Origin: a virus
Taxonomy: Duplodnaviria; Caudoviricetes
Length of the DNA: 54,668 nt
Virus record (IMG/VR): IMGVR_UViG_3300035181_002389
Location: 1-54,668 of that record
Strand: one strand, 5' to 3'
Position numbers and translations under genes: made by a program. The notes beneath the pieces were generated by a model. That model was not told the DNA's origin, did not search any database, and saw only the letters and a list, made by a program, of their open reading frames with translations. Below are positions 1-54,668 of this stretch, one piece after another. Every line of letters begins with the position of its first letter. Position 1 is the first letter of the stretch.

Positions 1-1313
1 AGATATTTCAGAGAAGAACTACTAACGCTACCACCATTCTTAGCAGCTTTCTTAGCAGCGTATTTAGCAACAAGTTTATCAAAAATATCTTTAGGAACCC
101 AATCCTTTGTTTTATATTCATTACCTAATATTTTCTTTATATTTTCTAAACACATAAAATATGAAGTAATATCACCATCTTCATTAAGTGGCTGGTCAAC
201 AATAAAGTTTATTAATTCTTGGAATGCTTTCTTATCACTGTAAATGTACTTAATATAATCTGGTTCAAATATTGTAATCATATACAATGGGGTGCCGCAA
301 TGCCAAGGTAACTTTGTTTTAAATAATTCTACAAGTTCCATCGGTTTAAATTGCAGAAATGCACCTTTGCATGATCTTATTATCACCGTGCAAAGATCTT
401 TTTTACCAGCTTCATAATATAATTCAATTAGATTCTTCTTAATCTTATCATCAATCTTTACGCCATGTCCGATAATATACTCTTTAACCCATTTAATTAC
501 ATCATTTACGTCATAAGTCTTGCGAACTTTTTCAAAAACATCTGCAAACGATAAATTCTTTGGGTCAATTAACTCAGTAATACCCCACTTTTTAGCTTCT
601 TTTTCAAAGATCTTGTAGAGAACAGGATATTTGTGCGCGAGCGCACTTAGATCAATCGGTTTATCCGCTGAATCCATGAACTGGGCATTTTTAAAGTGAA
701 ATTGATACTTTTTACCATCATCAGTAATCACGATGTACAGCGGATCACCTATGTAATCACGAAAACGATTATCGTTATCAGCCGCAGTGCACCAACGAGT
801 ACCTTTACCAAAACATTTACTTGCTTCTTCAGTATGTGGTATGATAACTTTCACACCACCTCCTTCATAGAACACCTCTGCCTGTTTCACCTTGAAGAGC
901 TTTTCTATGAACTCTTTATATCGTTGATTATTGGACTTCATATCGTCCGCTTTAAATGGCGTGATCGCATCATCAAGTTCAGCAGATGACGTGTATTGGT
1001 TGAGATCCTTCTTTTCAAGTTTTGAGCGAAGTTTCTCGAATTTTTCAATTGAACTCTTGATCTTGCTTGCATCTTCAAGAGAGAAATCACCCTGTAAGTA
1101 CCAATTGACAATTTTTTGAAGGTGTTTTTCAGAAATATTGTTAGCCAGATACTTCACTACCTCAGCTGCATTCTCTAATTTTGGTTTACCTGCACCTCTA
1201 TCTTTTTGATACGCATTCCATAGTTTATCACCTTGTTTATTAGTGATATACTCTACTCTGTCTTCCAACAACATAGAGTTAAATGATTCTGCAAATGAAA
1301 GTAGTTTGAACAT
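1..1313 (-). CDS. Hypothetical, probably virion-packaged protein with a GTRWCT motif; runs off the window start
   Basis: Absent from the ORF track because no stop lies in the window. Manual translation from ATG 1313: MFKLLSFAESFNSMLLEDRVEYI...VIIPHTEEASKCFGKGTRWCTAADNDNRF...KKYQFHF. N-terminal LLE resembles a prohead-protease site. Confidence 0.75.
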   Translation of the reverse strand, partial: MFKLLSFAESFNSMLLEDRVEYITNKQGDKLWNAYQKDRGAGKPKLENAAEVVKYLANNISEKHLQKIVNWYLQGDFSLEDASKIKSSIEKFEKLRSKLEKKDLNQYTSSAELDDAITPFKADDMKSNNQRYKEFIEKLFKVKQAEVFYEGGGVKVIIPHTEEASKCFGKGTRWCTAADNDNRFRDYIGDPLYIVITDDGKKYQFHFKNAQFMDSADKPIDLSALAHKYPVLYKIFEKEAKKWGITELIDPKNLSFADVFEKVRKTYDVNDVIKWVKEYIIGHGVKIDDKIKKNLIELYYEAGKKDLCTVIIRSCKGAFLQFKPMELVELFKTKLPWHCGTPLYMITIFEPDYIKYIYSDKKAFQELINFIVDQPLNEDGDITSYFMCLENIKKILGNEYKTKDWVPKDIFDKLVAKYAAKKAAKNGGSVSSSSLKY

Positions 1314-1368
1314 ATGTGTAAATCCTAAATCAATATAATACGGGTTAACTATAGTGTGCATCTCTTTC

Positions 1369-2016
1369 TTAGAGAGTGTTAATAAGTCCAGCCTTCTTCT
1401 TCAGCACGTCTAACTTTTGATCATAGCTAGCTGCCCATGATACAATGTCCTTGACCCACTTGGCAATCTTAACTGCTATACCTTTAATTGTATCAAGGAT
1501 GCCTTCATTGAGATTTTCATCAACCTTGCTCTTAATGCGTAATGCTGGTGATTTATCAGGAGCATTTGTGATCTCAGTATACATCTTGAAGATCTCATCA
1601 ACTTTAGCTTGTAGTTCATCTGGAATCAGCTTGACTAGCTCCTGTGCGATCTTCTCGTAGTTAACTACTACCTTTTTATCTTGTTCTGAGCTCTTAATAA
1701 GCTTTGAAAGAGTTAACGTAAATGAAGCAGTTTCTACTACGCGAGTAAGAACAACGTCTTCAGCATCAAAAAGATCAGTGACTTGTTCTTTGATTTGTTC
1801 ATTTAGTTCAGCACGTTTTTCGCTCATCTTCTTGATAGCTTGTTCAAGGCGTTCATAGCGACTAGCAAGCCTTGTCATAGCTGCAGAATCATTACCATGG
1901 AGCTCAACGGTAACACGATCAATTTTGTTCTTAACGATTTTTTCTTTATACGTGAGATCTGGTTTTCGAGATTCTAATAGAACATCTAGTTCTCTAATAA
2001 GTGGTGTCGTGCTCAT
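1369..2016 (-). CDS. Coiled-coil late protein, probable head internal protein
   Basis: Likely start MSTTPLIRELDVLLES at 2016; LLE and LNE motifs; TATAAATA upstream at 2184-2191. Confidence 0.65.
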   Translation of the reverse strand: MSTTPLIRELDVLLESRKPDLTYKEKIVKNKIDRVTVELHGNDSAAMTRLASRYERLEQAIKKMSEKRAELNEQIKEQVTDLFDAEDVVLTRVVETASFTLTLSKLIKSSEQDKKVVVNYEKIAQELVKLIPDELQAKVDEIFKMYTEITNAPDKSPALRIKSKVDENLNEGILDTIKGIAVKIAKWVKDIVSWAASYDQKLDVLKKKAGLINTL

Positions 2017-2183
2017 GTTATTTTTTCCTTCTGAGAATACGGACGTGACTTCTACAGAACAATTAGAAATCAGCACCTCGCGGCTATGAACTAATAGACC
2101 ATGCTATTAACTTCGTCGGCACTTCCTTTGGTTTTAAGCCCAATTTGGTTCTAAACTGGACATATTATGTAAAAGAACGAGGT

Positions 2184-2191
2184 TATTTATA
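2184..2191 (-). promoter_or_regulatory. T4-type late promoter TATAAATA
   Basis: Exact T4 late consensus on the minus strand; a divergent TAAATA at 2244-2249 (+) precedes ORF 2295. Confidence 0.55.
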
Positions 2192-2294
2192 ATAACTCAT
2201 CTACACGACTAAAGTTTGTGTATTTTCTTACTTGATTACAAAATAAATAATTAGATTATTGAAAATGTATTTTTAGATAACAATGGAGAAATAG

Positions 2295-3332
2295 ATGGTC
2301 ACATTTAAGCAATATCTTGAAGAAAACGAAGAAGAGCCTACTAACATAATCAAACCATGGTCTATCGAAAAAAGGGGAGCGAACATTAATGTTGCGATGT
2401 CATTATTAGACAAACACGCAAAAAATGGATGGTTAAAAGCCATTCAAAATGGCGGAGTAATTTATCGTGGGTTTGGCGACAAATTTAAAAAATCAAATTT
2501 CTTAATAATAGATTCCTCAACTGGAGAGAGGACATCTAAAGATTCTAATAATCTTTACCAGTTGATGCTTTCAACATCAACTGAAATGAAAGAATATGCA
2601 GATAGAAGTAAATCATTTATTTGTTCTACAAAAGTAGAAACTGCTGGACACTATGGTTATCCTGCTTACGTAATGGTACCGTTTGATGATACTATTCTTA
2701 CAGTATCAGAAGTATCAGATTTTTTCAAACAAATAATCGTATCTCCTATTTTTACAGGTAAAGTGAATCAGATGAATGAAATTTCTGCTTTTCTTACTTC
2801 TGTAGGTGTGAAAAAATCAAATAATAACAAATTCATGAATGCTGCTGAAATTGATAATCAATTAGAAAAACTGCCCCCTGAAAAGCTCATGTTTCTTTGG
2901 GATGTTTTTATTACACAAAAATCTTTAAAATTTACAAATGAAAAGTTTCAGAAAATCTATGATAAAATTGAACTCATAGACTTTCTAGTCTTACCTAAAA
3001 AAACAGAAAGAATTAAAGAAATAAAAATGCTTGAATCAGAAATAAATGCAGGCAGATTTACAATTTCGTCTGAAAGTTTAAAACGTGTTTATGAATTATT
3101 TAAATCAGAAAAAAATAAGCGATTTACTGCATTGGCTTCTGAGATAATGACTCCAGAATCTACTAAACTTTCTCTTGTAAAATATGGAGATCCTCTCAAG
3201 AAAAATGTTGAATGTTGGTTTTCTGGAAAATCAATAATTATTTCATTATCGTTGTTTAAAAAAATTCTTTTAAAACTTGAAGAACAAGGATTTCCAATTC
3301 ATGATTCTTTAAGAATATTTACTATCAAGTAA
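2295..3332 (+). CDS. Putative virion-packaged ADP-ribosyltransferase-fold protein
   Basis: N-terminus MVTFKQYLEE resembles the T4 capsid-targeting sequence; IYRG, ICST and NVECWF fit an R-S-E ART triad; GGAG RBS. Confidence 0.55.
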   Translation: MVTFKQYLEENEEEPTNIIKPWSIEKRGANINVAMSLLDKHAKNGWLKAIQNGGVIYRGFGDKFKKSNFLIIDSSTGERTSKDSNNLYQLMLSTSTEMKEYADRSKSFICSTKVETAGHYGYPAYVMVPFDDTILTVSEVSDFFKQIIVSPIFTGKVNQMNEISAFLTSVGVKKSNNNKFMNAAEIDNQLEKLPPEKLMFLWDVFITQKSLKFTNEKFQKIYDKIELIDFLVLPKKTERIKEIKMLESEINAGRFTISSESLKRVYELFKSEKNKRFTALASEIMTPESTKLSLVKYGDPLKKNVECWFSGKSIIISLSLFKKILLKLEEQGFPIHDSLRIFTIK

Positions 3333-3410
3333 AACTAATACATGAAGATAATATAGCGCGTATTTTCCGAACTCATAGATCCGGCTAAAAGCTAACTTGC
3401 CAGTGCCTCT

Positions 3411-3851
3411 TTAGGTTTTAAGTCCGACTTGAACATTGTTATTCTTCGTTTTGTAGAGTGAGATCACTTCCATACCATACTTGTCTTCACGGTATTCCTT
3501 AAAGCCTTTTAGTTTCAAGTATTGAAAAAGATTAGGATTGATGACATCGTGAAACATGATGCTCACCCCTAAAGACTCAAAATCCTTCAAAAATTTTGAG
3601 AAATAACCTTTACCTCTAAATTCTGGTTTTAACTTAATATCTCTTACTGCTAGAAAAGTTCTTTGTTTTCCATCTATTTCTCTGTTTAGGTGAATAACAA
3701 GCAAACTTTCTAGAATAGACTCATCTTCTTTCTTTCCCATATACAAAGATAGTTCACTAATGTTGATGTCATCTTTGAGATTGACAATCAATTCATCAAG
3801 TGTTTTTACGAAAGTTCTTGACATATGTTTTAAAAATCGTGCAATGATCAA
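3411..3851 (-). CDS. GNAT-like acetyltransferase
   Basis: IKLKPEFRGKGYFSKFL acetyl-CoA-binding motif A and C-terminal YLKLKGF; alternative start at 3824. Confidence 0.5.
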   Translation of the reverse strand: MIIARFLKHMSRTFVKTLDELIVNLKDDINISELSLYMGKKEDESILESLLVIHLNREIDGKQRTFLAVRDIKLKPEFRGKGYFSKFLKDFESLGVSIMFHDVINPNLFQYLKLKGFKEYREDKYGMEVISLYKTKNNNVQVGLKT

Positions 3852-4024
3852 TCAACGATGCTTTCGATAAACTCGTCGACAAGGTACAAGCTTTCCATTG
3901 TGCGTGTGAGAACATCACTATTGGTAATAATGCGTTCACCTTTAGCACGCTCAAAAATAAATTCAGCATACTCTTTTTCGAGCAAGTAATTGTCAAATTT
4001 GTTAAGTGCTTCTTCACAAGTCAT
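3848..4024 (-). CDS. Small hypothetical protein
   Basis: ATG at 4024 with GGAG RBS; stop overlaps the next start. Confidence 0.55.
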   Translation of the reverse strand: MTCEEALNKFDNYLLEKEYAEFIFERAKGERIITNSDVLTRTMESLYLVDEFIESIVD

Positions 4025-4491
4025 GATAATCTCCTTGTCATCAAATTTAATTACAACGTATAACAAATATTAAACACTACTAAGCATTTGTCATTTGAAA
4101 TTATACGTGTTACTTTCATGCTTGAACAATAAGGAACACAAAAGCTGCAAACAAAAGTGTCAAAACATAACCAACGATGAATTTTTGGGCAGGTTTCATG
4201 ATATTTCCTTTCAGTGCTTCCACTTTTGTTTGTTGATATTATACAACAAAGGCATTATCTTATACTAAACAAAATTACGCGCACATACCTACTCTAAATA
4301 ATCAAGGCTATGAGACCTACCAAGAAAATAGAAATAACCATGATAAGCCAAAGGCAAATTTTGATAGATGCTATGAAAACTAGAAAGATGCCAATGATTA
4401 CATTGGCAAAATATGAAATGACTTTCATGATGTCATTCCTTACATTGTTTTCAGTTATTGGTTAATTTATTATAGACAATCTGAAAAATAT

Positions 4492-4551
4492 AAACAATTC
4501 AACAACGTGTTGAATTGTTTTGACAGCCTTAGCTGGGGGCATTAGTGCCCC
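4492..4551 (-). terminator. Two hairpins downstream of clpP
   Basis: AAACAATTCAACA/TGTTGAATTGTTT 13-bp stem at 4492-4520 and GGGGCA-TTAG-TGCCCC at 4536-4551. Confidence 0.5.
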
Positions 4552-4588
4552 TGACTTCACTATCAAGATACAGTTTTATGTACTCATG

Positions 4589-5200
4589 TTAAACACCTAG
4601 AATCTTGTCGATGACGCCATTAGCGAGGGCTTCGTCAGCATCCATATACCAGTCCGTTTTCGTCTTGTAATTCTCTTCCAACTTCGCTAGACTGATCTTT
4701 GTGCGCTTCACGACCATCTCCATGATTCGTTTCTGCAGCCGCTGCACCTCAGCAATTTCTTCTTCCATATCTTTTAGCTTACCCCATACCATGCTGCCGA
4801 CTTGATGGAACATCAACGTCGAGTTTCGCATCGCGAAGCGCTTGTGACCGTGAATCGCCATCATGAATCCGCACGACATGGCCGTGCCAGTGACGATGGT
4901 GTGAATCGGTGTCTTTGAGTTGTCTATAATGGAAAGAAGACCGAAGCACTGATATACAGACCCGCCGTAGCTGTCGATGTAGATTTTGATCGGTGCAGGT
5001 TTGTAGCTCAAGCCGTATACAGGATACAACTTGCTTAGATATTCGTCATTCTTGTTGATTGTGACGATAGATTGCGAAAGCTCTGCAATGCTAGATTGGT
5101 CAACTTGCTTATTGAAAAACAAATCGCGCACCTTCGGTACAGGCAGCATGATATCATCTGGCGAAATATGGTGTTCTCCGTGTTCTACATTTTCAGACAT
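4589..5200 (-). CDS. clpP: ClpP-like serine protease proteolytic subunit
   Basis: IYIDSYGGSV, GTAMSCG (Ser), MFHQ (His), DWYMDADEALANGVIDKI (Asp). Confidence 0.9.
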   Translation of the reverse strand: MSENVEHGEHHISPDDIMLPVPKVRDLFFNKQVDQSSIAELSQSIVTINKNDEYLSKLYPVYGLSYKPAPIKIYIDSYGGSVYQCFGLLSIIDNSKTPIHTIVTGTAMSCGFMMAIHGHKRFAMRNSTLMFHQVGSMVWGKLKDMEEEIAEVQRLQKRIMEMVVKRTKISLAKLEENYKTKTDWYMDADEALANGVIDKILGV

Positions 5201-5231
5201 TTAATATAATCTCCTTTACAAATTAAAACCT

Positions 5232-5948
5232 TTAATCATAATATTCGATGATTACAGTCGTGATAGGTTCAGCTTCGTTCACAATGCGAATGAATTCCAT
5301 TTTTTGTTTTTCGCGGATTGCGGCTAATTTTTCATTTATGTTAATGTTCGAATCTTTTAGTGCAATTGCTTCCATAAATGCAGCTTGAACTGCGACATTT
5401 TTAATTTGATAGCAGATGCCTTTGCAGACCGTTGCCCATGCAATCTGCTTACACAAAACACAATGTCTATCATTCAATATTGCATTCCAAATGTTTTTCT
5501 CTACAAACGTTAGTAACTCTTCTTCAGACACTTTACCTTTCTGACAATTGCTATATGCGTCAAGAGCACTAGTTATAGCTTTCCAAGATGTATAATCCTT
5601 TGACACATTACGAAGAATGTCTTCCTCAGCTTTAGAAAGATCGGCATCTGATGCTTCGCCGTTCAAATAACGTTCTGCAACACTGATCGCCTCAATGCAA
5701 TGTGGATCCTTAATCAGGTGCTGAATTTGGCGAGCGCACCAAACAACAAACTGTCGCCACACACGTTCATACTTTGGTTCAACTCGACAGCACCATAGCG
5801 CGTCGCTCAATCCATGAACCTCAGCAATTTCAGCATAAGATATTGGTTTATCATTTTCTCTAATGCTATCCAAGCGAATAAGAAGACTCTTCAAAGCATC
5901 ATTGATTGGAAGCATTGAGTAAATGCTACTCATTGTGGTTGTAATCAT
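5232..5948 (-). CDS. Phage protein with an Imm5-like helical domain
   Basis: DALWCCR...WCARQIQHLIKDP...VAERYLNGEAS is a recurrent phage motif. Confidence 0.55.
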   Translation of the reverse strand: MITTTMSSIYSMLPINDALKSLLIRLDSIRENDKPISYAEIAEVHGLSDALWCCRVEPKYERVWRQFVVWCARQIQHLIKDPHCIEAISVAERYLNGEASDADLSKAEEDILRNVSKDYTSWKAITSALDAYSNCQKGKVSEEELLTFVEKNIWNAILNDRHCVLCKQIAWATVCKGICYQIKNVAVQAAFMEAIALKDSNININEKLAAIREKQKMEFIRIVNEAEPITTVIIEYYD

Positions 5949-5957
5949 TTATATCCT

Positions 5958-6119
5958 TTAATCTGTTGCATTTTTGAAGATATCACATACCATAATAGTA
6001 AGCCCAATAAAACAAAGCACGCCTGCCTCAGCATTTGATACTGAAGGGAAAAAATCTGAAATGACGACTGAAAACATAGCAATAATGTACCCAACAGCAA
6101 ATGTAAATAAACCCTTCAT
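5958..6119 (-). CDS. 53-aa two-TM membrane peptide, copy 1
   Basis: Manual translation MKGLFTFAVGYIIAMFSVVISDFFPSVSNAEAGVLCFIGLTIMVCDIFKNATD; aligns without gaps to 8994-9155 and 22106-22267. Confidence 0.7.
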   Translation of the reverse strand: MKGLFTFAVGYIIAMFSVVISDFFPSVSNAEAGVLCFIGLTIMVCDIFKNATD

Positions 6120-6238
6120 CCTAATTTCCTTTCTTGGTCATGTTCTTGTTAAACATGAGATCATATTTGTCATTTTCATGTGGAATCTTGATTCCCTCAG
6201 ACTGTGTCATTACTTAATTTGTACGAAACAATCATGTT

Positions 6239-6838
6239 TCAATTGCGTTCTGTTTTTTTGCTTTGAATCGCAATATCTACTGATTTTCTAACATATAAAT
6301 CCTCATCATTGGCAAGAATATCAAGACCATAACCTTGCTTGGCTACCGCTCCTCGAACAAATGGTGATGGATCATTTACCAGCTTTTCAAGGCCATAGCC
6401 TTTCTCAGCTACAGCTAAGCGGACTATGTTTTCTGGATCATTCACGAGAATATCAAGACCGTATCCTTGGTGAGCAACTATACATCGCACAATAGGATCA
6501 GGATCATTAACCAATTTTTCTAAACCGTAACCTTTAGTGGCAACTGTAGCGCGAATTTTATATTTAGGATCCGAAACCAAAATATCGAGAGCATGGCCCA
6601 TCATAGCTAAGGAAAGACGAATATAGTAATTTCCTCTTCGAGCTTTCTTAATGATTTCCTCTTTAGTTGTCTCATCGTTGAACATAACAAAGGTGATTAA
6701 ACTATACTCATCGATGGTAAGTTTTCCATCATTAATGAGACCAATGAGATCTTCATAATGGTATATTCGTTCGTCTATAATGGCGACTTGGTCAATTACA
6801 ACGACCTTATTCCCGTTACGAAGTGTGAAAAATTGCAT
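6239..6838 (-). CDS. HEAT/LRV-type 22-aa repeat protein (5 repeats)
   Basis: GYGLxxLVNDxxxxVRxxVAxx repeats after a ~65-aa N-terminal domain. Confidence 0.85.
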   Translation of the reverse strand: MQFFTLRNGNKVVVIDQVAIIDERIYHYEDLIGLINDGKLTIDEYSLITFVMFNDETTKEEIIKKARRGNYYIRLSLAMMGHALDILVSDPKYKIRATVATKGYGLEKLVNDPDPIVRCIVAHQGYGLDILVNDPENIVRLAVAEKGYGLEKLVNDPSPFVRGAVAKQGYGLDILANDEDLYVRKSVDIAIQSKKTERN

Positions 6839-6867
6839 TTTAGATTTCTATTTTTGATTGAAGAGAA

Positions 6868-7476
6868 TCACCACAAGATAGAAGGTGTATTTTTTCGTTC
6901 TGACAACACTTTCTTTGCAGTTTCTCGAACAAAAAAATCTTCATCGTTGATGAGACTATCCAGTCCGTAGCCTTTTTCAGCGACAGCGCGTCGAACATTT
7001 GGTGAAGGATCATTCACCAGCTTTTCAAGACCATATCCTTGCTCAGCGACAACTTCGCGGACAATATGATTCGTGTCATTCACGAGGATATCGAGACCAT
7101 ATCTGTTACTAGCGACCCTCGAGCGCACAACTGGATTCGGATCGTTTACTAATTTTTCGAGATGGTCTCCAATGTGTGCAACTTCAGCTCGAACCGTAGG
7201 ATCAGGGTCCGAAACTAAAATATCGGTTGCAAACCCTAGGCTGGCTAATACGAAACGAACATCAGGGTCTTCACTTCGAGCATGTTCTTCGATAGTCTCA
7301 TCCAATTCAGGCATGCCCGAAAATGCGGACATAATCTCATCATATTCTTCATTAGTCAGATATTTACTTTTTACCAGATCATAGACATCTTCATGATAAT
7401 AAAATGTGCCATTAATGACAATGTCATAGTAGACGATTATAACTTTCTTACCTTTGCTGGTGAAGAAAACATTCAT
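6868..7476 (-). CDS. HEAT/LRV-type 22-aa repeat protein (5 repeats)
   Basis: Same architecture; tandem paralog of 6239-6838. Confidence 0.85.
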   Translation of the reverse strand: MNVFFTSKGKKVIIVYYDIVINGTFYYHEDVYDLVKSKYLTNEEYDEIMSAFSGMPELDETIEEHARSEDPDVRFVLASLGFATDILVSDPDPTVRAEVAHIGDHLEKLVNDPNPVVRSRVASNRYGLDILVNDTNHIVREVVAEQGYGLEKLVNDPSPNVRRAVAEKGYGLDSLINDEDFFVRETAKKVLSERKNTPSILW

Positions 7477-7487
7477 TTTAATGCTCC

Positions 7488-7691
7488 TTAATTGCAGGGA
7501 TTAATCGCCCTGAGAACTTGTAGAGCCTTGACAATCTGTTCAGAGCGATCAAGAGACAGTCCAGTATCTTTGGCGACTTCGGACGCAGAGAAGTAACGAC
7601 CATCAATCAAATCTTGAGCAGCCTTGATTGCATCAGCAAGCAAATTCATTTGCGTTTGGGTTTTAGTCATTTCAGTAAGCTTCATGATCAT
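7488..7691 (-). CDS. Small hypothetical protein, possible HTH
   Basis: SASEVAKDTGLSLDRSEQIV resembles a helix-turn-helix. Confidence 0.45.
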   Translation of the reverse strand: MIMKLTEMTKTQTQMNLLADAIKAAQDLIDGRYFSASEVAKDTGLSLDRSEQIVKALQVLRAINPCN

Positions 7692-7920
7692 TCCTTTCTA
7701 CATCTTTCATCAATTTCTTGATATCTTCGTATACAACTTCCCAACCAATATCAGAACGTTTATCCAGGAAATCCCAAATTCCAAATGCTTGATGGGCATT
7801 TGGATCACAAACGCCCCAATTATTGCAGTAGACGGCTCCATTTTCATGGATAAAACATTCAAGTTCAATTGGCACCGTTTCGCCCGTATCCTTGAAAAAG
7901 CTTCTTATTATAATCTTCAC
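7672..7920 (-). CDS. Hypothetical protein
   Basis: ORF in the minus-strand operon, overlapping the next gene. Confidence 0.5.
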   Translation of the reverse strand: MKIIIRSFFKDTGETVPIELECFIHENGAVYCNNWGVCDPNAHQAFGIWDFLDKRSDIGWEVVYEDIKKLMKDVERNDHEAY

Positions 7921-7980
7921 CAGTCATCATCAATCCTTTTTCTAAATGCTCGAGAATATCAATTTAGTGCCAGGAAATAA

Positions 7981-8286
7981 TCACTCTGTTGCAGTTGACT
8001 CTTCTTTCGACCGTTTCACCTGATCATGCAGAATTGACAGAATGAAATTGCTAACAATTTTCTCGATATTTTCGTGTGTTGCCTTTGGCGATTGGTCACT
8101 ATTGATGATATCAAAGCTGTAATGAAGTAGACCCTCAACCTTGTCATCAAGCTGCATATCAGCGATTGTAAACATCACTCCTGCCCATTCACCCTCTTCA
8201 ATTCTAAACGTAATAGGATTGTCGCTTTTGACCACCGTAATGTCGGGCACGGTGATCGTATCATTTCCACTTTGGAATGTTTTCAT
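7981..8286 (-). CDS. Hypothetical protein
   Basis: ATG with AAGGA RBS. Confidence 0.6.
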   Translation of the reverse strand: MKTFQSGNDTITVPDITVVKSDNPITFRIEEGEWAGVMFTIADMQLDDKVEGLLHYSFDIINSDQSPKATHENIEKIVSNFILSILHDQVKRSKEESTATE

Positions 8287-8326
8287 TTTATTTCCTTCAT
8301 GTTAAACCAAAAAACACTTCAACATC

Positions 8327-8833
8327 TCAAGTGTCCAAGTATGTTAAGAGATGGATTTCAGCACCAGGATAAAGCATCTCGATCTGTTTGTAGAGCGCTT
8401 TACCTTGTACCGTCAAATCATCAAACGTGCACTTCCAATACTCATAACCACTGGTTTTAGCTCCAGACCATCCAGTAGTGCCAAGCACGATTGCAGCCAA
8501 GTAATCACGAGAAGTATACTTATCGATACTCGAGCTTTCAATATCGTCTTCAAAAAGATGAGGATAATGATTTGAGATCCACCCTTTATCTTCATCTTCA
8601 AGGCTGTTTGTGCAAGAAGTTTTAACGTTTGTTGGCTTGTCATCACCAACAAGAACTTCACTACCAATGTCGTAAACTTGTGCACCACAACACATAACGA
8701 ACTTGTCGTAGAACTCTTCATTACCATAAACGACAAGCTTCACAACCATACCACCTTCATTAGTACTGGTCCATGTCGGATCATTCACTGGAAAGTTTAC
8801 CCAGCCAGAAACAGCATTCGTTCGTCGTTGCAT
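8327..8833 (-). CDS. Hypothetical protein
   Basis: GAGG RBS; first gene after the promoter at 8910. Confidence 0.65.
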   Translation of the reverse strand: MQRRTNAVSGWVNFPVNDPTWTSTNEGGMVVKLVVYGNEEFYDKFVMCCGAQVYDIGSEVLVGDDKPTNVKTSCTNSLEDEDKGWISNHYPHLFEDDIESSSIDKYTSRDYLAAIVLGTTGWSGAKTSGYEYWKCTFDDLTVQGKALYKQIEMLYPGAEIHLLTYLDT

Positions 8834-8909
8834 TTCATTACCTCGTTTTTTTGAGTTTGATAACTACAAGAGTCAGAATAAACGATTATCTACTCCAATC
8901 AACAATTGA

Positions 8910-8962
8910 ATTATATCACAGTTCTGACATCTATATGCTGTTGAAGTGTAACTCTGTGTAAC
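8910..8962 (-). promoter_or_regulatory. Early promoter with extended -10 (TGaTATAAT) and tandem GTTACAC boxes
   Basis: TATAAT at 8910-8915; GTTACAC at 8946-8952 and 8956-8962. Confidence 0.6.
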
Positions 8963-8993
8963 TGGCCAAGGATTTACTTGGTCAGTTAAAACT

Positions 8994-9155
8994 CTACGCT
9001 TTCAAAACGTCATAAAATCCAGATGCCATGATAAGAAATCCGATGATACCAACAATCCCCAAGATGATAACAGACACTGAAGGAACAGTATCAATTATGC
9101 CAACGGCTTCACCAGTCATCATAAAACCAATAAGAATTCGAATTGAACCTTTCAT
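8994..9155 (-). CDS. 53-aa two-TM membrane peptide, copy 2
   Basis: MKGSIRILIGFMMTGEAVGIIDTVPSVSVIILGIVGIIGFLIMASGFYDVLKA; GAGG RBS; followed by a 12-bp hairpin at 8959-8988. Confidence 0.7.
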   Translation of the reverse strand: MKGSIRILIGFMMTGEAVGIIDTVPSVSVIILGIVGIIGFLIMASGFYDVLKA

Positions 9156-9508
9156 AGCTAGCTACCTCAAATCAATTGTCAACTTGAATATTTTAATACA
9201 ACGATGCGATAAAAATAATATGTAGTCAGGAATGTCGTAAGTCTATAAATATTTTGCTCGTGTTTCGATGATCACAATATTTTAAAATATTTGAGTATAT
9301 TGTTGAATTATATCACAAATCAACTGCATCTTCTTCTCCAAAGACAACAACTTTATCAGTAAAACTAATGCATGTGCAATTAACGTTATCAACCCACGTG
9401 TTGAGTGTTAGGAATATGCCATCGCTGTGTACTACCATGTTTTTGCTAGAACTACAACACGCATTTACAGTGCAACATCAAGAATTGTAATTTCGGGAAA
9501 AGCTACTA

Positions 9509-11296
9509 ATGAACAATAATTTTTCTGCACAAGAAAGCTTACAACCTACCACACTGGATTGTGGTACCACCATAGTCGAAAAGTACGAGTTCGAGCCGAT
9601 CAAGGACTACCCGATGCTCAACTGGCGCTGCAAACGTCCATTCACCTCGACGCAGTATTACCCAGCACAACTGAAGGAAGTCCACGGCGAGGAAGTCAAT
9701 GGCTGGCGCAACAAAATTTTTTGGGGCGATAACATTCAGGTGATGAGCCATCTGCTGAAGCAGTTTCGAGGCAAGATTGATCTAATTTACATCGATCCAC
9801 CTTTTGACTCGAAGGCAGACTATAAACTTAAGGTCAAAGTAAAGGGCAAAAAACACAACTGTGACTTAAATGTCATTGAAGAGAAGCAATATTCAGATAT
9901 TTGGACTGTTGACGAGTATCTTCAATTCATGTACGAACGACTGGTTCTCGCAAGAGAACTTCTATCTGAAACTGGGTCAATCTATGTTCATGCCGACTGG
10001 CACATGGATAGCTACTTACGAATGCTGTTGGACGAAATATTCGGAAGAAAAAACTATAGAAACCAAATCATCTGGCACTACAGACGTTGGACTGCACGAT
10101 CAAACTCATTCCAGAAACTTCACGATGTGATCGCCTTTTATTCGGTGTCAGATGAATATAAGTTCAATACCCTCTTCACATCGTACACAGAAGGATCGCG
10201 GAAACGAAAAGAACAAGGTGTGCTACATCGCTTCAAGTTAGGTGAGGAGCCTGTGCTTATTAGTAATGGTACAGTAAATGAACAAGGGGTTCAAGAAAAT
10301 GACGTTTGGCAGATTCCGTTTGTAGCTCCGTCCGCGAATGAAAGGTTAGGTTATCCAACGCAGAAACCCGAGAAACTCCTTGAACGAATTATTTTGGCTT
10401 CTTCGAATCCAGGTGACTTGATTCTAGACTTTTTCATGGGTTCCGGAACAACGCAGGCTGTGGCGATGAAATTGGGTCGGCGCTTCATCGGTGCTGACAT
10501 CAACCTCGGCGCGATTCAGACAACCACCAAACGCCTGATCAAGGTTGCGGAAGAATTGCGCCAGAAGCCGCTTGACCCTAACACCAAGTACTACACTGGC
10601 TTCGAGGTCTACAACGTCAACCACTACGACATTTTTCGGAATCCAGTTCAAGCCAAGGAGTTAATACTTGAAACACTAGAGGTTCAGAAGTTAAACAAAC
10701 GTTCTGTTTTTGACGGTAAAAAGGACGGACGCATGGTTAAGATCATGCCAATCAACCGCGTTGCCACACGTGTCGATTTGAATGAATTAATTGCGGGCTT
10801 TGACTACGAGGTTTGGGAGCACAAGCAGAACGAGAGCCCAAACCATCCGGTAGAAAAGATTATGCTTGTCTGTATGGGCCATGAGCCAGACTTGGCAGCA
10901 CAGCTGGAACTGTCCGCTAAACCTTTTAAGATTGACGTAGAGGTGATAGACATTCTAAGCAATAAGGATAACCTGAAGTTCAAGTGTGATTCAGAGGCTA
11001 AGATTGCGATAAAGAATGATGAGCTCGTCATTGAGCATTTCTATCCAATGAATCTTCTGCAGAAACTGTCATTACAGAAGGAAACTGTCAATGACTGGCA
11101 TAAGTATGTAGAATATGTGTTGATTGACTGGAACTATAACGGTATGATACTACAGCCTACCACTGTTGACATTCCTGCTAAGAATGAGATGGTAAAAGGT
11201 GTGTATAAAGTACCGGATAATGCTGGTACCATCCGTGTGAAGATCGTTGATTTGTTGTCAGAATCATGGGAAGGAAGTATAACCTGCAACAACTAA
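9509..11296 (+). CDS. Beta-class amino (m6A/m4C) DNA methyltransferase, type III Mod-like, orphan
   Basis: IDLIYIDPPF (motif IV) precedes YPTQKPEKLLERII and DFFMGSGTT (motif I); long C-terminal extension; no res gene follows. Confidence 0.9.
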   Translation: MNNNFSAQESLQPTTLDCGTTIVEKYEFEPIKDYPMLNWRCKRPFTSTQYYPAQLKEVHGEEVNGWRNKIFWGDNIQVMSHLLKQFRGKIDLIYIDPPFDSKADYKLKVKVKGKKHNCDLNVIEEKQYSDIWTVDEYLQFMYERLVLARELLSETGSIYVHADWHMDSYLRMLLDEIFGRKNYRNQIIWHYRRWTARSNSFQKLHDVIAFYSVSDEYKFNTLFTSYTEGSRKRKEQGVLHRFKLGEEPVLISNGTVNEQGVQENDVWQIPFVAPSANERLGYPTQKPEKLLERIILASSNPGDLILDFFMGSGTTQAVAMKLGRRFIGADINLGAIQTTTKRLIKVAEELRQKPLDPNTKYYTGFEVYNVNHYDIFRNPVQAKELILETLEVQKLNKRSVFDGKKDGRMVKIMPINRVATRVDLNELIAGFDYEVWEHKQNESPNHPVEKIMLVCMGHEPDLAAQLELSAKPFKIDVEVIDILSNKDNLKFKCDSEAKIAIKNDELVIEHFYPMNLLQKLSLQKETVNDWHKYVEYVLIDWNYNGMILQPTTVDIPAKNEMVKGVYKVPDNAGTIRVKIVDLLSESWEGSITCNN

Positions 11297-11349
11297 ACAC
11301 CTGGCTGATATGAATACCTTCAACCAGCAAGAAGAAAAGGTGATTAAAA

Positions 11350-11661
11350 TTAAATGTCAACTTGAACCATATCCCACCAACCGCTAATAGTACGCTTGAT
11401 AGTTTTGAGATCATACGGAATACCATTTTCATCTCGGTAAATATCACCTTGATAATGTGCAACTTCAATTGCCTCTTCGAGGGTTCGAGCCTTATGGATG
11501 CCGGTAACTGTCGAAACATAGAAAAGCTTAGTCTTAAAGCTATACTTGGCAAGAACATATCCAACAGCACGACGAATGGCAATGCAGTCAGGAAGGATGT
11601 AAGTGTAAATGCCTTTCATATGTTCCTCATCTGCTTCGTTGATTACATCGTTTTGAAACAT
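11350..11661 (-). CDS. Hypothetical protein
   Basis: First gene after the promoter at 11695. Confidence 0.55.
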   Translation of the reverse strand: MFQNDVINEADEEHMKGIYTYILPDCIAIRRAVGYVLAKYSFKTKLFYVSTVTGIHKARTLEEAIEVAHYQGDIYRDENGIPYDLKTIKRTISGWWDMVQVDI

Positions 11662-11694
11662 TTTAATAGATCATGTTGCTCAACCGATAGATGA

Positions 11695-11737
11695 ATTATA
11701 TCACCGATCTGGCATTTGTGCACAATTAATGTGTAAC
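11695..11737 (-). promoter_or_regulatory. Early promoter with GTTACAC box
   Basis: TATAAT at 11695-11700; GTTACAC at 11731-11737 (30 nt gap). Confidence 0.6.
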
Positions 11738-11852
11738 TACGTTTTTACAAAAGTTAGTATCACCTCACCCGCATAGAATCTTGTCGCATAGAATCTTGAC
11801 AATAAATGTTGTTAGCGAGTGCTTAGCAAGCAACCGATCATCTCGTGTGTTA

Positions 11853-12053
11853 TTATTCGGGGTTGTGAATGCTGTAAACTGCACGAATCATGCTGATAAG
11901 TCCAAACACTGTCACAACAACAAAGATGATGGAAATAGCAAAAGCCGTGACAATCGCAGATGCCTTAAGATGAACAAGAAGAAACAAAGCAACCATTGCG
12001 GTCGCAATAGCAATACTTAATACACCTACAGTACCAATTAGATAATACAACAT
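11853..12053 (-). CDS. Small two-TM membrane protein
   Basis: Two hydrophobic stretches; GGAG RBS. Confidence 0.6.
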   Translation of the reverse strand: MLYYLIGTVGVLSIAIATAMVALFLLVHLKASAIVTAFAISIIFVVVTVFGLISMIRAVYSIHNPE

Positions 12054-12113
12054 GACAAATTCACTCCACGGTTATGATAAAAACGATTGATGTCAACAGA
12101 ACACGAAGACAAA

Positions 12114-12326
12114 TCAACACGTTTTGAGATTAGAAATTTTTTCAGCAACGTTTTGAGCTTTCCAAGCCCATACTCCATAAACACCACCGAAATTCAAGCG
12201 ATTGGCAATTGTCTCAGCTTCTTGCTTCGAACAAGCATTGATAATACCAATAATCGGATCACCAACTGACATAGCATATTCTTGATCAAGATATGAAATG
12301 TTCCAGTCAATTCGATCATTAGACAT
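12114..12326 (-). CDS. Hypothetical protein
   Basis: ORF in the minus-strand unit. Confidence 0.5.
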   Translation of the reverse strand: MSNDRIDWNISYLDQEYAMSVGDPIIGIINACSKQEAETIANRLNFGGVYGVWAWKAQNVAEKISNLKTC

Positions 12327-12375
12327 GATGATAACTTTTGATCGTTTATTGTTCAGTTTTTTATTGTTGATGATG

Positions 12376-12567
12376 TCATTGTGTCTTGTTAGACACTACT
12401 TCAAGAATCTTCAGAGCATCATCAAGTTCCATATCTTCCATTGTCATGATTTCTTGATTGTTGATATCAATGCTGTAGTGGTAGTTGCCCCATGACCATA
12501 ACACCACAGAACCTTTACGAGCGATGAAGACAGGTTGCTTCATGATAATCTCCTTCAAAGTTCGCAT
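12376..12567 (-). CDS. Hypothetical protein
   Basis: Downstream of the promoter at 12602; probable start 12543 with GGAG. Confidence 0.5.
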   Translation of the reverse strand: MRTLKEIIMKQPVFIARKGSVVLWSWGNYHYSIDINNQEIMTMEDMELDDALKILEVVSNKTQ

Positions 12568-12654
12568 GAACGATAATCATTTTTTTTGATCATCTATGGA
12601 TATTATATCACAAAAACGTAGATAGTACAGACTGTTTTTGTAAAAATTTTTAAC

Positions 12655-12683
12655 AAAAAGAGACGCCCTCACGTGAGGGCGTC
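12655..12683 (-). terminator. Rho-independent terminator
   Basis: GACGCCCTCACGTGAGGGCGTC palindrome at 12662-12683, followed by TCTTTTT on the minus strand. Confidence 0.7.
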
Positions 12684-12754
12684 GGGCAAGAGATGCTATC
12701 TCAAGCGGGGTTAGAACATAGAAGAATCTTATTCAGATAAACTTGTAAACAGTT

Positions 12755-13282
12755 TCAAACATTCGCATTCATCTCTGCAAGCCTCTGTTTTGCAACATGA
12801 CGAACATATTTATCAGTGTCGCGGGCCAATGTTTTGAGACCATACCCTTGCTCTGCAACAACCATGCGAACTTCAGGGCGATGATCATTGATCAATTTAT
12901 CAAGCCCGTAGCCCTTTTGAGCAACAGCAACACGAACACCAGAGCAAGTGTCATTGATCAGAACATCAAGACCGTAGCCGTGATTAGCTACTTCTTTGCG
13001 AATCATGTAATGTTCATCATTGATTAGGATGTCCAAAGCCCGCCCATGCTGTGCAATTGCATAGCGAACAATGAAATCTTCATCTATTGCAAACGAGCAA
13101 ACTTCTTCCTCAGTAGACGTACCAGCGTAAGCATTAAGGATTTCATTGATGATGTTGTCGGGAATATTTTCCTTCATTTTCAACACGGAAATATTTTCAA
13201 GACTATACAGTGTAACGCCATAGAAGATAGCATCATCAATCAGAACAATCGTTTTGTAGGAATCGATGTGAAAAACTTTCAT
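12755..13282 (-). CDS. HEAT/LRV-type 22-aa repeat protein (4 repeats)
   Basis: Same N-terminal domain and GYGL repeats; own promoter at about 13323. Confidence 0.85.
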   Translation of the reverse strand: MKVFHIDSYKTIVLIDDAIFYGVTLYSLENISVLKMKENIPDNIINEILNAYAGTSTEEEVCSFAIDEDFIVRYAIAQHGRALDILINDEHYMIRKEVANHGYGLDVLINDTCSGVRVAVAQKGYGLDKLINDHRPEVRMVVAEQGYGLKTLARDTDKYVRHVAKQRLAEMNANV

Positions 13283-13408
13283 AATAAATCCTCTTGATGC
13301 ATTCCGTTGTTGGAATAATGATATTGTACACCATTTCTACGCACCTGCGAGCATTTTTTGTAAAAAAATGTTAAAACCAAATGTTATTCTATACTATAGT
13401 GTGTGAGA

Positions 13409-13453
13409 AAATCTTACTGTAAAAATAGAACTTAATATATCAATGTCTTAAGC
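13409..13453. repeat. 45-bp exact repeat, copy 1, inside a longer imperfect duplication
   Basis: AAATCTTACTGTAAAAATAGAACTTAATATATCAATGTCTTAAGC is identical at 15310-15354. Confidence 0.9.
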
Positions 13454-14280
13454 CAAAATAAGTTGTCAAACTTATCCTCTTGCTTCACGTCACTGTTAGC
13501 ATTGTGGTGATCAGTGATCAATTTTTCTGGGCACCATGATGCTGTTACAAGGTTTGCAAATGTTAGTTGCTGCAAACTCTTGAGTTTATCGCAGTCGTCT
13601 TGAGCCTTCACGCGAAACTCATCCAGTGTACCTGAAAAACTTCCATCTTCAATCAACGGTCCACCTTCAACATTAAAAGCATAGACAGCGCCTAGATAAC
13701 CACCCGCGCCAAAAAATGCTAAAATCGGGTGGCCTTTCTTAGCAACCTTCCCATTAAAAACACACTTATCAGCAAAGTTGCAAAACTCGCCGAAAGAGCA
13801 GCGAGTTCCGAAGACACACCGCGCGTCAAAGACACATCGAGATCCAAAATCACACTGCTCACCAAACGTTGATTCTACACCAAATGAACAAGATTTACTA
13901 AAATTGCACTGCTCGTCAAATGTGCTATATTCTTCGAAGAAACAGTATTCGCCAAAAGAACATCCACCTTCGAATTTACATTTAGCAGCAAACTTACAAT
14001 GCTCGCCGAAGGCAGCACCAATACCGAACAAGCAACGCTCATCGAAAGAACATCCGCTTCCAAAGCGGCACCATTCACCAAAGCTAGACGCCTTGTCAAA
14101 GAAACAACGCTCACCAAAAGAGCAACGATCCCCAAAAACACTATCTTCCGCGAAGAAGCATTCAGCTGCGAAAGCACAATTATTAAAATTCTTTATATCG
14201 ACATAAATTCCCGGCGGGCAATACTTTATGCCATTGATAATCGGAAAAGAATCAAATTCCTTAAGCGCAATTTTCCTCAT
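13432..14280 (-). CDS. FGxxCx hexapeptide-repeat (beta-solenoid) protein, ~23 repeats
   Basis: Strict 6-aa F/C periodicity; N-cap CPxGxY and C-terminal YAFNVEGGP...FSGTLDEFR domain are shared with 15413 and 27424. Confidence 0.85.
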   Translation of the reverse strand: MRKIALKEFDSFPIINGIKYCPPGIYVDIKNFNNCAFAAECFFAEDSVFGDRCSFGERCFFDKASSFGEWCRFGSGCSFDERCLFGIGAAFGEHCKFAAKCKFEGGCSFGEYCFFEEYSTFDEQCNFSKSCSFGVESTFGEQCDFGSRCVFDARCVFGTRCSFGEFCNFADKCVFNGKVAKKGHPILAFFGAGGYLGAVYAFNVEGGPLIEDGSFSGTLDEFRVKAQDDCDKLKSLQQLTFANLVTASWCPEKLITDHHNANSDVKQEDKFDNLFWLKTLIY

Positions 14281-14396
14281 ATTTCATTTCCTCATCAACG
14301 TTCGATAAACAACTGCAATGTTGATTATATATGATCTCTCGGCTTAGATTTGAGCCAAGAATTTACATTATTTTTATCCATTAACCTTCCAACAGA

Positions 14397-14738
14397 TTAA
14401 ATGTAGTATCCGTTAGTATTGACAACACCACCGTAGTCAAGTGTCAGCTCTTGTGTTTCATCATCCCAATCACCCCATTTAGATGGACAACCACCCCAAC
14501 TCACTGCCCCTCGCAATGCGTCAGGAAATGTTATCATGAAACAGATAGAACCTTCTTCTTGACAAATCCGCCATACGGTACAACCAACCTTTAGGTATTT
14601 TGCTTGGTCACATGGAATGAGCATTCGAATGTCATCAATATTTTCTTTAGTTACCGAAACCTTCATTCTATTAAACTCCTGAATACACTTCCACGTGATT
14701 CGTGGGCTCAAGATTTGTTTAATTTTAATACCCACCAA
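14397..14738 (-). CDS. Hypothetical protein
   Basis: ORF track; start uncertain. Confidence 0.5.
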   Translation of the reverse strand: MVGIKIKQILSPRITWKCIQEFNRMKVSVTKENIDDIRMLIPCDQAKYLKVGCTVWRICQEEGSICFMITFPDALRGAVSWGGCPSKWGDWDDETQELTLDYGGVVNTNGYYI

Positions 14739-15192
14739 GACAACGAAAAACGATGAACTTGGCTACTGTAGCTTGTCGAACCATGATGTTTTCATCTTTC
14801 ATTAGAATGCCAAGACCATATCCCTGTCTTGCGACTGCTGCTCGAACATAAGGACTTTCGTCATTAATGAGAATATTCAAACCATAACCATGGTTTGCAA
14901 CGGCTTCTCGGATAAACCATTCTTTGTCATTTACCAGAATATCAAGTGCAAAACCGCATTTTGCAATAGCAAAACGAACCTCTTCATCATCGTCGTACGC
15001 AAATTGTCGAATCTTATTTGCAGAGAAGAAACCAATGTTATTGATAATATCTTGCTCTACAAGGCTAGGAATGTCGAACATCTCAAATAACTTATCAAGA
15101 TTTGTACTATCAAAAATCATTCCATCGTAAATGACATTATCTCCGATGAAGATTATTGGTTTACCTTTGAAATGATTACGTAGAACTTTCAT
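14725..15192 (-). CDS. HEAT/LRV-type 22-aa repeat protein (3 repeats)
   Basis: Start MKVLRNHF at 15192 with GAGG; promoter at 15232-15261. Confidence 0.85.
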   Translation of the reverse strand: MKVLRNHFKGKPIIFIGDNVIYDGMIFDSTNLDKLFEMFDIPSLVEQDIINNIGFFSANKIRQFAYDDDEEVRFAIAKCGFALDILVNDKEWFIREAVANHGYGLNILINDESPYVRAAVARQGYGLGILMKDENIMVRQATVAKFIVFRCLGGY

Positions 15193-15309
15193 GATTATCC
15201 TCTTGATGCATTCAACTGACAGAGTAATGATATTATACTTCATTCTACACACGCGTGTACACTTTTGCTAAACCACAAAACTAATGTTATTCTACTAGAG
15301 TGTGTGAGG

Positions 15310-15354
15310 AAATCTTACTGTAAAAATAGAACTTAATATATCAATGTCTTAAGC
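15310..15354. repeat. 45-bp exact repeat, copy 2
   Basis: Identical to 13409-13453. Confidence 0.9.
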
Positions 15355-15412
15355 TGAAATAAGTTGTTAAACTTATCTTTGTGCTTTACGTCACGGTAGG
15401 TATTTGTGATGG

Positions 15413-16132
15413 TCAGTATTCAATCTTTTCTGGACACCATGTTGCCGCGACTATATTGGCAAACCCAAGATACTGCAACGACTTAAGCTTATCGCTTTCG
15501 GCACGAACCTTTGTACGGAATGCTTCCAGGTCACCCGAGAAGCACCCAGCTTCGATCCATGGGCCATCTGCGACATTGATGGCATAGATCGTCCTGTTGA
15601 AGCTGCCAGCACCAGATAAAGTCAACAACGGATACCCAGGCTTTGCGCGTTTCCCATTGAAAACACATCCATCACCAAAACGGCACTCACCGGCAAAAGT
15701 GCACTGCTTGCCAAAACTGCATTCAAGGTCAAAGACACAACGCTTACCGAAACTGAATAAATCACCAAAGATACAAGACTTGTCAAAGCTACAGCACTCG
15801 CCGCAGCTACAATCTTCATCAAAACTGCATCCAACACCAAATCTACAGCGATCGCCGTAGCTACAATACTCACCGAACACACAACGCTCACCGAACACAC
15901 AGCACTTGCCAAAGATACAACATTCACCAAAAGTACACTTCTTGCCAAAGACACAGTCCGAGCCAAACACACACCAATCACCAAAACAACTGTCTGCACT
16001 GAAGTGACTACCTGCAGCAAAGCTACACATATTGCCAAAATCATGGACTGAAGAGTAGTCACCAACAGGGCATTGCTTAAACCTGTTAACTACAGGCAGC
16101 ATGTCGAATTCTTCCTGTGTGTACATTTTCAT
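15413..16132 (-). CDS. FGxxCx hexapeptide-repeat protein, ~21 repeats
   Basis: Start MKMYTQEEF at 16132 with GAGG; C-terminal AGCFSGDLEAFR domain. Confidence 0.85.
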   Translation of the reverse strand: MKMYTQEEFDMLPVVNRFKQCPVGDYSSVHDFGNMCSFAAGSHFSADSCFGDWCVFGSDCVFGKKCTFGECCIFGKCCVFGERCVFGEYCSYGDRCRFGVGCSFDEDCSCGECCSFDKSCIFGDLFSFGKRCVFDLECSFGKQCTFAGECRFGDGCVFNGKRAKPGYPLLTLSGAGSFNRTIYAINVADGPWIEAGCFSGDLEAFRTKVRAESDKLKSLQYLGFANIVAATWCPEKIEY

Positions 16133-16234
16133 CTCGTGTTCCTCGTTTATATTACACCTTGGAGTTATTAAGAATATCTTTGAGATCAAAGATCTATGTT
16201 GATTGATGCATTATTTAGTTGACTTATTTTTCAT

Positions 16235-16588
16235 TCAGTACACAAGACGAACATCCCAACCTTCTTTGATGTACGAGTCAACTTTACTCTTGACCATTTC
16301 CGCGTGTTCTTTGCGAGCGTTGACAGTTCGGGTACCAATAGGTGGACGCTCTTGCCAAATATCATCATCAGCATAAATGGGTTCCTCGTACTCAGCCCCC
16401 TCAGCATCTTTAAAAAGCCAGTCAATATATGCTTTCACGGGGTCAGCAGACTCAAGAATACTGTTAAGCTCAGTATTGCTTGGTTCAGGCAAGCAGTCAA
16501 ACAACTCAACTTGTTGCACTTCGTGTTTACCAGTGCGTTTAACGATGATGTCACGCTCAGCGATGATTCCAAAATCAAGCATTTTCAA
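16235..16588 (-). CDS. Hypothetical protein, paralog of 18794-19096
   Basis: Shared RxxIVKxTG...LPEPS...PVKAYxxWL...GW motifs. Confidence 0.7.
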   Translation of the reverse strand: MKMLDFGIIAERDIIVKRTGKHEVQQVELFDCLPEPSNTELNSILESADPVKAYIDWLFKDAEGAEYEEPIYADDDIWQERPPIGTRTVNARKEHAEMVKSKVDSYIKEGWDVRLVY

Positions 16589-16615
16589 CCTACCTTTTTA
16601 ATCTATTAAAACTTC

Positions 16616-16906
16616 TTACAAATGATTCACATCACCAGTTGCGATGAAACGGACAATAGGTTCAGTATCATTTGCGAGGATATCCAATCCGTATCCTTGC
16701 TTAGCAACTGCGCAGCGAACGTGCATGTCAGGATCATTAATCAGGAAATCAAGGCCATATCCTTGCTTAGCAACTGTTTCGCGAACCCATGGATCTTTGT
16801 CATTGATAAGGATATCCAATCCATATCCTTGCTTGGCAACCTCAGCGCGAACCAAAGGGTTATTATCCTTAATCAAGGTAGCAAGCTGTTTAACGTTCGC
16901 GTTCAT
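16616..16906 (-). CDS. HEAT/LRV repeat protein lacking the N-terminal domain
   Basis: Repeats only (3 full plus 1 partial); own promoter at 16950. Confidence 0.8.
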   Translation of the reverse strand: MNANVKQLATLIKDNNPLVRAEVAKQGYGLDILINDKDPWVRETVAKQGYGLDFLINDPDMHVRCAVAKQGYGLDILANDTEPIVRFIATGDVNHL

Positions 16907-16949
16907 GATATTATCCTTTCAGCTTTGATGAAGTTCAACCGATAAATGA

Positions 16950-16992
16950 ATTATACCATAAACCTGACGTTTATACACCGCTAAAGTGTAAC
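16950..16992 (-). promoter_or_regulatory. Early promoter with GTTACAC box
   Basis: TATAAT at 16950-16955; GTTACAC at 16986-16992 (30 nt gap). Confidence 0.6.
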
Positions 16993-17048
16993 AGTTTGTA
17001 GAATCTTCTAATTTTCAAGAAAATGCACATTCCTAAGATCAATATAAT

Positions 17049-17408
17049 TCACATTGCTTTAAGCATCATTGGAATAAATGGGATAAGAACTAATGCAAAA
17101 CAAACAGCCATAATGATGCAAGTGTTTCTTATTGTGGTTCTTACTTCACGTTTACTAGCTAGATGTTCAAGCTGATCCAAACTAAGCGGATTGCCGTTTT
17201 TGTCCTTAGAGATAATACCCATCTTACGAGCAACATCAATTGCGTCACTCATTGAATTTGTTTGGTAACGACCATTTTCCGTCAGAACTTCAAATGTATA
17301 TTTTCTTAGTATATCGGCGTTGATTAAAACATATCCCCTATTACATTCAACGGCAATGCCATTAAGTACGTTAATAATCTTGGCATTGATAATTTTGACA
17401 TCTGACAT
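17049..17408 (-). CDS. Hypothetical protein with C-terminal TM helix
   Basis: Start MSDVKII with GAGG; hydrophobic C-terminus. Confidence 0.6.
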   Translation of the reverse strand: MSDVKIINAKIINVLNGIAVECNRGYVLINADILRKYTFEVLTENGRYQTNSMSDAIDVARKMGIISKDKNGNPLSLDQLEHLASKREVRTTIRNTCIIMAVCFALVLIPFIPMMLKAM

Positions 17409-17470
17409 AATGTTTAACCTCATCAGGGTAAGAAGATGATTATTCAACCATAAACAGATTTATGGTATGC

Positions 17471-17932
17471 TTAACACACATTTACATTTAACTTTCTTTG
17501 TGCAACTGAACTAACGATGTAATCAGGATCATTCACAAGGATATCAAGACAGTAACCTTTTTTCGCAACAGTTTGTCGCACCATAGGATCCTTATCATTT
17601 ACGAGCTTATAGAGACCATAACATTGTTCAGCGACTTCTTTTCGGACGAGCCAATCTTCGTCATTCACGAGAATGTCAAGTGCTTTTCCACACAATGCAA
17701 TAGCATGACGAACGTCTGGATCTGGATCAGTTGCATACTTGCGCACTTCATCATCAGATGATTTTTCACCAGTGTAATTATTAATGAGTTCTTGAAATTT
17801 CTCTTTGGAGATATAGAAAATATCAAAAAAATCCTCAAGTGTTTCTCGTGTGAAACGGATGCCATCAAACACGATATTATCATCGATAAAGACAACGGTT
17901 TTCCCCATAAAGAAATTGCGAATAACTTTCAT
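17471..17932 (-). CDS. HEAT/LRV-type 22-aa repeat protein (3 repeats)
   Basis: Close paralog of 18016-18756; promoter TTGATA-17-TATAAT at 17971-17999. Confidence 0.85.
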   Translation of the reverse strand: MKVIRNFFMGKTVVFIDDNIVFDGIRFTRETLEDFFDIFYISKEKFQELINNYTGEKSSDDEVRKYATDPDPDVRHAIALCGKALDILVNDEDWLVRKEVAEQCYGLYKLVNDKDPMVRQTVAKKGYCLDILVNDPDYIVSSVAQRKLNVNVC

Positions 17933-18015
17933 GATTAGTTCCTTCTATCGTTTTTATTACTAGTGTGTTTATTATAGCATGATCTATTACCGATATCAAA
18001 GATCAAAGTGTCTTT

Positions 18016-18756
18016 TTAAGTAGGCTCGCAATTCTTTTGAATCTCATTCAGCTTTTTCTTCGCAGTCGTGTGAACGATGTAGTATGGGTCATTCGCGAGC
18101 TTGTCAAGGCCATATCCTTTCTTAGCAACAGCATAACGCACAAAAAAGCTCTCATCATTGATGAGCTTGTCAAGGCCGTATCCCATCTCCGCTACAGTGA
18201 ATCTAACCTTTTCATCTTTGTCATTTACAAGGATATCAAGACCATAGCCTTGTTTTGCAACTTCTGATCGAACATATGGGTCATGGTCTTTAACCAACTT
18301 ATCGAGGCCATATCCTTGTGAAGCGACAGTTTGGCGCACCAAAGGTTTCTCATCATTGATGAGCTTGTCAAGCCCATATCCTTTACTGGCAACAGTTGTA
18401 CGAACATATTCATTTTCGTCATTGACCAAATTATCAAGCCCAAACCCGTGATCCGCAACTTCTTTGCGAACAACCCATTCCTCATCATTCACGAGAATGT
18501 CAAGGGCTTTGCCACACATTGCAATGGCGAGGCGAATATTTTCATCTCGATCAGTCGCGTACTTGCGCACTTCATCTTCAGGAGATTTTTCCCCAGTGTA
18601 TGTGCTGATGATTTTCTGGAATTTCTCTTCAGGGATGTAGAAGACATCAAAGAATTCTTCGATGGTTTTTCGAGTAAAGCAGATGCCATCAAAAATGATG
18701 ACATCATCGATGAAGATGATTGATTCATCGTTGAAGAAGTTGCGAAGAACTTTCAT
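18016..18756 (-). CDS. HEAT/LRV-type 22-aa repeat protein (7 repeats)
   Basis: Start MKVLRNFF at 18756 with AAGGA RBS. Confidence 0.85.
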   Translation of the reverse strand: MKVLRNFFNDESIIFIDDVIIFDGICFTRKTIEEFFDVFYIPEEKFQKIISTYTGEKSPEDEVRKYATDRDENIRLAIAMCGKALDILVNDEEWVVRKEVADHGFGLDNLVNDENEYVRTTVASKGYGLDKLINDEKPLVRQTVASQGYGLDKLVKDHDPYVRSEVAKQGYGLDILVNDKDEKVRFTVAEMGYGLDKLINDESFFVRYAVAKKGYGLDKLANDPYYIVHTTAKKKLNEIQKNCEPT

Positions 18757-18793
18757 GATAGGTTCCTTATGTTGCGGGGTATTGTGTAGGATT

Positions 18794-19096
18794 CTAGTAC
18801 GTGAATGACAGCTTCCATCCGCTGTGCAAGTGAATGTGCGCCTCGTGCTCAATTTGATTTGCGAGCTCGTTACGACGGCTTAACCCGTTCGTGTAAGTGT
18901 AGTACTTCGCTTCGTCTCGCAGCCACTCAACATATGCTTTCACTGGGGCTTGATCGTTGAGGATCTCGTCCATTTGTTCCAAGCTGGGCTCGGGCAATCC
19001 AGAGAATAGAACTTTGTATTGAATATCGTCTTCACCTGTGCTCTTAACGATGACTTCACGCTTCCCAACAATAGACAAACTGTACACGTCAATCAC
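18794..19096 (-). CDS. Hypothetical protein, paralog of 16235-16588
   Basis: Motifs shared with 16235-16588. Confidence 0.7.
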   Translation of the reverse strand: MIDVYSLSIVGKREVIVKSTGEDDIQYKVLFSGLPEPSLEQMDEILNDQAPVKAYVEWLRDEAKYYTYTNGLSRRNELANQIEHEAHIHLHSGWKLSFTY

Positions 19097-19147
19097 CTAT
19101 CATAAAAACATTACATTAAACTCTGAAGAAATCTCCAGAACATTATA

Positions 19148-19429
19148 TTACCATTCCCAAATCCATCCATCATCATCGAAATCATCTTCAGAAAGCCAAT
19201 AATTCAGCTTATCGACCAATTGCTTTGCTTCATCACACGAAGTTACAATATCGATGTGCTCAATGCCATCTCCATAATCTCTGTTCAGAAATACCATGAA
19301 GTATTGGCCTACATCTTTCGAGGAGACCTCAAGCACTCCATTGTTAAATTTGAATGGGATAATGTCAGCTTTAGTGAAATCATGTCTGTCAAGTTTGTCT
19401 ATAATTGACAAGAATTTGTAATTGTCCAT
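19148..19429 (-). CDS. Tandem paralog family A, copy 1
   Basis: FLSIxxxLDRxDxxxAxxxxxKxxxGxLxV...G..FxVYL motif with an acidic W-containing tail. Confidence 0.8.
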   Translation of the reverse strand: MDNYKFLSIIDKLDRHDFTKADIIPFKFNNGVLEVSSKDVGQYFMVFLNRDYGDGIEHIDIVTSCDEAKQLVDKLNYWLSEDDFDDDGWIWEW

Positions 19430-19451
19430 GATTCAGTCCTTATTAGGAAGA

Positions 19452-19733
19452 TTATGAGTCCCATCCATCTTCAACGATATCTGCTTCAACCATCCATCTG
19501 GTCAGACTATATGCTAGATGCTTTGCTTCATCATAAGATGTTGTAGTGCCAATGCATTCAATGTCTTTTAGATAATTGTTAACCAGATACACCATGAAAA
19601 AATCCCCATCATTTTTCTTCATTGTGACTTTAAGCATACCATCGTCAAGTTTGTATGCGACGATGCCGGCTTTGACGTAATCATCGCGATCAAGCTTGAC
19701 AACGATCGACAAGAATTCATACTTAGTCATCAT
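19452..19733 (-). CDS. Tandem paralog family A, copy 2
   Basis: Same motif as copy 1. Confidence 0.8.
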   Translation of the reverse strand: MMTKYEFLSIVVKLDRDDYVKAGIVAYKLDDGMLKVTMKKNDGDFFMVYLVNNYLKDIECIGTTTSYDEAKHLAYSLTRWMVEADIVEDGWDS

Positions 19734-19765
19734 TAAGTCCTTTCATTGAATGAGGAACTAACTAG

Positions 19766-20038
19766 TTAGTTCCATCCATCATCATCGAAATCTTCATTGA
19801 ACATCCATTTGGTTAGATTATCGACTAGATGTTTCGCTTCCTTGTAAGATGTTACGGTCTCGATTGTTTCAATGCCTCCCACACGATCTTTGACTAGATA
19901 CACTAGGAAGAAATTCCCTTCATCTTTCGTTGAAACTTTAAGCATTCCGTCACTGAATTTAAATGGAATAAAGTCAGCCTCAGTATAATCACCTCGGTCG
20001 AGCCTGACAACGATCGACAAGAAATCGCACTTATTCAT
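19766..20038 (-). CDS. Tandem paralog family A, copy 3
   Basis: Same motif; start MNKCDF. Confidence 0.8.
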   Translation of the reverse strand: MNKCDFLSIVVRLDRGDYTEADFIPFKFSDGMLKVSTKDEGNFFLVYLVKDRVGGIETIETVTSYKEAKHLVDNLTKWMFNEDFDDDGWN

Positions 20039-20090
20039 ATTAATTCCTTTCATGAATTGTGTATGTTGTTATTAAATGTTCTTCTTTTCA

Positions 20091-20372
20091 TCAAAGCTCA
20101 AAGGACTCCTTCGTCAGATCCCAGTCATCTTCAGAAAGCCAATTGTCTAGATCATCGACCATTTGCCGCGCCTCATCATATGAAGTCATGGTGACAACAC
20201 ATTCAAGGCCACTTCCATCGCTTTTGATCAGGTAAACCATAAATTGCTCACCTTGATCTCTCGATGTGACCTTGAGTATCCCATCAATAAATTTGTATGG
20301 AATGATCTTGGCTTTGACGTAGTCAAATCTGTCGAGCCTGGCAATGATTGACAAAAAATCATTTTCAGTCAT
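20091..20372 (-). CDS. Tandem paralog family A, copy 4
   Basis: Same motif; start MTENDF. Confidence 0.8.
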   Translation of the reverse strand: MTENDFLSIIARLDRFDYVKAKIIPYKFIDGILKVTSRDQGEQFMVYLIKSDGSGLECVVTMTSYDEARQMVDDLDNWLSEDDWDLTKESFEL

Positions 20373-20402
20373 CGCGCGTTCCTTTCGCAAATACGGCCTA
20401 TG

Positions 20403-20660
20403 TTAGATCGCTACGTTCTCACCGCAAATGCGGCAATTGAGCTTTTCAGCGAGATTAAGAGCAGAATCATACGTTTCGAAAATCTCGACCCATTCAATAC
20501 TATTCTCTTCATCGCTCTTCACCAGATACACCAAGAAGTAGTGTCCTTCATCATTAGTGCAAAGCTTAACAACATCATCCTCAAGCTTGATGGCGGCAAC
20601 GTCTGCCTCAACATAATCATTGAAGTTGATATCTTCGATGTACATAAAACGAGTGCTCAT
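20403..20660 (-). CDS. Tandem paralog family A, copy 5 (divergent)
   Basis: DYVEADVAAIKLEDDVVKL...DEGHYFLVYLVKSD...TYDSA aligns to the family. Confidence 0.75.
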   Translation of the reverse strand: MSTRFMYIEDINFNDYVEADVAAIKLEDDVVKLCTNDEGHYFLVYLVKSDEENSIEWVEIFETYDSALNLAEKLNCRICGENVAI

Positions 20661-20670
20661 AATTTACCTT

Positions 20671-20877
20671 TCAGATGACAAATTTGCTTGCGTACTTCTT
20701 CGCTTCATCGAGTGTTCTAAAGTAAGCTGAGTCGCAGAGACGACCATTTTTCATGATGATCACGCTGAATGCATCTGCTTCTTCATCAGATACATATTGA
20801 CCAGTCTTTTTGATGTATCCACGGATTTCGACGTTGATCACGTCTGTAGATGATTTTGATTTATCAATGTTTGCCAT
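20671..20877 (-). CDS. Hypothetical protein
   Basis: Probable start MANIDK; ends RTLDEAKKYA. Confidence 0.5.
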   Translation of the reverse strand: MANIDKSKSSTDVINVEIRGYIKKTGQYVSDEEADAFSVIIMKNGRLCDSAYFRTLDEAKKYASKFVI

Positions 20878-21094
20878 GACGTTTCCCAGGAAGAGTTTCA
20901 GTGATTTCGATTTCAATGATCTTAAAGATATTGCGGCATGCTACAGTATTCAGCATGTTCGCAAGTCGCGACGCATCGGCTCGACGTTTATACATGCGTG
21001 CGTATTTGAACTGTGAGGTATAGAAAACTTGTTTTTTGACGATATCAGAGACATATTTTTCAGGACGGGTGTTCTTGATAGCAAACATTTTCAT
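20864..21094 (-). CDS. Basic hypothetical protein
   Basis: Start MKMFAIK with AGGA RBS. Confidence 0.5.
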   Translation of the reverse strand: MKMFAIKNTRPEKYVSDIVKKQVFYTSQFKYARMYKRRADASRLANMLNTVACRNIFKIIEIEITETLPGKRHGKH

Positions 21095-21137
21095 AATGAT
21101 TTTCCTGAGCGATTGCAAGAAATGCGAAATCTAATCA

Positions 21138-21395
21138 TTATTGAGATTGATTCCGCTTTGCTTTGCTGACAGGCAAGGCAGCGAGAAGAGATTTATTGAC
21201 AGTATCAGCGATATTAAAGATCGTTTTCATTTCGTCAGTGATTTCATCGAGTTGCAAGATTTCTTCACGGAAATTTCCAGTTGATGAAACGATGTACACG
21301 TTGACGATTTTATTATACCAGCCGCTACCATCGCAAATCTCAGGGACGATAGCAATGATGCGCTCGTTGAACGCAAGTTCAATGGTGCGGATCAT
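21138..21395 (-). CDS. Hypothetical protein
   Basis: Start MIRTIE with AAGGA RBS, after the promoter at 21436. Confidence 0.6.
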   Translation of the reverse strand: MIRTIELAFNERIIAIVPEICDGSGWYNKIVNVYIVSSTGNFREEILQLDEITDEMKTIFNIADTVNKSLLAALPVSKAKRNQSQ

Positions 21396-21435
21396 GATGA
21401 AGTTCCTTTTTAATGTGTCCATTGTTAATGGAGTA

Positions 21436-21465
21436 ATTATATCATAACCCGCGATCATTGTAAAC
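21436..21465 (-). promoter_or_regulatory. Early promoter GTTTACA-17-TATAAT (T4 early type)
   Basis: -10 at 21436-21441, -35 at 21459-21464. Confidence 0.7.
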
Positions 21466-21501
21466 AATTTTGCAAGCTATAAGTGATTATTTTTATACTG
21501 T

Positions 21502-21807
21502 CTAGACTTTACCAATTTGGTCGTGGATCGCGTCAATGTAAAACTGCTGTTTATCAACAGGCAGGCGTGAAATCAATTCTGCTACAAGCGCCTTAAGGTA
21601 CCATGTAGCAGGGGTCTTTGTTATTGCAGTATCGATGTAGAACTGACGATCTTCTTCATTAGGGATCTTGAGAATCAGCTCATCAGCGAGAGCTCCCATG
21701 TAATTAGCAGCAGGCGCAAAAGAATGGTGCTTTTCAAGAGACATACGGATCAGAACACCCAACTCATCAAGGATTTGTGAATACACATCTGTTTCGACGA
21801 TGCTCAT
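21502..21807 (-). CDS. Helical paralog family B, copy 1 (internally duplicated motif)
   Basis: LxxLxAELIxxLP...QxYIDxI motif occurs twice; AGGAG RBS. Confidence 0.75.
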   Translation of the reverse strand: MSIVETDVYSQILDELGVLIRMSLEKHHSFAPAANYMGALADELILKIPNEEDRQFYIDTAITKTPATWYLKALVAELISRLPVDKQQFYIDAIHDQIGKV

Positions 21808-21838
21808 TTTTAAGCTCCTTTTTGTTGTCGGTATTTCT

Positions 21839-21867
21839 ATTATACACAATTCTCGATTTATTGTCAA
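21839..21867 (-). promoter_or_regulatory. Consensus sigma70 promoter TTGACA-17-TATAAT
   Basis: -10 at 21839-21844, -35 at 21862-21867. Confidence 0.8.
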
Positions 21868-21901
21868 CAACCTTACAACAAACAAAATCATTTTCCACTG
21901 T

Positions 21902-22093
21902 CTAGATCTTGCCGATTTGACTACGGATCTCGTCGATGTAATACTGACGCTTTTCAACAGGAAGATCAGCGATCAATTCCGCTGTAAGTACTTCAAGGTA
22001 CCCGGCTACTTTAGAAAAAGACTTATTCTTCTCGAATGAAGTATCGACTAGTTTGATCAGCTCATCACGAGCTTTCATGTAAACATTGTTCAT
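21902..22093 (-). CDS. Helical paralog family B, copy 2
   Basis: RDELIKLVD...AELIADLPVEKRQYYIDEIRSQ. Confidence 0.75.
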   Translation of the reverse strand: MNNVYMKARDELIKLVDTSFEKNKSFSKVAGYLEVLTAELIADLPVEKRQYYIDEIRSQIGKI

Positions 22094-22105
22094 TGCGCCA
22101 ATCAA

Positions 22106-22267
22106 TCAGTAAGATTTCATTGCGGCTACGCCCCAAGCCATGATGATAGTCCCGAAGAAGGCAATCAAGGTGGTAGAAGCCAAAGATACAAAAGGATCTA
22201 TGTCGATGGTGCCAACAGCGCCCATAGCGATCAAGAATCCAACCATCATCCGAATCGTACCTTTCAT
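22106..22267 (-). CDS. 53-aa two-TM membrane peptide, copy 3
   Basis: MKGTIRMMVGFLIAMGAVGTIDIDPFVSLASTTLIAFFGTIIMAWGVAAMKSY. Confidence 0.7.
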   Translation of the reverse strand: MKGTIRMMVGFLIAMGAVGTIDIDPFVSLASTTLIAFFGTIIMAWGVAAMKSY

Positions 22268-22349
22268 GATGCTACTTTCCAATATTTCAATTATTTCTTG
22301 AGTACATTATTTTATAACATAAGTACTTGCAAAATACCAAGTAACTATA

Positions 22350-22550
22350 CTAGTTAAAGGTAATGTACTCTAATTGGGTACGGATCCTGTCAATATAAAT
22401 CTGTTGCTGATCTTCCGGAAGATCAGCAATCAACTCGGCAACAAGCCCTTTTAAGAAGAGAACTGAAGGTAAGTAATCACTCGTTGCATCAATCAGCTTG
22501 GTCAGCTCGTCGCGAACTTGCAAATACGAAAATTTTTCTATGTTATTCAT
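22350..22550 (-). CDS. Helical paralog family B, copy 3
   Basis: RDELTKLID...AELIADLPEDQQQIYIDRIRTQ; promoter at 22581-22610. Confidence 0.75.
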   Translation of the reverse strand: MNNIEKFSYLQVRDELTKLIDATSDYLPSVLFLKGLVAELIADLPEDQQQIYIDRIRTQLEYITFN

Positions 22551-22586
22551 TTCATATATCTCCTATTGTTGTTTTGATATATTATA

Positions 22587-23142
22587 TCACAAATTCCGCA
22601 ACCATATCAAACAACCATATGACGAGTAGAGGTACTCGTCATTGTTTACTGTTAGGTTCCTTGATGCAGAAAAAGGAATTTCCTTCAGAAGGTTAATCAA
22701 CCAAGTCTTTATACAACGAGCGCCTTCTCTTGATGCATTGAGATAATCGAGATAGTACTCTTTTTCAATTTTTTCATGTAAAAATGGGCTTCGCTTAACA
22801 TTATACAAACACCGCTCATAATCTCTTTTTAGCGTCTCGGTCAGTTTGTACAACCCAATGGCAACCTCTTCATGTGAAGTGCGATAGTAACCTTCGGGTT
22901 TCTCAATAACGAAACGTTTACCATTGATGTTTTGAAACTTAACAAGAACATCACAATTGACGATCGAGCACGTTCTTAAGCTCATGTCAATTCCATCAAA
23001 TGTGCGGGCGAGCCAGTTAAATGCGTCCTCATTGCTATTAGCATGAATTTTCAAAAGTATATGAATTATGCCCAACTAAATTCTTCATCTTAGGGCCGAG
23101 AGGGTTGTGCAGCTTAATTCTAAACGTTTTGTGGTTCATCAT
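22587..23142 (-). pseudogene. Family C (FEIHA/PEGYYR) copy with a +1 frameshift
   Basis: MMNHKTFRIKLHNPLGPKMKNLVGHNSYTFE from 23142 matches the N-terminus of 29581-30132. An extra base in the run at 23048-23051 shifts the frame before IHANS. Confidence 0.75.
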
Positions 23143-23234
23143 TTTCGCCCGCACTTTCATGAATTCTATAATTTCAATTTTTAACACACCAAATTTTGAT
23201 TAGATACTTTTACGTGATGTCTCCTTTTACTGTT

Positions 23235-23498
23235 TTATACAGCCTCATAGGTTGCCTCAAAAATGTCCGGTTTGCACGGATAAAACTCACCCTTCACGCC
23301 ACGGATGATCCAGTCTCCAGGCGTTACTTCGTGCGGACCTTCCAATGTGCCAATGCGCCACGTCAACACTGTGTCATTGTAGATCGTTGCATCTACCGTC
23401 GTTACACCAAACTCAGTTTCCATTTTTATCTTTGATTCAAGTGTCCCATCAAACTGGTGCGCTTCAATCACTACCGGTTTCTTCCTAAATTTAGCCAT
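23235..23498 (-). CDS. Conserved phage protein of the KKPVVIEA/PGDYG-like family, copy 1
   Basis: MAKFRKKPVVIEA...TLEG...PGDWIIRGVKGEFYPCKPDIFEATYE. Confidence 0.85.
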   Translation of the reverse strand: MAKFRKKPVVIEAHQFDGTLESKIKMETEFGVTTVDATIYNDTVLTWRIGTLEGPHEVTPGDWIIRGVKGEFYPCKPDIFEATYEAV

Positions 23499-23558
23499 AT
23501 GAGCGATTGCCACGTTGGGTTATACCAGAAGTATATCGCATGTCATGTCCTTTCTAAT

Positions 23559-23987
23559 TCAGATGACGCATTCAAAGAATGCTGGGCGGTCAATGCAGTC
23601 TATGCAATTTCTGCGTTCGAAGCAGTTTTCGCACCGAATGCAATCATCACTCCCAGAGCAGTGCTTGCAACTGATGCAATCGACGCAGTATTCGCAAATT
23701 ATACAATCTGTACACCTATCGCAGACTTTGCACTCAAAGCAGTTGACGCAACTGTCACATTTCTTGCTGCCCTTGCAGTTGACGCATCTGTTGCATTGAG
23801 TGCAATCGGTGCAACCTACACAATCAAAGCAACACTCGCAGTTTACACAGTTGACACAATTAACACAGTTGACACAATTGATGCAGCCTGCATCATCAAG
23901 AGCTTTGACAATTGCATCGGCTTCGGCTTGTGACTTGTAGCTGACCGCTGTGTTCCCTTTTGGTGAGGTGCTGGTGAAGAATTTCAT
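23559..23987 (-). CDS. Cys-rich CxxCxx repeat protein, copy 1
   Basis: N-cap SPKGNxxxSYxSQxEAD...LDDAGC followed by Cys every third residue; AGGAG RBS directly after the tRNA. Confidence 0.8.
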   Translation of the reverse strand: MKFFTSTSPKGNTAVSYKSQAEADAIVKALDDAGCINCVNCVNCVNCVNCECCFDCVGCTDCTQCNRCVNCKGSKKCDSCVNCFECKVCDRCTDCIICEYCVDCISCKHCSGSDDCIRCENCFERRNCIDCIDRPAFFECVI

Positions 23988-24005
23988 TTGAATCTCCTTT
24001 GTCGT

Positions 24006-24081
24006 TGGTTCCACCTACAGGATTCGAACCTGCAATCTGTCACTTATAAGGCAACTGCTCTACCAATTGAGCTAAGGTGGC
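24006..24081 (-). tRNA. tRNA-Ile(UAU)
   Basis: 76-nt cloverleaf GCCACCTTAGCTCAATTGGTAGAGC...CTTATAA...GGTTCGAATCC...GGTGGAACCA; encoded CCA; G1-A72 mismatch; two G-U pairs in the anticodon stem. Confidence 0.85.
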
Positions 24082-24092
24082 AATGAAATCAG

Positions 24093-24257
24093 TTAGTTAG
24101 CTCGAAGCGCGTCAACTTCTCGGTCAAGAGAACTGTATGAGTATAAAGAAGTATCGCCGTAATTGTCACCTTTTATGAGAACAAGACAAGCGATATTCCC
24201 ATCACAAAGGAACCGATAATGGGCGGAATCTTCTTCAGTCTTGTAATCAAGTTCAAT
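24093..24257 (-). pseudogene. DxxRYxFL family copy with ATT (mutated or non-canonical) start
   Basis: IELDYKTEEDSAHYRFLCDGNIACL...SLDREVD aligns to 29228-29563; GGAG lies 8 nt before the ATT. Confidence 0.55.
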
Positions 24258-24285
24258 GCTATATTCTCCAAAGAGTTCGATGCAG

Positions 24286-24561
24286 TTAAAATCGCTCGCT
24301 CAAGATTGCGTAAAGGCGCGTGTTGCCATTGACATCGACGAGGTCACCAGTCTTCTTCGAGCGGTAAACTATCGCGTCACCTTCGAAAGCCTCGTCACGA
24401 AGCTCGCAGTTTAAGAAGAACTTAATTTTGCTGTAGTCGGTGATACCAGCAGCTTCGATTGCTGATTTAACCGTGTGCTTGACGCTCTTGCCAGCAGGGA
24501 TGACTGCGAGGAGGTCTTGATCGTTCATCACCACTACGTAGAGCGGTTCGCTTTTCTTCAT
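24286..24561 (-). CDS. Hypothetical protein
   Basis: AGGAG RBS; first gene after a consensus promoter. Confidence 0.7.
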   Translation of the reverse strand: MKKSEPLYVVVMNDQDLLAVIPAGKSVKHTVKSAIEAAGITDYSKIKFFLNCELRDEAFEGDAIVYRSKKTGDLVDVNGNTRLYAILSERF

Positions 24562-24591
24562 GATGCTACTCCTGTTTGCGTTGTCGAGTAT

Positions 24592-24620
24592 ATTATATCA
24601 CAATCTGCAGCAGATGTCAA
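24592..24620 (-). promoter_or_regulatory. Consensus sigma70 promoter TTGACA-17-TATAAT with extended TG
   Basis: -10 at 24592-24597, -35 at 24615-24620. Confidence 0.8.
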
Positions 24621-24641
24621 GCAACCTTACAGGTTGTAGAG

Positions 24642-24920
24642 TTATTCAACAGTGCGATGCGAGACGCGGACCAGACAGCTGCCCTTAGTGCATTCTACAC
24701 ACTCGATACAGTAGTTGCAGGCGATGCAGTGCTTGCAATTTGCGCAGCCTTTGCATCCGTAGCAGTCGTTGCAGTCAGAACAGTTGTAGCATTCAACACA
24801 ATTGATGCAGTTGGTGCAACCTGAAGCGTCAAGCATTGCACATCATTCTTCAGCTTCGGTTTGACTTCGTTCACTCCAAGAGCTGTTGCCTTTGGATGAT
24901 ACACTTGAAACATATCGCAT
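24642..24920 (-). pseudogene. Cys-rich repeat protein copy 2 with an in-frame TGA
   Basis: MRYVSSVSSKGNSSWSERSQTEAEE*CAMLDASGC; the TGA at 24843-24845 aligns with Arg in two paralogs. Confidence 0.75.
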
Positions 24921-24938
24921 GATGAGTATCCCTTTGAA

Positions 24939-25262
24939 TCAATTTCGAATGTATTGATAAAGATAAGCATCCCTTTCAATCTCACGCAACAGAGCAATGA
25001 ACTCGCCAACTTCGTTTGCAGGAACTCCTAAGAAAAACCCAAAAATTTCCGAATCTGAATCTGACCAGGGTTGACGCTTGCCGTCAATCTCTCGATCAAG
25101 GTCTTTACCTTTGAGATCTTCAAATCCTGAGAAATCAAATCCTCGATTTCGAAGCCAGCGATAACGAGCAGCATCTGCTTCAGTATTACGAATGCGGTTT
25201 ACCAGCTCTTCGATTTCGACAGTAGAATTTTGATTAGAACAAGATGTGTTGAACATGACCAT
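24939..25262 (-). CDS. DAARYRWLR-motif phage protein
   Basis: EADAARYRWLR...DLDREID is shared with 29228-29563. Confidence 0.65.
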   Translation of the reverse strand: MVMFNTSCSNQNSTVEIEELVNRIRNTEADAARYRWLRNRGFDFSGFEDLKGKDLDREIDGKRQPWSDSDSEIFGFFLGVPANEVGEFIALLREIERDAYLYQYIRN

Positions 25263-25400
25263 TTTAGACCACCTTGAGAACTTTAATATCAGTGAGTGAT
25301 GTCATATAAAGCAAAAATGGCGATTGCAATGTAAATGACAGCTACGACGATATCAGAGAAAGTAAACATGATATTTCCTATTCGCAAATCGCAAATGTTT

Positions 25401-25476
25401 TGGCTCCCCAACCTGGGCTCGAACCAGGGACCTGCGGATTAACAGTCCGACGCTCTACCGACTGAGCTATTGGGGA
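25401..25476 (-). tRNA. tRNA-Asn(GUU)
   Basis: TCCCCAATAGCTCAGTCGGTAGAGC...CTGTTAA...GGTTCGAGCCC...TTGGGGAGCCA, a canonical 76-nt tRNA. Confidence 0.95.
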
Positions 25477-25483
25477 ATGTGAG

Positions 25484-25930
25484 TTAAAGTTTCGTATTTA
25501 TCACCTCGCACACTACATCGAAATCATCGACGTTAAGATCACACGCAATGAACACGAGGGGCTTTCCTGGAGTGTTGTTGCGTGCGTAAGCTGCATGAGG
25601 CATCTTGTTGTTGAGGACAAATACTGAGCCATCGGCAAGATTGCCTACACGCTTCCAGTCCTTTTCGTATAGCACATGATCGCCAGAAAGCACGACGCCT
25701 AGAGTTATGTCGAATGGCACACTGTCGTCTGTATGTTCGCTTACGCCTAACGAAGCGTAGAGACCAGCGTTGTATGACTCAGGGTGCAGCTGTAGTATCA
25801 CGTTGAGAAGCGAATGCGAAATAGGCGCAGGTACAATATCATCAAATTTTGCCTCATTCATCAGACGAGACAGGACCTTCGGATCGACTTTAGGCAGACT
25901 CAGTTCAGCGTCAAATACAATTGCGTTCAT
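25484..25930 (-). CDS. Putative 2OG-Fe(II) oxygenase/cupin-fold protein
   Basis: VSEHTD (HxD) and a distal FVLNNKMPHAA His. Confidence 0.55.
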   Translation of the reverse strand: MNAIVFDAELSLPKVDPKVLSRLMNEAKFDDIVPAPISHSLLNVILQLHPESYNAGLYASLGVSEHTDDSVPFDITLGVVLSGDHVLYEKDWKRVGNLADGSVFVLNNKMPHAAYARNNTPGKPLVFIACDLNVDDFDVVCEVINTKL

Positions 25931-25943
25931 ATGCTCAACGGAC

Positions 25944-26477
25944 TTAGATGCTCACGGAAATGCTTTGCTGCAATGTCAAGTACTCTTTCATCAGGTTTGA
26001 CATCCATGTTGAAGCAAGTTTAGCCGCTTCCTTTGCTACATTGATACGCTCGAGATAATATTCAAGCTTGAATTTCTCGTACATCTGCGAAGAATATTCG
26101 GCAATGTTCAAGCACTCATTATAATCATGATTAATCGTGTTGAATAGTTTGAACAGCCCGCTAACAATTTCCTTCGGTGTGCGACGAAAATATCCCTCAG
26201 GTGTTTCAACAGGAACACGCTTTCCATTTACGAACCCATACTTCTTGAGCTCATCACAATCGATGATATGAACAGGGTCTGCGCAACCGACCTTATATTC
26301 CCTGACTGATTTGGAATAGACATCAATGCCCGGGAATACACGCTCAACCCACTTCGCAGCTTCCTGAAGATCAGATGCATGGATGTTGAAGGAATACATA
26401 TCCTTCGACACAAGACTCCATGTCTCAGAGCCGTAGGGATGGAAAAGCATGACATGAAACGTTTTCGAACTTATCAT
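25944..26477 (-). CDS. Family C (FxIHA/PEGY) protein
   Basis: Probable start MISSKTFHV; paralog of 29581-30132 and 22587-23142. Confidence 0.75.
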   Translation of the reverse strand: MISSKTFHVMLFHPYGSETWSLVSKDMYSFNIHASDLQEAAKWVERVFPGIDVYSKSVREYKVGCADPVHIIDCDELKKYGFVNGKRVPVETPEGYFRRTPKEIVSGLFKLFNTINHDYNECLNIAEYSSQMYEKFKLEYYLERINVAKEAAKLASTWMSNLMKEYLTLQQSISVSI

Positions 26478-26599
26478 CTTTACACTCGCTTCTAAAAGTT
26501 TCTGAATCGCCATCATGAAACAACTAGTAGAAAATGGTACCTTTCACAAGATGTTATTCCATGATCTGTCCTTTTTCCATTATTCTTGTTGTTGGGTAT

Positions 26600-26652
26600 A
26601 TTATATCATGATCTGGTATCGTTGCCAATAACCTACAAGTTAAATGTGTAAC
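26600..26652 (-). promoter_or_regulatory. Early promoter TTGGCA-17-TATAAT with upstream GTTACAC
   Basis: -10 at 26600-26605, -35 at 26623-26628, box at 26646-26652 (40 nt gap). Confidence 0.6.
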
Positions 26653-26654
26653 TT

Positions 26655-26729
26655 CTTGTATCCCTCAGGGATTAAACTGGCAATCTATAGCTTATATGTT
26701 GACTGCTCTAACAATTGAGCTAATGTGGC
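26655..26729 (-). pseudogene. Decayed tRNA-Ile(UAU) copy
   Basis: GCCACATTAGCTCAATTGTTAGAGCAGT...ATATAAG aligns to 29083-29158; the anticodon and T arms are broken. Confidence 0.7.
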
Positions 26730-26820
26730 ACACATGATAGCTATCATATTGCCATGATTATGGCACAGAAAATGTTAAGAATCACCCACAAAAAGTATGG
26801 TCTCTACCAGAGACAATCAA

Positions 26821-26964
26821 TTAGGTGAAGAGATGGAGACATATAAGGAAAACGCCAATCACATAAGCGATGATGAAGCACGGCGGGAAGAATGTCGAAG
26901 ATGGAAGAAGGATTAAAATTGCTGCAATGCCAATGTAGGTAATCGTGTCTCTAATTTTAACCAT
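26821..26964 (-). CDS. 47-aa hydrophobic peptide
   Basis: MVKIRDTITYIGIAAILILLPSSTFFPPCFIIAYVIGVFLICLHLFT; AAGGA RBS; -10 at 27003-27008. Confidence 0.5.
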   Translation of the reverse strand: MVKIRDTITYIGIAAILILLPSSTFFPPCFIIAYVIGVFLICLHLFT

Positions 26965-27136
26965 ATTTTCAATCCTTCGGTATTTCCGTTGCTATTGTGT
27001 AAATTATATCATAATTTGGCGTCTTTGCCGATAAGACAGCTTATAGTGTAACCAGACAATTATATTACATCTTGTCATTGTAACTCTTGTTCATCATTTA
27101 AGATGAAAGTTTTGACAATGCTGACTGCATCAAAAG

Positions 27137-27400
27137 CTATACCGCCTCATAGGTCGCCTCGAAAATGTCTGGTTTACAAGGGTAGAATTCACCCTTGACA
27201 CCACGGATGATCCAGCCCCCGGGCGATACTTCGTGCAGGCCTTCTAGTGTGCCAATCTGCCATGTAATCAGCTTGCCATAACAGATTTTTACATCAACAG
27301 TCGGAACCCCAAATTCAGTTTCCAGTTTCTTCTTTGATTCAAATGTCCCATCAAACTGGTGTGCTTCAATCACTACCGGCTTCTTCCTAAATTTTGCCAT
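27137..27400 (-). CDS. KKPVVIEA/PGDYG-like protein, copy 2
   Basis: N- and C-termini nearly identical to 23235-23498; GGAGG RBS. Confidence 0.85.
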   Translation of the reverse strand: MAKFRKKPVVIEAHQFDGTFESKKKLETEFGVPTVDVKICYGKLITWQIGTLEGLHEVSPGGWIIRGVKGEFYPCKPDIFEATYEAV

Positions 27401-27423
27401 ATTATCCTCCATGATAATCAAAC

Positions 27424-28248
27424 TCAATTGCTTTGTCTAGATTTTTCAACCTTTTCTGGATACCAGACAGATGCAACGATGTCGGCAAATCCCAAACATT
27501 GCAAACGCTTAAAAGCATCATCATCAATGACTTTTGCACGGAAAGTATCGATATTGCCTATGAATTTATCAATCTCAAATATTGGACCGCCTTCAACATT
27601 GAAGGCATAAATTGTCAGGTTGGAGCTACCCACACCAGACATAGTCATCATCGGGTGCCCCGGAAGGGCAATTTGACCATCAAAAACACATTTCTGACCG
27701 AATGTAGAATCAATTCCGAACATGCAATGTTTGTCAAATTGACACTGATTCCCAAAGGTGCACAATGCGCCAAATCTGCACCATTGGCTGAAAGAGCATT
27801 CGTCTACAAATTCGCACCAATCACCAAATTGATTCGAGGTGCCGAATCTGCATTGCTTGCTAAAGATGCACTCTCTACTAAATACGCACTTCAATCCAAA
27901 TACGCACGCTTCACCGAACCTGGAAAATTCGTTGAACGAACATGCGTTGCCAAACACACTCTCATGGCCAAAGACACATCCGTCGGCGAATTCGCACCAG
28001 TCACCGAACTTAGAATTCGTGTGGAAAATGCAGCCAGAGCCGAACTTGCAGCAATCGGCGAAAATACAGTTCTGTAAGAACTCACAAAAATCACCAAATA
28101 CAGATTGTTCGCTGAAAACACATCCATCGGCAAATATGTTTTTGCTACCAAAGGCGACAATTGTAGTATAATCGCCAGTTGGGCACTGACGATAGCCGTT
28201 GACAATTGGTAACGCGTCAAAATCTGATTGAGTATATATTTTCATCAT
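27424..28248 (-). CDS. FGxxCx hexapeptide-repeat protein, ~26 repeats
   Basis: Same caps as 13432 and 15413. Confidence 0.85.
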   Translation of the reverse strand: MMKIYTQSDFDALPIVNGYRQCPTGDYTTIVAFGSKNIFADGCVFSEQSVFGDFCEFLQNCIFADCCKFGSGCIFHTNSKFGDWCEFADGCVFGHESVFGNACSFNEFSRFGEACVFGLKCVFSRECIFSKQCRFGTSNQFGDWCEFVDECSFSQWCRFGALCTFGNQCQFDKHCMFGIDSTFGQKCVFDGQIALPGHPMMTMSGVGSSNLTIYAFNVEGGPIFEIDKFIGNIDTFRAKVIDDDAFKRLQCLGFADIVASVWYPEKVEKSRQSN

Positions 28249-28283
28249 GTTCCCCAGTGATGAAGAAGACTGTTCTATTCAGT

Positions 28284-28667
28284 TTAATTAGTCATGCCTG
28301 CGCACTCTTTACAGTTACCGCAATTGGAACAACCGATGCAGATGACACAGTCAGCACAATTGGTACAATTAACACAATTTGTACACTTAACACAGCTAAT
28401 GCAATTTGCGCATTTAGTACAGCCTTCACTGTCAAAGCAGCTGACACAATCATTGCAATCGGTACAGTTTTTACATTCAACACAGCCTATGCAACCATCA
28501 CAATTAACACAGCTAGCACAACCAATGCAATTTTTGCAATCGATACAGTCGATACATTTTGTGCACCCAGCCTCATCAAGAGCTTTACATCTCGTATCAG
28601 CTTCAGTTTGGCTCTCGTAACTAAATGAGCGATTTCCTTTAGAAGAAATACTGGAGAGATAACGCAT
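28284..28667 (-). CDS. Cys-rich CxxCxx repeat protein, copy 3
   Basis: Conserved N-cap plus Cys triplet periodicity. Confidence 0.8.
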   Translation of the reverse strand: MRYLSSISSKGNRSFSYESQTEADTRCKALDEAGCTKCIDCIDCKNCIGCASCVNCDGCIGCVECKNCTDCNDCVSCFDSEGCTKCANCISCVKCTNCVNCTNCADCVICIGCSNCGNCKECAGMTN

Positions 28668-28698
28668 GATGTTTCTTTCGATGTTTACAACAACTAGT

Positions 28699-29055
28699 TT
28701 ATTTTACGTTGTTAGTGCAGAATGAACAGTCAACACAATTAATGGATTCAAGGCAATTATTGCAATTTTTACAATTGATACAGTTTTTGCATTGAGAACA
28801 ATCAGTGCAGTGGATGCAACCAAAACAATCAGTACATCCAACACATTTCTTAGAATTACTGACATCAACACAATCTACACAACCAGCACAATTAAAGCAG
28901 CCTACGCAACCAGTGCAATTTTTACAATTGATGCAATTGAAGCAATTGACACACCCAGCGTCATCAAGTGCTTTACAAAGCATATCAGCATCTTCTTGTG
29001 ATTTAAGACTGGTTGAACAGTTGCCATTTTTAGAAACAGCAGAAATATAGTACAT
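28699..29055 (-). CDS. Cys-rich CxxCxx repeat protein, copy 4
   Basis: Same architecture; begins 27 nt after the tRNA 3' end. Confidence 0.8.
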   Translation of the reverse strand: MYYISAVSKNGNCSTSLKSQEDADMLCKALDDAGCVNCFNCINCKNCTGCVGCFNCAGCVDCVDVSNSKKCVGCTDCFGCIHCTDCSQCKNCINCKNCNNCLESINCVDCSFCTNNVK

Positions 29056-29082
29056 AGTGCATCCTTCTTAAAGTGAAATGAG

Positions 29083-29158
29083 TGGTTCCACCTGCAGGAT
29101 TCGAACCTGCAACCTGTCGCTTATAAGGCAACTGCTCTACCAATTGAGCTAAGGTGGC
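29083..29158 (-). tRNA. tRNA-Ile(UAU)
   Basis: 76-nt cloverleaf differing from the 24006 copy at three positions; loop CTTATAA; G1-A72 mismatch; encoded CCA. Confidence 0.9.
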
Positions 29159-29166
29159 GTATATAC

Positions 29167-29233
29167 TGGGTCTTTAGCTTGGATTCAAACCAAGAACTTA
29201 CAACTTATGTTGTCATTACTTTTCCTTTTAAGC
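29167..29233 (-). pseudogene. tRNA remnant
   Basis: D-arm-like GCTTAAAAGGAAAAGT, T-arm CTTGG-TTTGAAT-CCAAG and terminal CCA; no matching 5' acceptor strand. Confidence 0.45.
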
Positions 29234-29563
29234 ATTTGAGAGAATGAGATTATCAACTTCTTGATCGAGAGCATCGAATGAATAAAAATCAAGGATGCCA
29301 TGATCAAGGGATACATATTCAAGACAACAAATATTGCCATCGCTGAGAAAACGATATCGTGCAGCATCTGTTTCTAGATCGCGCGAACGATCACTAACAA
29401 AATCCATATGTCTAATATTGATATCAACCTCATCATCAAGGTCAACACCATCAGAAAAGACTAGCTCATTTTCAAGCAAGCCGTACTCAAGGCAGCTGAG
29501 ACCACCCTCGCGAAGAAATTGATAACGGGTGGCATCTTTTTTAGTCTTATAATCGATGACCAT
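29228..29563 (-). CDS. DxxRYxFL-motif protein with two internal repeats
   Basis: DATRYQFLREG...LDDEVD and DAARYRFLSDG...LDQEVD. Confidence 0.7.
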   Translation of the reverse strand: MVIDYKTKKDATRYQFLREGGLSCLEYGLLENELVFSDGVDLDDEVDINIRHMDFVSDRSRDLETDAARYRFLSDGNICCLEYVSLDHGILDFYSFDALDQEVDNLILSNA

Positions 29564-29580
29564 GATATATACTTCCTTGT

Positions 29581-30132
29581 TTAGACTTGTGCTGCGATTT
29601 TGCTTACAGCATCCAAAAGCGCTCGGCGAACCTCTTCACGCATTGGTTCCATGTTACACTGAATTGGAAATTCATTCAATAGATTTACTAGCCATGTCTT
29701 GATACGGACAGAGCCTTCTTTTGCCTCATTGAGATCCTTGAGATGAGAATCAGTTTCAAAATTTTCGTATAGTATCGCGCAGCACTTAACTTGATCTGAG
29801 ATTTTCGCATAATCATCACTGAGCGCCTCTACCAGATTGCATAGACTGACGGCAACCTCTTCAGGGGAAGAGCGATAGTATCCTTCAGGCTTTTCGATAA
29901 TGAACTGTTTCCCATTTATACGATGATACTTCTTAATAGCATCACAATCGATAATAGAGTCAGCGCACATTTCCATATCAATGCCATCGAACATGTGCGT
30001 AACCCAATCCAATGCTTCCTGATAATTGGCAGCATGAATTTCAAAAGTATATGAATCTCGCCCAATGAGAGTTTTTGTCTTAGGTCCAAGAAAATTACGC
30101 AACTTAACTTGATATGTCTTTGGGTTCATCAT
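29581..30132 (-). CDS. Family C (FEIHA/PEGYYR) protein
   Basis: Intact copy; promoter TTGATA/TATAAT at 30163-30190. Confidence 0.8.
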   Translation of the reverse strand: MMNPKTYQVKLRNFLGPKTKTLIGRDSYTFEIHAANYQEALDWVTHMFDGIDMEMCADSIIDCDAIKKYHRINGKQFIIEKPEGYYRSSPEEVAVSLCNLVEALSDDYAKISDQVKCCAILYENFETDSHLKDLNEAKEGSVRIKTWLVNLLNEFPIQCNMEPMREEVRRALLDAVSKIAAQV

Positions 30133-30244
30133 TTTCCTTTCACAATTTTTATTGTTGGGTATATTATAACATGTTCTAGCAAAATATCAAACAATCGTAC
30201 ATGTTGCAAAGTTGCTTACAGATGATTCCTATCCGTTGACATCA

Positions 30245-30715
30245 TCATTTTGAATAATCATCAACGTCATGATTCATGTGATATGTCAATCCACTAGACC
30301 GAGTATAACTAGTGCACCATGTACAGTCTTCACATTCTTCGCAATCATCGCAATTGAAGCAAGCTTTGCATTCGTTGCAAGCAGTACAGCCAGCACACTG
30401 CACGCAATTGATGCAATTGATGCAGTCAGTACAGTCTGTGCAAACTTTGCATTCGTTACCGGTGGAGCAGACTTTACAATCTGTACAATCGATACAATCT
30501 GTACAATCGATACAATCAGTACAGTGGGTGCAATTTGTGCAATCAACACATCCAACGCAGCCTACACAGTGGCTGCAATTGATGCATTCGACACAACCGA
30601 AACAGTTTACACAGTTGGCTTCATCTAGTTCTTTGCAACGCGCATCAGCCTCTGCCTGTGACACGTAGCTCCACGAGTGATTTCCTTTAGGCGAAACTTC
30701 AGACACGTAATACAT
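30245..30715 (-). CDS. Cys-rich CxxCxx repeat protein, copy 5
   Basis: Conserved N-cap; internal 18-bp tandem DNA repeats encode CTDCID. Confidence 0.8.
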   Translation of the reverse strand: MYYVSEVSPKGNHSWSYVSQAEADARCKELDEANCVNCFGCVECINCSHCVGCVGCVDCTNCTHCTDCIDCTDCIDCTDCKVCSTGNECKVCTDCTDCINCINCVQCAGCTACNECKACFNCDDCEECEDCTWCTSYTRSSGLTYHMNHDVDDYSK

Positions 30716-30784
30716 AATACTTTCACCTTATAAGAACAAAGCTCCAATTGACTAGGGCTAAAGCGATGTCATTGTCAAGTTATT

Positions 30785-30860
30785 TGGCCTCTTGGCTTGG
30801 ATTCGAACCTGCGACCGATCGATTATGAGTCGACTGCTCTAACCACTGAGCTAAGGCAGC
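30785..30860 (-). pseudogene. Pseudo/chimeric tRNA-Ile2(CAU)
   Basis: D and anticodon arms intact (GTCGA-CTCATAA-TCGAT) and ileX-like, but the 3' T-stem and acceptor strand (CCAAGCCAAGAGGCCA) do not pair with the 5' part. Confidence 0.7.
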
Positions 30861-30956
30861 GAATGAGTTGACGCATTGGCTTGGAATCGAATCAAGAGTC
30901 TAGGCCAATTGATATACCGAGGTAGGCTTCAAAAGTCTTTTTCTTTTCAAGAATGT

Positions 30957-31253
30957 TCACATCACGTGAAGTAATAATACCGGTTTGACCAGGTGCGATC
31001 TCTCAAACTTCTTGGCCCATAGCAAAATTGGTCTTGTCTTCGGCAGGTACATGAGATGCAACCCCTCATCAATATCGATGAGGTAGTCATCAATGAACAC
31101 CGACTCTGGAATGGTAGAGCCGTCGCCCTTCGGTTGAATGGCAATCTGACGAGTGCCATTCATATGCTCCATGATCTGCAATGTTGTGCCTTTCAAACAA
31201 GTCACAACATCCTAGACATTGTTGCCGAGGTTGATTACCTTCTTGTCAGACAT
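30957..31253 (-). pseudogene. Decayed KOW/SH3-like phage gene
   Basis: MSDKKVINLGNNV*DVVTCLKGT...EHMNGTRQIAIQP with TAG at 31212-31214; a second similar repeat continues in another frame with a TGA. Confidence 0.55.
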
Positions 31254-31261
31254 GATTTCTC

Positions 31262-31519
31262 TTAGCTGACAAACAAATTAGAATAGACAGCTTTGATTTC
31301 ACCCATGATGAAGGCTTCAGTACCAAAGTCAGGACCATAGTACCACTCTTTCAGGAACTTGATGATGTCAGTACTGTTGCCTTGTACAGAGTACAGCGGG
31401 TTCCCGCCAGCAGGACCATTTTCAGTGATCAACATAAGCTCAATACCGTATTGCAGCTCAAGTTCAACTTCAGCTTCACGGGACAGGACGTTGATAATAT
31501 CCAGTTCGATCGTTGCCAT
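31262..31519 (-). CDS. Hypothetical protein (GPAGGNP motif)
   Basis: First gene after the GTTTACA-17-TATAAT promoter at 31555-31584. Confidence 0.7.
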   Translation of the reverse strand: MATIELDIINVLSREAEVELELQYGIELMLITENGPAGGNPLYSVQGNSTDIIKFLKEWYYGPDFGTEAFIMGEIKAVYSNLFVS

Positions 31520-32031
31520 GATACAGCCTTTATGTGTTGGTTGATGATAGAATAATTATACCACAACAATCCTACCTTGTAAACATATTTGTCTACTTTT
31601 TACGGCTCACCTACAAGTCCATGCCACTGAGCGGCATGCGTGATGTCATCATGAGCCAGTGGTATAATCCTTGTTGCTTTGATTGATCACATGCTCAGCT
31701 TCACGTACCGCTTAGACATTTCTGCATTCTTCTCGAAATATTGATTCTTCATTATTTTACCTCATCACCTTTTAACATTTATAAAATACAAAATTCATCA
31801 GTGTTTTAAACGTTATTAAACATTTTCGTCAGGCAACCGTGTTTCTTATGGTGTTATAGATTAGTAGTGATATCAGAAGCAATCAAAGATTTTCATTATA
31901 TGAACATAATTTTATACACACTCAACGCGCATACACAGTTAAATACAATTGATTTATTCAAAGTATATCCAAATGTGGTCAGGTTTGATGCAGGTTAAAT
32001 ATAGAAGTACCTGATAATAGGAGATCACATA

Positions 32032-32493
32032 GTGGCAAAAAAGAAAATACCAGAATTAAAAGTAGAATATATCAAAGATCGTGGAAATTTGTTATACTTA
32101 GCACTGCTCGAATACAAGCGTGAGATTTATCTTTGTATCATTGATAACATGTCACCAGATGAAATAGGAGCGTATGTTCTTGATTATGCTGAACAGGAGA
32201 ACATTCCAATTAGAGAGTTCTTAAGCGCAGTTACACTGTGGTTTTACAAATCTTCAGAAAAACACCCGCTAAGTGTTGAACTTGCAAGATTAGGTCTTAC
32301 AGAAGCACTCGCACCTATCTATAAGATCTTTGATACCACTTACGTGTCACGTATTGTAGGCAATGCATTTTCTTATGAAGGATTATCTAAGAGCAAAGTA
32401 AAACGCCGACGAGTAATACCTATTCCAGAAGGCATCCCTATTAAGCTCAAGAAGTTAGAAGCCCATACAGAGACTTCAACTCCTTCAACTTAA
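32032..32493 (+). CDS. Conserved jumbo-phage hypothetical protein
   Basis: AGGAG RBS, GTG start, TAAATA upstream; basic C-terminal KVKRRR. Confidence 0.75.
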   Translation: MAKKKIPELKVEYIKDRGNLLYLALLEYKREIYLCIIDNMSPDEIGAYVLDYAEQENIPIREFLSAVTLWFYKSSEKHPLSVELARLGLTEALAPIYKIFDTTYVSRIVGNAFSYEGLSKSKVKRRRVIPIPEGIPIKLKKLEAHTETSTPST

Positions 32494-33520
32494 ACTCTTC
32501 GAATTTTTTCTCAAGTTCGGGAGTTCGTTGTTGTAATACTGAGTTTGCAATAGCGTCATCTACTTTTGAAAACTTAGCGTTAAGATATGATGTTGCTTCA
32601 TCAAGTTGAACTTCACCATTCTTAACCGCTTTTAAGAATGCTGCATTTGGTCGAGGGAACGTAAGTGTTCCCTCTTTTGACAGTTCTAAAATTTGTTCAG
32701 TGATTCTTATCGCGTGGCTTAAAGCCTTCCAGTCAATTCCTTCTCCGTCAAATTGCTTAACACGTTCTCCATATGTATGAAGTGTCTTTGTTAATGAGTT
32801 GAACACTGAAAGCCATGAGCTAGTCAATGGAAATTTCTTTCCAACAACCTCTATTGCAGGAGTTGTCTCTTTTCCCCCTCTAACATTTAGCACTTCAACC
32901 ATGTTGACGTGCGGGAGTGTTAGCACCTTACTAAGCAAATCAGAATGAAAGACAGAATTTAACTGTGTATTACTCATCTTTAATTCGGTAGATAAGTTAC
33001 CAAAATTAAACCTTTCAAAATGCTCATTAACAATGTTAAGAAATGTCTTTAACGATGTAAAGCGCTCAGTCTTCACCCCGTACATTTGCGATTGTGTTAC
33101 GGCATACCCAACCATCTTCTTAACATTGCTTGTCAAGAATTGCTGTACTAGATCAGCCATCAGACGTTGCTGATATTTAAAGTGCTCGCTCTTATCTCCA
33201 TCATGTTCAGGAACATCATGCAGCCCTTGCACAACAGCGAACGCAACTTCTAATGCATAGGTTTGCCCATTAAAGAAGTCATCAAAGAAAACCTGAAGTG
33301 GTATGTATTCTGTTTCTGTTTCTCCAGATAACATCTTATCACCGTCTTTTAGATGATCCGGTCTTTCCTTTCGAATGCTGATTTTCTTATTCAAAAGCAG
33401 ATCATCTAGTTTTGGAAGAACCACTGCCTTATAATCATAATCCGAAGTTGGTCCTGCTGTTCCATACAAATGGGATCCAAAAGGAACTCTAAAAAGTATA
33501 ATTTCATTATGCACGCTCAT
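32447..33520 (-). CDS. Pol-beta superfamily nucleotidyltransferase (T4 NrdC.11/RlaP-like)
   Basis: FGSHLYGT...SDYDYK (GS plus DxD) and DWKALSHAIR...LTFPRP motifs. Confidence 0.85.
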   Translation of the reverse strand: MSVHNEIILFRVPFGSHLYGTAGPTSDYDYKAVVLPKLDDLLLNKKISIRKERPDHLKDGDKMLSGETETEYIPLQVFFDDFFNGQTYALEVAFAVVQGLHDVPEHDGDKSEHFKYQQRLMADLVQQFLTSNVKKMVGYAVTQSQMYGVKTERFTSLKTFLNIVNEHFERFNFGNLSTELKMSNTQLNSVFHSDLLSKVLTLPHVNMVEVLNVRGGKETTPAIEVVGKKFPLTSSWLSVFNSLTKTLHTYGERVKQFDGEGIDWKALSHAIRITEQILELSKEGTLTFPRPNAAFLKAVKNGEVQLDEATSYLNAKFSKVDDAIANSVLQQRTPELEKKFEEFKLKELKSLYGLLTS

Positions 33521-33729
33521 CTTTTATCCTTTAAAACATTTTCAACCATTGTGTTATTATATCATAAATCTATTCATGCAAAATCACACCATCAAACTGC
33601 ATAACCAGTTGTTCAAGTGCAGATTTACCCATCAGTGTATCATGAACTGTGTCACCAACAAAAATTGTTTTATGATAAAAACCTTGTATACATGTCAGAT
33701 GAATTTTTATTTTCTCAGAATGGGGATGT

Positions 33730-34299
33730 CTAAAGAACACCAGCTTGAATAAGCAAAAGTTGCAATTTTATTACAAGCGCGTAAGCAATGGCGTGAGACT
33801 TTTTGAATGAGTAACCATTCTCATCCTTCGCGTAAAGAATTCTACGAGTAGCTTCCTTCTGTGAAAGATAGAGCTTAATGAGCTTCTTTTTGCCGGGTCG
33901 AATTAGTGCCAAAACATCTGCTAATTCTTCAATGCTACGTGGTTTTACGGCATCAAGAACATCCCCATGATTTGATAATTGAAACAGTTTCTTTTGCTCT
34001 TGAGGAACTAGCAGCAACCCCCAATCTGGCTCTATTTCAACAAGTTCTTCTATTTCAGCTCTTGATTTGAAATAATCATAAACACTTAAGTGAAGAAAAT
34101 CGATCTTTAGGTACCCAAGGTCTTCTGCCTTGTCATAAGGAATAGCAGCCAATCCGGTTAAAGGATCAACTGGAATCTGCTGAGGATAAACCCCGCATGG
34201 ATGTGGCGTCAAAGCTCCATTCTTGACAACGCTTGCTTTAGTCCATGGAAAAAATTTCTCAGGCTTAAATGATGTGGTCGTATCAACGTCAACGTCCAT
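33730..34299 (-). CDS. dnaE: DNA polymerase III alpha-like protein, catalytic (C-terminal) piece
   Basis: MDVDVD (= PDIDxD), PHPCGVY, GYLKIDFL, FQL, LALIRPG, YSFKKSHAIAYA. Confidence 0.85.
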   Translation of the reverse strand: MDVDVDTTTSFKPEKFFPWTKASVVKNGALTPHPCGVYPQQIPVDPLTGLAAIPYDKAEDLGYLKIDFLHLSVYDYFKSRAEIEELVEIEPDWGLLLVPQEQKKLFQLSNHGDVLDAVKPRSIEELADVLALIRPGKKKLIKLYLSQKEATRRILYAKDENGYSFKKSHAIAYALVIKLQLLLIQAGVL

Positions 34300-35090
34300 T
34301 ACAGTCCCATCTCTTTTGCTATGTGTTTCACATTTTCAACCGTAGCACGCTCCTTGTTGAAACGATCTGCCCAGTACGCGGAGTTTACCACATTATTAAA
34401 CGCTTTCAGTTGAGAAGCGTCTAAAGTTTTCAAGAACCTTCCAAAAGAAGCAGAGCAAAACAACAACCAAGGTGACAACCGTCTCTGACGAATAAGAGAA
34501 AGAACTTGTTGTGGTCCAAGGTGTGTAAACACTTCTGACAATTTTACATTGTCCTTTTCACATATGTCAAGAAGATAGTTGATAGAGTCCTGCACTTGAT
34601 CTAATGGATCAGAAATCTTGTCAGCCCAATCCAAGTACAGCGCGTAAGCAGAATCACGACACCACAGCACTGGGAGAATGTCTGCTTCTACCATCAATTG
34701 AATATATTTTTCTGGTTTACTTATATTTGCATCAGCAACAAGCTGTGCAAAATTAATGAATGACCTGTAGTACTTTGATTCCAAAAAGGCAGCTGAGGAT
34801 GGTTGTGAGTATCGTTTTTGGCGCATCCACTCGCGGTACAAACTATAGGCAGATTGCCCAAGTGGGCTTAGAAGTTCCTGGGCGCGGCGCCTTGGTTCAC
34901 AGTGATGTTTCATGAAGGTCGTCTCGTTTCCGAACCTTCTAGAACAGTAGTGACAATACCAGTTACCAACCTTTCCTAAGTTGATTTCAGCCTGTTCAAG
35001 CGGAACGCGCCGAGCTGCAATCTCCTCAGGATTAAGAAGAGCAGGCTTCTTTTTCAAGGAGTCTTGAGGCAATGACTTCAATTGCTTCAC
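34299..35090 (-). CDS. C2H2 zinc-finger conserved replication-region protein
   Basis: CHYC...FMKHHCEPRRR; start uncertain (35168 ATG, 35090 GTG or a downstream TTG); stop overlaps the dnaE start. Confidence 0.7.
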   Translation of the reverse strand: MKQLKSLPQDSLKKKPALLNPEEIAARRVPLEQAEINLGKVGNWYCHYCSRRFGNETTFMKHHCEPRRRAQELLSPLGQSAYSLYREWMRQKRYSQPSSAAFLESKYYRSFINFAQLVADANISKPEKYIQLMVEADILPVLWCRDSAYALYLDWADKISDPLDQVQDSINYLLDICEKDNVKLSEVFTHLGPQQVLSLIRQRRLSPWLLFCSASFGRFLKTLDASQLKAFNNVVNSAYWADRFNKERATVENVKHIAKEMGL

Positions 35091-35607
35091 CTTCCCATTT
35101 CCATCCTGGCTGTGTAGGTTCTCCAAGTGTGCGGAAGAATTTGATAAAATCTCTGATGTAGTGCTCATCGATGTACTCTGTATTTACAGTTGCTTTAACC
35201 CCAACCGCAACCGAACCATAATCCTTGATTTCAATCCTAGGGGTAATTATTGAAGGTGTATTACAAAGCTCGCGGAGTATCTTATTACACCTTGTAGCCG
35301 CTGTTTGGTACTGATCTCTAAGTTCTTTAGTATTAGGTCCAGTTGATGGTGGAAAATTTGCCATTTCCCACGCTTTCTCACTATTAATCTCATATGCTTC
35401 AAATTCTGCGGTTACCATTGCTACAGCAAAGTACCGTTTTAATTTGGAATGGAAGAAACGAAAATCAACCCATACCCATGGGCACTCAGGCTCATACACA
35501 TGATTGCAATAAAAATCACCACCATATGCGCACTCAGGATATTTACGCATAAGATTCTTAGCATCTATCCATCTCTTTTTACGTTGCTTACGATTCACTT
35601 CACGCAT
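35032..35607 (-). CDS. Hypothetical protein
   Basis: ORF track; -10 element near 35670. Confidence 0.6.
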   Translation of the reverse strand: MREVNRKQRKKRWIDAKNLMRKYPECAYGGDFYCNHVYEPECPWVWVDFRFFHSKLKRYFAVAMVTAEFEAYEINSEKAWEMANFPPSTGPNTKELRDQYQTAATRCNKILRELCNTPSIITPRIEIKDYGSVAVGVKATVNTEYIDEHYIRDFIKFFRTLGEPTQPGWKWEGEAIEVIASRLLEKEACSS

Positions 35608-35692
35608 TTTTGTTTTATATGTTTTATATGTTTGACATATTTTCTAATAGCACATTATGTTTTTAGAAATTATATCACATTAATTAAACGCA

Positions 35693-36016
35693 TTATACAA
35701 GCGCCTCTACATCATCCAGTGGTAAAATTCGAATTTTACCACCAGCTTTTACAATTTCTTTCTCATAAAATGTTAGCGCTCCAGACATCAAGTCTGTCAT
35801 ACCATATTCATCTTTTTTACATACGTAGTGACTTCCACTAACATTATCAAAATGAAAAACGTTTTGATTTTCCTTTGTAACTTTGACAATACCAGAGCTA
35901 AGCTTCCAAGAATTACTGGTATAATACCCTCCGTACCAGCCAGCTAGTACCTTCTTTGATTGTTTATTATCTAACAGCTGTTCAATAATAACCCAATGAT
36001 CAGGAAAATTAACCAT
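35693..36016 (-). CDS. Conserved phage hypothetical protein
   Basis: PDHWVII...KVLAGWYGGY...SWKLSSGI motif. Confidence 0.7.
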   Translation of the reverse strand: MVNFPDHWVIIEQLLDNKQSKKVLAGWYGGYYTSNSWKLSSGIVKVTKENQNVFHFDNVSGSHYVCKKDEYGMTDLMSGALTFYEKEIVKAGGKIRILPLDDVEALV

Positions 36017-36476
36017 TTTCTTTTAACTCCTTTTGGAGCTTTGCAATTTCATCTTTTTGCCATCCAAGCTCTTCTGCCATCTTAATAAGCTCTTCTACTG
36101 GTGGAAGAGAGTATGTTTTTGCTTCTCGTGTAGAAAGTTCAAAGTACTCTTGAATTACGCGATATGCTTCAACCAGTTTTTTCTTGGATTTTATGCCAAG
36201 CCATACATACCGCTTACTTGTTTTTGATGATGCGGTCTGAAGAAGCTGCATCAACAGATGAGGGTGTTTTCCTAGTGAAAAAACATAAGGATTAACAAAC
36301 TCATTCAGTAAAATAATTTGTCGTTCGTCAGAGGTTCCTGACATCCAGCGCATAACAACTAATGGTGCAAATCCCTTGCGCTCATCATCAGACATCGTTG
36401 TGTAAAGATCACCTGATTTTGGGTTGTCAATGTCATTTAACAGCTTAAAAATGTCTAAAGAAAAGCACTTCTTCAT
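36009..36476 (-). CDS. Clamp loader small subunit (T4 gp62-like)
   Basis: FAPLVVMRWMS...NEFVN...KRYVWL...IQEYF; lies near the gp44 homolog. Confidence 0.65.
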   Translation of the reverse strand: MKKCFSLDIFKLLNDIDNPKSGDLYTTMSDDERKGFAPLVVMRWMSGTSDERQIILLNEFVNPYVFSLGKHPHLLMQLLQTASSKTSKRYVWLGIKSKKKLVEAYRVIQEYFELSTREAKTYSLPPVEELIKMAEELGWQKDEIAKLQKELKENG

Positions 36477-36479
36477 GGT

Positions 36480-36833
36480 TTAAATCAATCCATTATTCTT
36501 CATGTACTCTTCTTCAGCAAGAAGCTCTGCTTCTCGTTCTGCTTTAATATCTATCAGTGGAACATCGTCAGGATTATCTTGAAGAACAGCACGATCAGCA
36601 ACATAATCTGCCCAAGCGTGTAGAATTTTTCGAACACGATCACGGTCCATCCGCTCATTATTAATGATGAGCGCACCATCATTTGAAAGAAAAACATGTA
36701 GTTGCCCAAAACCACAGCCTTTCCAGCTCCAACTAAAGAACGTGTTTGCAGTGCTCAAGCCACAAACTTCTGGTGGATTTGCTTCCATGATTGCATTACG
36801 CTCATCTGGCGTCATCTTAAAAATTGATTTCAT
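36480..36833 (-). CDS. Hypothetical protein
   Basis: ORF between the clamp loader genes. Confidence 0.6.
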   Translation of the reverse strand: MKSIFKMTPDERNAIMEANPPEVCGLSTANTFFSWSWKGCGFGQLHVFLSNDGALIINNERMDRDRVRKILHAWADYVADRAVLQDNPDDVPLIDIKAEREAELLAEEEYMKNNGLI

Positions 36834-36902
36834 TTTGGGCTTATTTTAGATAATAGCTAAAGTAATATTATGTCGAATTACTTAACGCTCTTTTTGTTTA
36901 TC

Positions 36903-37814
36903 TTAAAGTCTAGATAGCTCAATCATGAGAGCTGCAATATTGATCTCAGTATCAGCAACAATGCTGTGCTTATACAAATATTCAGCGATAGTGATGATGG
37001 CAGCTTCTTTATCAGCAACCTTCATCTTGTCAACATTAGCATAAAGAAACCTGTAAACGTCTTCATGCTCTTCACGAGTTGCAGATTCACAAACAAGCTT
37101 GCGAGCCTTCTTAAAATCACCCTTCGTGATAGCGTCTAGCAATCCAAACTTCCAATCAGCAGAATCAGCAGACACTTGTGATGGGCTGAGAAGCTTTTTG
37201 CCATTCACATTTCCCTGAAGCAACTGAATGATCTTGCGAATATCAGGATAACCAACATCAACGTAAGTGAGAAGATCTTCAGGCTCATAGTCAATACCTT
37301 CAATGTCAAGTATTTCAGCAACACGAAGAGCGACTTTTTCTTTATCAGGAGCTTTGAAATAGAACTCTTGAAACCGAGATTTCAACGGAGGAATAACCTT
37401 GTTGGCGTAGTTACAAGTCGCGATAAAGCGGCAAGACCCAGAAGCTTCCTCAATAAGGGAACGAAGAAGAGCTTGACCATCAAGAGATAGGTAATCAATT
37501 TCTTCAAGTCGTACCACCTTGAACTTACCAATCGGCATGCTCATCGCAAAGCTTGTTACTTTGCTGCGCATAGCATCAATTTTTTCATCGGAACAATTGA
37601 TCTTCAACACATCTGAAGGATCAATTTTCAGATCATGAATGAGAGCTCGAGATACTGTAGTTTTACCTGTACCTTGAACACCCGTCAAGAACAAGTGTGG
37701 AATGTCTCCAGCTTCAATAAAAGCTTCAAACTGTTTTCGCTGGCGGTCATCCTGAAAAATAACATCACTGATAGATTTAGGACGATAGCGCTCTACCCAA
37801 ATTGTTGTTTTCAT
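36903..37814 (-). CDS. Clamp loader AAA+ subunit (T4 gp44/RFC)
   Basis: WVERYRP, GVQGTGKTT, LEEID, FIATCNY, LKSRF. Confidence 0.95.
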   Translation of the reverse strand: MKTTIWVERYRPKSISDVIFQDDRQRKQFEAFIEAGDIPHLFLTGVQGTGKTTVSRALIHDLKIDPSDVLKINCSDEKIDAMRSKVTSFAMSMPIGKFKVVRLEEIDYLSLDGQALLRSLIEEASGSCRFIATCNYANKVIPPLKSRFQEFYFKAPDKEKVALRVAEILDIEGIDYEPEDLLTYVDVGYPDIRKIIQLLQGNVNGKKLLSPSQVSADSADWKFGLLDAITKGDFKKARKLVCESATREEHEDVYRFLYANVDKMKVADKEAAIITIAEYLYKHSIVADTEINIAALMIELSRL

Positions 37815-37883
37815 ATAATGAAAATAAGTTAGGAACTGTTGATAATGTATTATAACATAAGCAACAGTCCCTTAAAACTTCAA

Positions 37884-38978
37884 TCAGCGTGTTCTACCTG
37901 ATGGCCCACCCACAACCACAGTATTATTTGAATTATCTTCAAAATATACGTTCTTTAAATTGGATGAATTATTAGAAAGAAATTCACTACCTATGTTGAC
38001 ATCCCCCTTATTGCTGTCAATATCTTCAAGTGAAGATCTTGGCGCTGACTTTGGGGCAGACTTCTTAATCTGATTTAAGGTAATAATCTCTTTTTCCACT
38101 TGGTTTTTTACTGGTTCAGGCTCTGTTTTTTCAGCATCTATAGGTTTTGGCTCATCTACAATAGAAGTGTCAATTGCTTCCTGTCGCTTTTCATTAGTAA
38201 CTTCTTCACTATGAAGAGGCACAGCTTCATTTGGCTGTTCAGACTTAATTAAATTATCTGACTTTAAATCCTCACAATTTGTGTCAGGCTTCTGTTCATT
38301 TAACTTTCGTTGCGTAATAAGAAAGTTGCCGGCAACAAGAAGCGTCACTGCCAACGGGTCAAACACGAAGATTATAATTAAAATCACCCATTTCACTGCC
38401 TGCTCAGGAGTAGTATTAAATGCCTGAGACAAATACATTATAGGACCAATCTTAACGTTCTGCCCAATTACATTTACCTGTAAGCTTGGAAGTTCTTCAT
38501 CAATCTTAGCAAGACGATTATTGATGCGCGTTATTTCATCCTTAAATTGATTCATCAACCTGACACGACTGCTAACAGAATTGCTAGGAAGGTTTGCGAT
38601 CTGCGCGTCAATTTCTTGTTTTCGAGCTTGAAGACGGGTCTTCTCATCCTCAAGAGAAGTAATTATTACGTTTTGTTGATTATTTCCAGCTATAGCTTTT
38701 TGAAATTCACCAGACAAATAACCAAACACCCCCGCTGACGTAATAGTCATCAGCACTAGCGTCGCAATTGTCATGTACACTTTCATAAACCAACTGATCT
38801 TGGCTAAATTCTTGTACATGAAAGATACAGCAACAACTTTACCGATGTCAAGCGCCACGGCCATTGTAATAACAACAGGACTACCAGCAAAAAGAGCTGA
38901 AAGACCTAAAATAGAAATGTATGTACCAATACCCTCAATAAAGAGGGCTGTTGCGAGAACTAATAGTGCAAAGAGCAT
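37884..38978 (-). CDS. Multi-TM coiled-coil membrane protein
   Basis: Three N-terminal TM helices, a coiled coil, a VFDPLAV TM and a low-complexity tail. Confidence 0.75.
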   Translation of the reverse strand: MLFALLVLATALFIEGIGTYISILGLSALFAGSPVVITMAVALDIGKVVAVSFMYKNLAKISWFMKVYMTIATLVLMTITSAGVFGYLSGEFQKAIAGNNQQNVIITSLEDEKTRLQARKQEIDAQIANLPSNSVSSRVRLMNQFKDEITRINNRLAKIDEELPSLQVNVIGQNVKIGPIMYLSQAFNTTPEQAVKWVILIIIFVFDPLAVTLLVAGNFLITQRKLNEQKPDTNCEDLKSDNLIKSEQPNEAVPLHSEEVTNEKRQEAIDTSIVDEPKPIDAEKTEPEPVKNQVEKEIITLNQIKKSAPKSAPRSSLEDIDSNKGDVNIGSEFLSNNSSNLKNVYFEDNSNNTVVVGGPSGRTR

Positions 38979-38986
38979 ATGTCTCC

Positions 38987-39304
38987 TTAATAAGCATAAG
39001 TTACGCTCTCATCCTCTCCGATAGCGATTACTTTTGAATCATCTGATTTCCAATAGCTTTGTCCTTCAAACTTGACTTCTGTAGTCCATTGTAAAGCTTC
39101 AATCAGAACATAGTCACCAACGCCAAAGTCAGTAACTTCATCACCAACAGCAACAACCTTACCCCAACGAGCGTATTTGCCCTGTTCACTAAGGTCTTGA
39201 TTAGTTAGAATGATGCGACCGCTGTTCTTTTCAATGAACATACCACCAGTAGTTTCATTGGTAAAAGAGAACAAAAAAGATTTTCCGAGCGGTTTTAGCG
39301 CCAT
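38987..39304 (-). CDS. groES: GroES-like co-chaperonin
   Basis: LKPLG...GRIIL...GKVVAVG...VGDYVL. Confidence 0.8.
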   Translation of the reverse strand: MALKPLGKSFLFSFTNETTGGMFIEKNSGRIILTNQDLSEQGKYARWGKVVAVGDEVTDFGVGDYVLIEALQWTTEVKFEGQSYWKSDDSKVIAIGEDESVTYAY

Positions 39305-39347
39305 ATAAATTTTCTCCTATAAAGATTAAGATCGTATTAGATTTTAA

Positions 39348-39578
39348 TTAATCTTCTGTTTGTGCTGCTTGTTCTGATGCTTCGGCTGCTTCCACTGCCA
39401 TTGTCAGCGCATCAGGAATTGGAGTAGCAGTTTTTGCCTTCAGCCCATCTTTTTCATCAATAAATTTGCGCCGTGCATCAACACTTACAGGAACAGGAGT
39501 TGCTGCAAGTTGCTGCTTAATAGCTAAAAGGTCAAAATCAACTATCTCGCCTCGAGCGCTTCGTGCTTTTCTACTCAT
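39348..39578 (-). CDS. Conserved hypothetical protein
   Basis: RSARGEIVDFD motif; TAAATA at 39646-39651. Confidence 0.7.
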   Translation of the reverse strand: MSRKARSARGEIVDFDLLAIKQQLAATPVPVSVDARRKFIDEKDGLKAKTATPIPDALTMAVEAAEASEQAAQTED

Positions 39579-39676
39579 TAAAAATTCTCCATGGAAGTAA
39601 GTATATATGATAAATATTAGTTAACATCAGTTCTGATGCATAGTATATTTATTACGCTGCCGGCGTAATCATTCTC

Positions 39677-40207
39677 TCAGTCATGGAAAAATTCAGTCAT
39701 TGGAATTCTGTATTTAATTGGATCAACCATATGCAAGCCAATTAGAAACAGCACGAGTGAAGCGCAAGATGATCCGCGACCTACACCATACACTATTCCT
39801 GATTCGTTGAACTTATCAACAACAAAAATTAAAGCCTTTATAAGCTTATCTAATCCACGCTTTTGGATTTCATGTATTTCTTCATCTAAACGTTTTGCAT
39901 AATGAATCCGTTTTTCAGGATCTGGAAATTTAGTGCTTAGAATTTTATGCAAATGCTCTGAAAGATTTATTTCATCATACTTTTTAGGTATGTTCCAAGT
40001 TAAATCAAAGTTAGCAGGCACTTCATGGCCTACCAAAATGGTTTCATCATCAGAGATAAGATTGAATGTTTTTACCTCATCATCTTCTTCTGTGACAGCA
40101 ATTTTACTGATTGGAACGCCTGCCAAAAGTAAATCAGGAACAAGATCAGGGGTAACCTGACTTGTCCCGTCAAAGAAGAGAACACGATCTTTTAGTTCAG
40201 TTTTCAT
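39677..40207 (-). CDS. dnaE: DNA polymerase III alpha-like protein, N-terminal piece
   Basis: RLDEEI...GVGRGSSCASLVLFLIGLHMVDPIKY; ends just before the DxD motif. Confidence 0.85.
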   Translation of the reverse strand: MKTELKDRVLFFDGTSQVTPDLVPDLLLAGVPISKIAVTEEDDEVKTFNLISDDETILVGHEVPANFDLTWNIPKKYDEINLSEHLHKILSTKFPDPEKRIHYAKRLDEEIHEIQKRGLDKLIKALIFVVDKFNESGIVYGVGRGSSCASLVLFLIGLHMVDPIKYRIPMTEFFHD

Positions 40208-40452
40208 TCAATAGTAGCACATTCACCTTTAAGAGCTGCCTGTGCCACCTTTCGTAGCACAGTCTCTGGTACTGTAACATATGGTGCTTCTGCATAAAAC
40301 TGAATTTCACCCCAATTTCCTGTGTCAAGAAACATTTTCAATGATTTCAGGTGTGCGGTGTTTTTAGGATCAAAGCATTCTCGTGGAATTCGTGCTTCAC
40401 GCAGAATATTAGACATCCCAAGAAAATCAGTACTTGTATCATAATCAATCAA
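40204..40452 (-). CDS. Hypothetical protein
   Basis: TTG start with AGGAG; translationally coupled to the next gene. Confidence 0.6.
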   Translation of the reverse strand: MIDYDTSTDFLGMSNILREARIPRECFDPKNTAHLKSLKMFLDTGNWGEIQFYAEAPYVTVPETVLRKVAQAALKGECATIE

Positions 40453-40494
40453 GATATTCTCCTATTAAAAATACGAATTGGATGAATTATGCTT

Positions 40495-40983
40495 TTATTT
40501 CAATTGTTCAACAATTACACCACGTTTTACTAGAAAATCAATTCCATCAGTGTCACGATACTGCTCACGATATACTACACGCTTAATCTTAGCTTGCTTA
40601 ATAAGCTTAGCGCATTCTTTGCATGGAGACATGGTCACATAAAGGGTTGCGCCTTGAGCGCCAACACCGCCGTTTTCAGCAATCTTAGCAAGAGCATTGG
40701 ATTCTGCATGCAAAACTTCTTGTTTAGTTTTTAAAACCCATTCTGGTTCTGTGCCAATAGATGAAGAAACGTTCTCATAAAATTCACACACATCATCCTC
40801 ATCTCCTGCTGGCATGCCATTATATCCATCAGAAATGATTTGACGATCCTTTACAATAAGAGCCCCCACTTGCTTACGATTTGCCTTTGACCGTTTAGCC
40901 CAAATCTCAGCCATTTGCATGTAGGCCTCATCCAATTCAATGCGGTTTGGGTTAGTGCAGATAGGTGGAGGGAGTGTTTTCAT
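40495..40983 (-). CDS. dCMP deaminase
   Basis: GYNG, HAESNA, SPCKEC. Confidence 0.95.
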   Translation of the reverse strand: MKTLPPPICTNPNRIELDEAYMQMAEIWAKRSKANRKQVGALIVKDRQIISDGYNGMPAGDEDDVCEFYENVSSSIGTEPEWVLKTKQEVLHAESNALAKIAENGGVGAQGATLYVTMSPCKECAKLIKQAKIKRVVYREQYRDTDGIDFLVKRGVIVEQLK

Positions 40984-41323
40984 CTTGAATTTCCTCGTCT
41001 GGTGAAATACCTAATTCCTCTTCAATATCACGCACTACACTACGAATAGTTGTGAAGAGTCCTAAATGCCCATTTTTTACCTGATCCATCAACTCAGCAT
41101 ACAATCCTTCTTCGAGAATACCAAAATACCCACCTACGTTAATGTATGTTTGCACGCCTTCACCATCTTTACTATCCTCATTCATATATTTTACACCTAG
41201 GATGAACATGGCATGATCTTCACTTTGATCTACTGAATCAGAAACAGATGAAACACTCTCTGCCAATTCATTTAGAATTGGATCAAGATCGTCACTGATA
41301 TTTTCCACACTCTTGTTTGACAT
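40952..41323 (-). CDS. Acidic hypothetical protein
   Basis: AAGGA RBS; promoter TTTACG-17-TATAAT at 41345-41373. Confidence 0.65.
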   Translation of the reverse strand: MSNKSVENISDDLDPILNELAESVSSVSDSVDQSEDHAMFILGVKYMNEDSKDGEGVQTYINVGGYFGILEEGLYAELMDQVKNGHLGLFTTIRSVVRDIEEELGISPDEEIQDENTPSTYLH

Positions 41324-41461
41324 AACAATCCTTTCAATAAAGTTATTATATTATGTAAAGCATTAGCCGTAAACTTCTAATCTGTCAAGCTAACGCATAA
41401 AGTCGTTTTAATAAAACTAGATTGGCACAATAAACAAGCTAACTAGAAAATTCTTTCTAGC

Positions 41462-43018
41462 TCAAGCGGTGTATGGAACATCAATCAGTTCTTCCATAGC
41501 GCGGGTAATAGCGACGTACTCAAGGTTAACTTCTTGAGCTTGTTGCCATGCTCGTTTAGCATAAGGGCTTGGCATGAAGCGTGATCTGCCAAGAATGTAA
41601 ACACGTTTCCATTCGCGCCCTTTAGACTTATGAATTGTCGAAAGAGTCAGAACTGATGGTTCTTCACCTTCTTTTGTGTTACCGAACATGTTCTCAATAT
41701 CTGAAACGAGAGCGTCAACGGTGTTCTTCTTCTCTTCAAGACACTTATTGATCACAACCCGCAAGCAGTCGATCTGATCAATCAAGCTTTCAATACGATC
41801 TTCTTGACCACGACTCATGTACCTAGCTGTCTGCCGCGCTTGATAGTCTTCCAACTTGTTAATAAGCTGATTAAGAGTTTTAATCTTCCATCGACGTGCC
41901 AGCTTTACCAAACCGTTACCAATTTCGCGGCCTTCCACTCGACATGCAATTCCTTTTGCAATAAGCGTGTAAGCTGTCTGCACTAGTGGAGCTGTATTGC
42001 GGCAGAGAATTGCATCGAACTTGTTAAGACCTTCCTTGTCCAAGTCAGCGTACTCAATGGTGCGAACAACACCTTGAATAGCATCCTCATGAGCAGTGAA
42101 ATCCGGTACTAACTTTCGTGCTTCAGCAACTACTGCTTTCGGGCAACGACGCGTAACATTTAGTGGGAGAGTGATAGCACCTGTCACTTCCTTAAGCTGT
42201 TTCATCGAGTCAGAATCAGCACCAGTAAAGCCATAGATAGCTTGACGATCATCACCAACAAAGATCATGCGGCCAGTCTTTGGTTTTAGCATGGCCAGAG
42301 CCAGTGCACGGCGGGCTGGGTTAGTGTCTTGAGACTCATCCAATAGAACCCAATCCTTAGGCCAAAAGCGGGCACGAAAAACCAATGGAGCCAGGATCAT
42401 ATCATCAAAATCAATTACATCACGGCACTGGTTCAAAGAGATACGGTACACACGCTGGGCTGCCCGAATAATCTCATTTGGATCCGTGTCCTCAGTGATA
42501 TCATTTTCTAGACCAAAATGGTCAAAAATTTCCATCCAAACAGATGTGTCATCGATAGGATAGAGATGACCTATTGCTCGCTGTTTGCCAAGAGAGCAAA
42601 GCTTAGCAACAGTATCACTGGCTTGCTGCATAATGAAATTATCAGGTTCATATGCCAGCTCACGAATGATGTTGATGAGCTTCTTGTCATCAATTTGAAC
42701 ACGAGGGGCAACCTTTCTCCAAGCCGCGAAGCCAAATGAATGAACTGTCCCGGCTTGAGCGACGCGCCAATCATAACCAGCTTCATCTAGTTTTTGCTTA
42801 AGCTCATCAGCAATCTTCTTGTTGTAGGCCATGAGAGCAACATCGCCGAGCTTGTCTTCGGCAATAGCGGCTACTACTTTCATCAACGTGAATGTTTTCC
42901 CACACCCAGCACGTGCCAACAATTCCAATGAACCAGTTCCCTCATATACCCAGCGAATGACTGCCAACTGTTGTTCTGAGAGACTTACCCAGCGAGAAAG
43001 ATTGAATTTCGTTTTCAT
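41462..43018 (-). CDS. UvrD/Rep-like SF1 helicase
   Basis: ARAGCGKT, LDESQD, VGDDRQAIYGF, STIHKSKGREW, YVAITRA. Confidence 0.95.
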   Translation of the reverse strand: MKTKFNLSRWVSLSEQQLAVIRWVYEGTGSLELLARAGCGKTFTLMKVVAAIAEDKLGDVALMAYNKKIADELKQKLDEAGYDWRVAQAGTVHSFGFAAWRKVAPRVQIDDKKLINIIRELAYEPDNFIMQQASDTVAKLCSLGKQRAIGHLYPIDDTSVWMEIFDHFGLENDITEDTDPNEIIRAAQRVYRISLNQCRDVIDFDDMILAPLVFRARFWPKDWVLLDESQDTNPARRALALAMLKPKTGRMIFVGDDRQAIYGFTGADSDSMKQLKEVTGAITLPLNVTRRCPKAVVAEARKLVPDFTAHEDAIQGVVRTIEYADLDKEGLNKFDAILCRNTAPLVQTAYTLIAKGIACRVEGREIGNGLVKLARRWKIKTLNQLINKLEDYQARQTARYMSRGQEDRIESLIDQIDCLRVVINKCLEEKKNTVDALVSDIENMFGNTKEGEEPSVLTLSTIHKSKGREWKRVYILGRSRFMPSPYAKRAWQQAQEVNLEYVAITRAMEELIDVPYTA

Positions 43019-43025
43019 AAATGAA

Positions 43026-43079
43026 ATTATACAACAACCTGTGCTTTAAAACTCAGGTTAAAGTGTAACTCATCGTAAC
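43026..43079 (-). promoter_or_regulatory. Early promoter with GTTACAC box
   Basis: TATAAT at 43026-43031, GTTACAC at 43063-43069, second GTTAC at 43075-43079; the -10 lies only 7 nt from the ATG. Confidence 0.55.
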
Positions 43080-43128
43080 TAAAACTACTACGTGCCTTCA
43101 TTTTATAGCAAACAAAAGATGGGGAAAT

Positions 43129-43596
43129 TTATTTCCCCCAATCTAAATCTAAAGGTTCAACGTACTCATTGCCAAGAAAAATTGGAAAATCAATAAGTGG
43201 AAGACCTGTTACATCTCCTTCATAATCATAGCACAATGAAACGTGTGGCTGATAAACTGGAAAATCATAGGTTGCGTCATGTTCAGCCATCAGTTTTAAA
43301 TGTCGCGCAACAACTGACGGTGCGTTTAAACGTATAACAAGAACCTTCTTTCCATCGTCTGTTGAAAAAATTTCAAAATCTAAAAATTCACATGCATGAA
43401 CACACAATGGTTCAGGTTGAATGTTATGAACTTTTCGACTATAGATCACCGTTGTATGTAGCTCGTCTTCGAATTTAGAAGTGTCTATCTTAATTCCGTT
43501 TTGTTCACAGAATTGTTTGATTTTTGTTGCTGACTCTGGAAGAACACGTAGTCCAACATACGTGCCTTGCATAGTTTTAATTTCATTTAGTTTCAT
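43129..43596 (-). CDS. acb1: Anti-CBASS 2H phosphodiesterase Acb1 (T4 gp57B-like)
   Basis: GTYV N-terminus, LHTTVIYSR and YQPHVSL 2H motifs, ATYDFP, and the EYVEPLDLDW C-terminal lid. Confidence 0.85.
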   Translation of the reverse strand: MKLNEIKTMQGTYVGLRVLPESATKIKQFCEQNGIKIDTSKFEDELHTTVIYSRKVHNIQPEPLCVHACEFLDFEIFSTDDGKKVLVIRLNAPSVVARHLKLMAEHDATYDFPVYQPHVSLCYDYEGDVTGLPLIDFPIFLGNEYVEPLDLDWGK

Positions 43597-43614
43597 ATGG
43601 AGATATGTGTGTTG

Positions 43615-44301
43615 TTAAAAATTATCAGGATTTGCTTTGGCTCCACCATTAATCTGAAATTCTGCATAAATTTCTGGTGAATTATTTCTTGGTTTGTTAT
43701 ATTGAGTATTTTGGGTATTATTACTATATTGATTGTTATATTGGTTATTTGGATTTATAATTTGACCGTTATTATTGTTATATTGATTATTGTTATATGA
43801 GTTATATTGGTTATCTGGATTTAGAATTTGACCATTATTATAGTTGTTTTGGTATCCATCACTTCCTACGTAATCTTGTCTTTTTCCATATCGTCTATCG
43901 TAAGCCGTGGTTCCAACAGCAGAATCATCTGATATTGTTGCACCATATTTAGCAAGCATAAATTTGGAAAATCCGTCAATAGATGCTACGTAGGCCAAAT
44001 ATATGGCAAAAATATCCCAATTAAGTTGACCTTGCATTGTGAGCTTTATAACAATGAACGTTGCAACAATCCCACCAATAAGCTGCAACATTTTTGTTGC
44101 TGAAACCTTTGTCCCATCGCGCGTGATCATGTCCATCCAGTCAAATCTTCTTGCACGCTGCGCTCGGTAAATAGCGATTAGAAAAATAGAAAAGATAACT
44201 ATTAGAATAGCCCCGTAAATATTGAATGTGACACCAAATAATGTAACCATAGATGAATTTTGTGCTTCTAATGCCGCCGCTGCAGCAGTTTCTTTTCCCA
44301 T
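43615..44301 (-). CDS. Three-TM holin-like membrane protein with N/Q/Y-rich tail
   Basis: Three hydrophobic helices; late TAAATA at 44340-44345; low-complexity C-terminus. Confidence 0.5.
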   Translation of the reverse strand: MGKETAAAAALEAQNSSMVTLFGVTFNIYGAILIVIFSIFLIAIYRAQRARRFDWMDMITRDGTKVSATKMLQLIGGIVATFIVIKLTMQGQLNWDIFAIYLAYVASIDGFSKFMLAKYGATISDDSAVGTTAYDRRYGKRQDYVGSDGYQNNYNNGQILNPDNQYNSYNNNQYNNNNGQIINPNNQYNNQYSNNTQNTQYNKPRNNSPEIYAEFQINGGAKANPDNF

Positions 44302-44399
44302 ATCAGAGGACTCCTATTTCTTATGTAGTGTTATTTTCATATTTAGCACATATATTTAGCTCGATTCTTAAATATCTCACGTATAATTATGGAGGTATT

Positions 44400-45023
44400 A
44401 TGCTATCTTTAGACATTCATATGATTAAAACACCTGGGTGGGAAAAGAACTTTCAAGAACAAAAGAAGTTGTTAGAAAGATCTAACATTACGGTTTATGA
44501 AGTAGATTACATTAAAGACCACGTTCTGTATGCTAGAGCAAATGGTTTCAGTAAAGGAACAGCAAAATACGTCTCGTACTTTGACGATGATGATAGAGTT
44601 TTAGATGTTTCATGGATTGATGAAGCTCTTCAAAGAATGGAAGATGATAAATCTATAGCTGTTATTTACCCAAGATATCAGGCTACACGCAATAATAAAA
44701 TTGTTTATGTTTCACCAGATAAACCCTTTGCCGTAGATTTTTCTTGGCCACGGGTGCACTCTCTTTCTATTTTTAGACGCGAATACATTAAACTTGTGTT
44801 TGATAAAGTCATTGATGAACTAGCACCGCTTAAACCCGCAAAAACATCTACAATTGAAACCTTAATTTTTCAAGGTATGACAAAATTCGGAACGCTTGTA
44901 CACGTTCCGAATATTGCGTATTCCTGGGATTTAAGAAGTGGGTCTGCGCGCCTTACTCAATTAGAAAAACATGTAGAGCTCTGGGTCAAAGAGTTTAGGC
45001 AGAGCTTGATGTTAAATCAATAA
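44400..45023 (+). CDS. Glycosyltransferase family 2
   Basis: ARANGF...YVSYFDDDD; true start ATG 44400 after GGAGG; TAAATA at 44369-44374. Confidence 0.75.
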   Translation: MLSLDIHMIKTPGWEKNFQEQKKLLERSNITVYEVDYIKDHVLYARANGFSKGTAKYVSYFDDDDRVLDVSWIDEALQRMEDDKSIAVIYPRYQATRNNKIVYVSPDKPFAVDFSWPRVHSLSIFRREYIKLVFDKVIDELAPLKPAKTSTIETLIFQGMTKFGTLVHVPNIAYSWDLRSGSARLTQLEKHVELWVKEFRQSLMLNQ

Positions 45024-45039
45024 TTTGCATGGTAAACTA

Positions 45040-47172
45040 TTAAACATTTCGTTCTAGTGGTAGGCGTTCGCAACATATATCCACTTTCCATTTGAAACGA
45101 TTTACAGGATTCCATTTTGTTCCATCAAATTGCATCCATGTGTCCCCATACGTACCATATTCAACATAAAGCATTTCATTAAGAACAGTGGAAGAGACTT
45201 CGTTAAACACACCATAATTCTGATCATACATGTATGTTGCTGATTTACCAGATACTTTAGAAAAGACAGCTAATCCATTATGATAGATATCGTATCCTTG
45301 AATAGTTATTGGATCACCAGGATTTGCTGTTGGTAGTGAAGTTGATTGGTCATCAAGCACTCTAACGTTTGGTCTAACATAGTCACGATATGCAAAACGA
45401 TTGATCCCTAACCATGGAGCAATTGAGACAATATATGGATTATCCTCAGATGGATCATGGAGAATTGTAAGTGAATCTACAACTAATGAACGTGTATCTG
45501 TCCATGTCATACCATCAAAAAATTCATATATAAGATTATCTGGAACATTGAGAAAGTGTTTTGTTTTATCTCTTCCTTGATCATTATCTGGATTAGTAAT
45601 TTCAGCAGATAAAAAAATCCCGTACATATACATACCAGAAGGCCATAAATTTCCTCTAAAACCATTTATTGTGCGTAATGTAACTCTAATAGTAAATCTA
45701 TACACACCTTCTTTTTTAATTTTTAGTGTTAAGCCACTTGAAGGATCTGACGCAGAATCTAACTCAATGGTAGAAGTATCTGATGAATTATTATACCAAT
45801 AAGATTCTACTGTCCAGGAATTATAATATTGGTTATCACCTGTTCCTAATTGAGAAAAACCATTAGACAGTGCAATAATGTTTAAAACTGGTGAACTTGC
45901 TCCACTACTTGGAGTAATATTAGCAATAGCATTATTTACATACGTTTCTGTAGCATAGCCAGTTAAAGCACTGGCTTCAAGTTTTGCATCTAGAGCAGCT
46001 TGAAGACCAGAAATATCGCTGATAGTGTGTGTATGAATTACGTTAGCTTTTTGGTTTTCTAAAAGAACGATTCTATTAAAATCATCATGGTGCAAGTAAC
46101 CATCGCTAGTTTCAGAAGCACGTGTTATTCCAATAATTGGAGCTGATGAAACTCCTGTATTTGTAATTGGCGCGTTTACACTAATCTGCTGAATTCCAGA
46201 ACTTCCAGTTACAGATGTAACATCTGTTTCCCAATCAAATGTTAATAGAACGCTGTTGTTGCTAGTGATAATACCTACACGAACATTCTTATAACTGCGT
46301 GGTTTAGTAATCGTTATTTGTCCTACATTATCACAGTATACTGGTTTACCAATGTCTGATTGCCCCCAGTTCCACTGCTCATTAACAACTATTTTACCTG
46401 CAGTAACAACTTCAATCGGTTCATTTTTAACAGCTGCAGTTGTAACAATACCGATTGGGGCTTTACTACTATCAGTATCAAGACCAAAACCTGATGCTTT
46501 ATCAACCAAAGAATCACCAATCATATACACTGTATCAAATGCTGCAAGTGAATTATTGGCAACTGCAACAAGCTGAGATCCCTCTAACTTTACAAGTGAT
46601 CCTGTGTCAATACTAGTAAGAGGAGTTTCACTTGTGAGAAATTCACTCATATCTGACGTTTTTAAAGCACCTCCAAGACCATCATGTAGAATATATCCTG
46701 TACTGAAACCTGGTTCTCCAGGAGCAGCATAAATTCCAACCTGTGAACCAATTGGTTCTGACTGAAGAATTCCACCTGAACTAATAGTAGCTGCAAAAAC
46801 GATAAGTACAACTTCCCACACAGAGCCATTCCAGCGTTTCATTCTGTTGGTTGTTATATCCCACCAAAGCTGTCCAATAACTGGTGTTGGTGCAGTATTT
46901 CCTGTCACAAACCGATAAGGTGATACTTCACGACGATAAGTACCAGTACGCCGATCAATTTCCCAATACAAATATTGGGTATTATTTCCAGAAAAAGGTC
47001 CCCACGCATTTTGAACTGAACGTGTTTCTGAGATCGTATAGTTAGCTGAACCAGATGCAGCAGTTGCCAAAATCGGTCGTTTATCTATAACAATATCAAC
47101 ACCACCATTTTCGTTAAGCTGGATAGAATTTGGCGGTAAAGCTATAAGACCTTGTCTAAATCTAATTTGCAT
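45040..47172 (-). CDS. Virion structural/fibre-like protein
   Basis: Beta-rich G/S/T composition; GQLWWD...WNGSVW and HTHTISDISGLQAALDAK fibre motifs; TAAATA at 47205-47210. Confidence 0.7.
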   Translation of the reverse strand: MQIRFRQGLIALPPNSIQLNENGGVDIVIDKRPILATAASGSANYTISETRSVQNAWGPFSGNNTQYLYWEIDRRTGTYRREVSPYRFVTGNTAPTPVIGQLWWDITTNRMKRWNGSVWEVVLIVFAATISSGGILQSEPIGSQVGIYAAPGEPGFSTGYILHDGLGGALKTSDMSEFLTSETPLTSIDTGSLVKLEGSQLVAVANNSLAAFDTVYMIGDSLVDKASGFGLDTDSSKAPIGIVTTAAVKNEPIEVVTAGKIVVNEQWNWGQSDIGKPVYCDNVGQITITKPRSYKNVRVGIITSNNSVLLTFDWETDVTSVTGSSGIQQISVNAPITNTGVSSAPIIGITRASETSDGYLHHDDFNRIVLLENQKANVIHTHTISDISGLQAALDAKLEASALTGYATETYVNNAIANITPSSGASSPVLNIIALSNGFSQLGTGDNQYYNSWTVESYWYNNSSDTSTIELDSASDPSSGLTLKIKKEGVYRFTIRVTLRTINGFRGNLWPSGMYMYGIFLSAEITNPDNDQGRDKTKHFLNVPDNLIYEFFDGMTWTDTRSLVVDSLTILHDPSEDNPYIVSIAPWLGINRFAYRDYVRPNVRVLDDQSTSLPTANPGDPITIQGYDIYHNGLAVFSKVSGKSATYMYDQNYGVFNEVSSTVLNEMLYVEYGTYGDTWMQFDGTKWNPVNRFKWKVDICCERLPLERNV

Positions 47173-47223
47173 TGTAACCTCATAATAAGTAAAGATAATG
47201 TTTATATTTATTCTTCATATAGT

Positions 47224-47249
47224 AAGGGGGCTAAAATTTTAGCCCCCTT
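47224..47249. terminator. Terminator hairpin ending the nrdA-nrdB-grx unit
   Basis: AAGGGGGCTAAAATTTTAGCCCCCTT is a perfect inverted repeat. Confidence 0.7.
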
Positions 47250-47272
47250 TTATTAAAGCACCGCTATCTTTA

Positions 47273-47518
47273 TTAACTTATCTGCTTTTTAAGAGCATCA
47301 AAACCACCAATAAGTTGGCCATCTTTAAAGATTTGTGGGACTGTTTTTGCACTTGGAACACGCTGCTTAAGCTGATCAACCGTCACGTAAGTCTTCTTTG
47401 GGTCTTTAACCTGACCGACATCAATAATGTACTCGGTAAAAGGTAATTTTAGAGATGTTAAAAGTGCTTTTGCTTGTTCACAGTAAGGACAATTAGGTTT
47501 TGAATAAATTTCGTACAT
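47273..47518 (-). CDS. nrdC: Glutaredoxin
   Basis: CPYC, TVPQIF, IGGF. Confidence 0.95.
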   Translation of the reverse strand: MYEIYSKPNCPYCEQAKALLTSLKLPFTEYIIDVGQVKDPKKTYVTVDQLKQRVPSAKTVPQIFKDGQLIGGFDALKKQIS

Positions 47519-47521
47519 AGT

Positions 47522-48607
47522 TTATAGCTCAGGAAGTTGTTCATAGTTGATATCGCTGCTTAGAGCACCAATTAAATACGCAACAGACTCATTTTCTTGA
47601 AGTGCTGTTTGAGTCTTGTTAGTATTCATATGCTTACCCATCCATGGAAGAGGAGCACTCTTGATGCCAGCATCATATTTAACGCCAATAGCTTTAAAGC
47701 GTTCCTGCGCGGTGTAGTCAACCTGTTCACACATGATCTTTTCATTCAAACCTAGCACAGTACCTTTTTGGAACTGATAATGCGCCCAAGCTTTTTCTTC
47801 AGCAACAACGCTTTCAAGCATATCCATTACTTCAGCCCTGCATTCAAAAGCCACTTCCTTAAATCGTGGATCATCCTTTACGTTTTGGTTGATCATCCAC
47901 GCAGTGGCGTCAGTATGAAGCAGCTCATCGGCAAGAATCAGACTAATAATATTCCCATTGCCAATGAAGATTTTATTTTCCACCATTCCAAGTGAAGTAC
48001 AGAATGAAACCATAAAGCGAATTGCTTCAAGTCCGTATGATGCAATAAGCGCCATGTACACAGCTTTTACCATCTTGTGCATATCAACCTGCACTCCTTG
48101 CTCTACCATGCAATTTAGATGGTGTAGATCAGAGTAGTATTTGTCGATACCACTCAACATGTTCACAATTTCTGACGTGTCATGAATCTGATTAAATTGC
48201 TCGCTGGGCATCTGATAGATGTTGCGAATAATGTGCGAGTACGACTCACTATGAATCTGCTCAAAAGCTGACCACCACAGTACCCAGGCTTCTGCTTCTG
48301 GAACTGAACAGACTGGTGTAAAGACTTGAACAGGAGCTCTACCTTGAATAGAATCAAGGGCTGTCTGACGAAGAAGATTTGATGTAAAAATAAACTTAGT
48401 TGCTTCATTTGCCTTTGAAAAGTCAATCTTGTCCTTAGTCAATGACACTTCATCAGGAATCCAAAAGTTGCCACGCTGTGTCTTTGTAAACTGTGCCAAT
48501 TTTGGATAAGCAAAGTCATCGTATCGTTGAATAGTGACTGACCCTTCTGGATCAAGAAACATCTTTCTTTGTCTATAGTTTGTATGCTTTGCAAAATCCA
48601 TTACCAT
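47522..48607 (-). CDS. nrdB: Ribonucleotide reductase class Ia beta subunit
   Basis: LDSIQGR, EQIHSESY, LEAIRF and DELLH ligands with the radical Tyr. Confidence 0.97.
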   Translation of the reverse strand: MVMDFAKHTNYRQRKMFLDPEGSVTIQRYDDFAYPKLAQFTKTQRGNFWIPDEVSLTKDKIDFSKANEATKFIFTSNLLRQTALDSIQGRAPVQVFTPVCSVPEAEAWVLWWSAFEQIHSESYSHIIRNIYQMPSEQFNQIHDTSEIVNMLSGIDKYYSDLHHLNCMVEQGVQVDMHKMVKAVYMALIASYGLEAIRFMVSFCTSLGMVENKIFIGNGNIISLILADELLHTDATAWMINQNVKDDPRFKEVAFECRAEVMDMLESVVAEEKAWAHYQFQKGTVLGLNEKIMCEQVDYTAQERFKAIGVKYDAGIKSAPLPWMGKHMNTNKTQTALQENESVAYLIGALSSDINYEQLPEL

Positions 48608-48740
48608 TTTACTTTATACCCTCAATTAAGAAAAATTAAAGTCACAGACTCATCAATTGTAAGCTTATTGAAGGGTGTTTAAAAACACACTTCAAATCAT
48701 TCTTGTAGTTAAGATAACAGGCCTATAACTTTTTCAGTGC

Positions 48741-51074
48741 TTATAGAACACATGACTCGCACGTTTGCTCTGATTCTGATTCAGGCTCTGGAATATTATT
48801 TTTGAAATCACCAATGTCTTTAACAGATTCCATAGCCGCCTGTTTCTCAACAAGAGCATAATACAAAGATTTGCCACCCCATTTATGGAAAAGCATGTGC
48901 GCTTTAATAACATCATTAATGTCAATCTTTCCGTCTGGATAGTTTCTTGGTGAGAAGAACATGTCAGTGGAAATGCCTTGATCAATGTACGCTTGAAGAA
49001 CTGCAGAGGTCTTTAGATACCCCAGACAATCTTTTTGTTGCCACAGAAGCTGATAGTAATTCTTCAACCGCTTGTATTCTGGAACAACCTGAATGATATC
49101 ACCACCTTTAGAACGCTTAGTAACTATCAGCTCTTTAGCAAGATTGATGCCATTCGTTGAATTAATGCAGACGCTTGAGCTTTCAACTGGAGCAATAGCA
49201 CCCCAAGTCGCATTGCGCACACCATACATCTTCATTTTTTCACGAAGCCCTTCCCAGTCTAAATCTTCTGATGGTGTAAAATCAGTCAGCTCATTAACTC
49301 CAGCAGCTCTTCGCTCCCATGGAAACACGCCTTTACCATACCAGGTGTTATCTGATTCTAGGCATTTGCCCTTTTCCTTAGCGAGGTCGACGCTCATTTC
49401 TGTTAGATAAAAGGCTTGATGCTCTATCCATCGTTTTACTTCTGCAAGAGCTTCAGCTTCACCATATTTTAACTTGCGCTTAGCATGCCAGTAAGCAAGA
49501 TTTGTAACTCCAATTCCAAGCGGTTCAAACTCCTTATTATGCATGAACGAATGAATGGATAAGAAATCTTGATACTGCAAAATGTTATGCAAGAAGCGGT
49601 GCAACAATCGCAGAGGGCGCCGCATATCTTCAGGATTACGAAACGCTCCCCAGTTGCAAGAGCCGAGCGTGCACAGGGCAATCCTCCCACTTGGATCATC
49701 AACAGTTTGAAATGGCTTCGTGGGAAGCATAATTTCTGTACAAAGATTGGTTTGATAGATCGGATGAACCTTAGTGTCAAATGATCCTTGGTTAGAAACA
49801 TTATCAATGTTAAGGATATAAATGCGCCCAGTTTCCATGCGCTCTGTCAAAATCCAATCCTTAAACACAGTTTCAGCTGGAACAACCTTCTTAGTTAAAT
49901 CCTTCTTGCTTTCATACTCAACATACAACTCTTCAAACAGTTTTGAATCAGAGTAGAAAGCTTCATAAAGATCAGGCACCTGATTTGGGTCAAAGAACGT
50001 AATGTTCCCACGCTCTTTAAAACGACGCCAAAAGAACGAGCTAAGCACCACGCAGTAGTCCAACTGTCTAACACGTGTTTCTTCTGTTCCTTTGTTGTTC
50101 TTTAGAACAATGTAGTCATCAAACTGGTAATGCCAAATAGGCATATTAATCGTGGCTGACGCGTTACGAATTCCGCCCTGTGAACAGGACCGCAAATCGC
50201 CATACCATTTCTTTAAAAATGGCAAAATGCCAGTATGCATCACTTCTCCACCACGAATTGGAGCGCCCAGAGGACGTAGCCGACCAATGTCCAGCCCAAT
50301 ACCAGCTCTCTTAGAAGCATAGTCAGCCATGATTTGCCCAGTAGCAAAAATAGATTTTAGTGTGTCGTCTGTCTTTAGAAGAACACATGAGCTAAACTGT
50401 TTAGTCTTTGTTCCCAAACCAGCAAGAACTGGTGTGGCTAGAGTGAACAGGCCATCAGAAGCTGCATTGTAAAAATCCTTTACCCACTTTAAACGATCTT
50501 TAGTTTCCACGTGAAATGCTGTTGCTGCGGCTATCATGTAACGAACCTGCGGTGTTTCGACAATTTTACCTGTGGCACGGTTCCTAACTAGATATTTGTC
50601 AACAAGCTGTTCAACAGCTGCAAATGTCATGAGCTCATCTTTAGAGTGATCAATGCAGTTGTTGAGATAATTCCAATCTTCTTCAGTATACCAATCAAGC
50701 AGTTCACTCGTGTATAAACCTAGTTCAATGTTCTTCTTAACAATTTCAAGTAAGTGAGGAGGTTGATAGGTACCATAAACGTCCTTGCGTAGCATGCTAA
50801 TGCGTTGCTTACCTGCCACGTACTGATAGTTGACGTTTCCATAAGGGTTAGATTCTTCATCAATGAGACCAACCATTGCTCGAAGTGCTATTTGATCAAG
50901 CTCAATTGTTGTCATTCCATTATAGAAATGAGGACTAGCGGCAATTTCAATCATTGAAGGTGATACATCTGCTACGCCCTCGCAAACTTTTGCGATTTGG
51001 GCTTGCCATTTTTGGAGTTGAAACAGTTCCTTTTGACCACTTCTTTTTGTGATATAAATCTCATTTTTTGTCAT
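48741..51074 (-). CDS. nrdA: Ribonucleotide reductase class Ia alpha subunit with ATP cone
   Basis: ITKRSG ATP cone, QFSSC, TNLCTEI, C-terminal CESCVL; ATG at 51074 (alternative TTG at 51092). Confidence 0.97.
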   Translation of the reverse strand: MTKNEIYITKRSGQKELFQLQKWQAQIAKVCEGVADVSPSMIEIAASPHFYNGMTTIELDQIALRAMVGLIDEESNPYGNVNYQYVAGKQRISMLRKDVYGTYQPPHLLEIVKKNIELGLYTSELLDWYTEEDWNYLNNCIDHSKDELMTFAAVEQLVDKYLVRNRATGKIVETPQVRYMIAAATAFHVETKDRLKWVKDFYNAASDGLFTLATPVLAGLGTKTKQFSSCVLLKTDDTLKSIFATGQIMADYASKRAGIGLDIGRLRPLGAPIRGGEVMHTGILPFLKKWYGDLRSCSQGGIRNASATINMPIWHYQFDDYIVLKNNKGTEETRVRQLDYCVVLSSFFWRRFKERGNITFFDPNQVPDLYEAFYSDSKLFEELYVEYESKKDLTKKVVPAETVFKDWILTERMETGRIYILNIDNVSNQGSFDTKVHPIYQTNLCTEIMLPTKPFQTVDDPSGRIALCTLGSCNWGAFRNPEDMRRPLRLLHRFLHNILQYQDFLSIHSFMHNKEFEPLGIGVTNLAYWHAKRKLKYGEAEALAEVKRWIEHQAFYLTEMSVDLAKEKGKCLESDNTWYGKGVFPWERRAAGVNELTDFTPSEDLDWEGLREKMKMYGVRNATWGAIAPVESSSVCINSTNGINLAKELIVTKRSKGGDIIQVVPEYKRLKNYYQLLWQQKDCLGYLKTSAVLQAYIDQGISTDMFFSPRNYPDGKIDINDVIKAHMLFHKWGGKSLYYALVEKQAAMESVKDIGDFKNNIPEPESESEQTCESCVL

Positions 51075-51110
51075 TTTTAGTATTTTCTCCAAGCTCTAAA
51101 ATCAACACAT

Positions 51111-51132
51111 TTTACAATATTAATATTGTAAA
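51111..51132. promoter_or_regulatory. 22-bp perfect palindrome upstream of nrdA
   Basis: TTTACAATATTAATATTGTAAA. Confidence 0.45.
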
Positions 51133-51190
51133 TACTTTGATGAGCAAATGTTTAGACAATAATAGACACCATTTAATGTCTATTAAAGGA

Positions 51191-51796
51191 TTAATTTTTA
51201 AGCTCGTTTAAAACAAATTGTGTAACCTCATCAATACGGCGCAACCAACCATTTAAAAAGACTCGTTGTGATGGATCTTTTTGAACAATAATCTGATAAA
51301 AATTTCTTCTAATATCTGATAAACGATTGATTATTTCTTCTTGCCCAATGTCGTTAATAGCAGCTAAGGTCATATCTCCAATAATACCATCTTCCTGGAC
51401 TCCTGCAGCTCTTTGAAGAAACTTACAAGCTCTGATAACTCCATGATTGACACAACCATCAAAATGCATGATGTTTAATGGACAATCTAGTTTATCACAA
51501 GAACCTGTATTCCAGTACTCACGTTCATAAATGTCAAGAGCACTTTGCAAATCTAAGTTTCTTACGTTAATTCCAGGATTGGCTCGTTGAGCTATACCGT
51601 ATTTTGTTTCACCACCACGATCTTGCGGAATATTTACATATCCCACCTTTCTACGTTGTTCACTAGTTTCAATCCTTCCTTGCTGTACATCTGGATCATC
51701 AGGATTCCAAAATGGTCCAACTTCATAAAGCATTGCATGATTGAATGCACATAGAAATACGTTATTTTCTTGCATGATAATATTCCATATATTCAT
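51191..51796 (-). CDS. GH108 lysozyme with peptidoglycan-binding domain (endolysin)
   Basis: DRGGETKYGI, FDGCVNHG, DGIIGDMTL, FLNGWLRR; TAAATA at 51806-51811. Confidence 0.9.
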   Translation of the reverse strand: MNIWNIIMQENNVFLCAFNHAMLYEVGPFWNPDDPDVQQGRIETSEQRRKVGYVNIPQDRGGETKYGIAQRANPGINVRNLDLQSALDIYEREYWNTGSCDKLDCPLNIMHFDGCVNHGVIRACKFLQRAAGVQEDGIIGDMTLAAINDIGQEEIINRLSDIRRNFYQIIVQKDPSQRVFLNGWLRRIDEVTQFVLNELKN

Positions 51797-51842
51797 ATAA
51801 TGGGATATTTATTCATGCCCCGGTGATGGAGTAAATTTCGGA

Positions 51843-52358
51843 TTACAATGAAAAGACATCACCAACTACCTTGTTATTGAGATATTTTCCAAGATCATGT
51901 GGGCCCACTACAACTGTTGATTGAATTTGTTTTTCAACGTTTAGCATAACTGGACCAACTGGACACACTAGCGCTGTACCCTTGTTAATCATTGGGTGAA
52001 CTAAAGCCATCTTATCAGTATAATCGATAACCATAATATCAAATGTGCGAAGCTTCATTTCATCAGGTGAAAATGCAAAAGCAGTGTGCTTGACCCCAGC
52101 GCATGATTGAATAGGAACAGTATCCAACTGATAGGTTTCTCGATCAGTAACTAGAATTTGCCATGTAGCCGGAACCCAAAACTCTGTGTTGTTAATACGA
52201 AGCTTGATAGCAGCACCTGATGTTTCTTCAAGATACGTGATGGGTTGAAGCATAAAGTCACACAAAGGACCGTTGAAAATCCAATTATACTTAATAACAA
52301 TTGGAGCAGTAAGAGAATCAATTAAATATGGTTTACCGTAATCTGCTAAAACTTGCAT
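51843..52358 (-). CDS. Conserved hypothetical protein following uvsW
   Basis: AAGGA RBS; coupled to the helicase gene. Confidence 0.75.
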   Translation of the reverse strand: MQVLADYGKPYLIDSLTAPIVIKYNWIFNGPLCDFMLQPITYLEETSGAAIKLRINNTEFWVPATWQILVTDRETYQLDTVPIQSCAGVKHTAFAFSPDEMKLRTFDIMVIDYTDKMALVHPMINKGTALVCPVGPVMLNVEKQIQSTVVVGPHDLGKYLNNKVVGDVFSL

Positions 52359-52361
52359 TGT

Positions 52362-53834
52362 TTATTCCTTTACTTTCAATACTTCTTTTTTTAGAATTGT
52401 GTATGAAGCATCCTTATAATACTTCTCTCGTTCTTTATAATGCTTTCGTGCCCATTTTAGCTTAGAGTGCACATCAACAACATGTACCGATTCCTTGTCA
52501 CGACCTAATCGTAAACCACGACCAATTGACTGAATAGCTTTAACGAATGATTTACCAGCATCAACAAGCATAAGATTAAATACCCGATCAATAGAAATAC
52601 CCGTTGATGCAATACCTGATGATGCGATAACAATTAAACCGTCATGTGTTTCAAACATCTCATAGTGCTCTTTGCGAAGATCCTTCGGTGATTCACCATA
52701 TAAAAATACTGCGTCCTTTATGAGCGCTGCAAGTTTCTCACCAAAAGGAATTGAATTTACAAGCACAAGAGTATTACCATGTTCAGCACACTTTGAAATA
52801 ATTAAGTCAGCAATCATCTCCATGCGACGCGTGCTCTTAGAGAGAAACGCGCGCTCAGCTGCATAATCCGGAAATTCTTCATGAACATACGTTTCATTTA
52901 ATTCTACAGGTTGAATTTCAATTTTAGCAAGAAACCCGTTCTTGATAAGCCATGATGCCGGAATAGTGCGAAGAATTGGCCCAATAGAAGCAATAAGGGA
53001 AAGCTGATCAGCCTCTGGTTTTGGAAATGTTCCAGTGACACCAAAACGAAATGGGATGTGTTTACCATTCTCATTGATAAGTTTTTGAGCGATCGCAGCC
53101 TTTATTCCATGCGCCTCATCCCAAATAAGTACTTGGAATTCTCTAAGAATAGATGGATTGTATTGAAGTGCCTGCCACGTAGCAACGACGTGGGTGTGTT
53201 CAATGTCTTTGCTATCCCCAGAGTACTCACCTACATCAAGTTGAAGCAGCTCATACCATTCTTTTGTTTGCGCGACAAGATCACCAGACGGGACGATAGT
53301 GATGATTTTGTAACCATGATTTCCATAAAAATAAGAAATAGCTGCGGTGATGGACGTTTTACCTGCACCAGTACCAGCAATGATAAATCCTGATCCAGCA
53401 TTGATAGCGTCATGCACGCACTGAAGCTGATACGGGCGAAGTTCAAACTTTTTTCCTGGACGAATCTCAATATCGCCCATAATATCGAGCCCTTCTGCTG
53501 CTACAGCAATTCCTTCGTCATCAGTGCGAGATATCTTACCAGTTACAGAAGGATTTTCCCAGACTCTACGTTCATCACGTAATTCAATTTCATACCCCCA
53601 TTTTTCAATGTATGGAAGAATTTGCTCAATGAGTCGAACATATGTTTTCCCAGTACGCTGGAAAAATCTGATGCGTCCATCCCACTGCCCCAATCGATAC
53701 TTCGGTTGGAAAAAATATCCGTCAACATGTGGTGCAAACGCATTCCACAATTGTTCAGTATGCTCTGTAGAAAGTCCAGTAAAATAACACCAAACCTCAT
53801 CCTTAACTGTTAGAAAACATTTCTTACCTGTCAT
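52362..53834 (-). CDS. uvsW: UvsW-like SF2 DNA helicase
   Basis: GQWDGRI, LRPYQ, GTGAGKT, DEAH, TGT, QSIGRGLR. Confidence 0.92.
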   Translation of the reverse strand: MTGKKCFLTVKDEVWCYFTGLSTEHTEQLWNAFAPHVDGYFFQPKYRLGQWDGRIRFFQRTGKTYVRLIEQILPYIEKWGYEIELRDERRVWENPSVTGKISRTDDEGIAVAAEGLDIMGDIEIRPGKKFELRPYQLQCVHDAINAGSGFIIAGTGAGKTSITAAISYFYGNHGYKIITIVPSGDLVAQTKEWYELLQLDVGEYSGDSKDIEHTHVVATWQALQYNPSILREFQVLIWDEAHGIKAAIAQKLINENGKHIPFRFGVTGTFPKPEADQLSLIASIGPILRTIPASWLIKNGFLAKIEIQPVELNETYVHEEFPDYAAERAFLSKSTRRMEMIADLIISKCAEHGNTLVLVNSIPFGEKLAALIKDAVFLYGESPKDLRKEHYEMFETHDGLIVIASSGIASTGISIDRVFNLMLVDAGKSFVKAIQSIGRGLRLGRDKESVHVVDVHSKLKWARKHYKEREKYYKDASYTILKKEVLKVKE

Positions 53835-54391
53835 TTTGAAAGCAACTTCACATAGAACACGCCATCACCCACGTCATTGTTTGGCACATAAGGAATAAAA
53901 TGACGCGTAATGTTAAGGTCTTGTATTAGTTTTTCCCAATTTACTTCGACGTGCGCATTTGATACCAATTGTATTGTGTTTATGAACTTACACAGTCCAA
54001 TCATCTCACGAGGCGTAATTGGGTTCTGTTCTCGCAACTCTAAATATGTATTATCTGGTAGTACTATTAGATAAACAACTGACGTGATTGGTTGTATTTG
54101 AAAGTTGGGTGTGGTTGTTGATAGAATGTTTGAACACTCTGTGGTTTGTGATGCCGCTTCAGTGTCAGTTATAAGTATTGTTGAAACATTAGCATATTCA
54201 TCATTATTAGAAAATGTTGGAATAGAACCTATAACAGTCATATTATCATCTGTAATACCTGAAACAGAACTGCCCATTATAGTTGTGTTCGTTGTGTAAT
54301 TAACTTGCTCAGATTTGGTCATATTAATGTTAGTGTTAGTTGTGTCAATCACAGAATTATCCATAATGCCAAAATTTTCATAATTGATCAT
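53831..54391 (-). CDS. Hypothetical protein with T/N/S-rich N-terminus
   Basis: ATGA overlaps on both sides. Confidence 0.6.
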   Translation of the reverse strand: MINYENFGIMDNSVIDTTNTNINMTKSEQVNYTTNTTIMGSSVSGITDDNMTVIGSIPTFSNNDEYANVSTILITDTEAASQTTECSNILSTTTPNFQIQPITSVVYLIVLPDNTYLELREQNPITPREMIGLCKFINTIQLVSNAHVEVNWEKLIQDLNITRHFIPYVPNNDVGDGVFYVKLLSK

Positions 54392-54668
54392 AAAATTGCA
54401 TCCTCCATCTCTGCGATGCGTAATTTAGTTATGTTCCCAAGCATCCATCCAAGCTGTTTAAGAGCATCAACGATTGAGAAGAGTTTGTTCTTGAGAAGTG
54501 AAACCTCAATAATGATCTGATTTAGATCAACAATATCCTTCTCACCAGCGATGTATGCTTGAATGTCTTTAGTTGACAATGCCTTAGAGTACCCTTCGTT
54601 GTACTTTTTCCACAGCTTAGCAACTCTTTTTTCTTTAAGATTAATCAACCATTCCTCAAGACTCTTTA
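54388..54668 (-). CDS. uvsY: UvsY-like recombination mediator (5' truncated by the window)
   Basis: KYNEGYSKALSTKDIQAYIAGE...GWMLGNITKLR; frame is open to the window end; lies upstream of uvsW. Confidence 0.75.
   Translation of the reverse strand, partial: KSLEEWLINLKEKRVAKLWKKYNEGYSKALSTKDIQAYIAGEKDIVDLNQIIIEVSLLKNKLFSIVDALKQLGWMLGNITKLRIAEMEDAIL

What the first reader, a model, noticed from the sequence alone, without database searches (positions are those of the whole stretch)
6239..30715. Three independently expanded solenoid-repeat protein families: a candidate diversified binder arsenal
Seen: 15 early genes with one design, a conserved cap plus a variable number of repeats. There are 7 HEAT/LRV 22-aa proteins, 3 FGxxCx hexapeptide proteins and 5 CxxCxx proteins, many with their own promoter. 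Framework residues are fixed while other positions vary between repeats and paralogs. Known: solenoid scaffolds are general binding surfaces, and phage early regions hold host-takeover and anti-defence genes. Inference: this is an accordion-like repertoire of binders or decoys against host immune proteins, diversified by duplication and repeat slippage rather than by a reverse transcriptase.
Basis: partly seen in the sequence, partly recalled or inferred. Interest (0 to 1): 0.72.

Follow-up and report, generated by a model that had tools for sequence, protein, structure and literature searches.

The report
Phage early-region solenoid repeat-protein families
An uncultured T4-like phage carries 15 small repeat-protein genes of three kinds in its variable early region; they are real, old and conserved, they were copied together as gene blocks, and what they bind or do is still unknown.

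Summary
On the minus strand of 6239-30715 lie 7 HEAT/LRV-like proteins built of exact 22-aa units, 3 proteins with 22-27 FGxxCx hexapeptides, and 5 proteins with 14-31 Cxx triplets. One Cxx gene is broken by an in-frame TGA.

- **Not independent:** the families were copied as multi-gene blocks (F+H; tRNA-Ile+C; C next to X, Y or Z), and F->H and C->F neighbours recur in relatives.
- **Not recent:** silent sites are saturated between paralogs. Several paralogs have orthologs in two related contigs. dN/dS is 0.1-0.2 overall and about 0.6 at the variable HEAT positions. Four metagenomes hold a near-clonal population.
- **Promoters:** eight conserved sigma70-type boxes head multi-gene units, so few genes have their own.

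New here: the FGxxCx proteins end in an unnamed ~80-aa domain found in 654 mostly viral protein clusters. There it follows interchangeable beta-solenoids (FGxxCx, Cxx, pentapeptide, hexapeptide, YdcK). The Cxx model resembles the beetle antifreeze Cys-ladder beta-helix.

My best reading is non-enzymatic early binder or scaffold proteins in a T4-type hyperplastic region. An anti-defence role is untested.

The parts
6239..6838 (-). H1, HEAT/LRV-like 22-aa repeat protein (199 aa) with N-terminal cap
   Evidence: Pfam HEAT 39.9 bits and phrog_20647. Ortholog in L012 has 65% aa identity and dN/dS 0.19.
6868..7476 (-). H2, HEAT/LRV-like protein (202 aa)
   Evidence: Pfam HEAT 52.9 bits. Ortholog in L012 has 89% aa identity and dN/dS 0.14, and there is an ortholog in G001.
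12755..13282 (-). H3, HEAT/LRV-like protein (175 aa); part of duplicated block F1-H3
   Evidence: Ortholog in G001 with support 100/99. Two non-synonymous SNPs at unit positions 7 and 9 in all 4 runs.
14725..15192 (-). H4, HEAT/LRV-like protein (155 aa from the ATG at 15192); part of block F2-H4
   Evidence: Start chosen by alignment to H6 and H7 and by the conserved ribosome-binding site.
16616..16906 (-). H5, capless HEAT/LRV-like protein (96 aa, repeats only)
   Evidence: A promoter-like site (9 of 12) and a Shine-Dalgarno sequence lie upstream.
17471..17932 (-). H6, HEAT/LRV-like protein (153 aa)
   Evidence: A strong promoter box (11 of 12, with TG extension) lies at 17999-17971.
18016..18756 (-). 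H7, HEAT/LRV-like protein (246 aa, 7 regular units)
   Evidence: H6-H7 have dN 0.23 and dS 1.43.
13432..14280 (-). F1, FGxxCx hexapeptide beta-solenoid (24 units) plus C-terminal domain plus a tail read from the spacer
15413..16132 (-). F2, N cap, 22 FGxxCx units and the conserved ~80-aa C-terminal alpha/beta domain (residues 156-236)
   Evidence: AlphaFold2 model with pLDDT 94.9. Fold searches. Domain profile search.
27424..28248 (-). F3, FGxxCx beta-solenoid (27 units) plus C-terminal domain; 35 nt downstream of C3
   Evidence: Ortholog in G001 with support 99/100.
23559..23987 (-). C1, Cxx Cys-ladder protein (142 aa from the ATG at 23987), directly after tRNA-Ile
   Evidence: phrog_15341. 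Start and upstream tRNA.
24642..24923 (-). C2, Cxx gene broken by an in-frame TGA between cap and repeats (a 64-aa capless ORF remains at 24642-24836)
   Evidence: Translation. phrog_15341 hit on the 64-aa part.
28284..28667 (-). C3, Cxx Cys-ladder protein (127 aa)
   Evidence: Model pLDDT 73.2. Best PDB match is 1ezg_A, Z 9.3, rmsd 3.1 A, 81 residues aligned to the 82-residue chain.
28699..29055 (-). C4, Cxx Cys-ladder protein (118 aa), directly after the second tRNA-Ile
30245..30715 (-). C5, Cxx Cys-ladder protein (156 aa, pI 4.2), directly after a degenerate tRNA-like element
24006..24081 (-). tRNA-Ile(TAT), copy 1
   Evidence: ARAGORN. Rfam 60 bits.
29083..29158 (-). tRNA-Ile(TAT), copy 2, 95% identical to copy 1 over 65 nt
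25401..25476 (-). tRNA-Asn(GTT)
30793..30860 (-). Degenerate tRNA-like element (CAT anticodon region)
   Evidence: Rfam tRNA 33.4 bits against a threshold of 29. Not called by ARAGORN. Sequence.
13283..13520 (-). F1->H3 spacer with promoter-like site and ribosome-binding site; mean column identity 89% with the F2->H4 spacer (15193-15430)
   Evidence: (D13, D18).
17946..17999 (-). One of eight conserved sigma70-type promoter boxes. The others have their first hexamers at 21464, 22610, 24620, 26628, 27031, 30190 and 31583.
   Evidence: (D12, D17). A stem-loop precedes the box clearly only at 22610 (z -3.6) and weakly at 31583 (z -1.9).
19148..20660 (-). Five tandem paralogs of ~85-99 aa (family V), part of the same variable region
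   Evidence: D5, D10, D15. No Pfam hit. V hits in G001.
22587..30132 (-). Further paralog families interleaved with the C genes: X (22587-23075, 25944-26516, 29581-30132), Y (23235-23513, 27137-27427), Z (24939-25262, 29228-29563)
   Evidence: (D7, D11, D14, D16). No Pfam hit.

Best explanation
The span is the variable ('hyperplastic') early region of an uncultured T4-like phage. It encodes three families of non-enzymatic solenoid proteins.

Shown:
- Seven alpha-solenoid HEAT/LRV-like proteins have a frozen framework and one variable stripe on the first helix of each unit.
- Three beta-solenoids are built of FGxxCx hexapeptides and end in a conserved ~80-aa alpha/beta domain.
- Five narrow Cys-ladder beta-solenoids are built of Cxx triplets.
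- The families grew by old duplications of multi-gene blocks, not one family at a time.
- Most paralogs are retained as orthologs in relatives and evolve under purifying selection.
- The F family belongs to a large, unnamed, mostly viral superfamily. In it the same C-terminal domain follows interchangeable beta-solenoid types.

Inferred:
- The proteins are made early from shared sigma70-type promoters.
- They act stoichiometrically by binding. Each retained HEAT paralog would offer a different surface to a host or phage partner.
- The F and C rods would act as rigid spacers or mimics, capped or paired through the C-terminal domain.
- Which partners they bind, and whether these are defence proteins, is unknown.
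For: Phage type and region:
- PHROG hits include clamp loader, Dda-like and other helicases, NrdA/B and endolysin.
- The HEAT family also occurs in Straboviridae phages vB_VmeM-32 (6 places) and Acinetobacter phage 133 (5 places).
- 0 of 35 other small ORFs in the region has a Pfam hit.

Family membership and repeat regularity.

Block duplication:
- Spacing of 1901-1910 nt between the H3-F1 and H4-F2 features.
- tRNA-Ile lies directly upstream of both C1 and C4.
- G001 has the order F-H-W-C-X-Z-C-F-F-U-U-U-V-V-V...H.

Old and retained:
- dS is saturated or above 1.3 in 12 of 14 paralog pairs and 0.84-0.94 in Y1-Y2 and V2-V3.
- Starred ortholog pairs are H1-L012, H2-L012/G001, H3-G001 and F3-G001.
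- dN/dS is 0.19 for H1, 0.14 for H2 and 0.11 for the ClpP-like gene.
- In H1 against its ortholog, 27 of 48 variable positions changed (dN/dS about 0.59). 16 of 84 framework positions changed (about 0.09).

C-terminal domain superfamily:
- The profile hits 654 clusters at E<=0.001 and 78 at 1e-10.
- Pfam on 30 chosen members gives Pentapeptide in 5, Hexapep in 8 and YdcK solenoid in 4. No family covers the domain itself.
- 4 of 47 Cxx homologs carry the domain.
- The protein atlas finds the same domain, TM 0.76-0.84, on viral clusters of which several carry Hexapep, Pentapeptide or YdcK families.

No catalytic family was detected for any of the 15 proteins (for 7 of them). All 15 are acidic, with pI 4.2-5.7.
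Against: - No partner, expression datum or phenotype exists. No RNA run holds the stretch, so 'early' rests on promoter type and strand only.
- The variable HEAT positions do not exceed the silent rate here (dN/dS 0.59, one ortholog pair, 48 codons). Selection for new binding specificities is therefore not shown.
- H2 is almost unchanged in its repeats between two phages: 4 of 48 variable positions changed.
- In F1 and F3 the most conserved motifs of the C-terminal domain (GS..RT, GCF) are degraded. That domain may therefore be only a structural cap.
- A Cys content of 22-25% in the C family could point to metal binding rather than protein binding.
Confidence: 0.5

Rival explanations
1. One reading: the 15 genes are a diversified arsenal of binders or decoys aimed at host immune proteins, kept diverse by an arms race.
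For: - The genes sit in an early variable region, and solenoid scaffolds with a variable surface stripe suit binding.
- Gene and repeat numbers differ between relatives.
- The HEAT family is expanded much further in other large phages: G003 and G004 each give 30 matches, spread over about a dozen open frames.
- Both SNPs that separate the window's H3 from all 4 runs are non-synonymous and fall at variable unit positions 7 and 9. This is only 2 of 2 sites, a very small sample.
Against: - No similarity to any known anti-defence protein was seen in Pfam, PHROGs or NCBIfam.
- The paralogs are old and kept as orthologs with dN/dS 0.1-0.2.
- The variable positions stay below the neutral rate.
- The population is near-clonal, with no listed indel inside an H, F or C gene except a 1-nt one at the first base of C1, seen in 3 of 4 runs.
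Confidence: 0.2
2. The beta-solenoid families (F and perhaps C) work like pentapeptide-repeat proteins. On this reading they are acidic rods that pair tail to tail through the C-terminal domain, mimic a nucleic-acid duplex, and occupy host DNA enzymes such as gyrase or nucleases.
For: - The same C-terminal domain follows true pentapeptide repeats in relatives. Pfam PF00805 scores 88-223 bits in 5 of 30 members scanned, and the atlas lists such clusters.
- The F2 model superposes best on a pentapeptide-repeat protein (2j8k_A: Z 13.4, rmsd 2.9 A, 164 aligned).
- The solenoid parts carry net charges of -7 to -9 in F and -15 in C5.
- A review (PMC10886550, passages read) states that pentapeptide-repeat proteins are beta-solenoids that mimic DNA and are typically dimers joined by C-terminal helices.
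Against: - The charge is modest: C4 has net 0, and C1 and C3 have -5 and -4.
- The repeat period is 6 or 3 residues, not 5.
- Rod length varies widely between homologs (132-327 aa), which fits poorly with mimicry of a fixed DNA site.
- Dimerisation could not be tested, because the complex predictor was unavailable.
Confidence: 0.15
3. The cysteine-rich families are metal-binding proteins. They would hold zinc or iron-sulfur-like thiolate sites in each coil, and their role would be metal handling, redox buffering or metal-stabilised structure rather than target binding.
For: - One residue in three is Cys over runs of 11-17 uninterrupted Cxx units.
- Cys is at position 5 in 56 of 73 F units.
- The proteins have no signal-peptide-like N terminus by eye. 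Disulfides of the beetle antifreeze kind are therefore unlikely in a reducing cytoplasm (my inference).
Against: - There was no Pfam zinc-finger hit except one weak zf-CXXC match (16.7 bits against a cut-off of 26.5).
- The models pack as a solenoid without any metal. This shows only that metal is not required by the predictor.
- In F units, Ser replaces Cys in 11 of 73, which fits a small core residue better than a ligand.
Confidence: 0.1
4. The genes are dispensable cargo of a recombination-prone region. On this reading they were copied and kept by the shuffling machinery of T4-type hyperplastic regions, with little selected function.
For: - The region is a patchwork of at least nine paralog families and tRNA remnants.
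- One member (C2) is broken.
- Single genes are present or absent between the window and L012.
- A regulatory spacer stays 89% identical between blocks whose genes have diverged to 40-68% nt identity, which suggests gene conversion.
- Promoter/terminator cassettes (PeSLs) are reported to drive such shuffling in T4-like phages (PMC4122927, abstract read).
Against: - Purifying selection (dN/dS 0.05-0.19) acts on all six orthologous genes compared, including H1 and H2.
- Specific paralogs are retained across three contigs.
- The families are widespread in viruses.
Confidence: 0.08

Closest known systems
Leucine-rich repeat variant / short HEAT-like alpha-solenoids (Pfam HEAT PF02985, LRV PF01816). 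The Azotobacter vinelandii LRV protein as the structural type is recalled, not tested.
   Same: Short helix-turn-helix units with the ..D....VR..VA.. signature. 7 of 7 proteins pass Pfam HEAT. Look-alike viral clusters carry LRV in 14-92% of members.
   Different: The unit is exactly 22 residues. No Pfam LRV match to the window's proteins at E<=0.01. A ~65-aa N-terminal cap is specific to phrog_20647. The family is phage-encoded and multi-copy.
Hexapeptide-repeat left-handed beta-helix proteins (Pfam Hexapep PF00132; LpxD, GlmU, YdcK)
   Same: A six-residue period with a large hydrophobic residue at position 1, Gly at 2 and a small residue at 5. 6 of 50 F homologs carry PF00132. The highest structural Z scores are to LpxD and YdcK (16.3 and 16.0).
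   Different: The window's F proteins do not reach the Pfam cut-off. Those structural matches have rmsd of about 12 A, and Foldseek finds no PDB match at E<=0.001. No acyltransferase domain or active-site region is present. An unnamed C-terminal domain replaces it.
Pentapeptide-repeat DNA-mimic proteins (MfpA, Qnr, AlbG)
   Same: An acidic beta-solenoid rod with a C-terminal element. Relatives of F carry real pentapeptide repeats before the same C-terminal domain. The F2 model gives rmsd 2.9 A to 2j8k_A.
   Different: The period is 6 or 3, not 5. The C-terminal element is a ~80-aa alpha/beta domain rather than a helix. No evidence of dimers or of gyrase binding.
Tenebrio molitor antifreeze protein (PDB 1ezg), a Cys-ladder 12-residue beta-helix
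   Same: The best PDB match of the C3 model: Z 9.3, rmsd 3.1 A, 81 residues aligned to the 82-residue chain, 24% identity. It is a narrow solenoid lined by cysteines.
   Different: Twice the cysteine density (every third residue). No TCT motif in 0 of 5 proteins. No secretion signal by eye. The proteins are phage cytoplasmic, and the model confidence is only moderate (pLDDT 73).
Hyperplastic regions and PeSL cassettes of T4-type phages (PMC2839356, search listing and start of abstract; PMC4122927, abstract)
   Same: Variable unknown ORFs are grouped between core genes. A conserved early-promoter motif is repeated in the spacers (8 boxes). Gene presence and absence differs between relatives. 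One spacer is far better conserved than its flanking genes.
   Different: A stable stem-loop precedes the promoter clearly in only 1 of 8 boxes, and weakly in a second. The published cases concern swaps between phages, not in-genome families of repeat proteins.

Membership tests
HEAT / LRV alpha-solenoid repeats | Match to the Pfam HEAT model above its gathering score | tested here: met
   7 of 7 proteins score 27.2-56.8 bits against a cut-off of 23.5.
HEAT / LRV alpha-solenoid repeats | Match to the Pfam LRV model (PF01816) | tested here: not met
   No LRV row for any of the 7 proteins at E<=0.01. Only look-alike viral clusters carry it.
HEAT / LRV alpha-solenoid repeats | Helical hairpin units stacked into a solenoid (three-dimensional structure) | not tested
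The atlas holds no model of H7.
Left-handed beta-helix hexapeptide proteins | Match to Pfam Hexapep (PF00132) above its cut-off | tested here: not met
   0 of 3 window proteins match. F1 has only a weak LbH_EIF2B hit (23.1 bits against a cut-off of 54). 6 of 50 homologs carry PF00132.
Left-handed beta-helix hexapeptide proteins | Left-handed triangular beta-helix fold | tested here: inconclusive
   The F2 model (pLDDT 94.9) gives Z 16.3 to LpxD 4e75_A but with rmsd 12.2 A over 156 residues. The best superpositions (rmsd 2.5-2.9 A) are to 2j8k_A and 4wa0_A, which I recall as right-handed solenoids. I could not inspect the coordinates.
Pentapeptide-repeat DNA mimics | Five-residue repeat (Pfam PF00805) | tested here: not met
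   No PF00805 hit for any window protein. The period is 6 or 3.
Pentapeptide-repeat DNA mimics | Dimer joined at the C termini | not testable with these tools
   The complex predictor's queue was full and the tool was then withdrawn.
TmAFP-type Cys-ladder beta-helix | Narrow 12-residue-per-coil beta-helix with a cysteine core | tested here: met
   The C3 model against 1ezg_A gives Z 9.3, rmsd 3.1 A, 81 residues aligned to the 82-residue chain. The next-best Z is 6.5. The model has pLDDT 73, so this rests on a moderate-confidence prediction.
TmAFP-type Cys-ladder beta-helix | TCT ice-binding motif repeated on one face (motif recalled) | tested here: not met
   0 TCT in each of the 5 C proteins.
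T4-type hyperplastic region with PeSL cassettes | Conserved early-promoter motif repeated between variable ORFs | tested here: met
   8 boxes share an invariant TG.TATAAT and a -35-like hexamer.
T4-type hyperplastic region with PeSL cassettes | Stem-loop directly upstream of the promoter | tested here: inconclusive
   Of 8 boxes, 1 has a strong hairpin (z -3.6, 0 of 200 shuffles as stable) and 1 a weak one (z -1.9). The other 6 are no better than shuffles.
Unnamed beta-solenoid C-terminal domain superfamily (phrog_20532 / phrog_7964 region) | ~80-aa C-terminal alpha/beta domain after a beta-solenoid | tested here: met
   Present in F1, F2 and F3. The profile of 15 sequences finds 654 clusters. 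Structure matches reach TM 0.76-0.84. It is absent from the five window C proteins, judging by their ends in alignments A3 and A4.

The most novel reading that the evidence does not exclude
Phages possess a modular 'rod kit'. One conserved, still unnamed ~80-aa C-terminal domain would be the working or pairing end. Evolution freely swaps the beta-solenoid in front of it (FGxxCx, Cxx Cys-ladder, pentapeptide, hexapeptide, YdcK type) and tunes its length. Together with the co-inherited HEAT/LRV paralogs (conserved F->H and C->F gene pairs), these proteins would form early-expressed complexes that jam host nucleic-acid or defence machinery by shape mimicry. The Cxx rods may be held together by a column of metal-thiolate sites, an architecture not described for any cytoplasmic protein.
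Probability: 0.12. Interest if true: 0.8.

Novelty: new variant of a known kind. Interest (0 to 1): 0.5.

Why it matters
Large phages spend much of their early DNA on small genes that no database explains. Here three such families turn out to be regular, old and conserved solenoid proteins that travel together. One of them exposes a widespread phage domain that has no name in Pfam or NCBIfam and no sequence match among solved structures, and that accepts at least five kinds of beta-solenoid in front of it.

This gives concrete, cheap targets for structure determination, metal analysis and partner searches. Cultured phages carry members: Vibrio phage vB_VmeM-32 and Acinetobacter phage 133 for the HEAT family, and Shewanella phages Thanatos-1 and -2 for the F family. 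The functions could therefore be tested by knock-out.

The result also tempers the attractive 'natural binder library under arms-race selection' reading. In this genome the evidence points to a stable, purified repertoire.

Tried and rejected
- **Near-identical phage search.** Megablast of 14 kb against 50,697 phage records gave no match.
- **tblastn with C5** against phage records gave no match, probably because of the low-complexity filter.
- **Foldseek against PDB** gave no match at E<=0.001 for either model.
- **Sequence profile of the C-terminal domain against PDB** gave only two thioredoxin chains at E about 0.8, which I take as chance.
- **NCBIfam** gave only sub-threshold hexapeptide-enzyme rows for F, one sub-threshold CpcF row for H7, and nothing for the C proteins or the domain.
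- **Rfam** on the whole window gave only tRNAs.
- **Expression.** No RNA holder is listed for 12700-19000.
- **Repeat-number variation in four DNA runs.** One joint in H7 (18180->18390, skipping 209 with 11 letters put in, a net 198 nt or 3 units) appears in X1 and X2. Its shorter side is only 27 letters and it lies at contig ends inside a repeat. I treat it as unproven.
- **Paralog dN/dS as a test of diversifying selection** was rejected because dS is saturated.
- **Cxx family tree** is unreliable because of long branches and was not used.
- **Homodimer prediction for F2.** The queue was full and the tool was then withdrawn, so nothing was folded.
- **Suppressor tRNA for the TGA in C2.** None of the tRNAs found is a suppressor.
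- **T4 late promoter motif.** There were 2 matches in the window against 3.15 expected, and none on the minus strand within the span.
- **Literature searches** found no paper describing these phage families. The library lacks most subscription journals, so this is not proof of absence.

Full report
**What the window is**

The window is a 54,668-bp fragment of an IMG/VR virus record, estimated at 15% complete. PHROG matches to a clamp loader, Dda-like and other helicases, NrdA/NrdB and an endolysin mark it as a T4-like myovirus. These are all on the minus strand.

No near-identical phage is in the phage collection. The nearest cultured phages carrying one of the families are Straboviridae: Vibrio phage vB_VmeM-32 and Acinetobacter phage 133.

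All 15 genes lie on the minus strand.

The seven H genes pass Pfam HEAT, 7 of 7, and hit phrog_20647, 7 of 7. Their units recur at exactly 22 residues. Over 29 units, positions 2, 5, 10, 11, 14, 15, 18 and 21 are nearly invariant. Positions 6-9, 12, 13, 16 and 17 carry most of the variation. That pattern is one face of the first helix of each unit (helix assignment inferred; no H structure was predicted). H5 is a capless version.

The three F genes hold 24, 22 and 27 FGxxCx hexapeptides in unbroken register. They sit between a conserved N cap and a conserved C-terminal domain.

The five C genes hold 14-31 Cxx triplets after a ~34-residue cap. They hit phrog_15341, 5 of 5. C2 has its cap in frame upstream but interrupted by TGA. 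No suppressor tRNA is present.

**Promoters**

Eight minus-strand boxes share a -35-like hexamer and an invariant extended -10. They head multi-gene units. Of the 15 genes, only H6 has a strong box directly upstream, and H3, H4 and H5 have weaker ones.

The T4 late motif is absent from this strand of the span. Early timing is therefore a reasonable inference, but it is not shown. No RNA run holds the stretch.

**The families did not expand independently**

H3-F1 and H4-F2 are two copies of a ~1.9-kb block. Their F->H spacer has a mean column identity of 89%. The flanking genes have fallen to 40-68% nucleotide identity. That fits gene conversion or strong constraint on a regulatory cassette.

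C1 and C4 each follow a tRNA-Ile(TAT) copy, and C5 follows a degenerate tRNA-like element. The C genes are interleaved with paralog families X, Y and Z. Five V paralogs, two W and three U lie nearby. None of 35 such small ORFs has a Pfam hit.

The closest large relative is G001 (126,753 bp, 75% complete). It carries a compact syntenic version, F-H-W-C-X-Z-C-F-F-U-U-U-V-V-V...H. A C gene lies upstream of F on the same strand within 1.5 kb in 9 of 23 F-seeded loci. Several of these loci are probably near-identical phages from different samples. In the window, C3 ends 35 nt before F3.

**The duplications are old and the copies are kept**

Nei-Gojobori dS is undefined or above 1.3 for 12 of 14 paralog pairs. 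It is 0.84-0.94 for Y1-Y2 and V2-V3. Where dN/dS is measurable it lies between 0.09 and 0.36, for example 0.16 for H6-H7, 0.34 for H1-H2 and 0.11 for Y1-Y2.

In trees, four pairings form starred ortholog pairs: H1 with L012, H2 with L012 and G001, H3 with G001, and F3 with G001. H4, H6 and H7 group together as a local expansion with support 86/92.

Against contig L012, dN/dS values are:

| Gene | dN/dS |
|---|---|
| H1 | 0.19 |
| H2 | 0.14 |
| ClpP-like neighbour | 0.11 |

Within H1, 27 of 48 variable-position codons changed (dN 0.41, dS 0.69). 16 of 84 framework codons changed (dN 0.13, dS 1.40). In H2, only 4 of 48 and 3 of 84 changed. So the variable stripe evolves faster, but not faster than silent sites.

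H1's dS is 1.2 against about 0.45 for its neighbours H2 and the ClpP-like gene. The cap of H2 has dS 2.3 against 0.1-0.3 in its repeats. Both point to mosaic recombination.

**Population data**

Four DNA runs hold 97% of the sampled words. They are two microbial-mat and two sediment metagenomes from 2020. One may be the source of the record.

Their contigs are identical to the window over long stretches, for example 15325-18178 and 25453-29149. No listed indel lies inside an H, F or C gene, except a 1-nt one at 23987, the first base of C1. It was seen in 3 of 4 runs at a minority of the depth.

The differences listed in the families are few. Two are non-synonymous SNPs in H3, at unit positions 7 and 9. 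Five are SNPs in F1, of which 3 are synonymous. One poorly anchored joint would remove three units of H7.

**Structure**

The F2 model is confident (pLDDT 94.9, pTM 0.86). It shows a solenoid of two-residue strands every six residues, followed by a five-strand, two-helix domain.

VIA-align gives its highest Z to left-handed hexapeptide enzymes, but at about 12 A rmsd. Its best superpositions (2.5-2.9 A) are on 2j8k_A, a pentapeptide-repeat protein, and 4wa0_A, which I recall as right-handed solenoids. Foldseek finds nothing in PDB at E<=0.001. The fold class is therefore clear, but handedness is not.

The C3 model (pLDDT 73) matches the beetle antifreeze Cys-ladder helix 1ezg best: Z 9.3, rmsd 3.1 A, 81 residues aligned to the 82-residue chain. 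The C proteins have twice that protein's cysteine density (recalled). None of the five contains a TCT motif.

**The new link between the F and C families**

A profile of the F C-terminal domain, built from 15 sequences of the window and related loci, finds 654 representative clusters at E<=0.001.

Among the 146 newly listed proteins, my motif count classes 51 as FGxxCx, 41 as short or domain-only, and 54 as other.

Pfam on 30 chosen members shows the following:
- Pentapeptide in 5.
- Hexapep in 8, of which 5 are above the cut-off.
- YdcK solenoid in 4.
- No family on the domain itself.

Four of 47 Cxx homologs also end in this domain, at E 1e-12 to 1e-14 in a small database. The protein atlas independently aligns the domain (TM 0.76-0.84) to mostly viral clusters, several of them carrying Hexapep, Pentapeptide or YdcK families. 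All are unnamed. BFVD hits are likewise uncharacterised phage proteins. The domain has no name in Pfam or NCBIfam and no sequence match among solved structures.

The window's five C proteins lack the domain. In F1 and F3 its most conserved motifs are degraded.

**Wider distribution**

The HEAT family forms many virus-only clusters. G003 and G004 each give 30 matches, spread over about a dozen open frames.

Earlier notes of this scan describe similar LRV families in lake T4-like phages as possible binder libraries. I treat these as leads only. Here the key claim, a surface changing faster than silent sites, is not met.

The Cxx family has more than 117 confirmed viral loci.

**Reading**

No catalytic family was detected for any of the 15 proteins (for 7 of them). 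All 15 are acidic, regular and retained.

The best-supported reading is a set of non-enzymatic early proteins that work by binding or by shape. They sit in a T4-type hyperplastic region, a concept taken from the abstract of PMC4122927. The promoter part of the PeSL idea fits, but the stem-loop part mostly does not.

The rival readings are:
- An anti-defence role.
- DNA mimicry, based on passages of PMC10886550 read, and on a Listeria phage pentapeptide-like gene that sits in an operon on the phage's long terminal repeat (PMC12282133, one passage read).
- Metal binding.

All remain open, and none is backed by a direct result.

Noticed in passing
window 24837-24923 (-): C2's family cap is present in frame upstream of the 64-aa ORF but is ended by a TGA. 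In the paralogs that position holds Arg (C3, C5), Ile (C1) or Leu (C4). The gene is either a nonsense pseudogene or a capless restart.
   Followed up: partly
window 24006-24081, 29083-29158, 26666-26730, 30793-30860 (-): There are two tRNA-Ile(TAT) copies, 95% identical to each other, plus two degenerate tRNA-like remnants. One remnant reaches Rfam tRNA 33.4 bits but is not called by ARAGORN. tRNA genes were copied along with the C genes.
   Followed up: partly
window 13283-13520 and 15193-15430 (-): The F->H spacer has a mean column identity of 89% between the two blocks, although the silent sites of the flanking genes are saturated. In F1 part of the spacer is translated as a C-terminal tail, while in F2 it is non-coding.
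   Followed up: partly
window 9244-9251 (+) and 9509-11296 (+): The only plus-strand gene in the span is a 595-aa DNA methyltransferase (phrog_67, E 1e-62). It is preceded by one of the window's two TATAAATA motifs, which is T4-late-like. Two matches are no more than chance (3.15 expected).
   Followed up: no
window 4583-8833 against L012 261-3146: In the related contig L012, H1 abuts the ClpP-like gene. The window's genes 5232-5948 and 7672-7920 are absent there, and a W-like gene sits elsewhere. These are single-gene indels typical of a plastic region.
   Followed up: partly
window 18180-18390 (H7): Contigs of runs X1 and X2 show a joint that would remove a net 198 nt (3 repeat units) of H7, at 12.9 of about 31 and 5.75 of about 31 depth. 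The anchor is only 27 letters and lies inside a repeat, so it may be an assembly artefact.
   Followed up: partly
window 6868-7476 (H2) against L012 1280-1885: H2 is mosaic relative to its ortholog. Its cap has dS 2.28, while its repeats have dS 0.1-0.3.
   Followed up: no
protein P0130 (444 aa, metagenomic): One member of the C-terminal-domain superfamily has the domain after an RRXRR plus HNH endonuclease instead of a solenoid. This could be a real fusion or a homing-endonuclease insertion.
   Followed up: no
window 19148-20660, 21502-22550 (-): Five tandem ~85-99-aa paralogs (V) and three paralogs sharing a 'YID..I..Q' end (U) have no Pfam hit. Both families recur in G001.
   Followed up: partly
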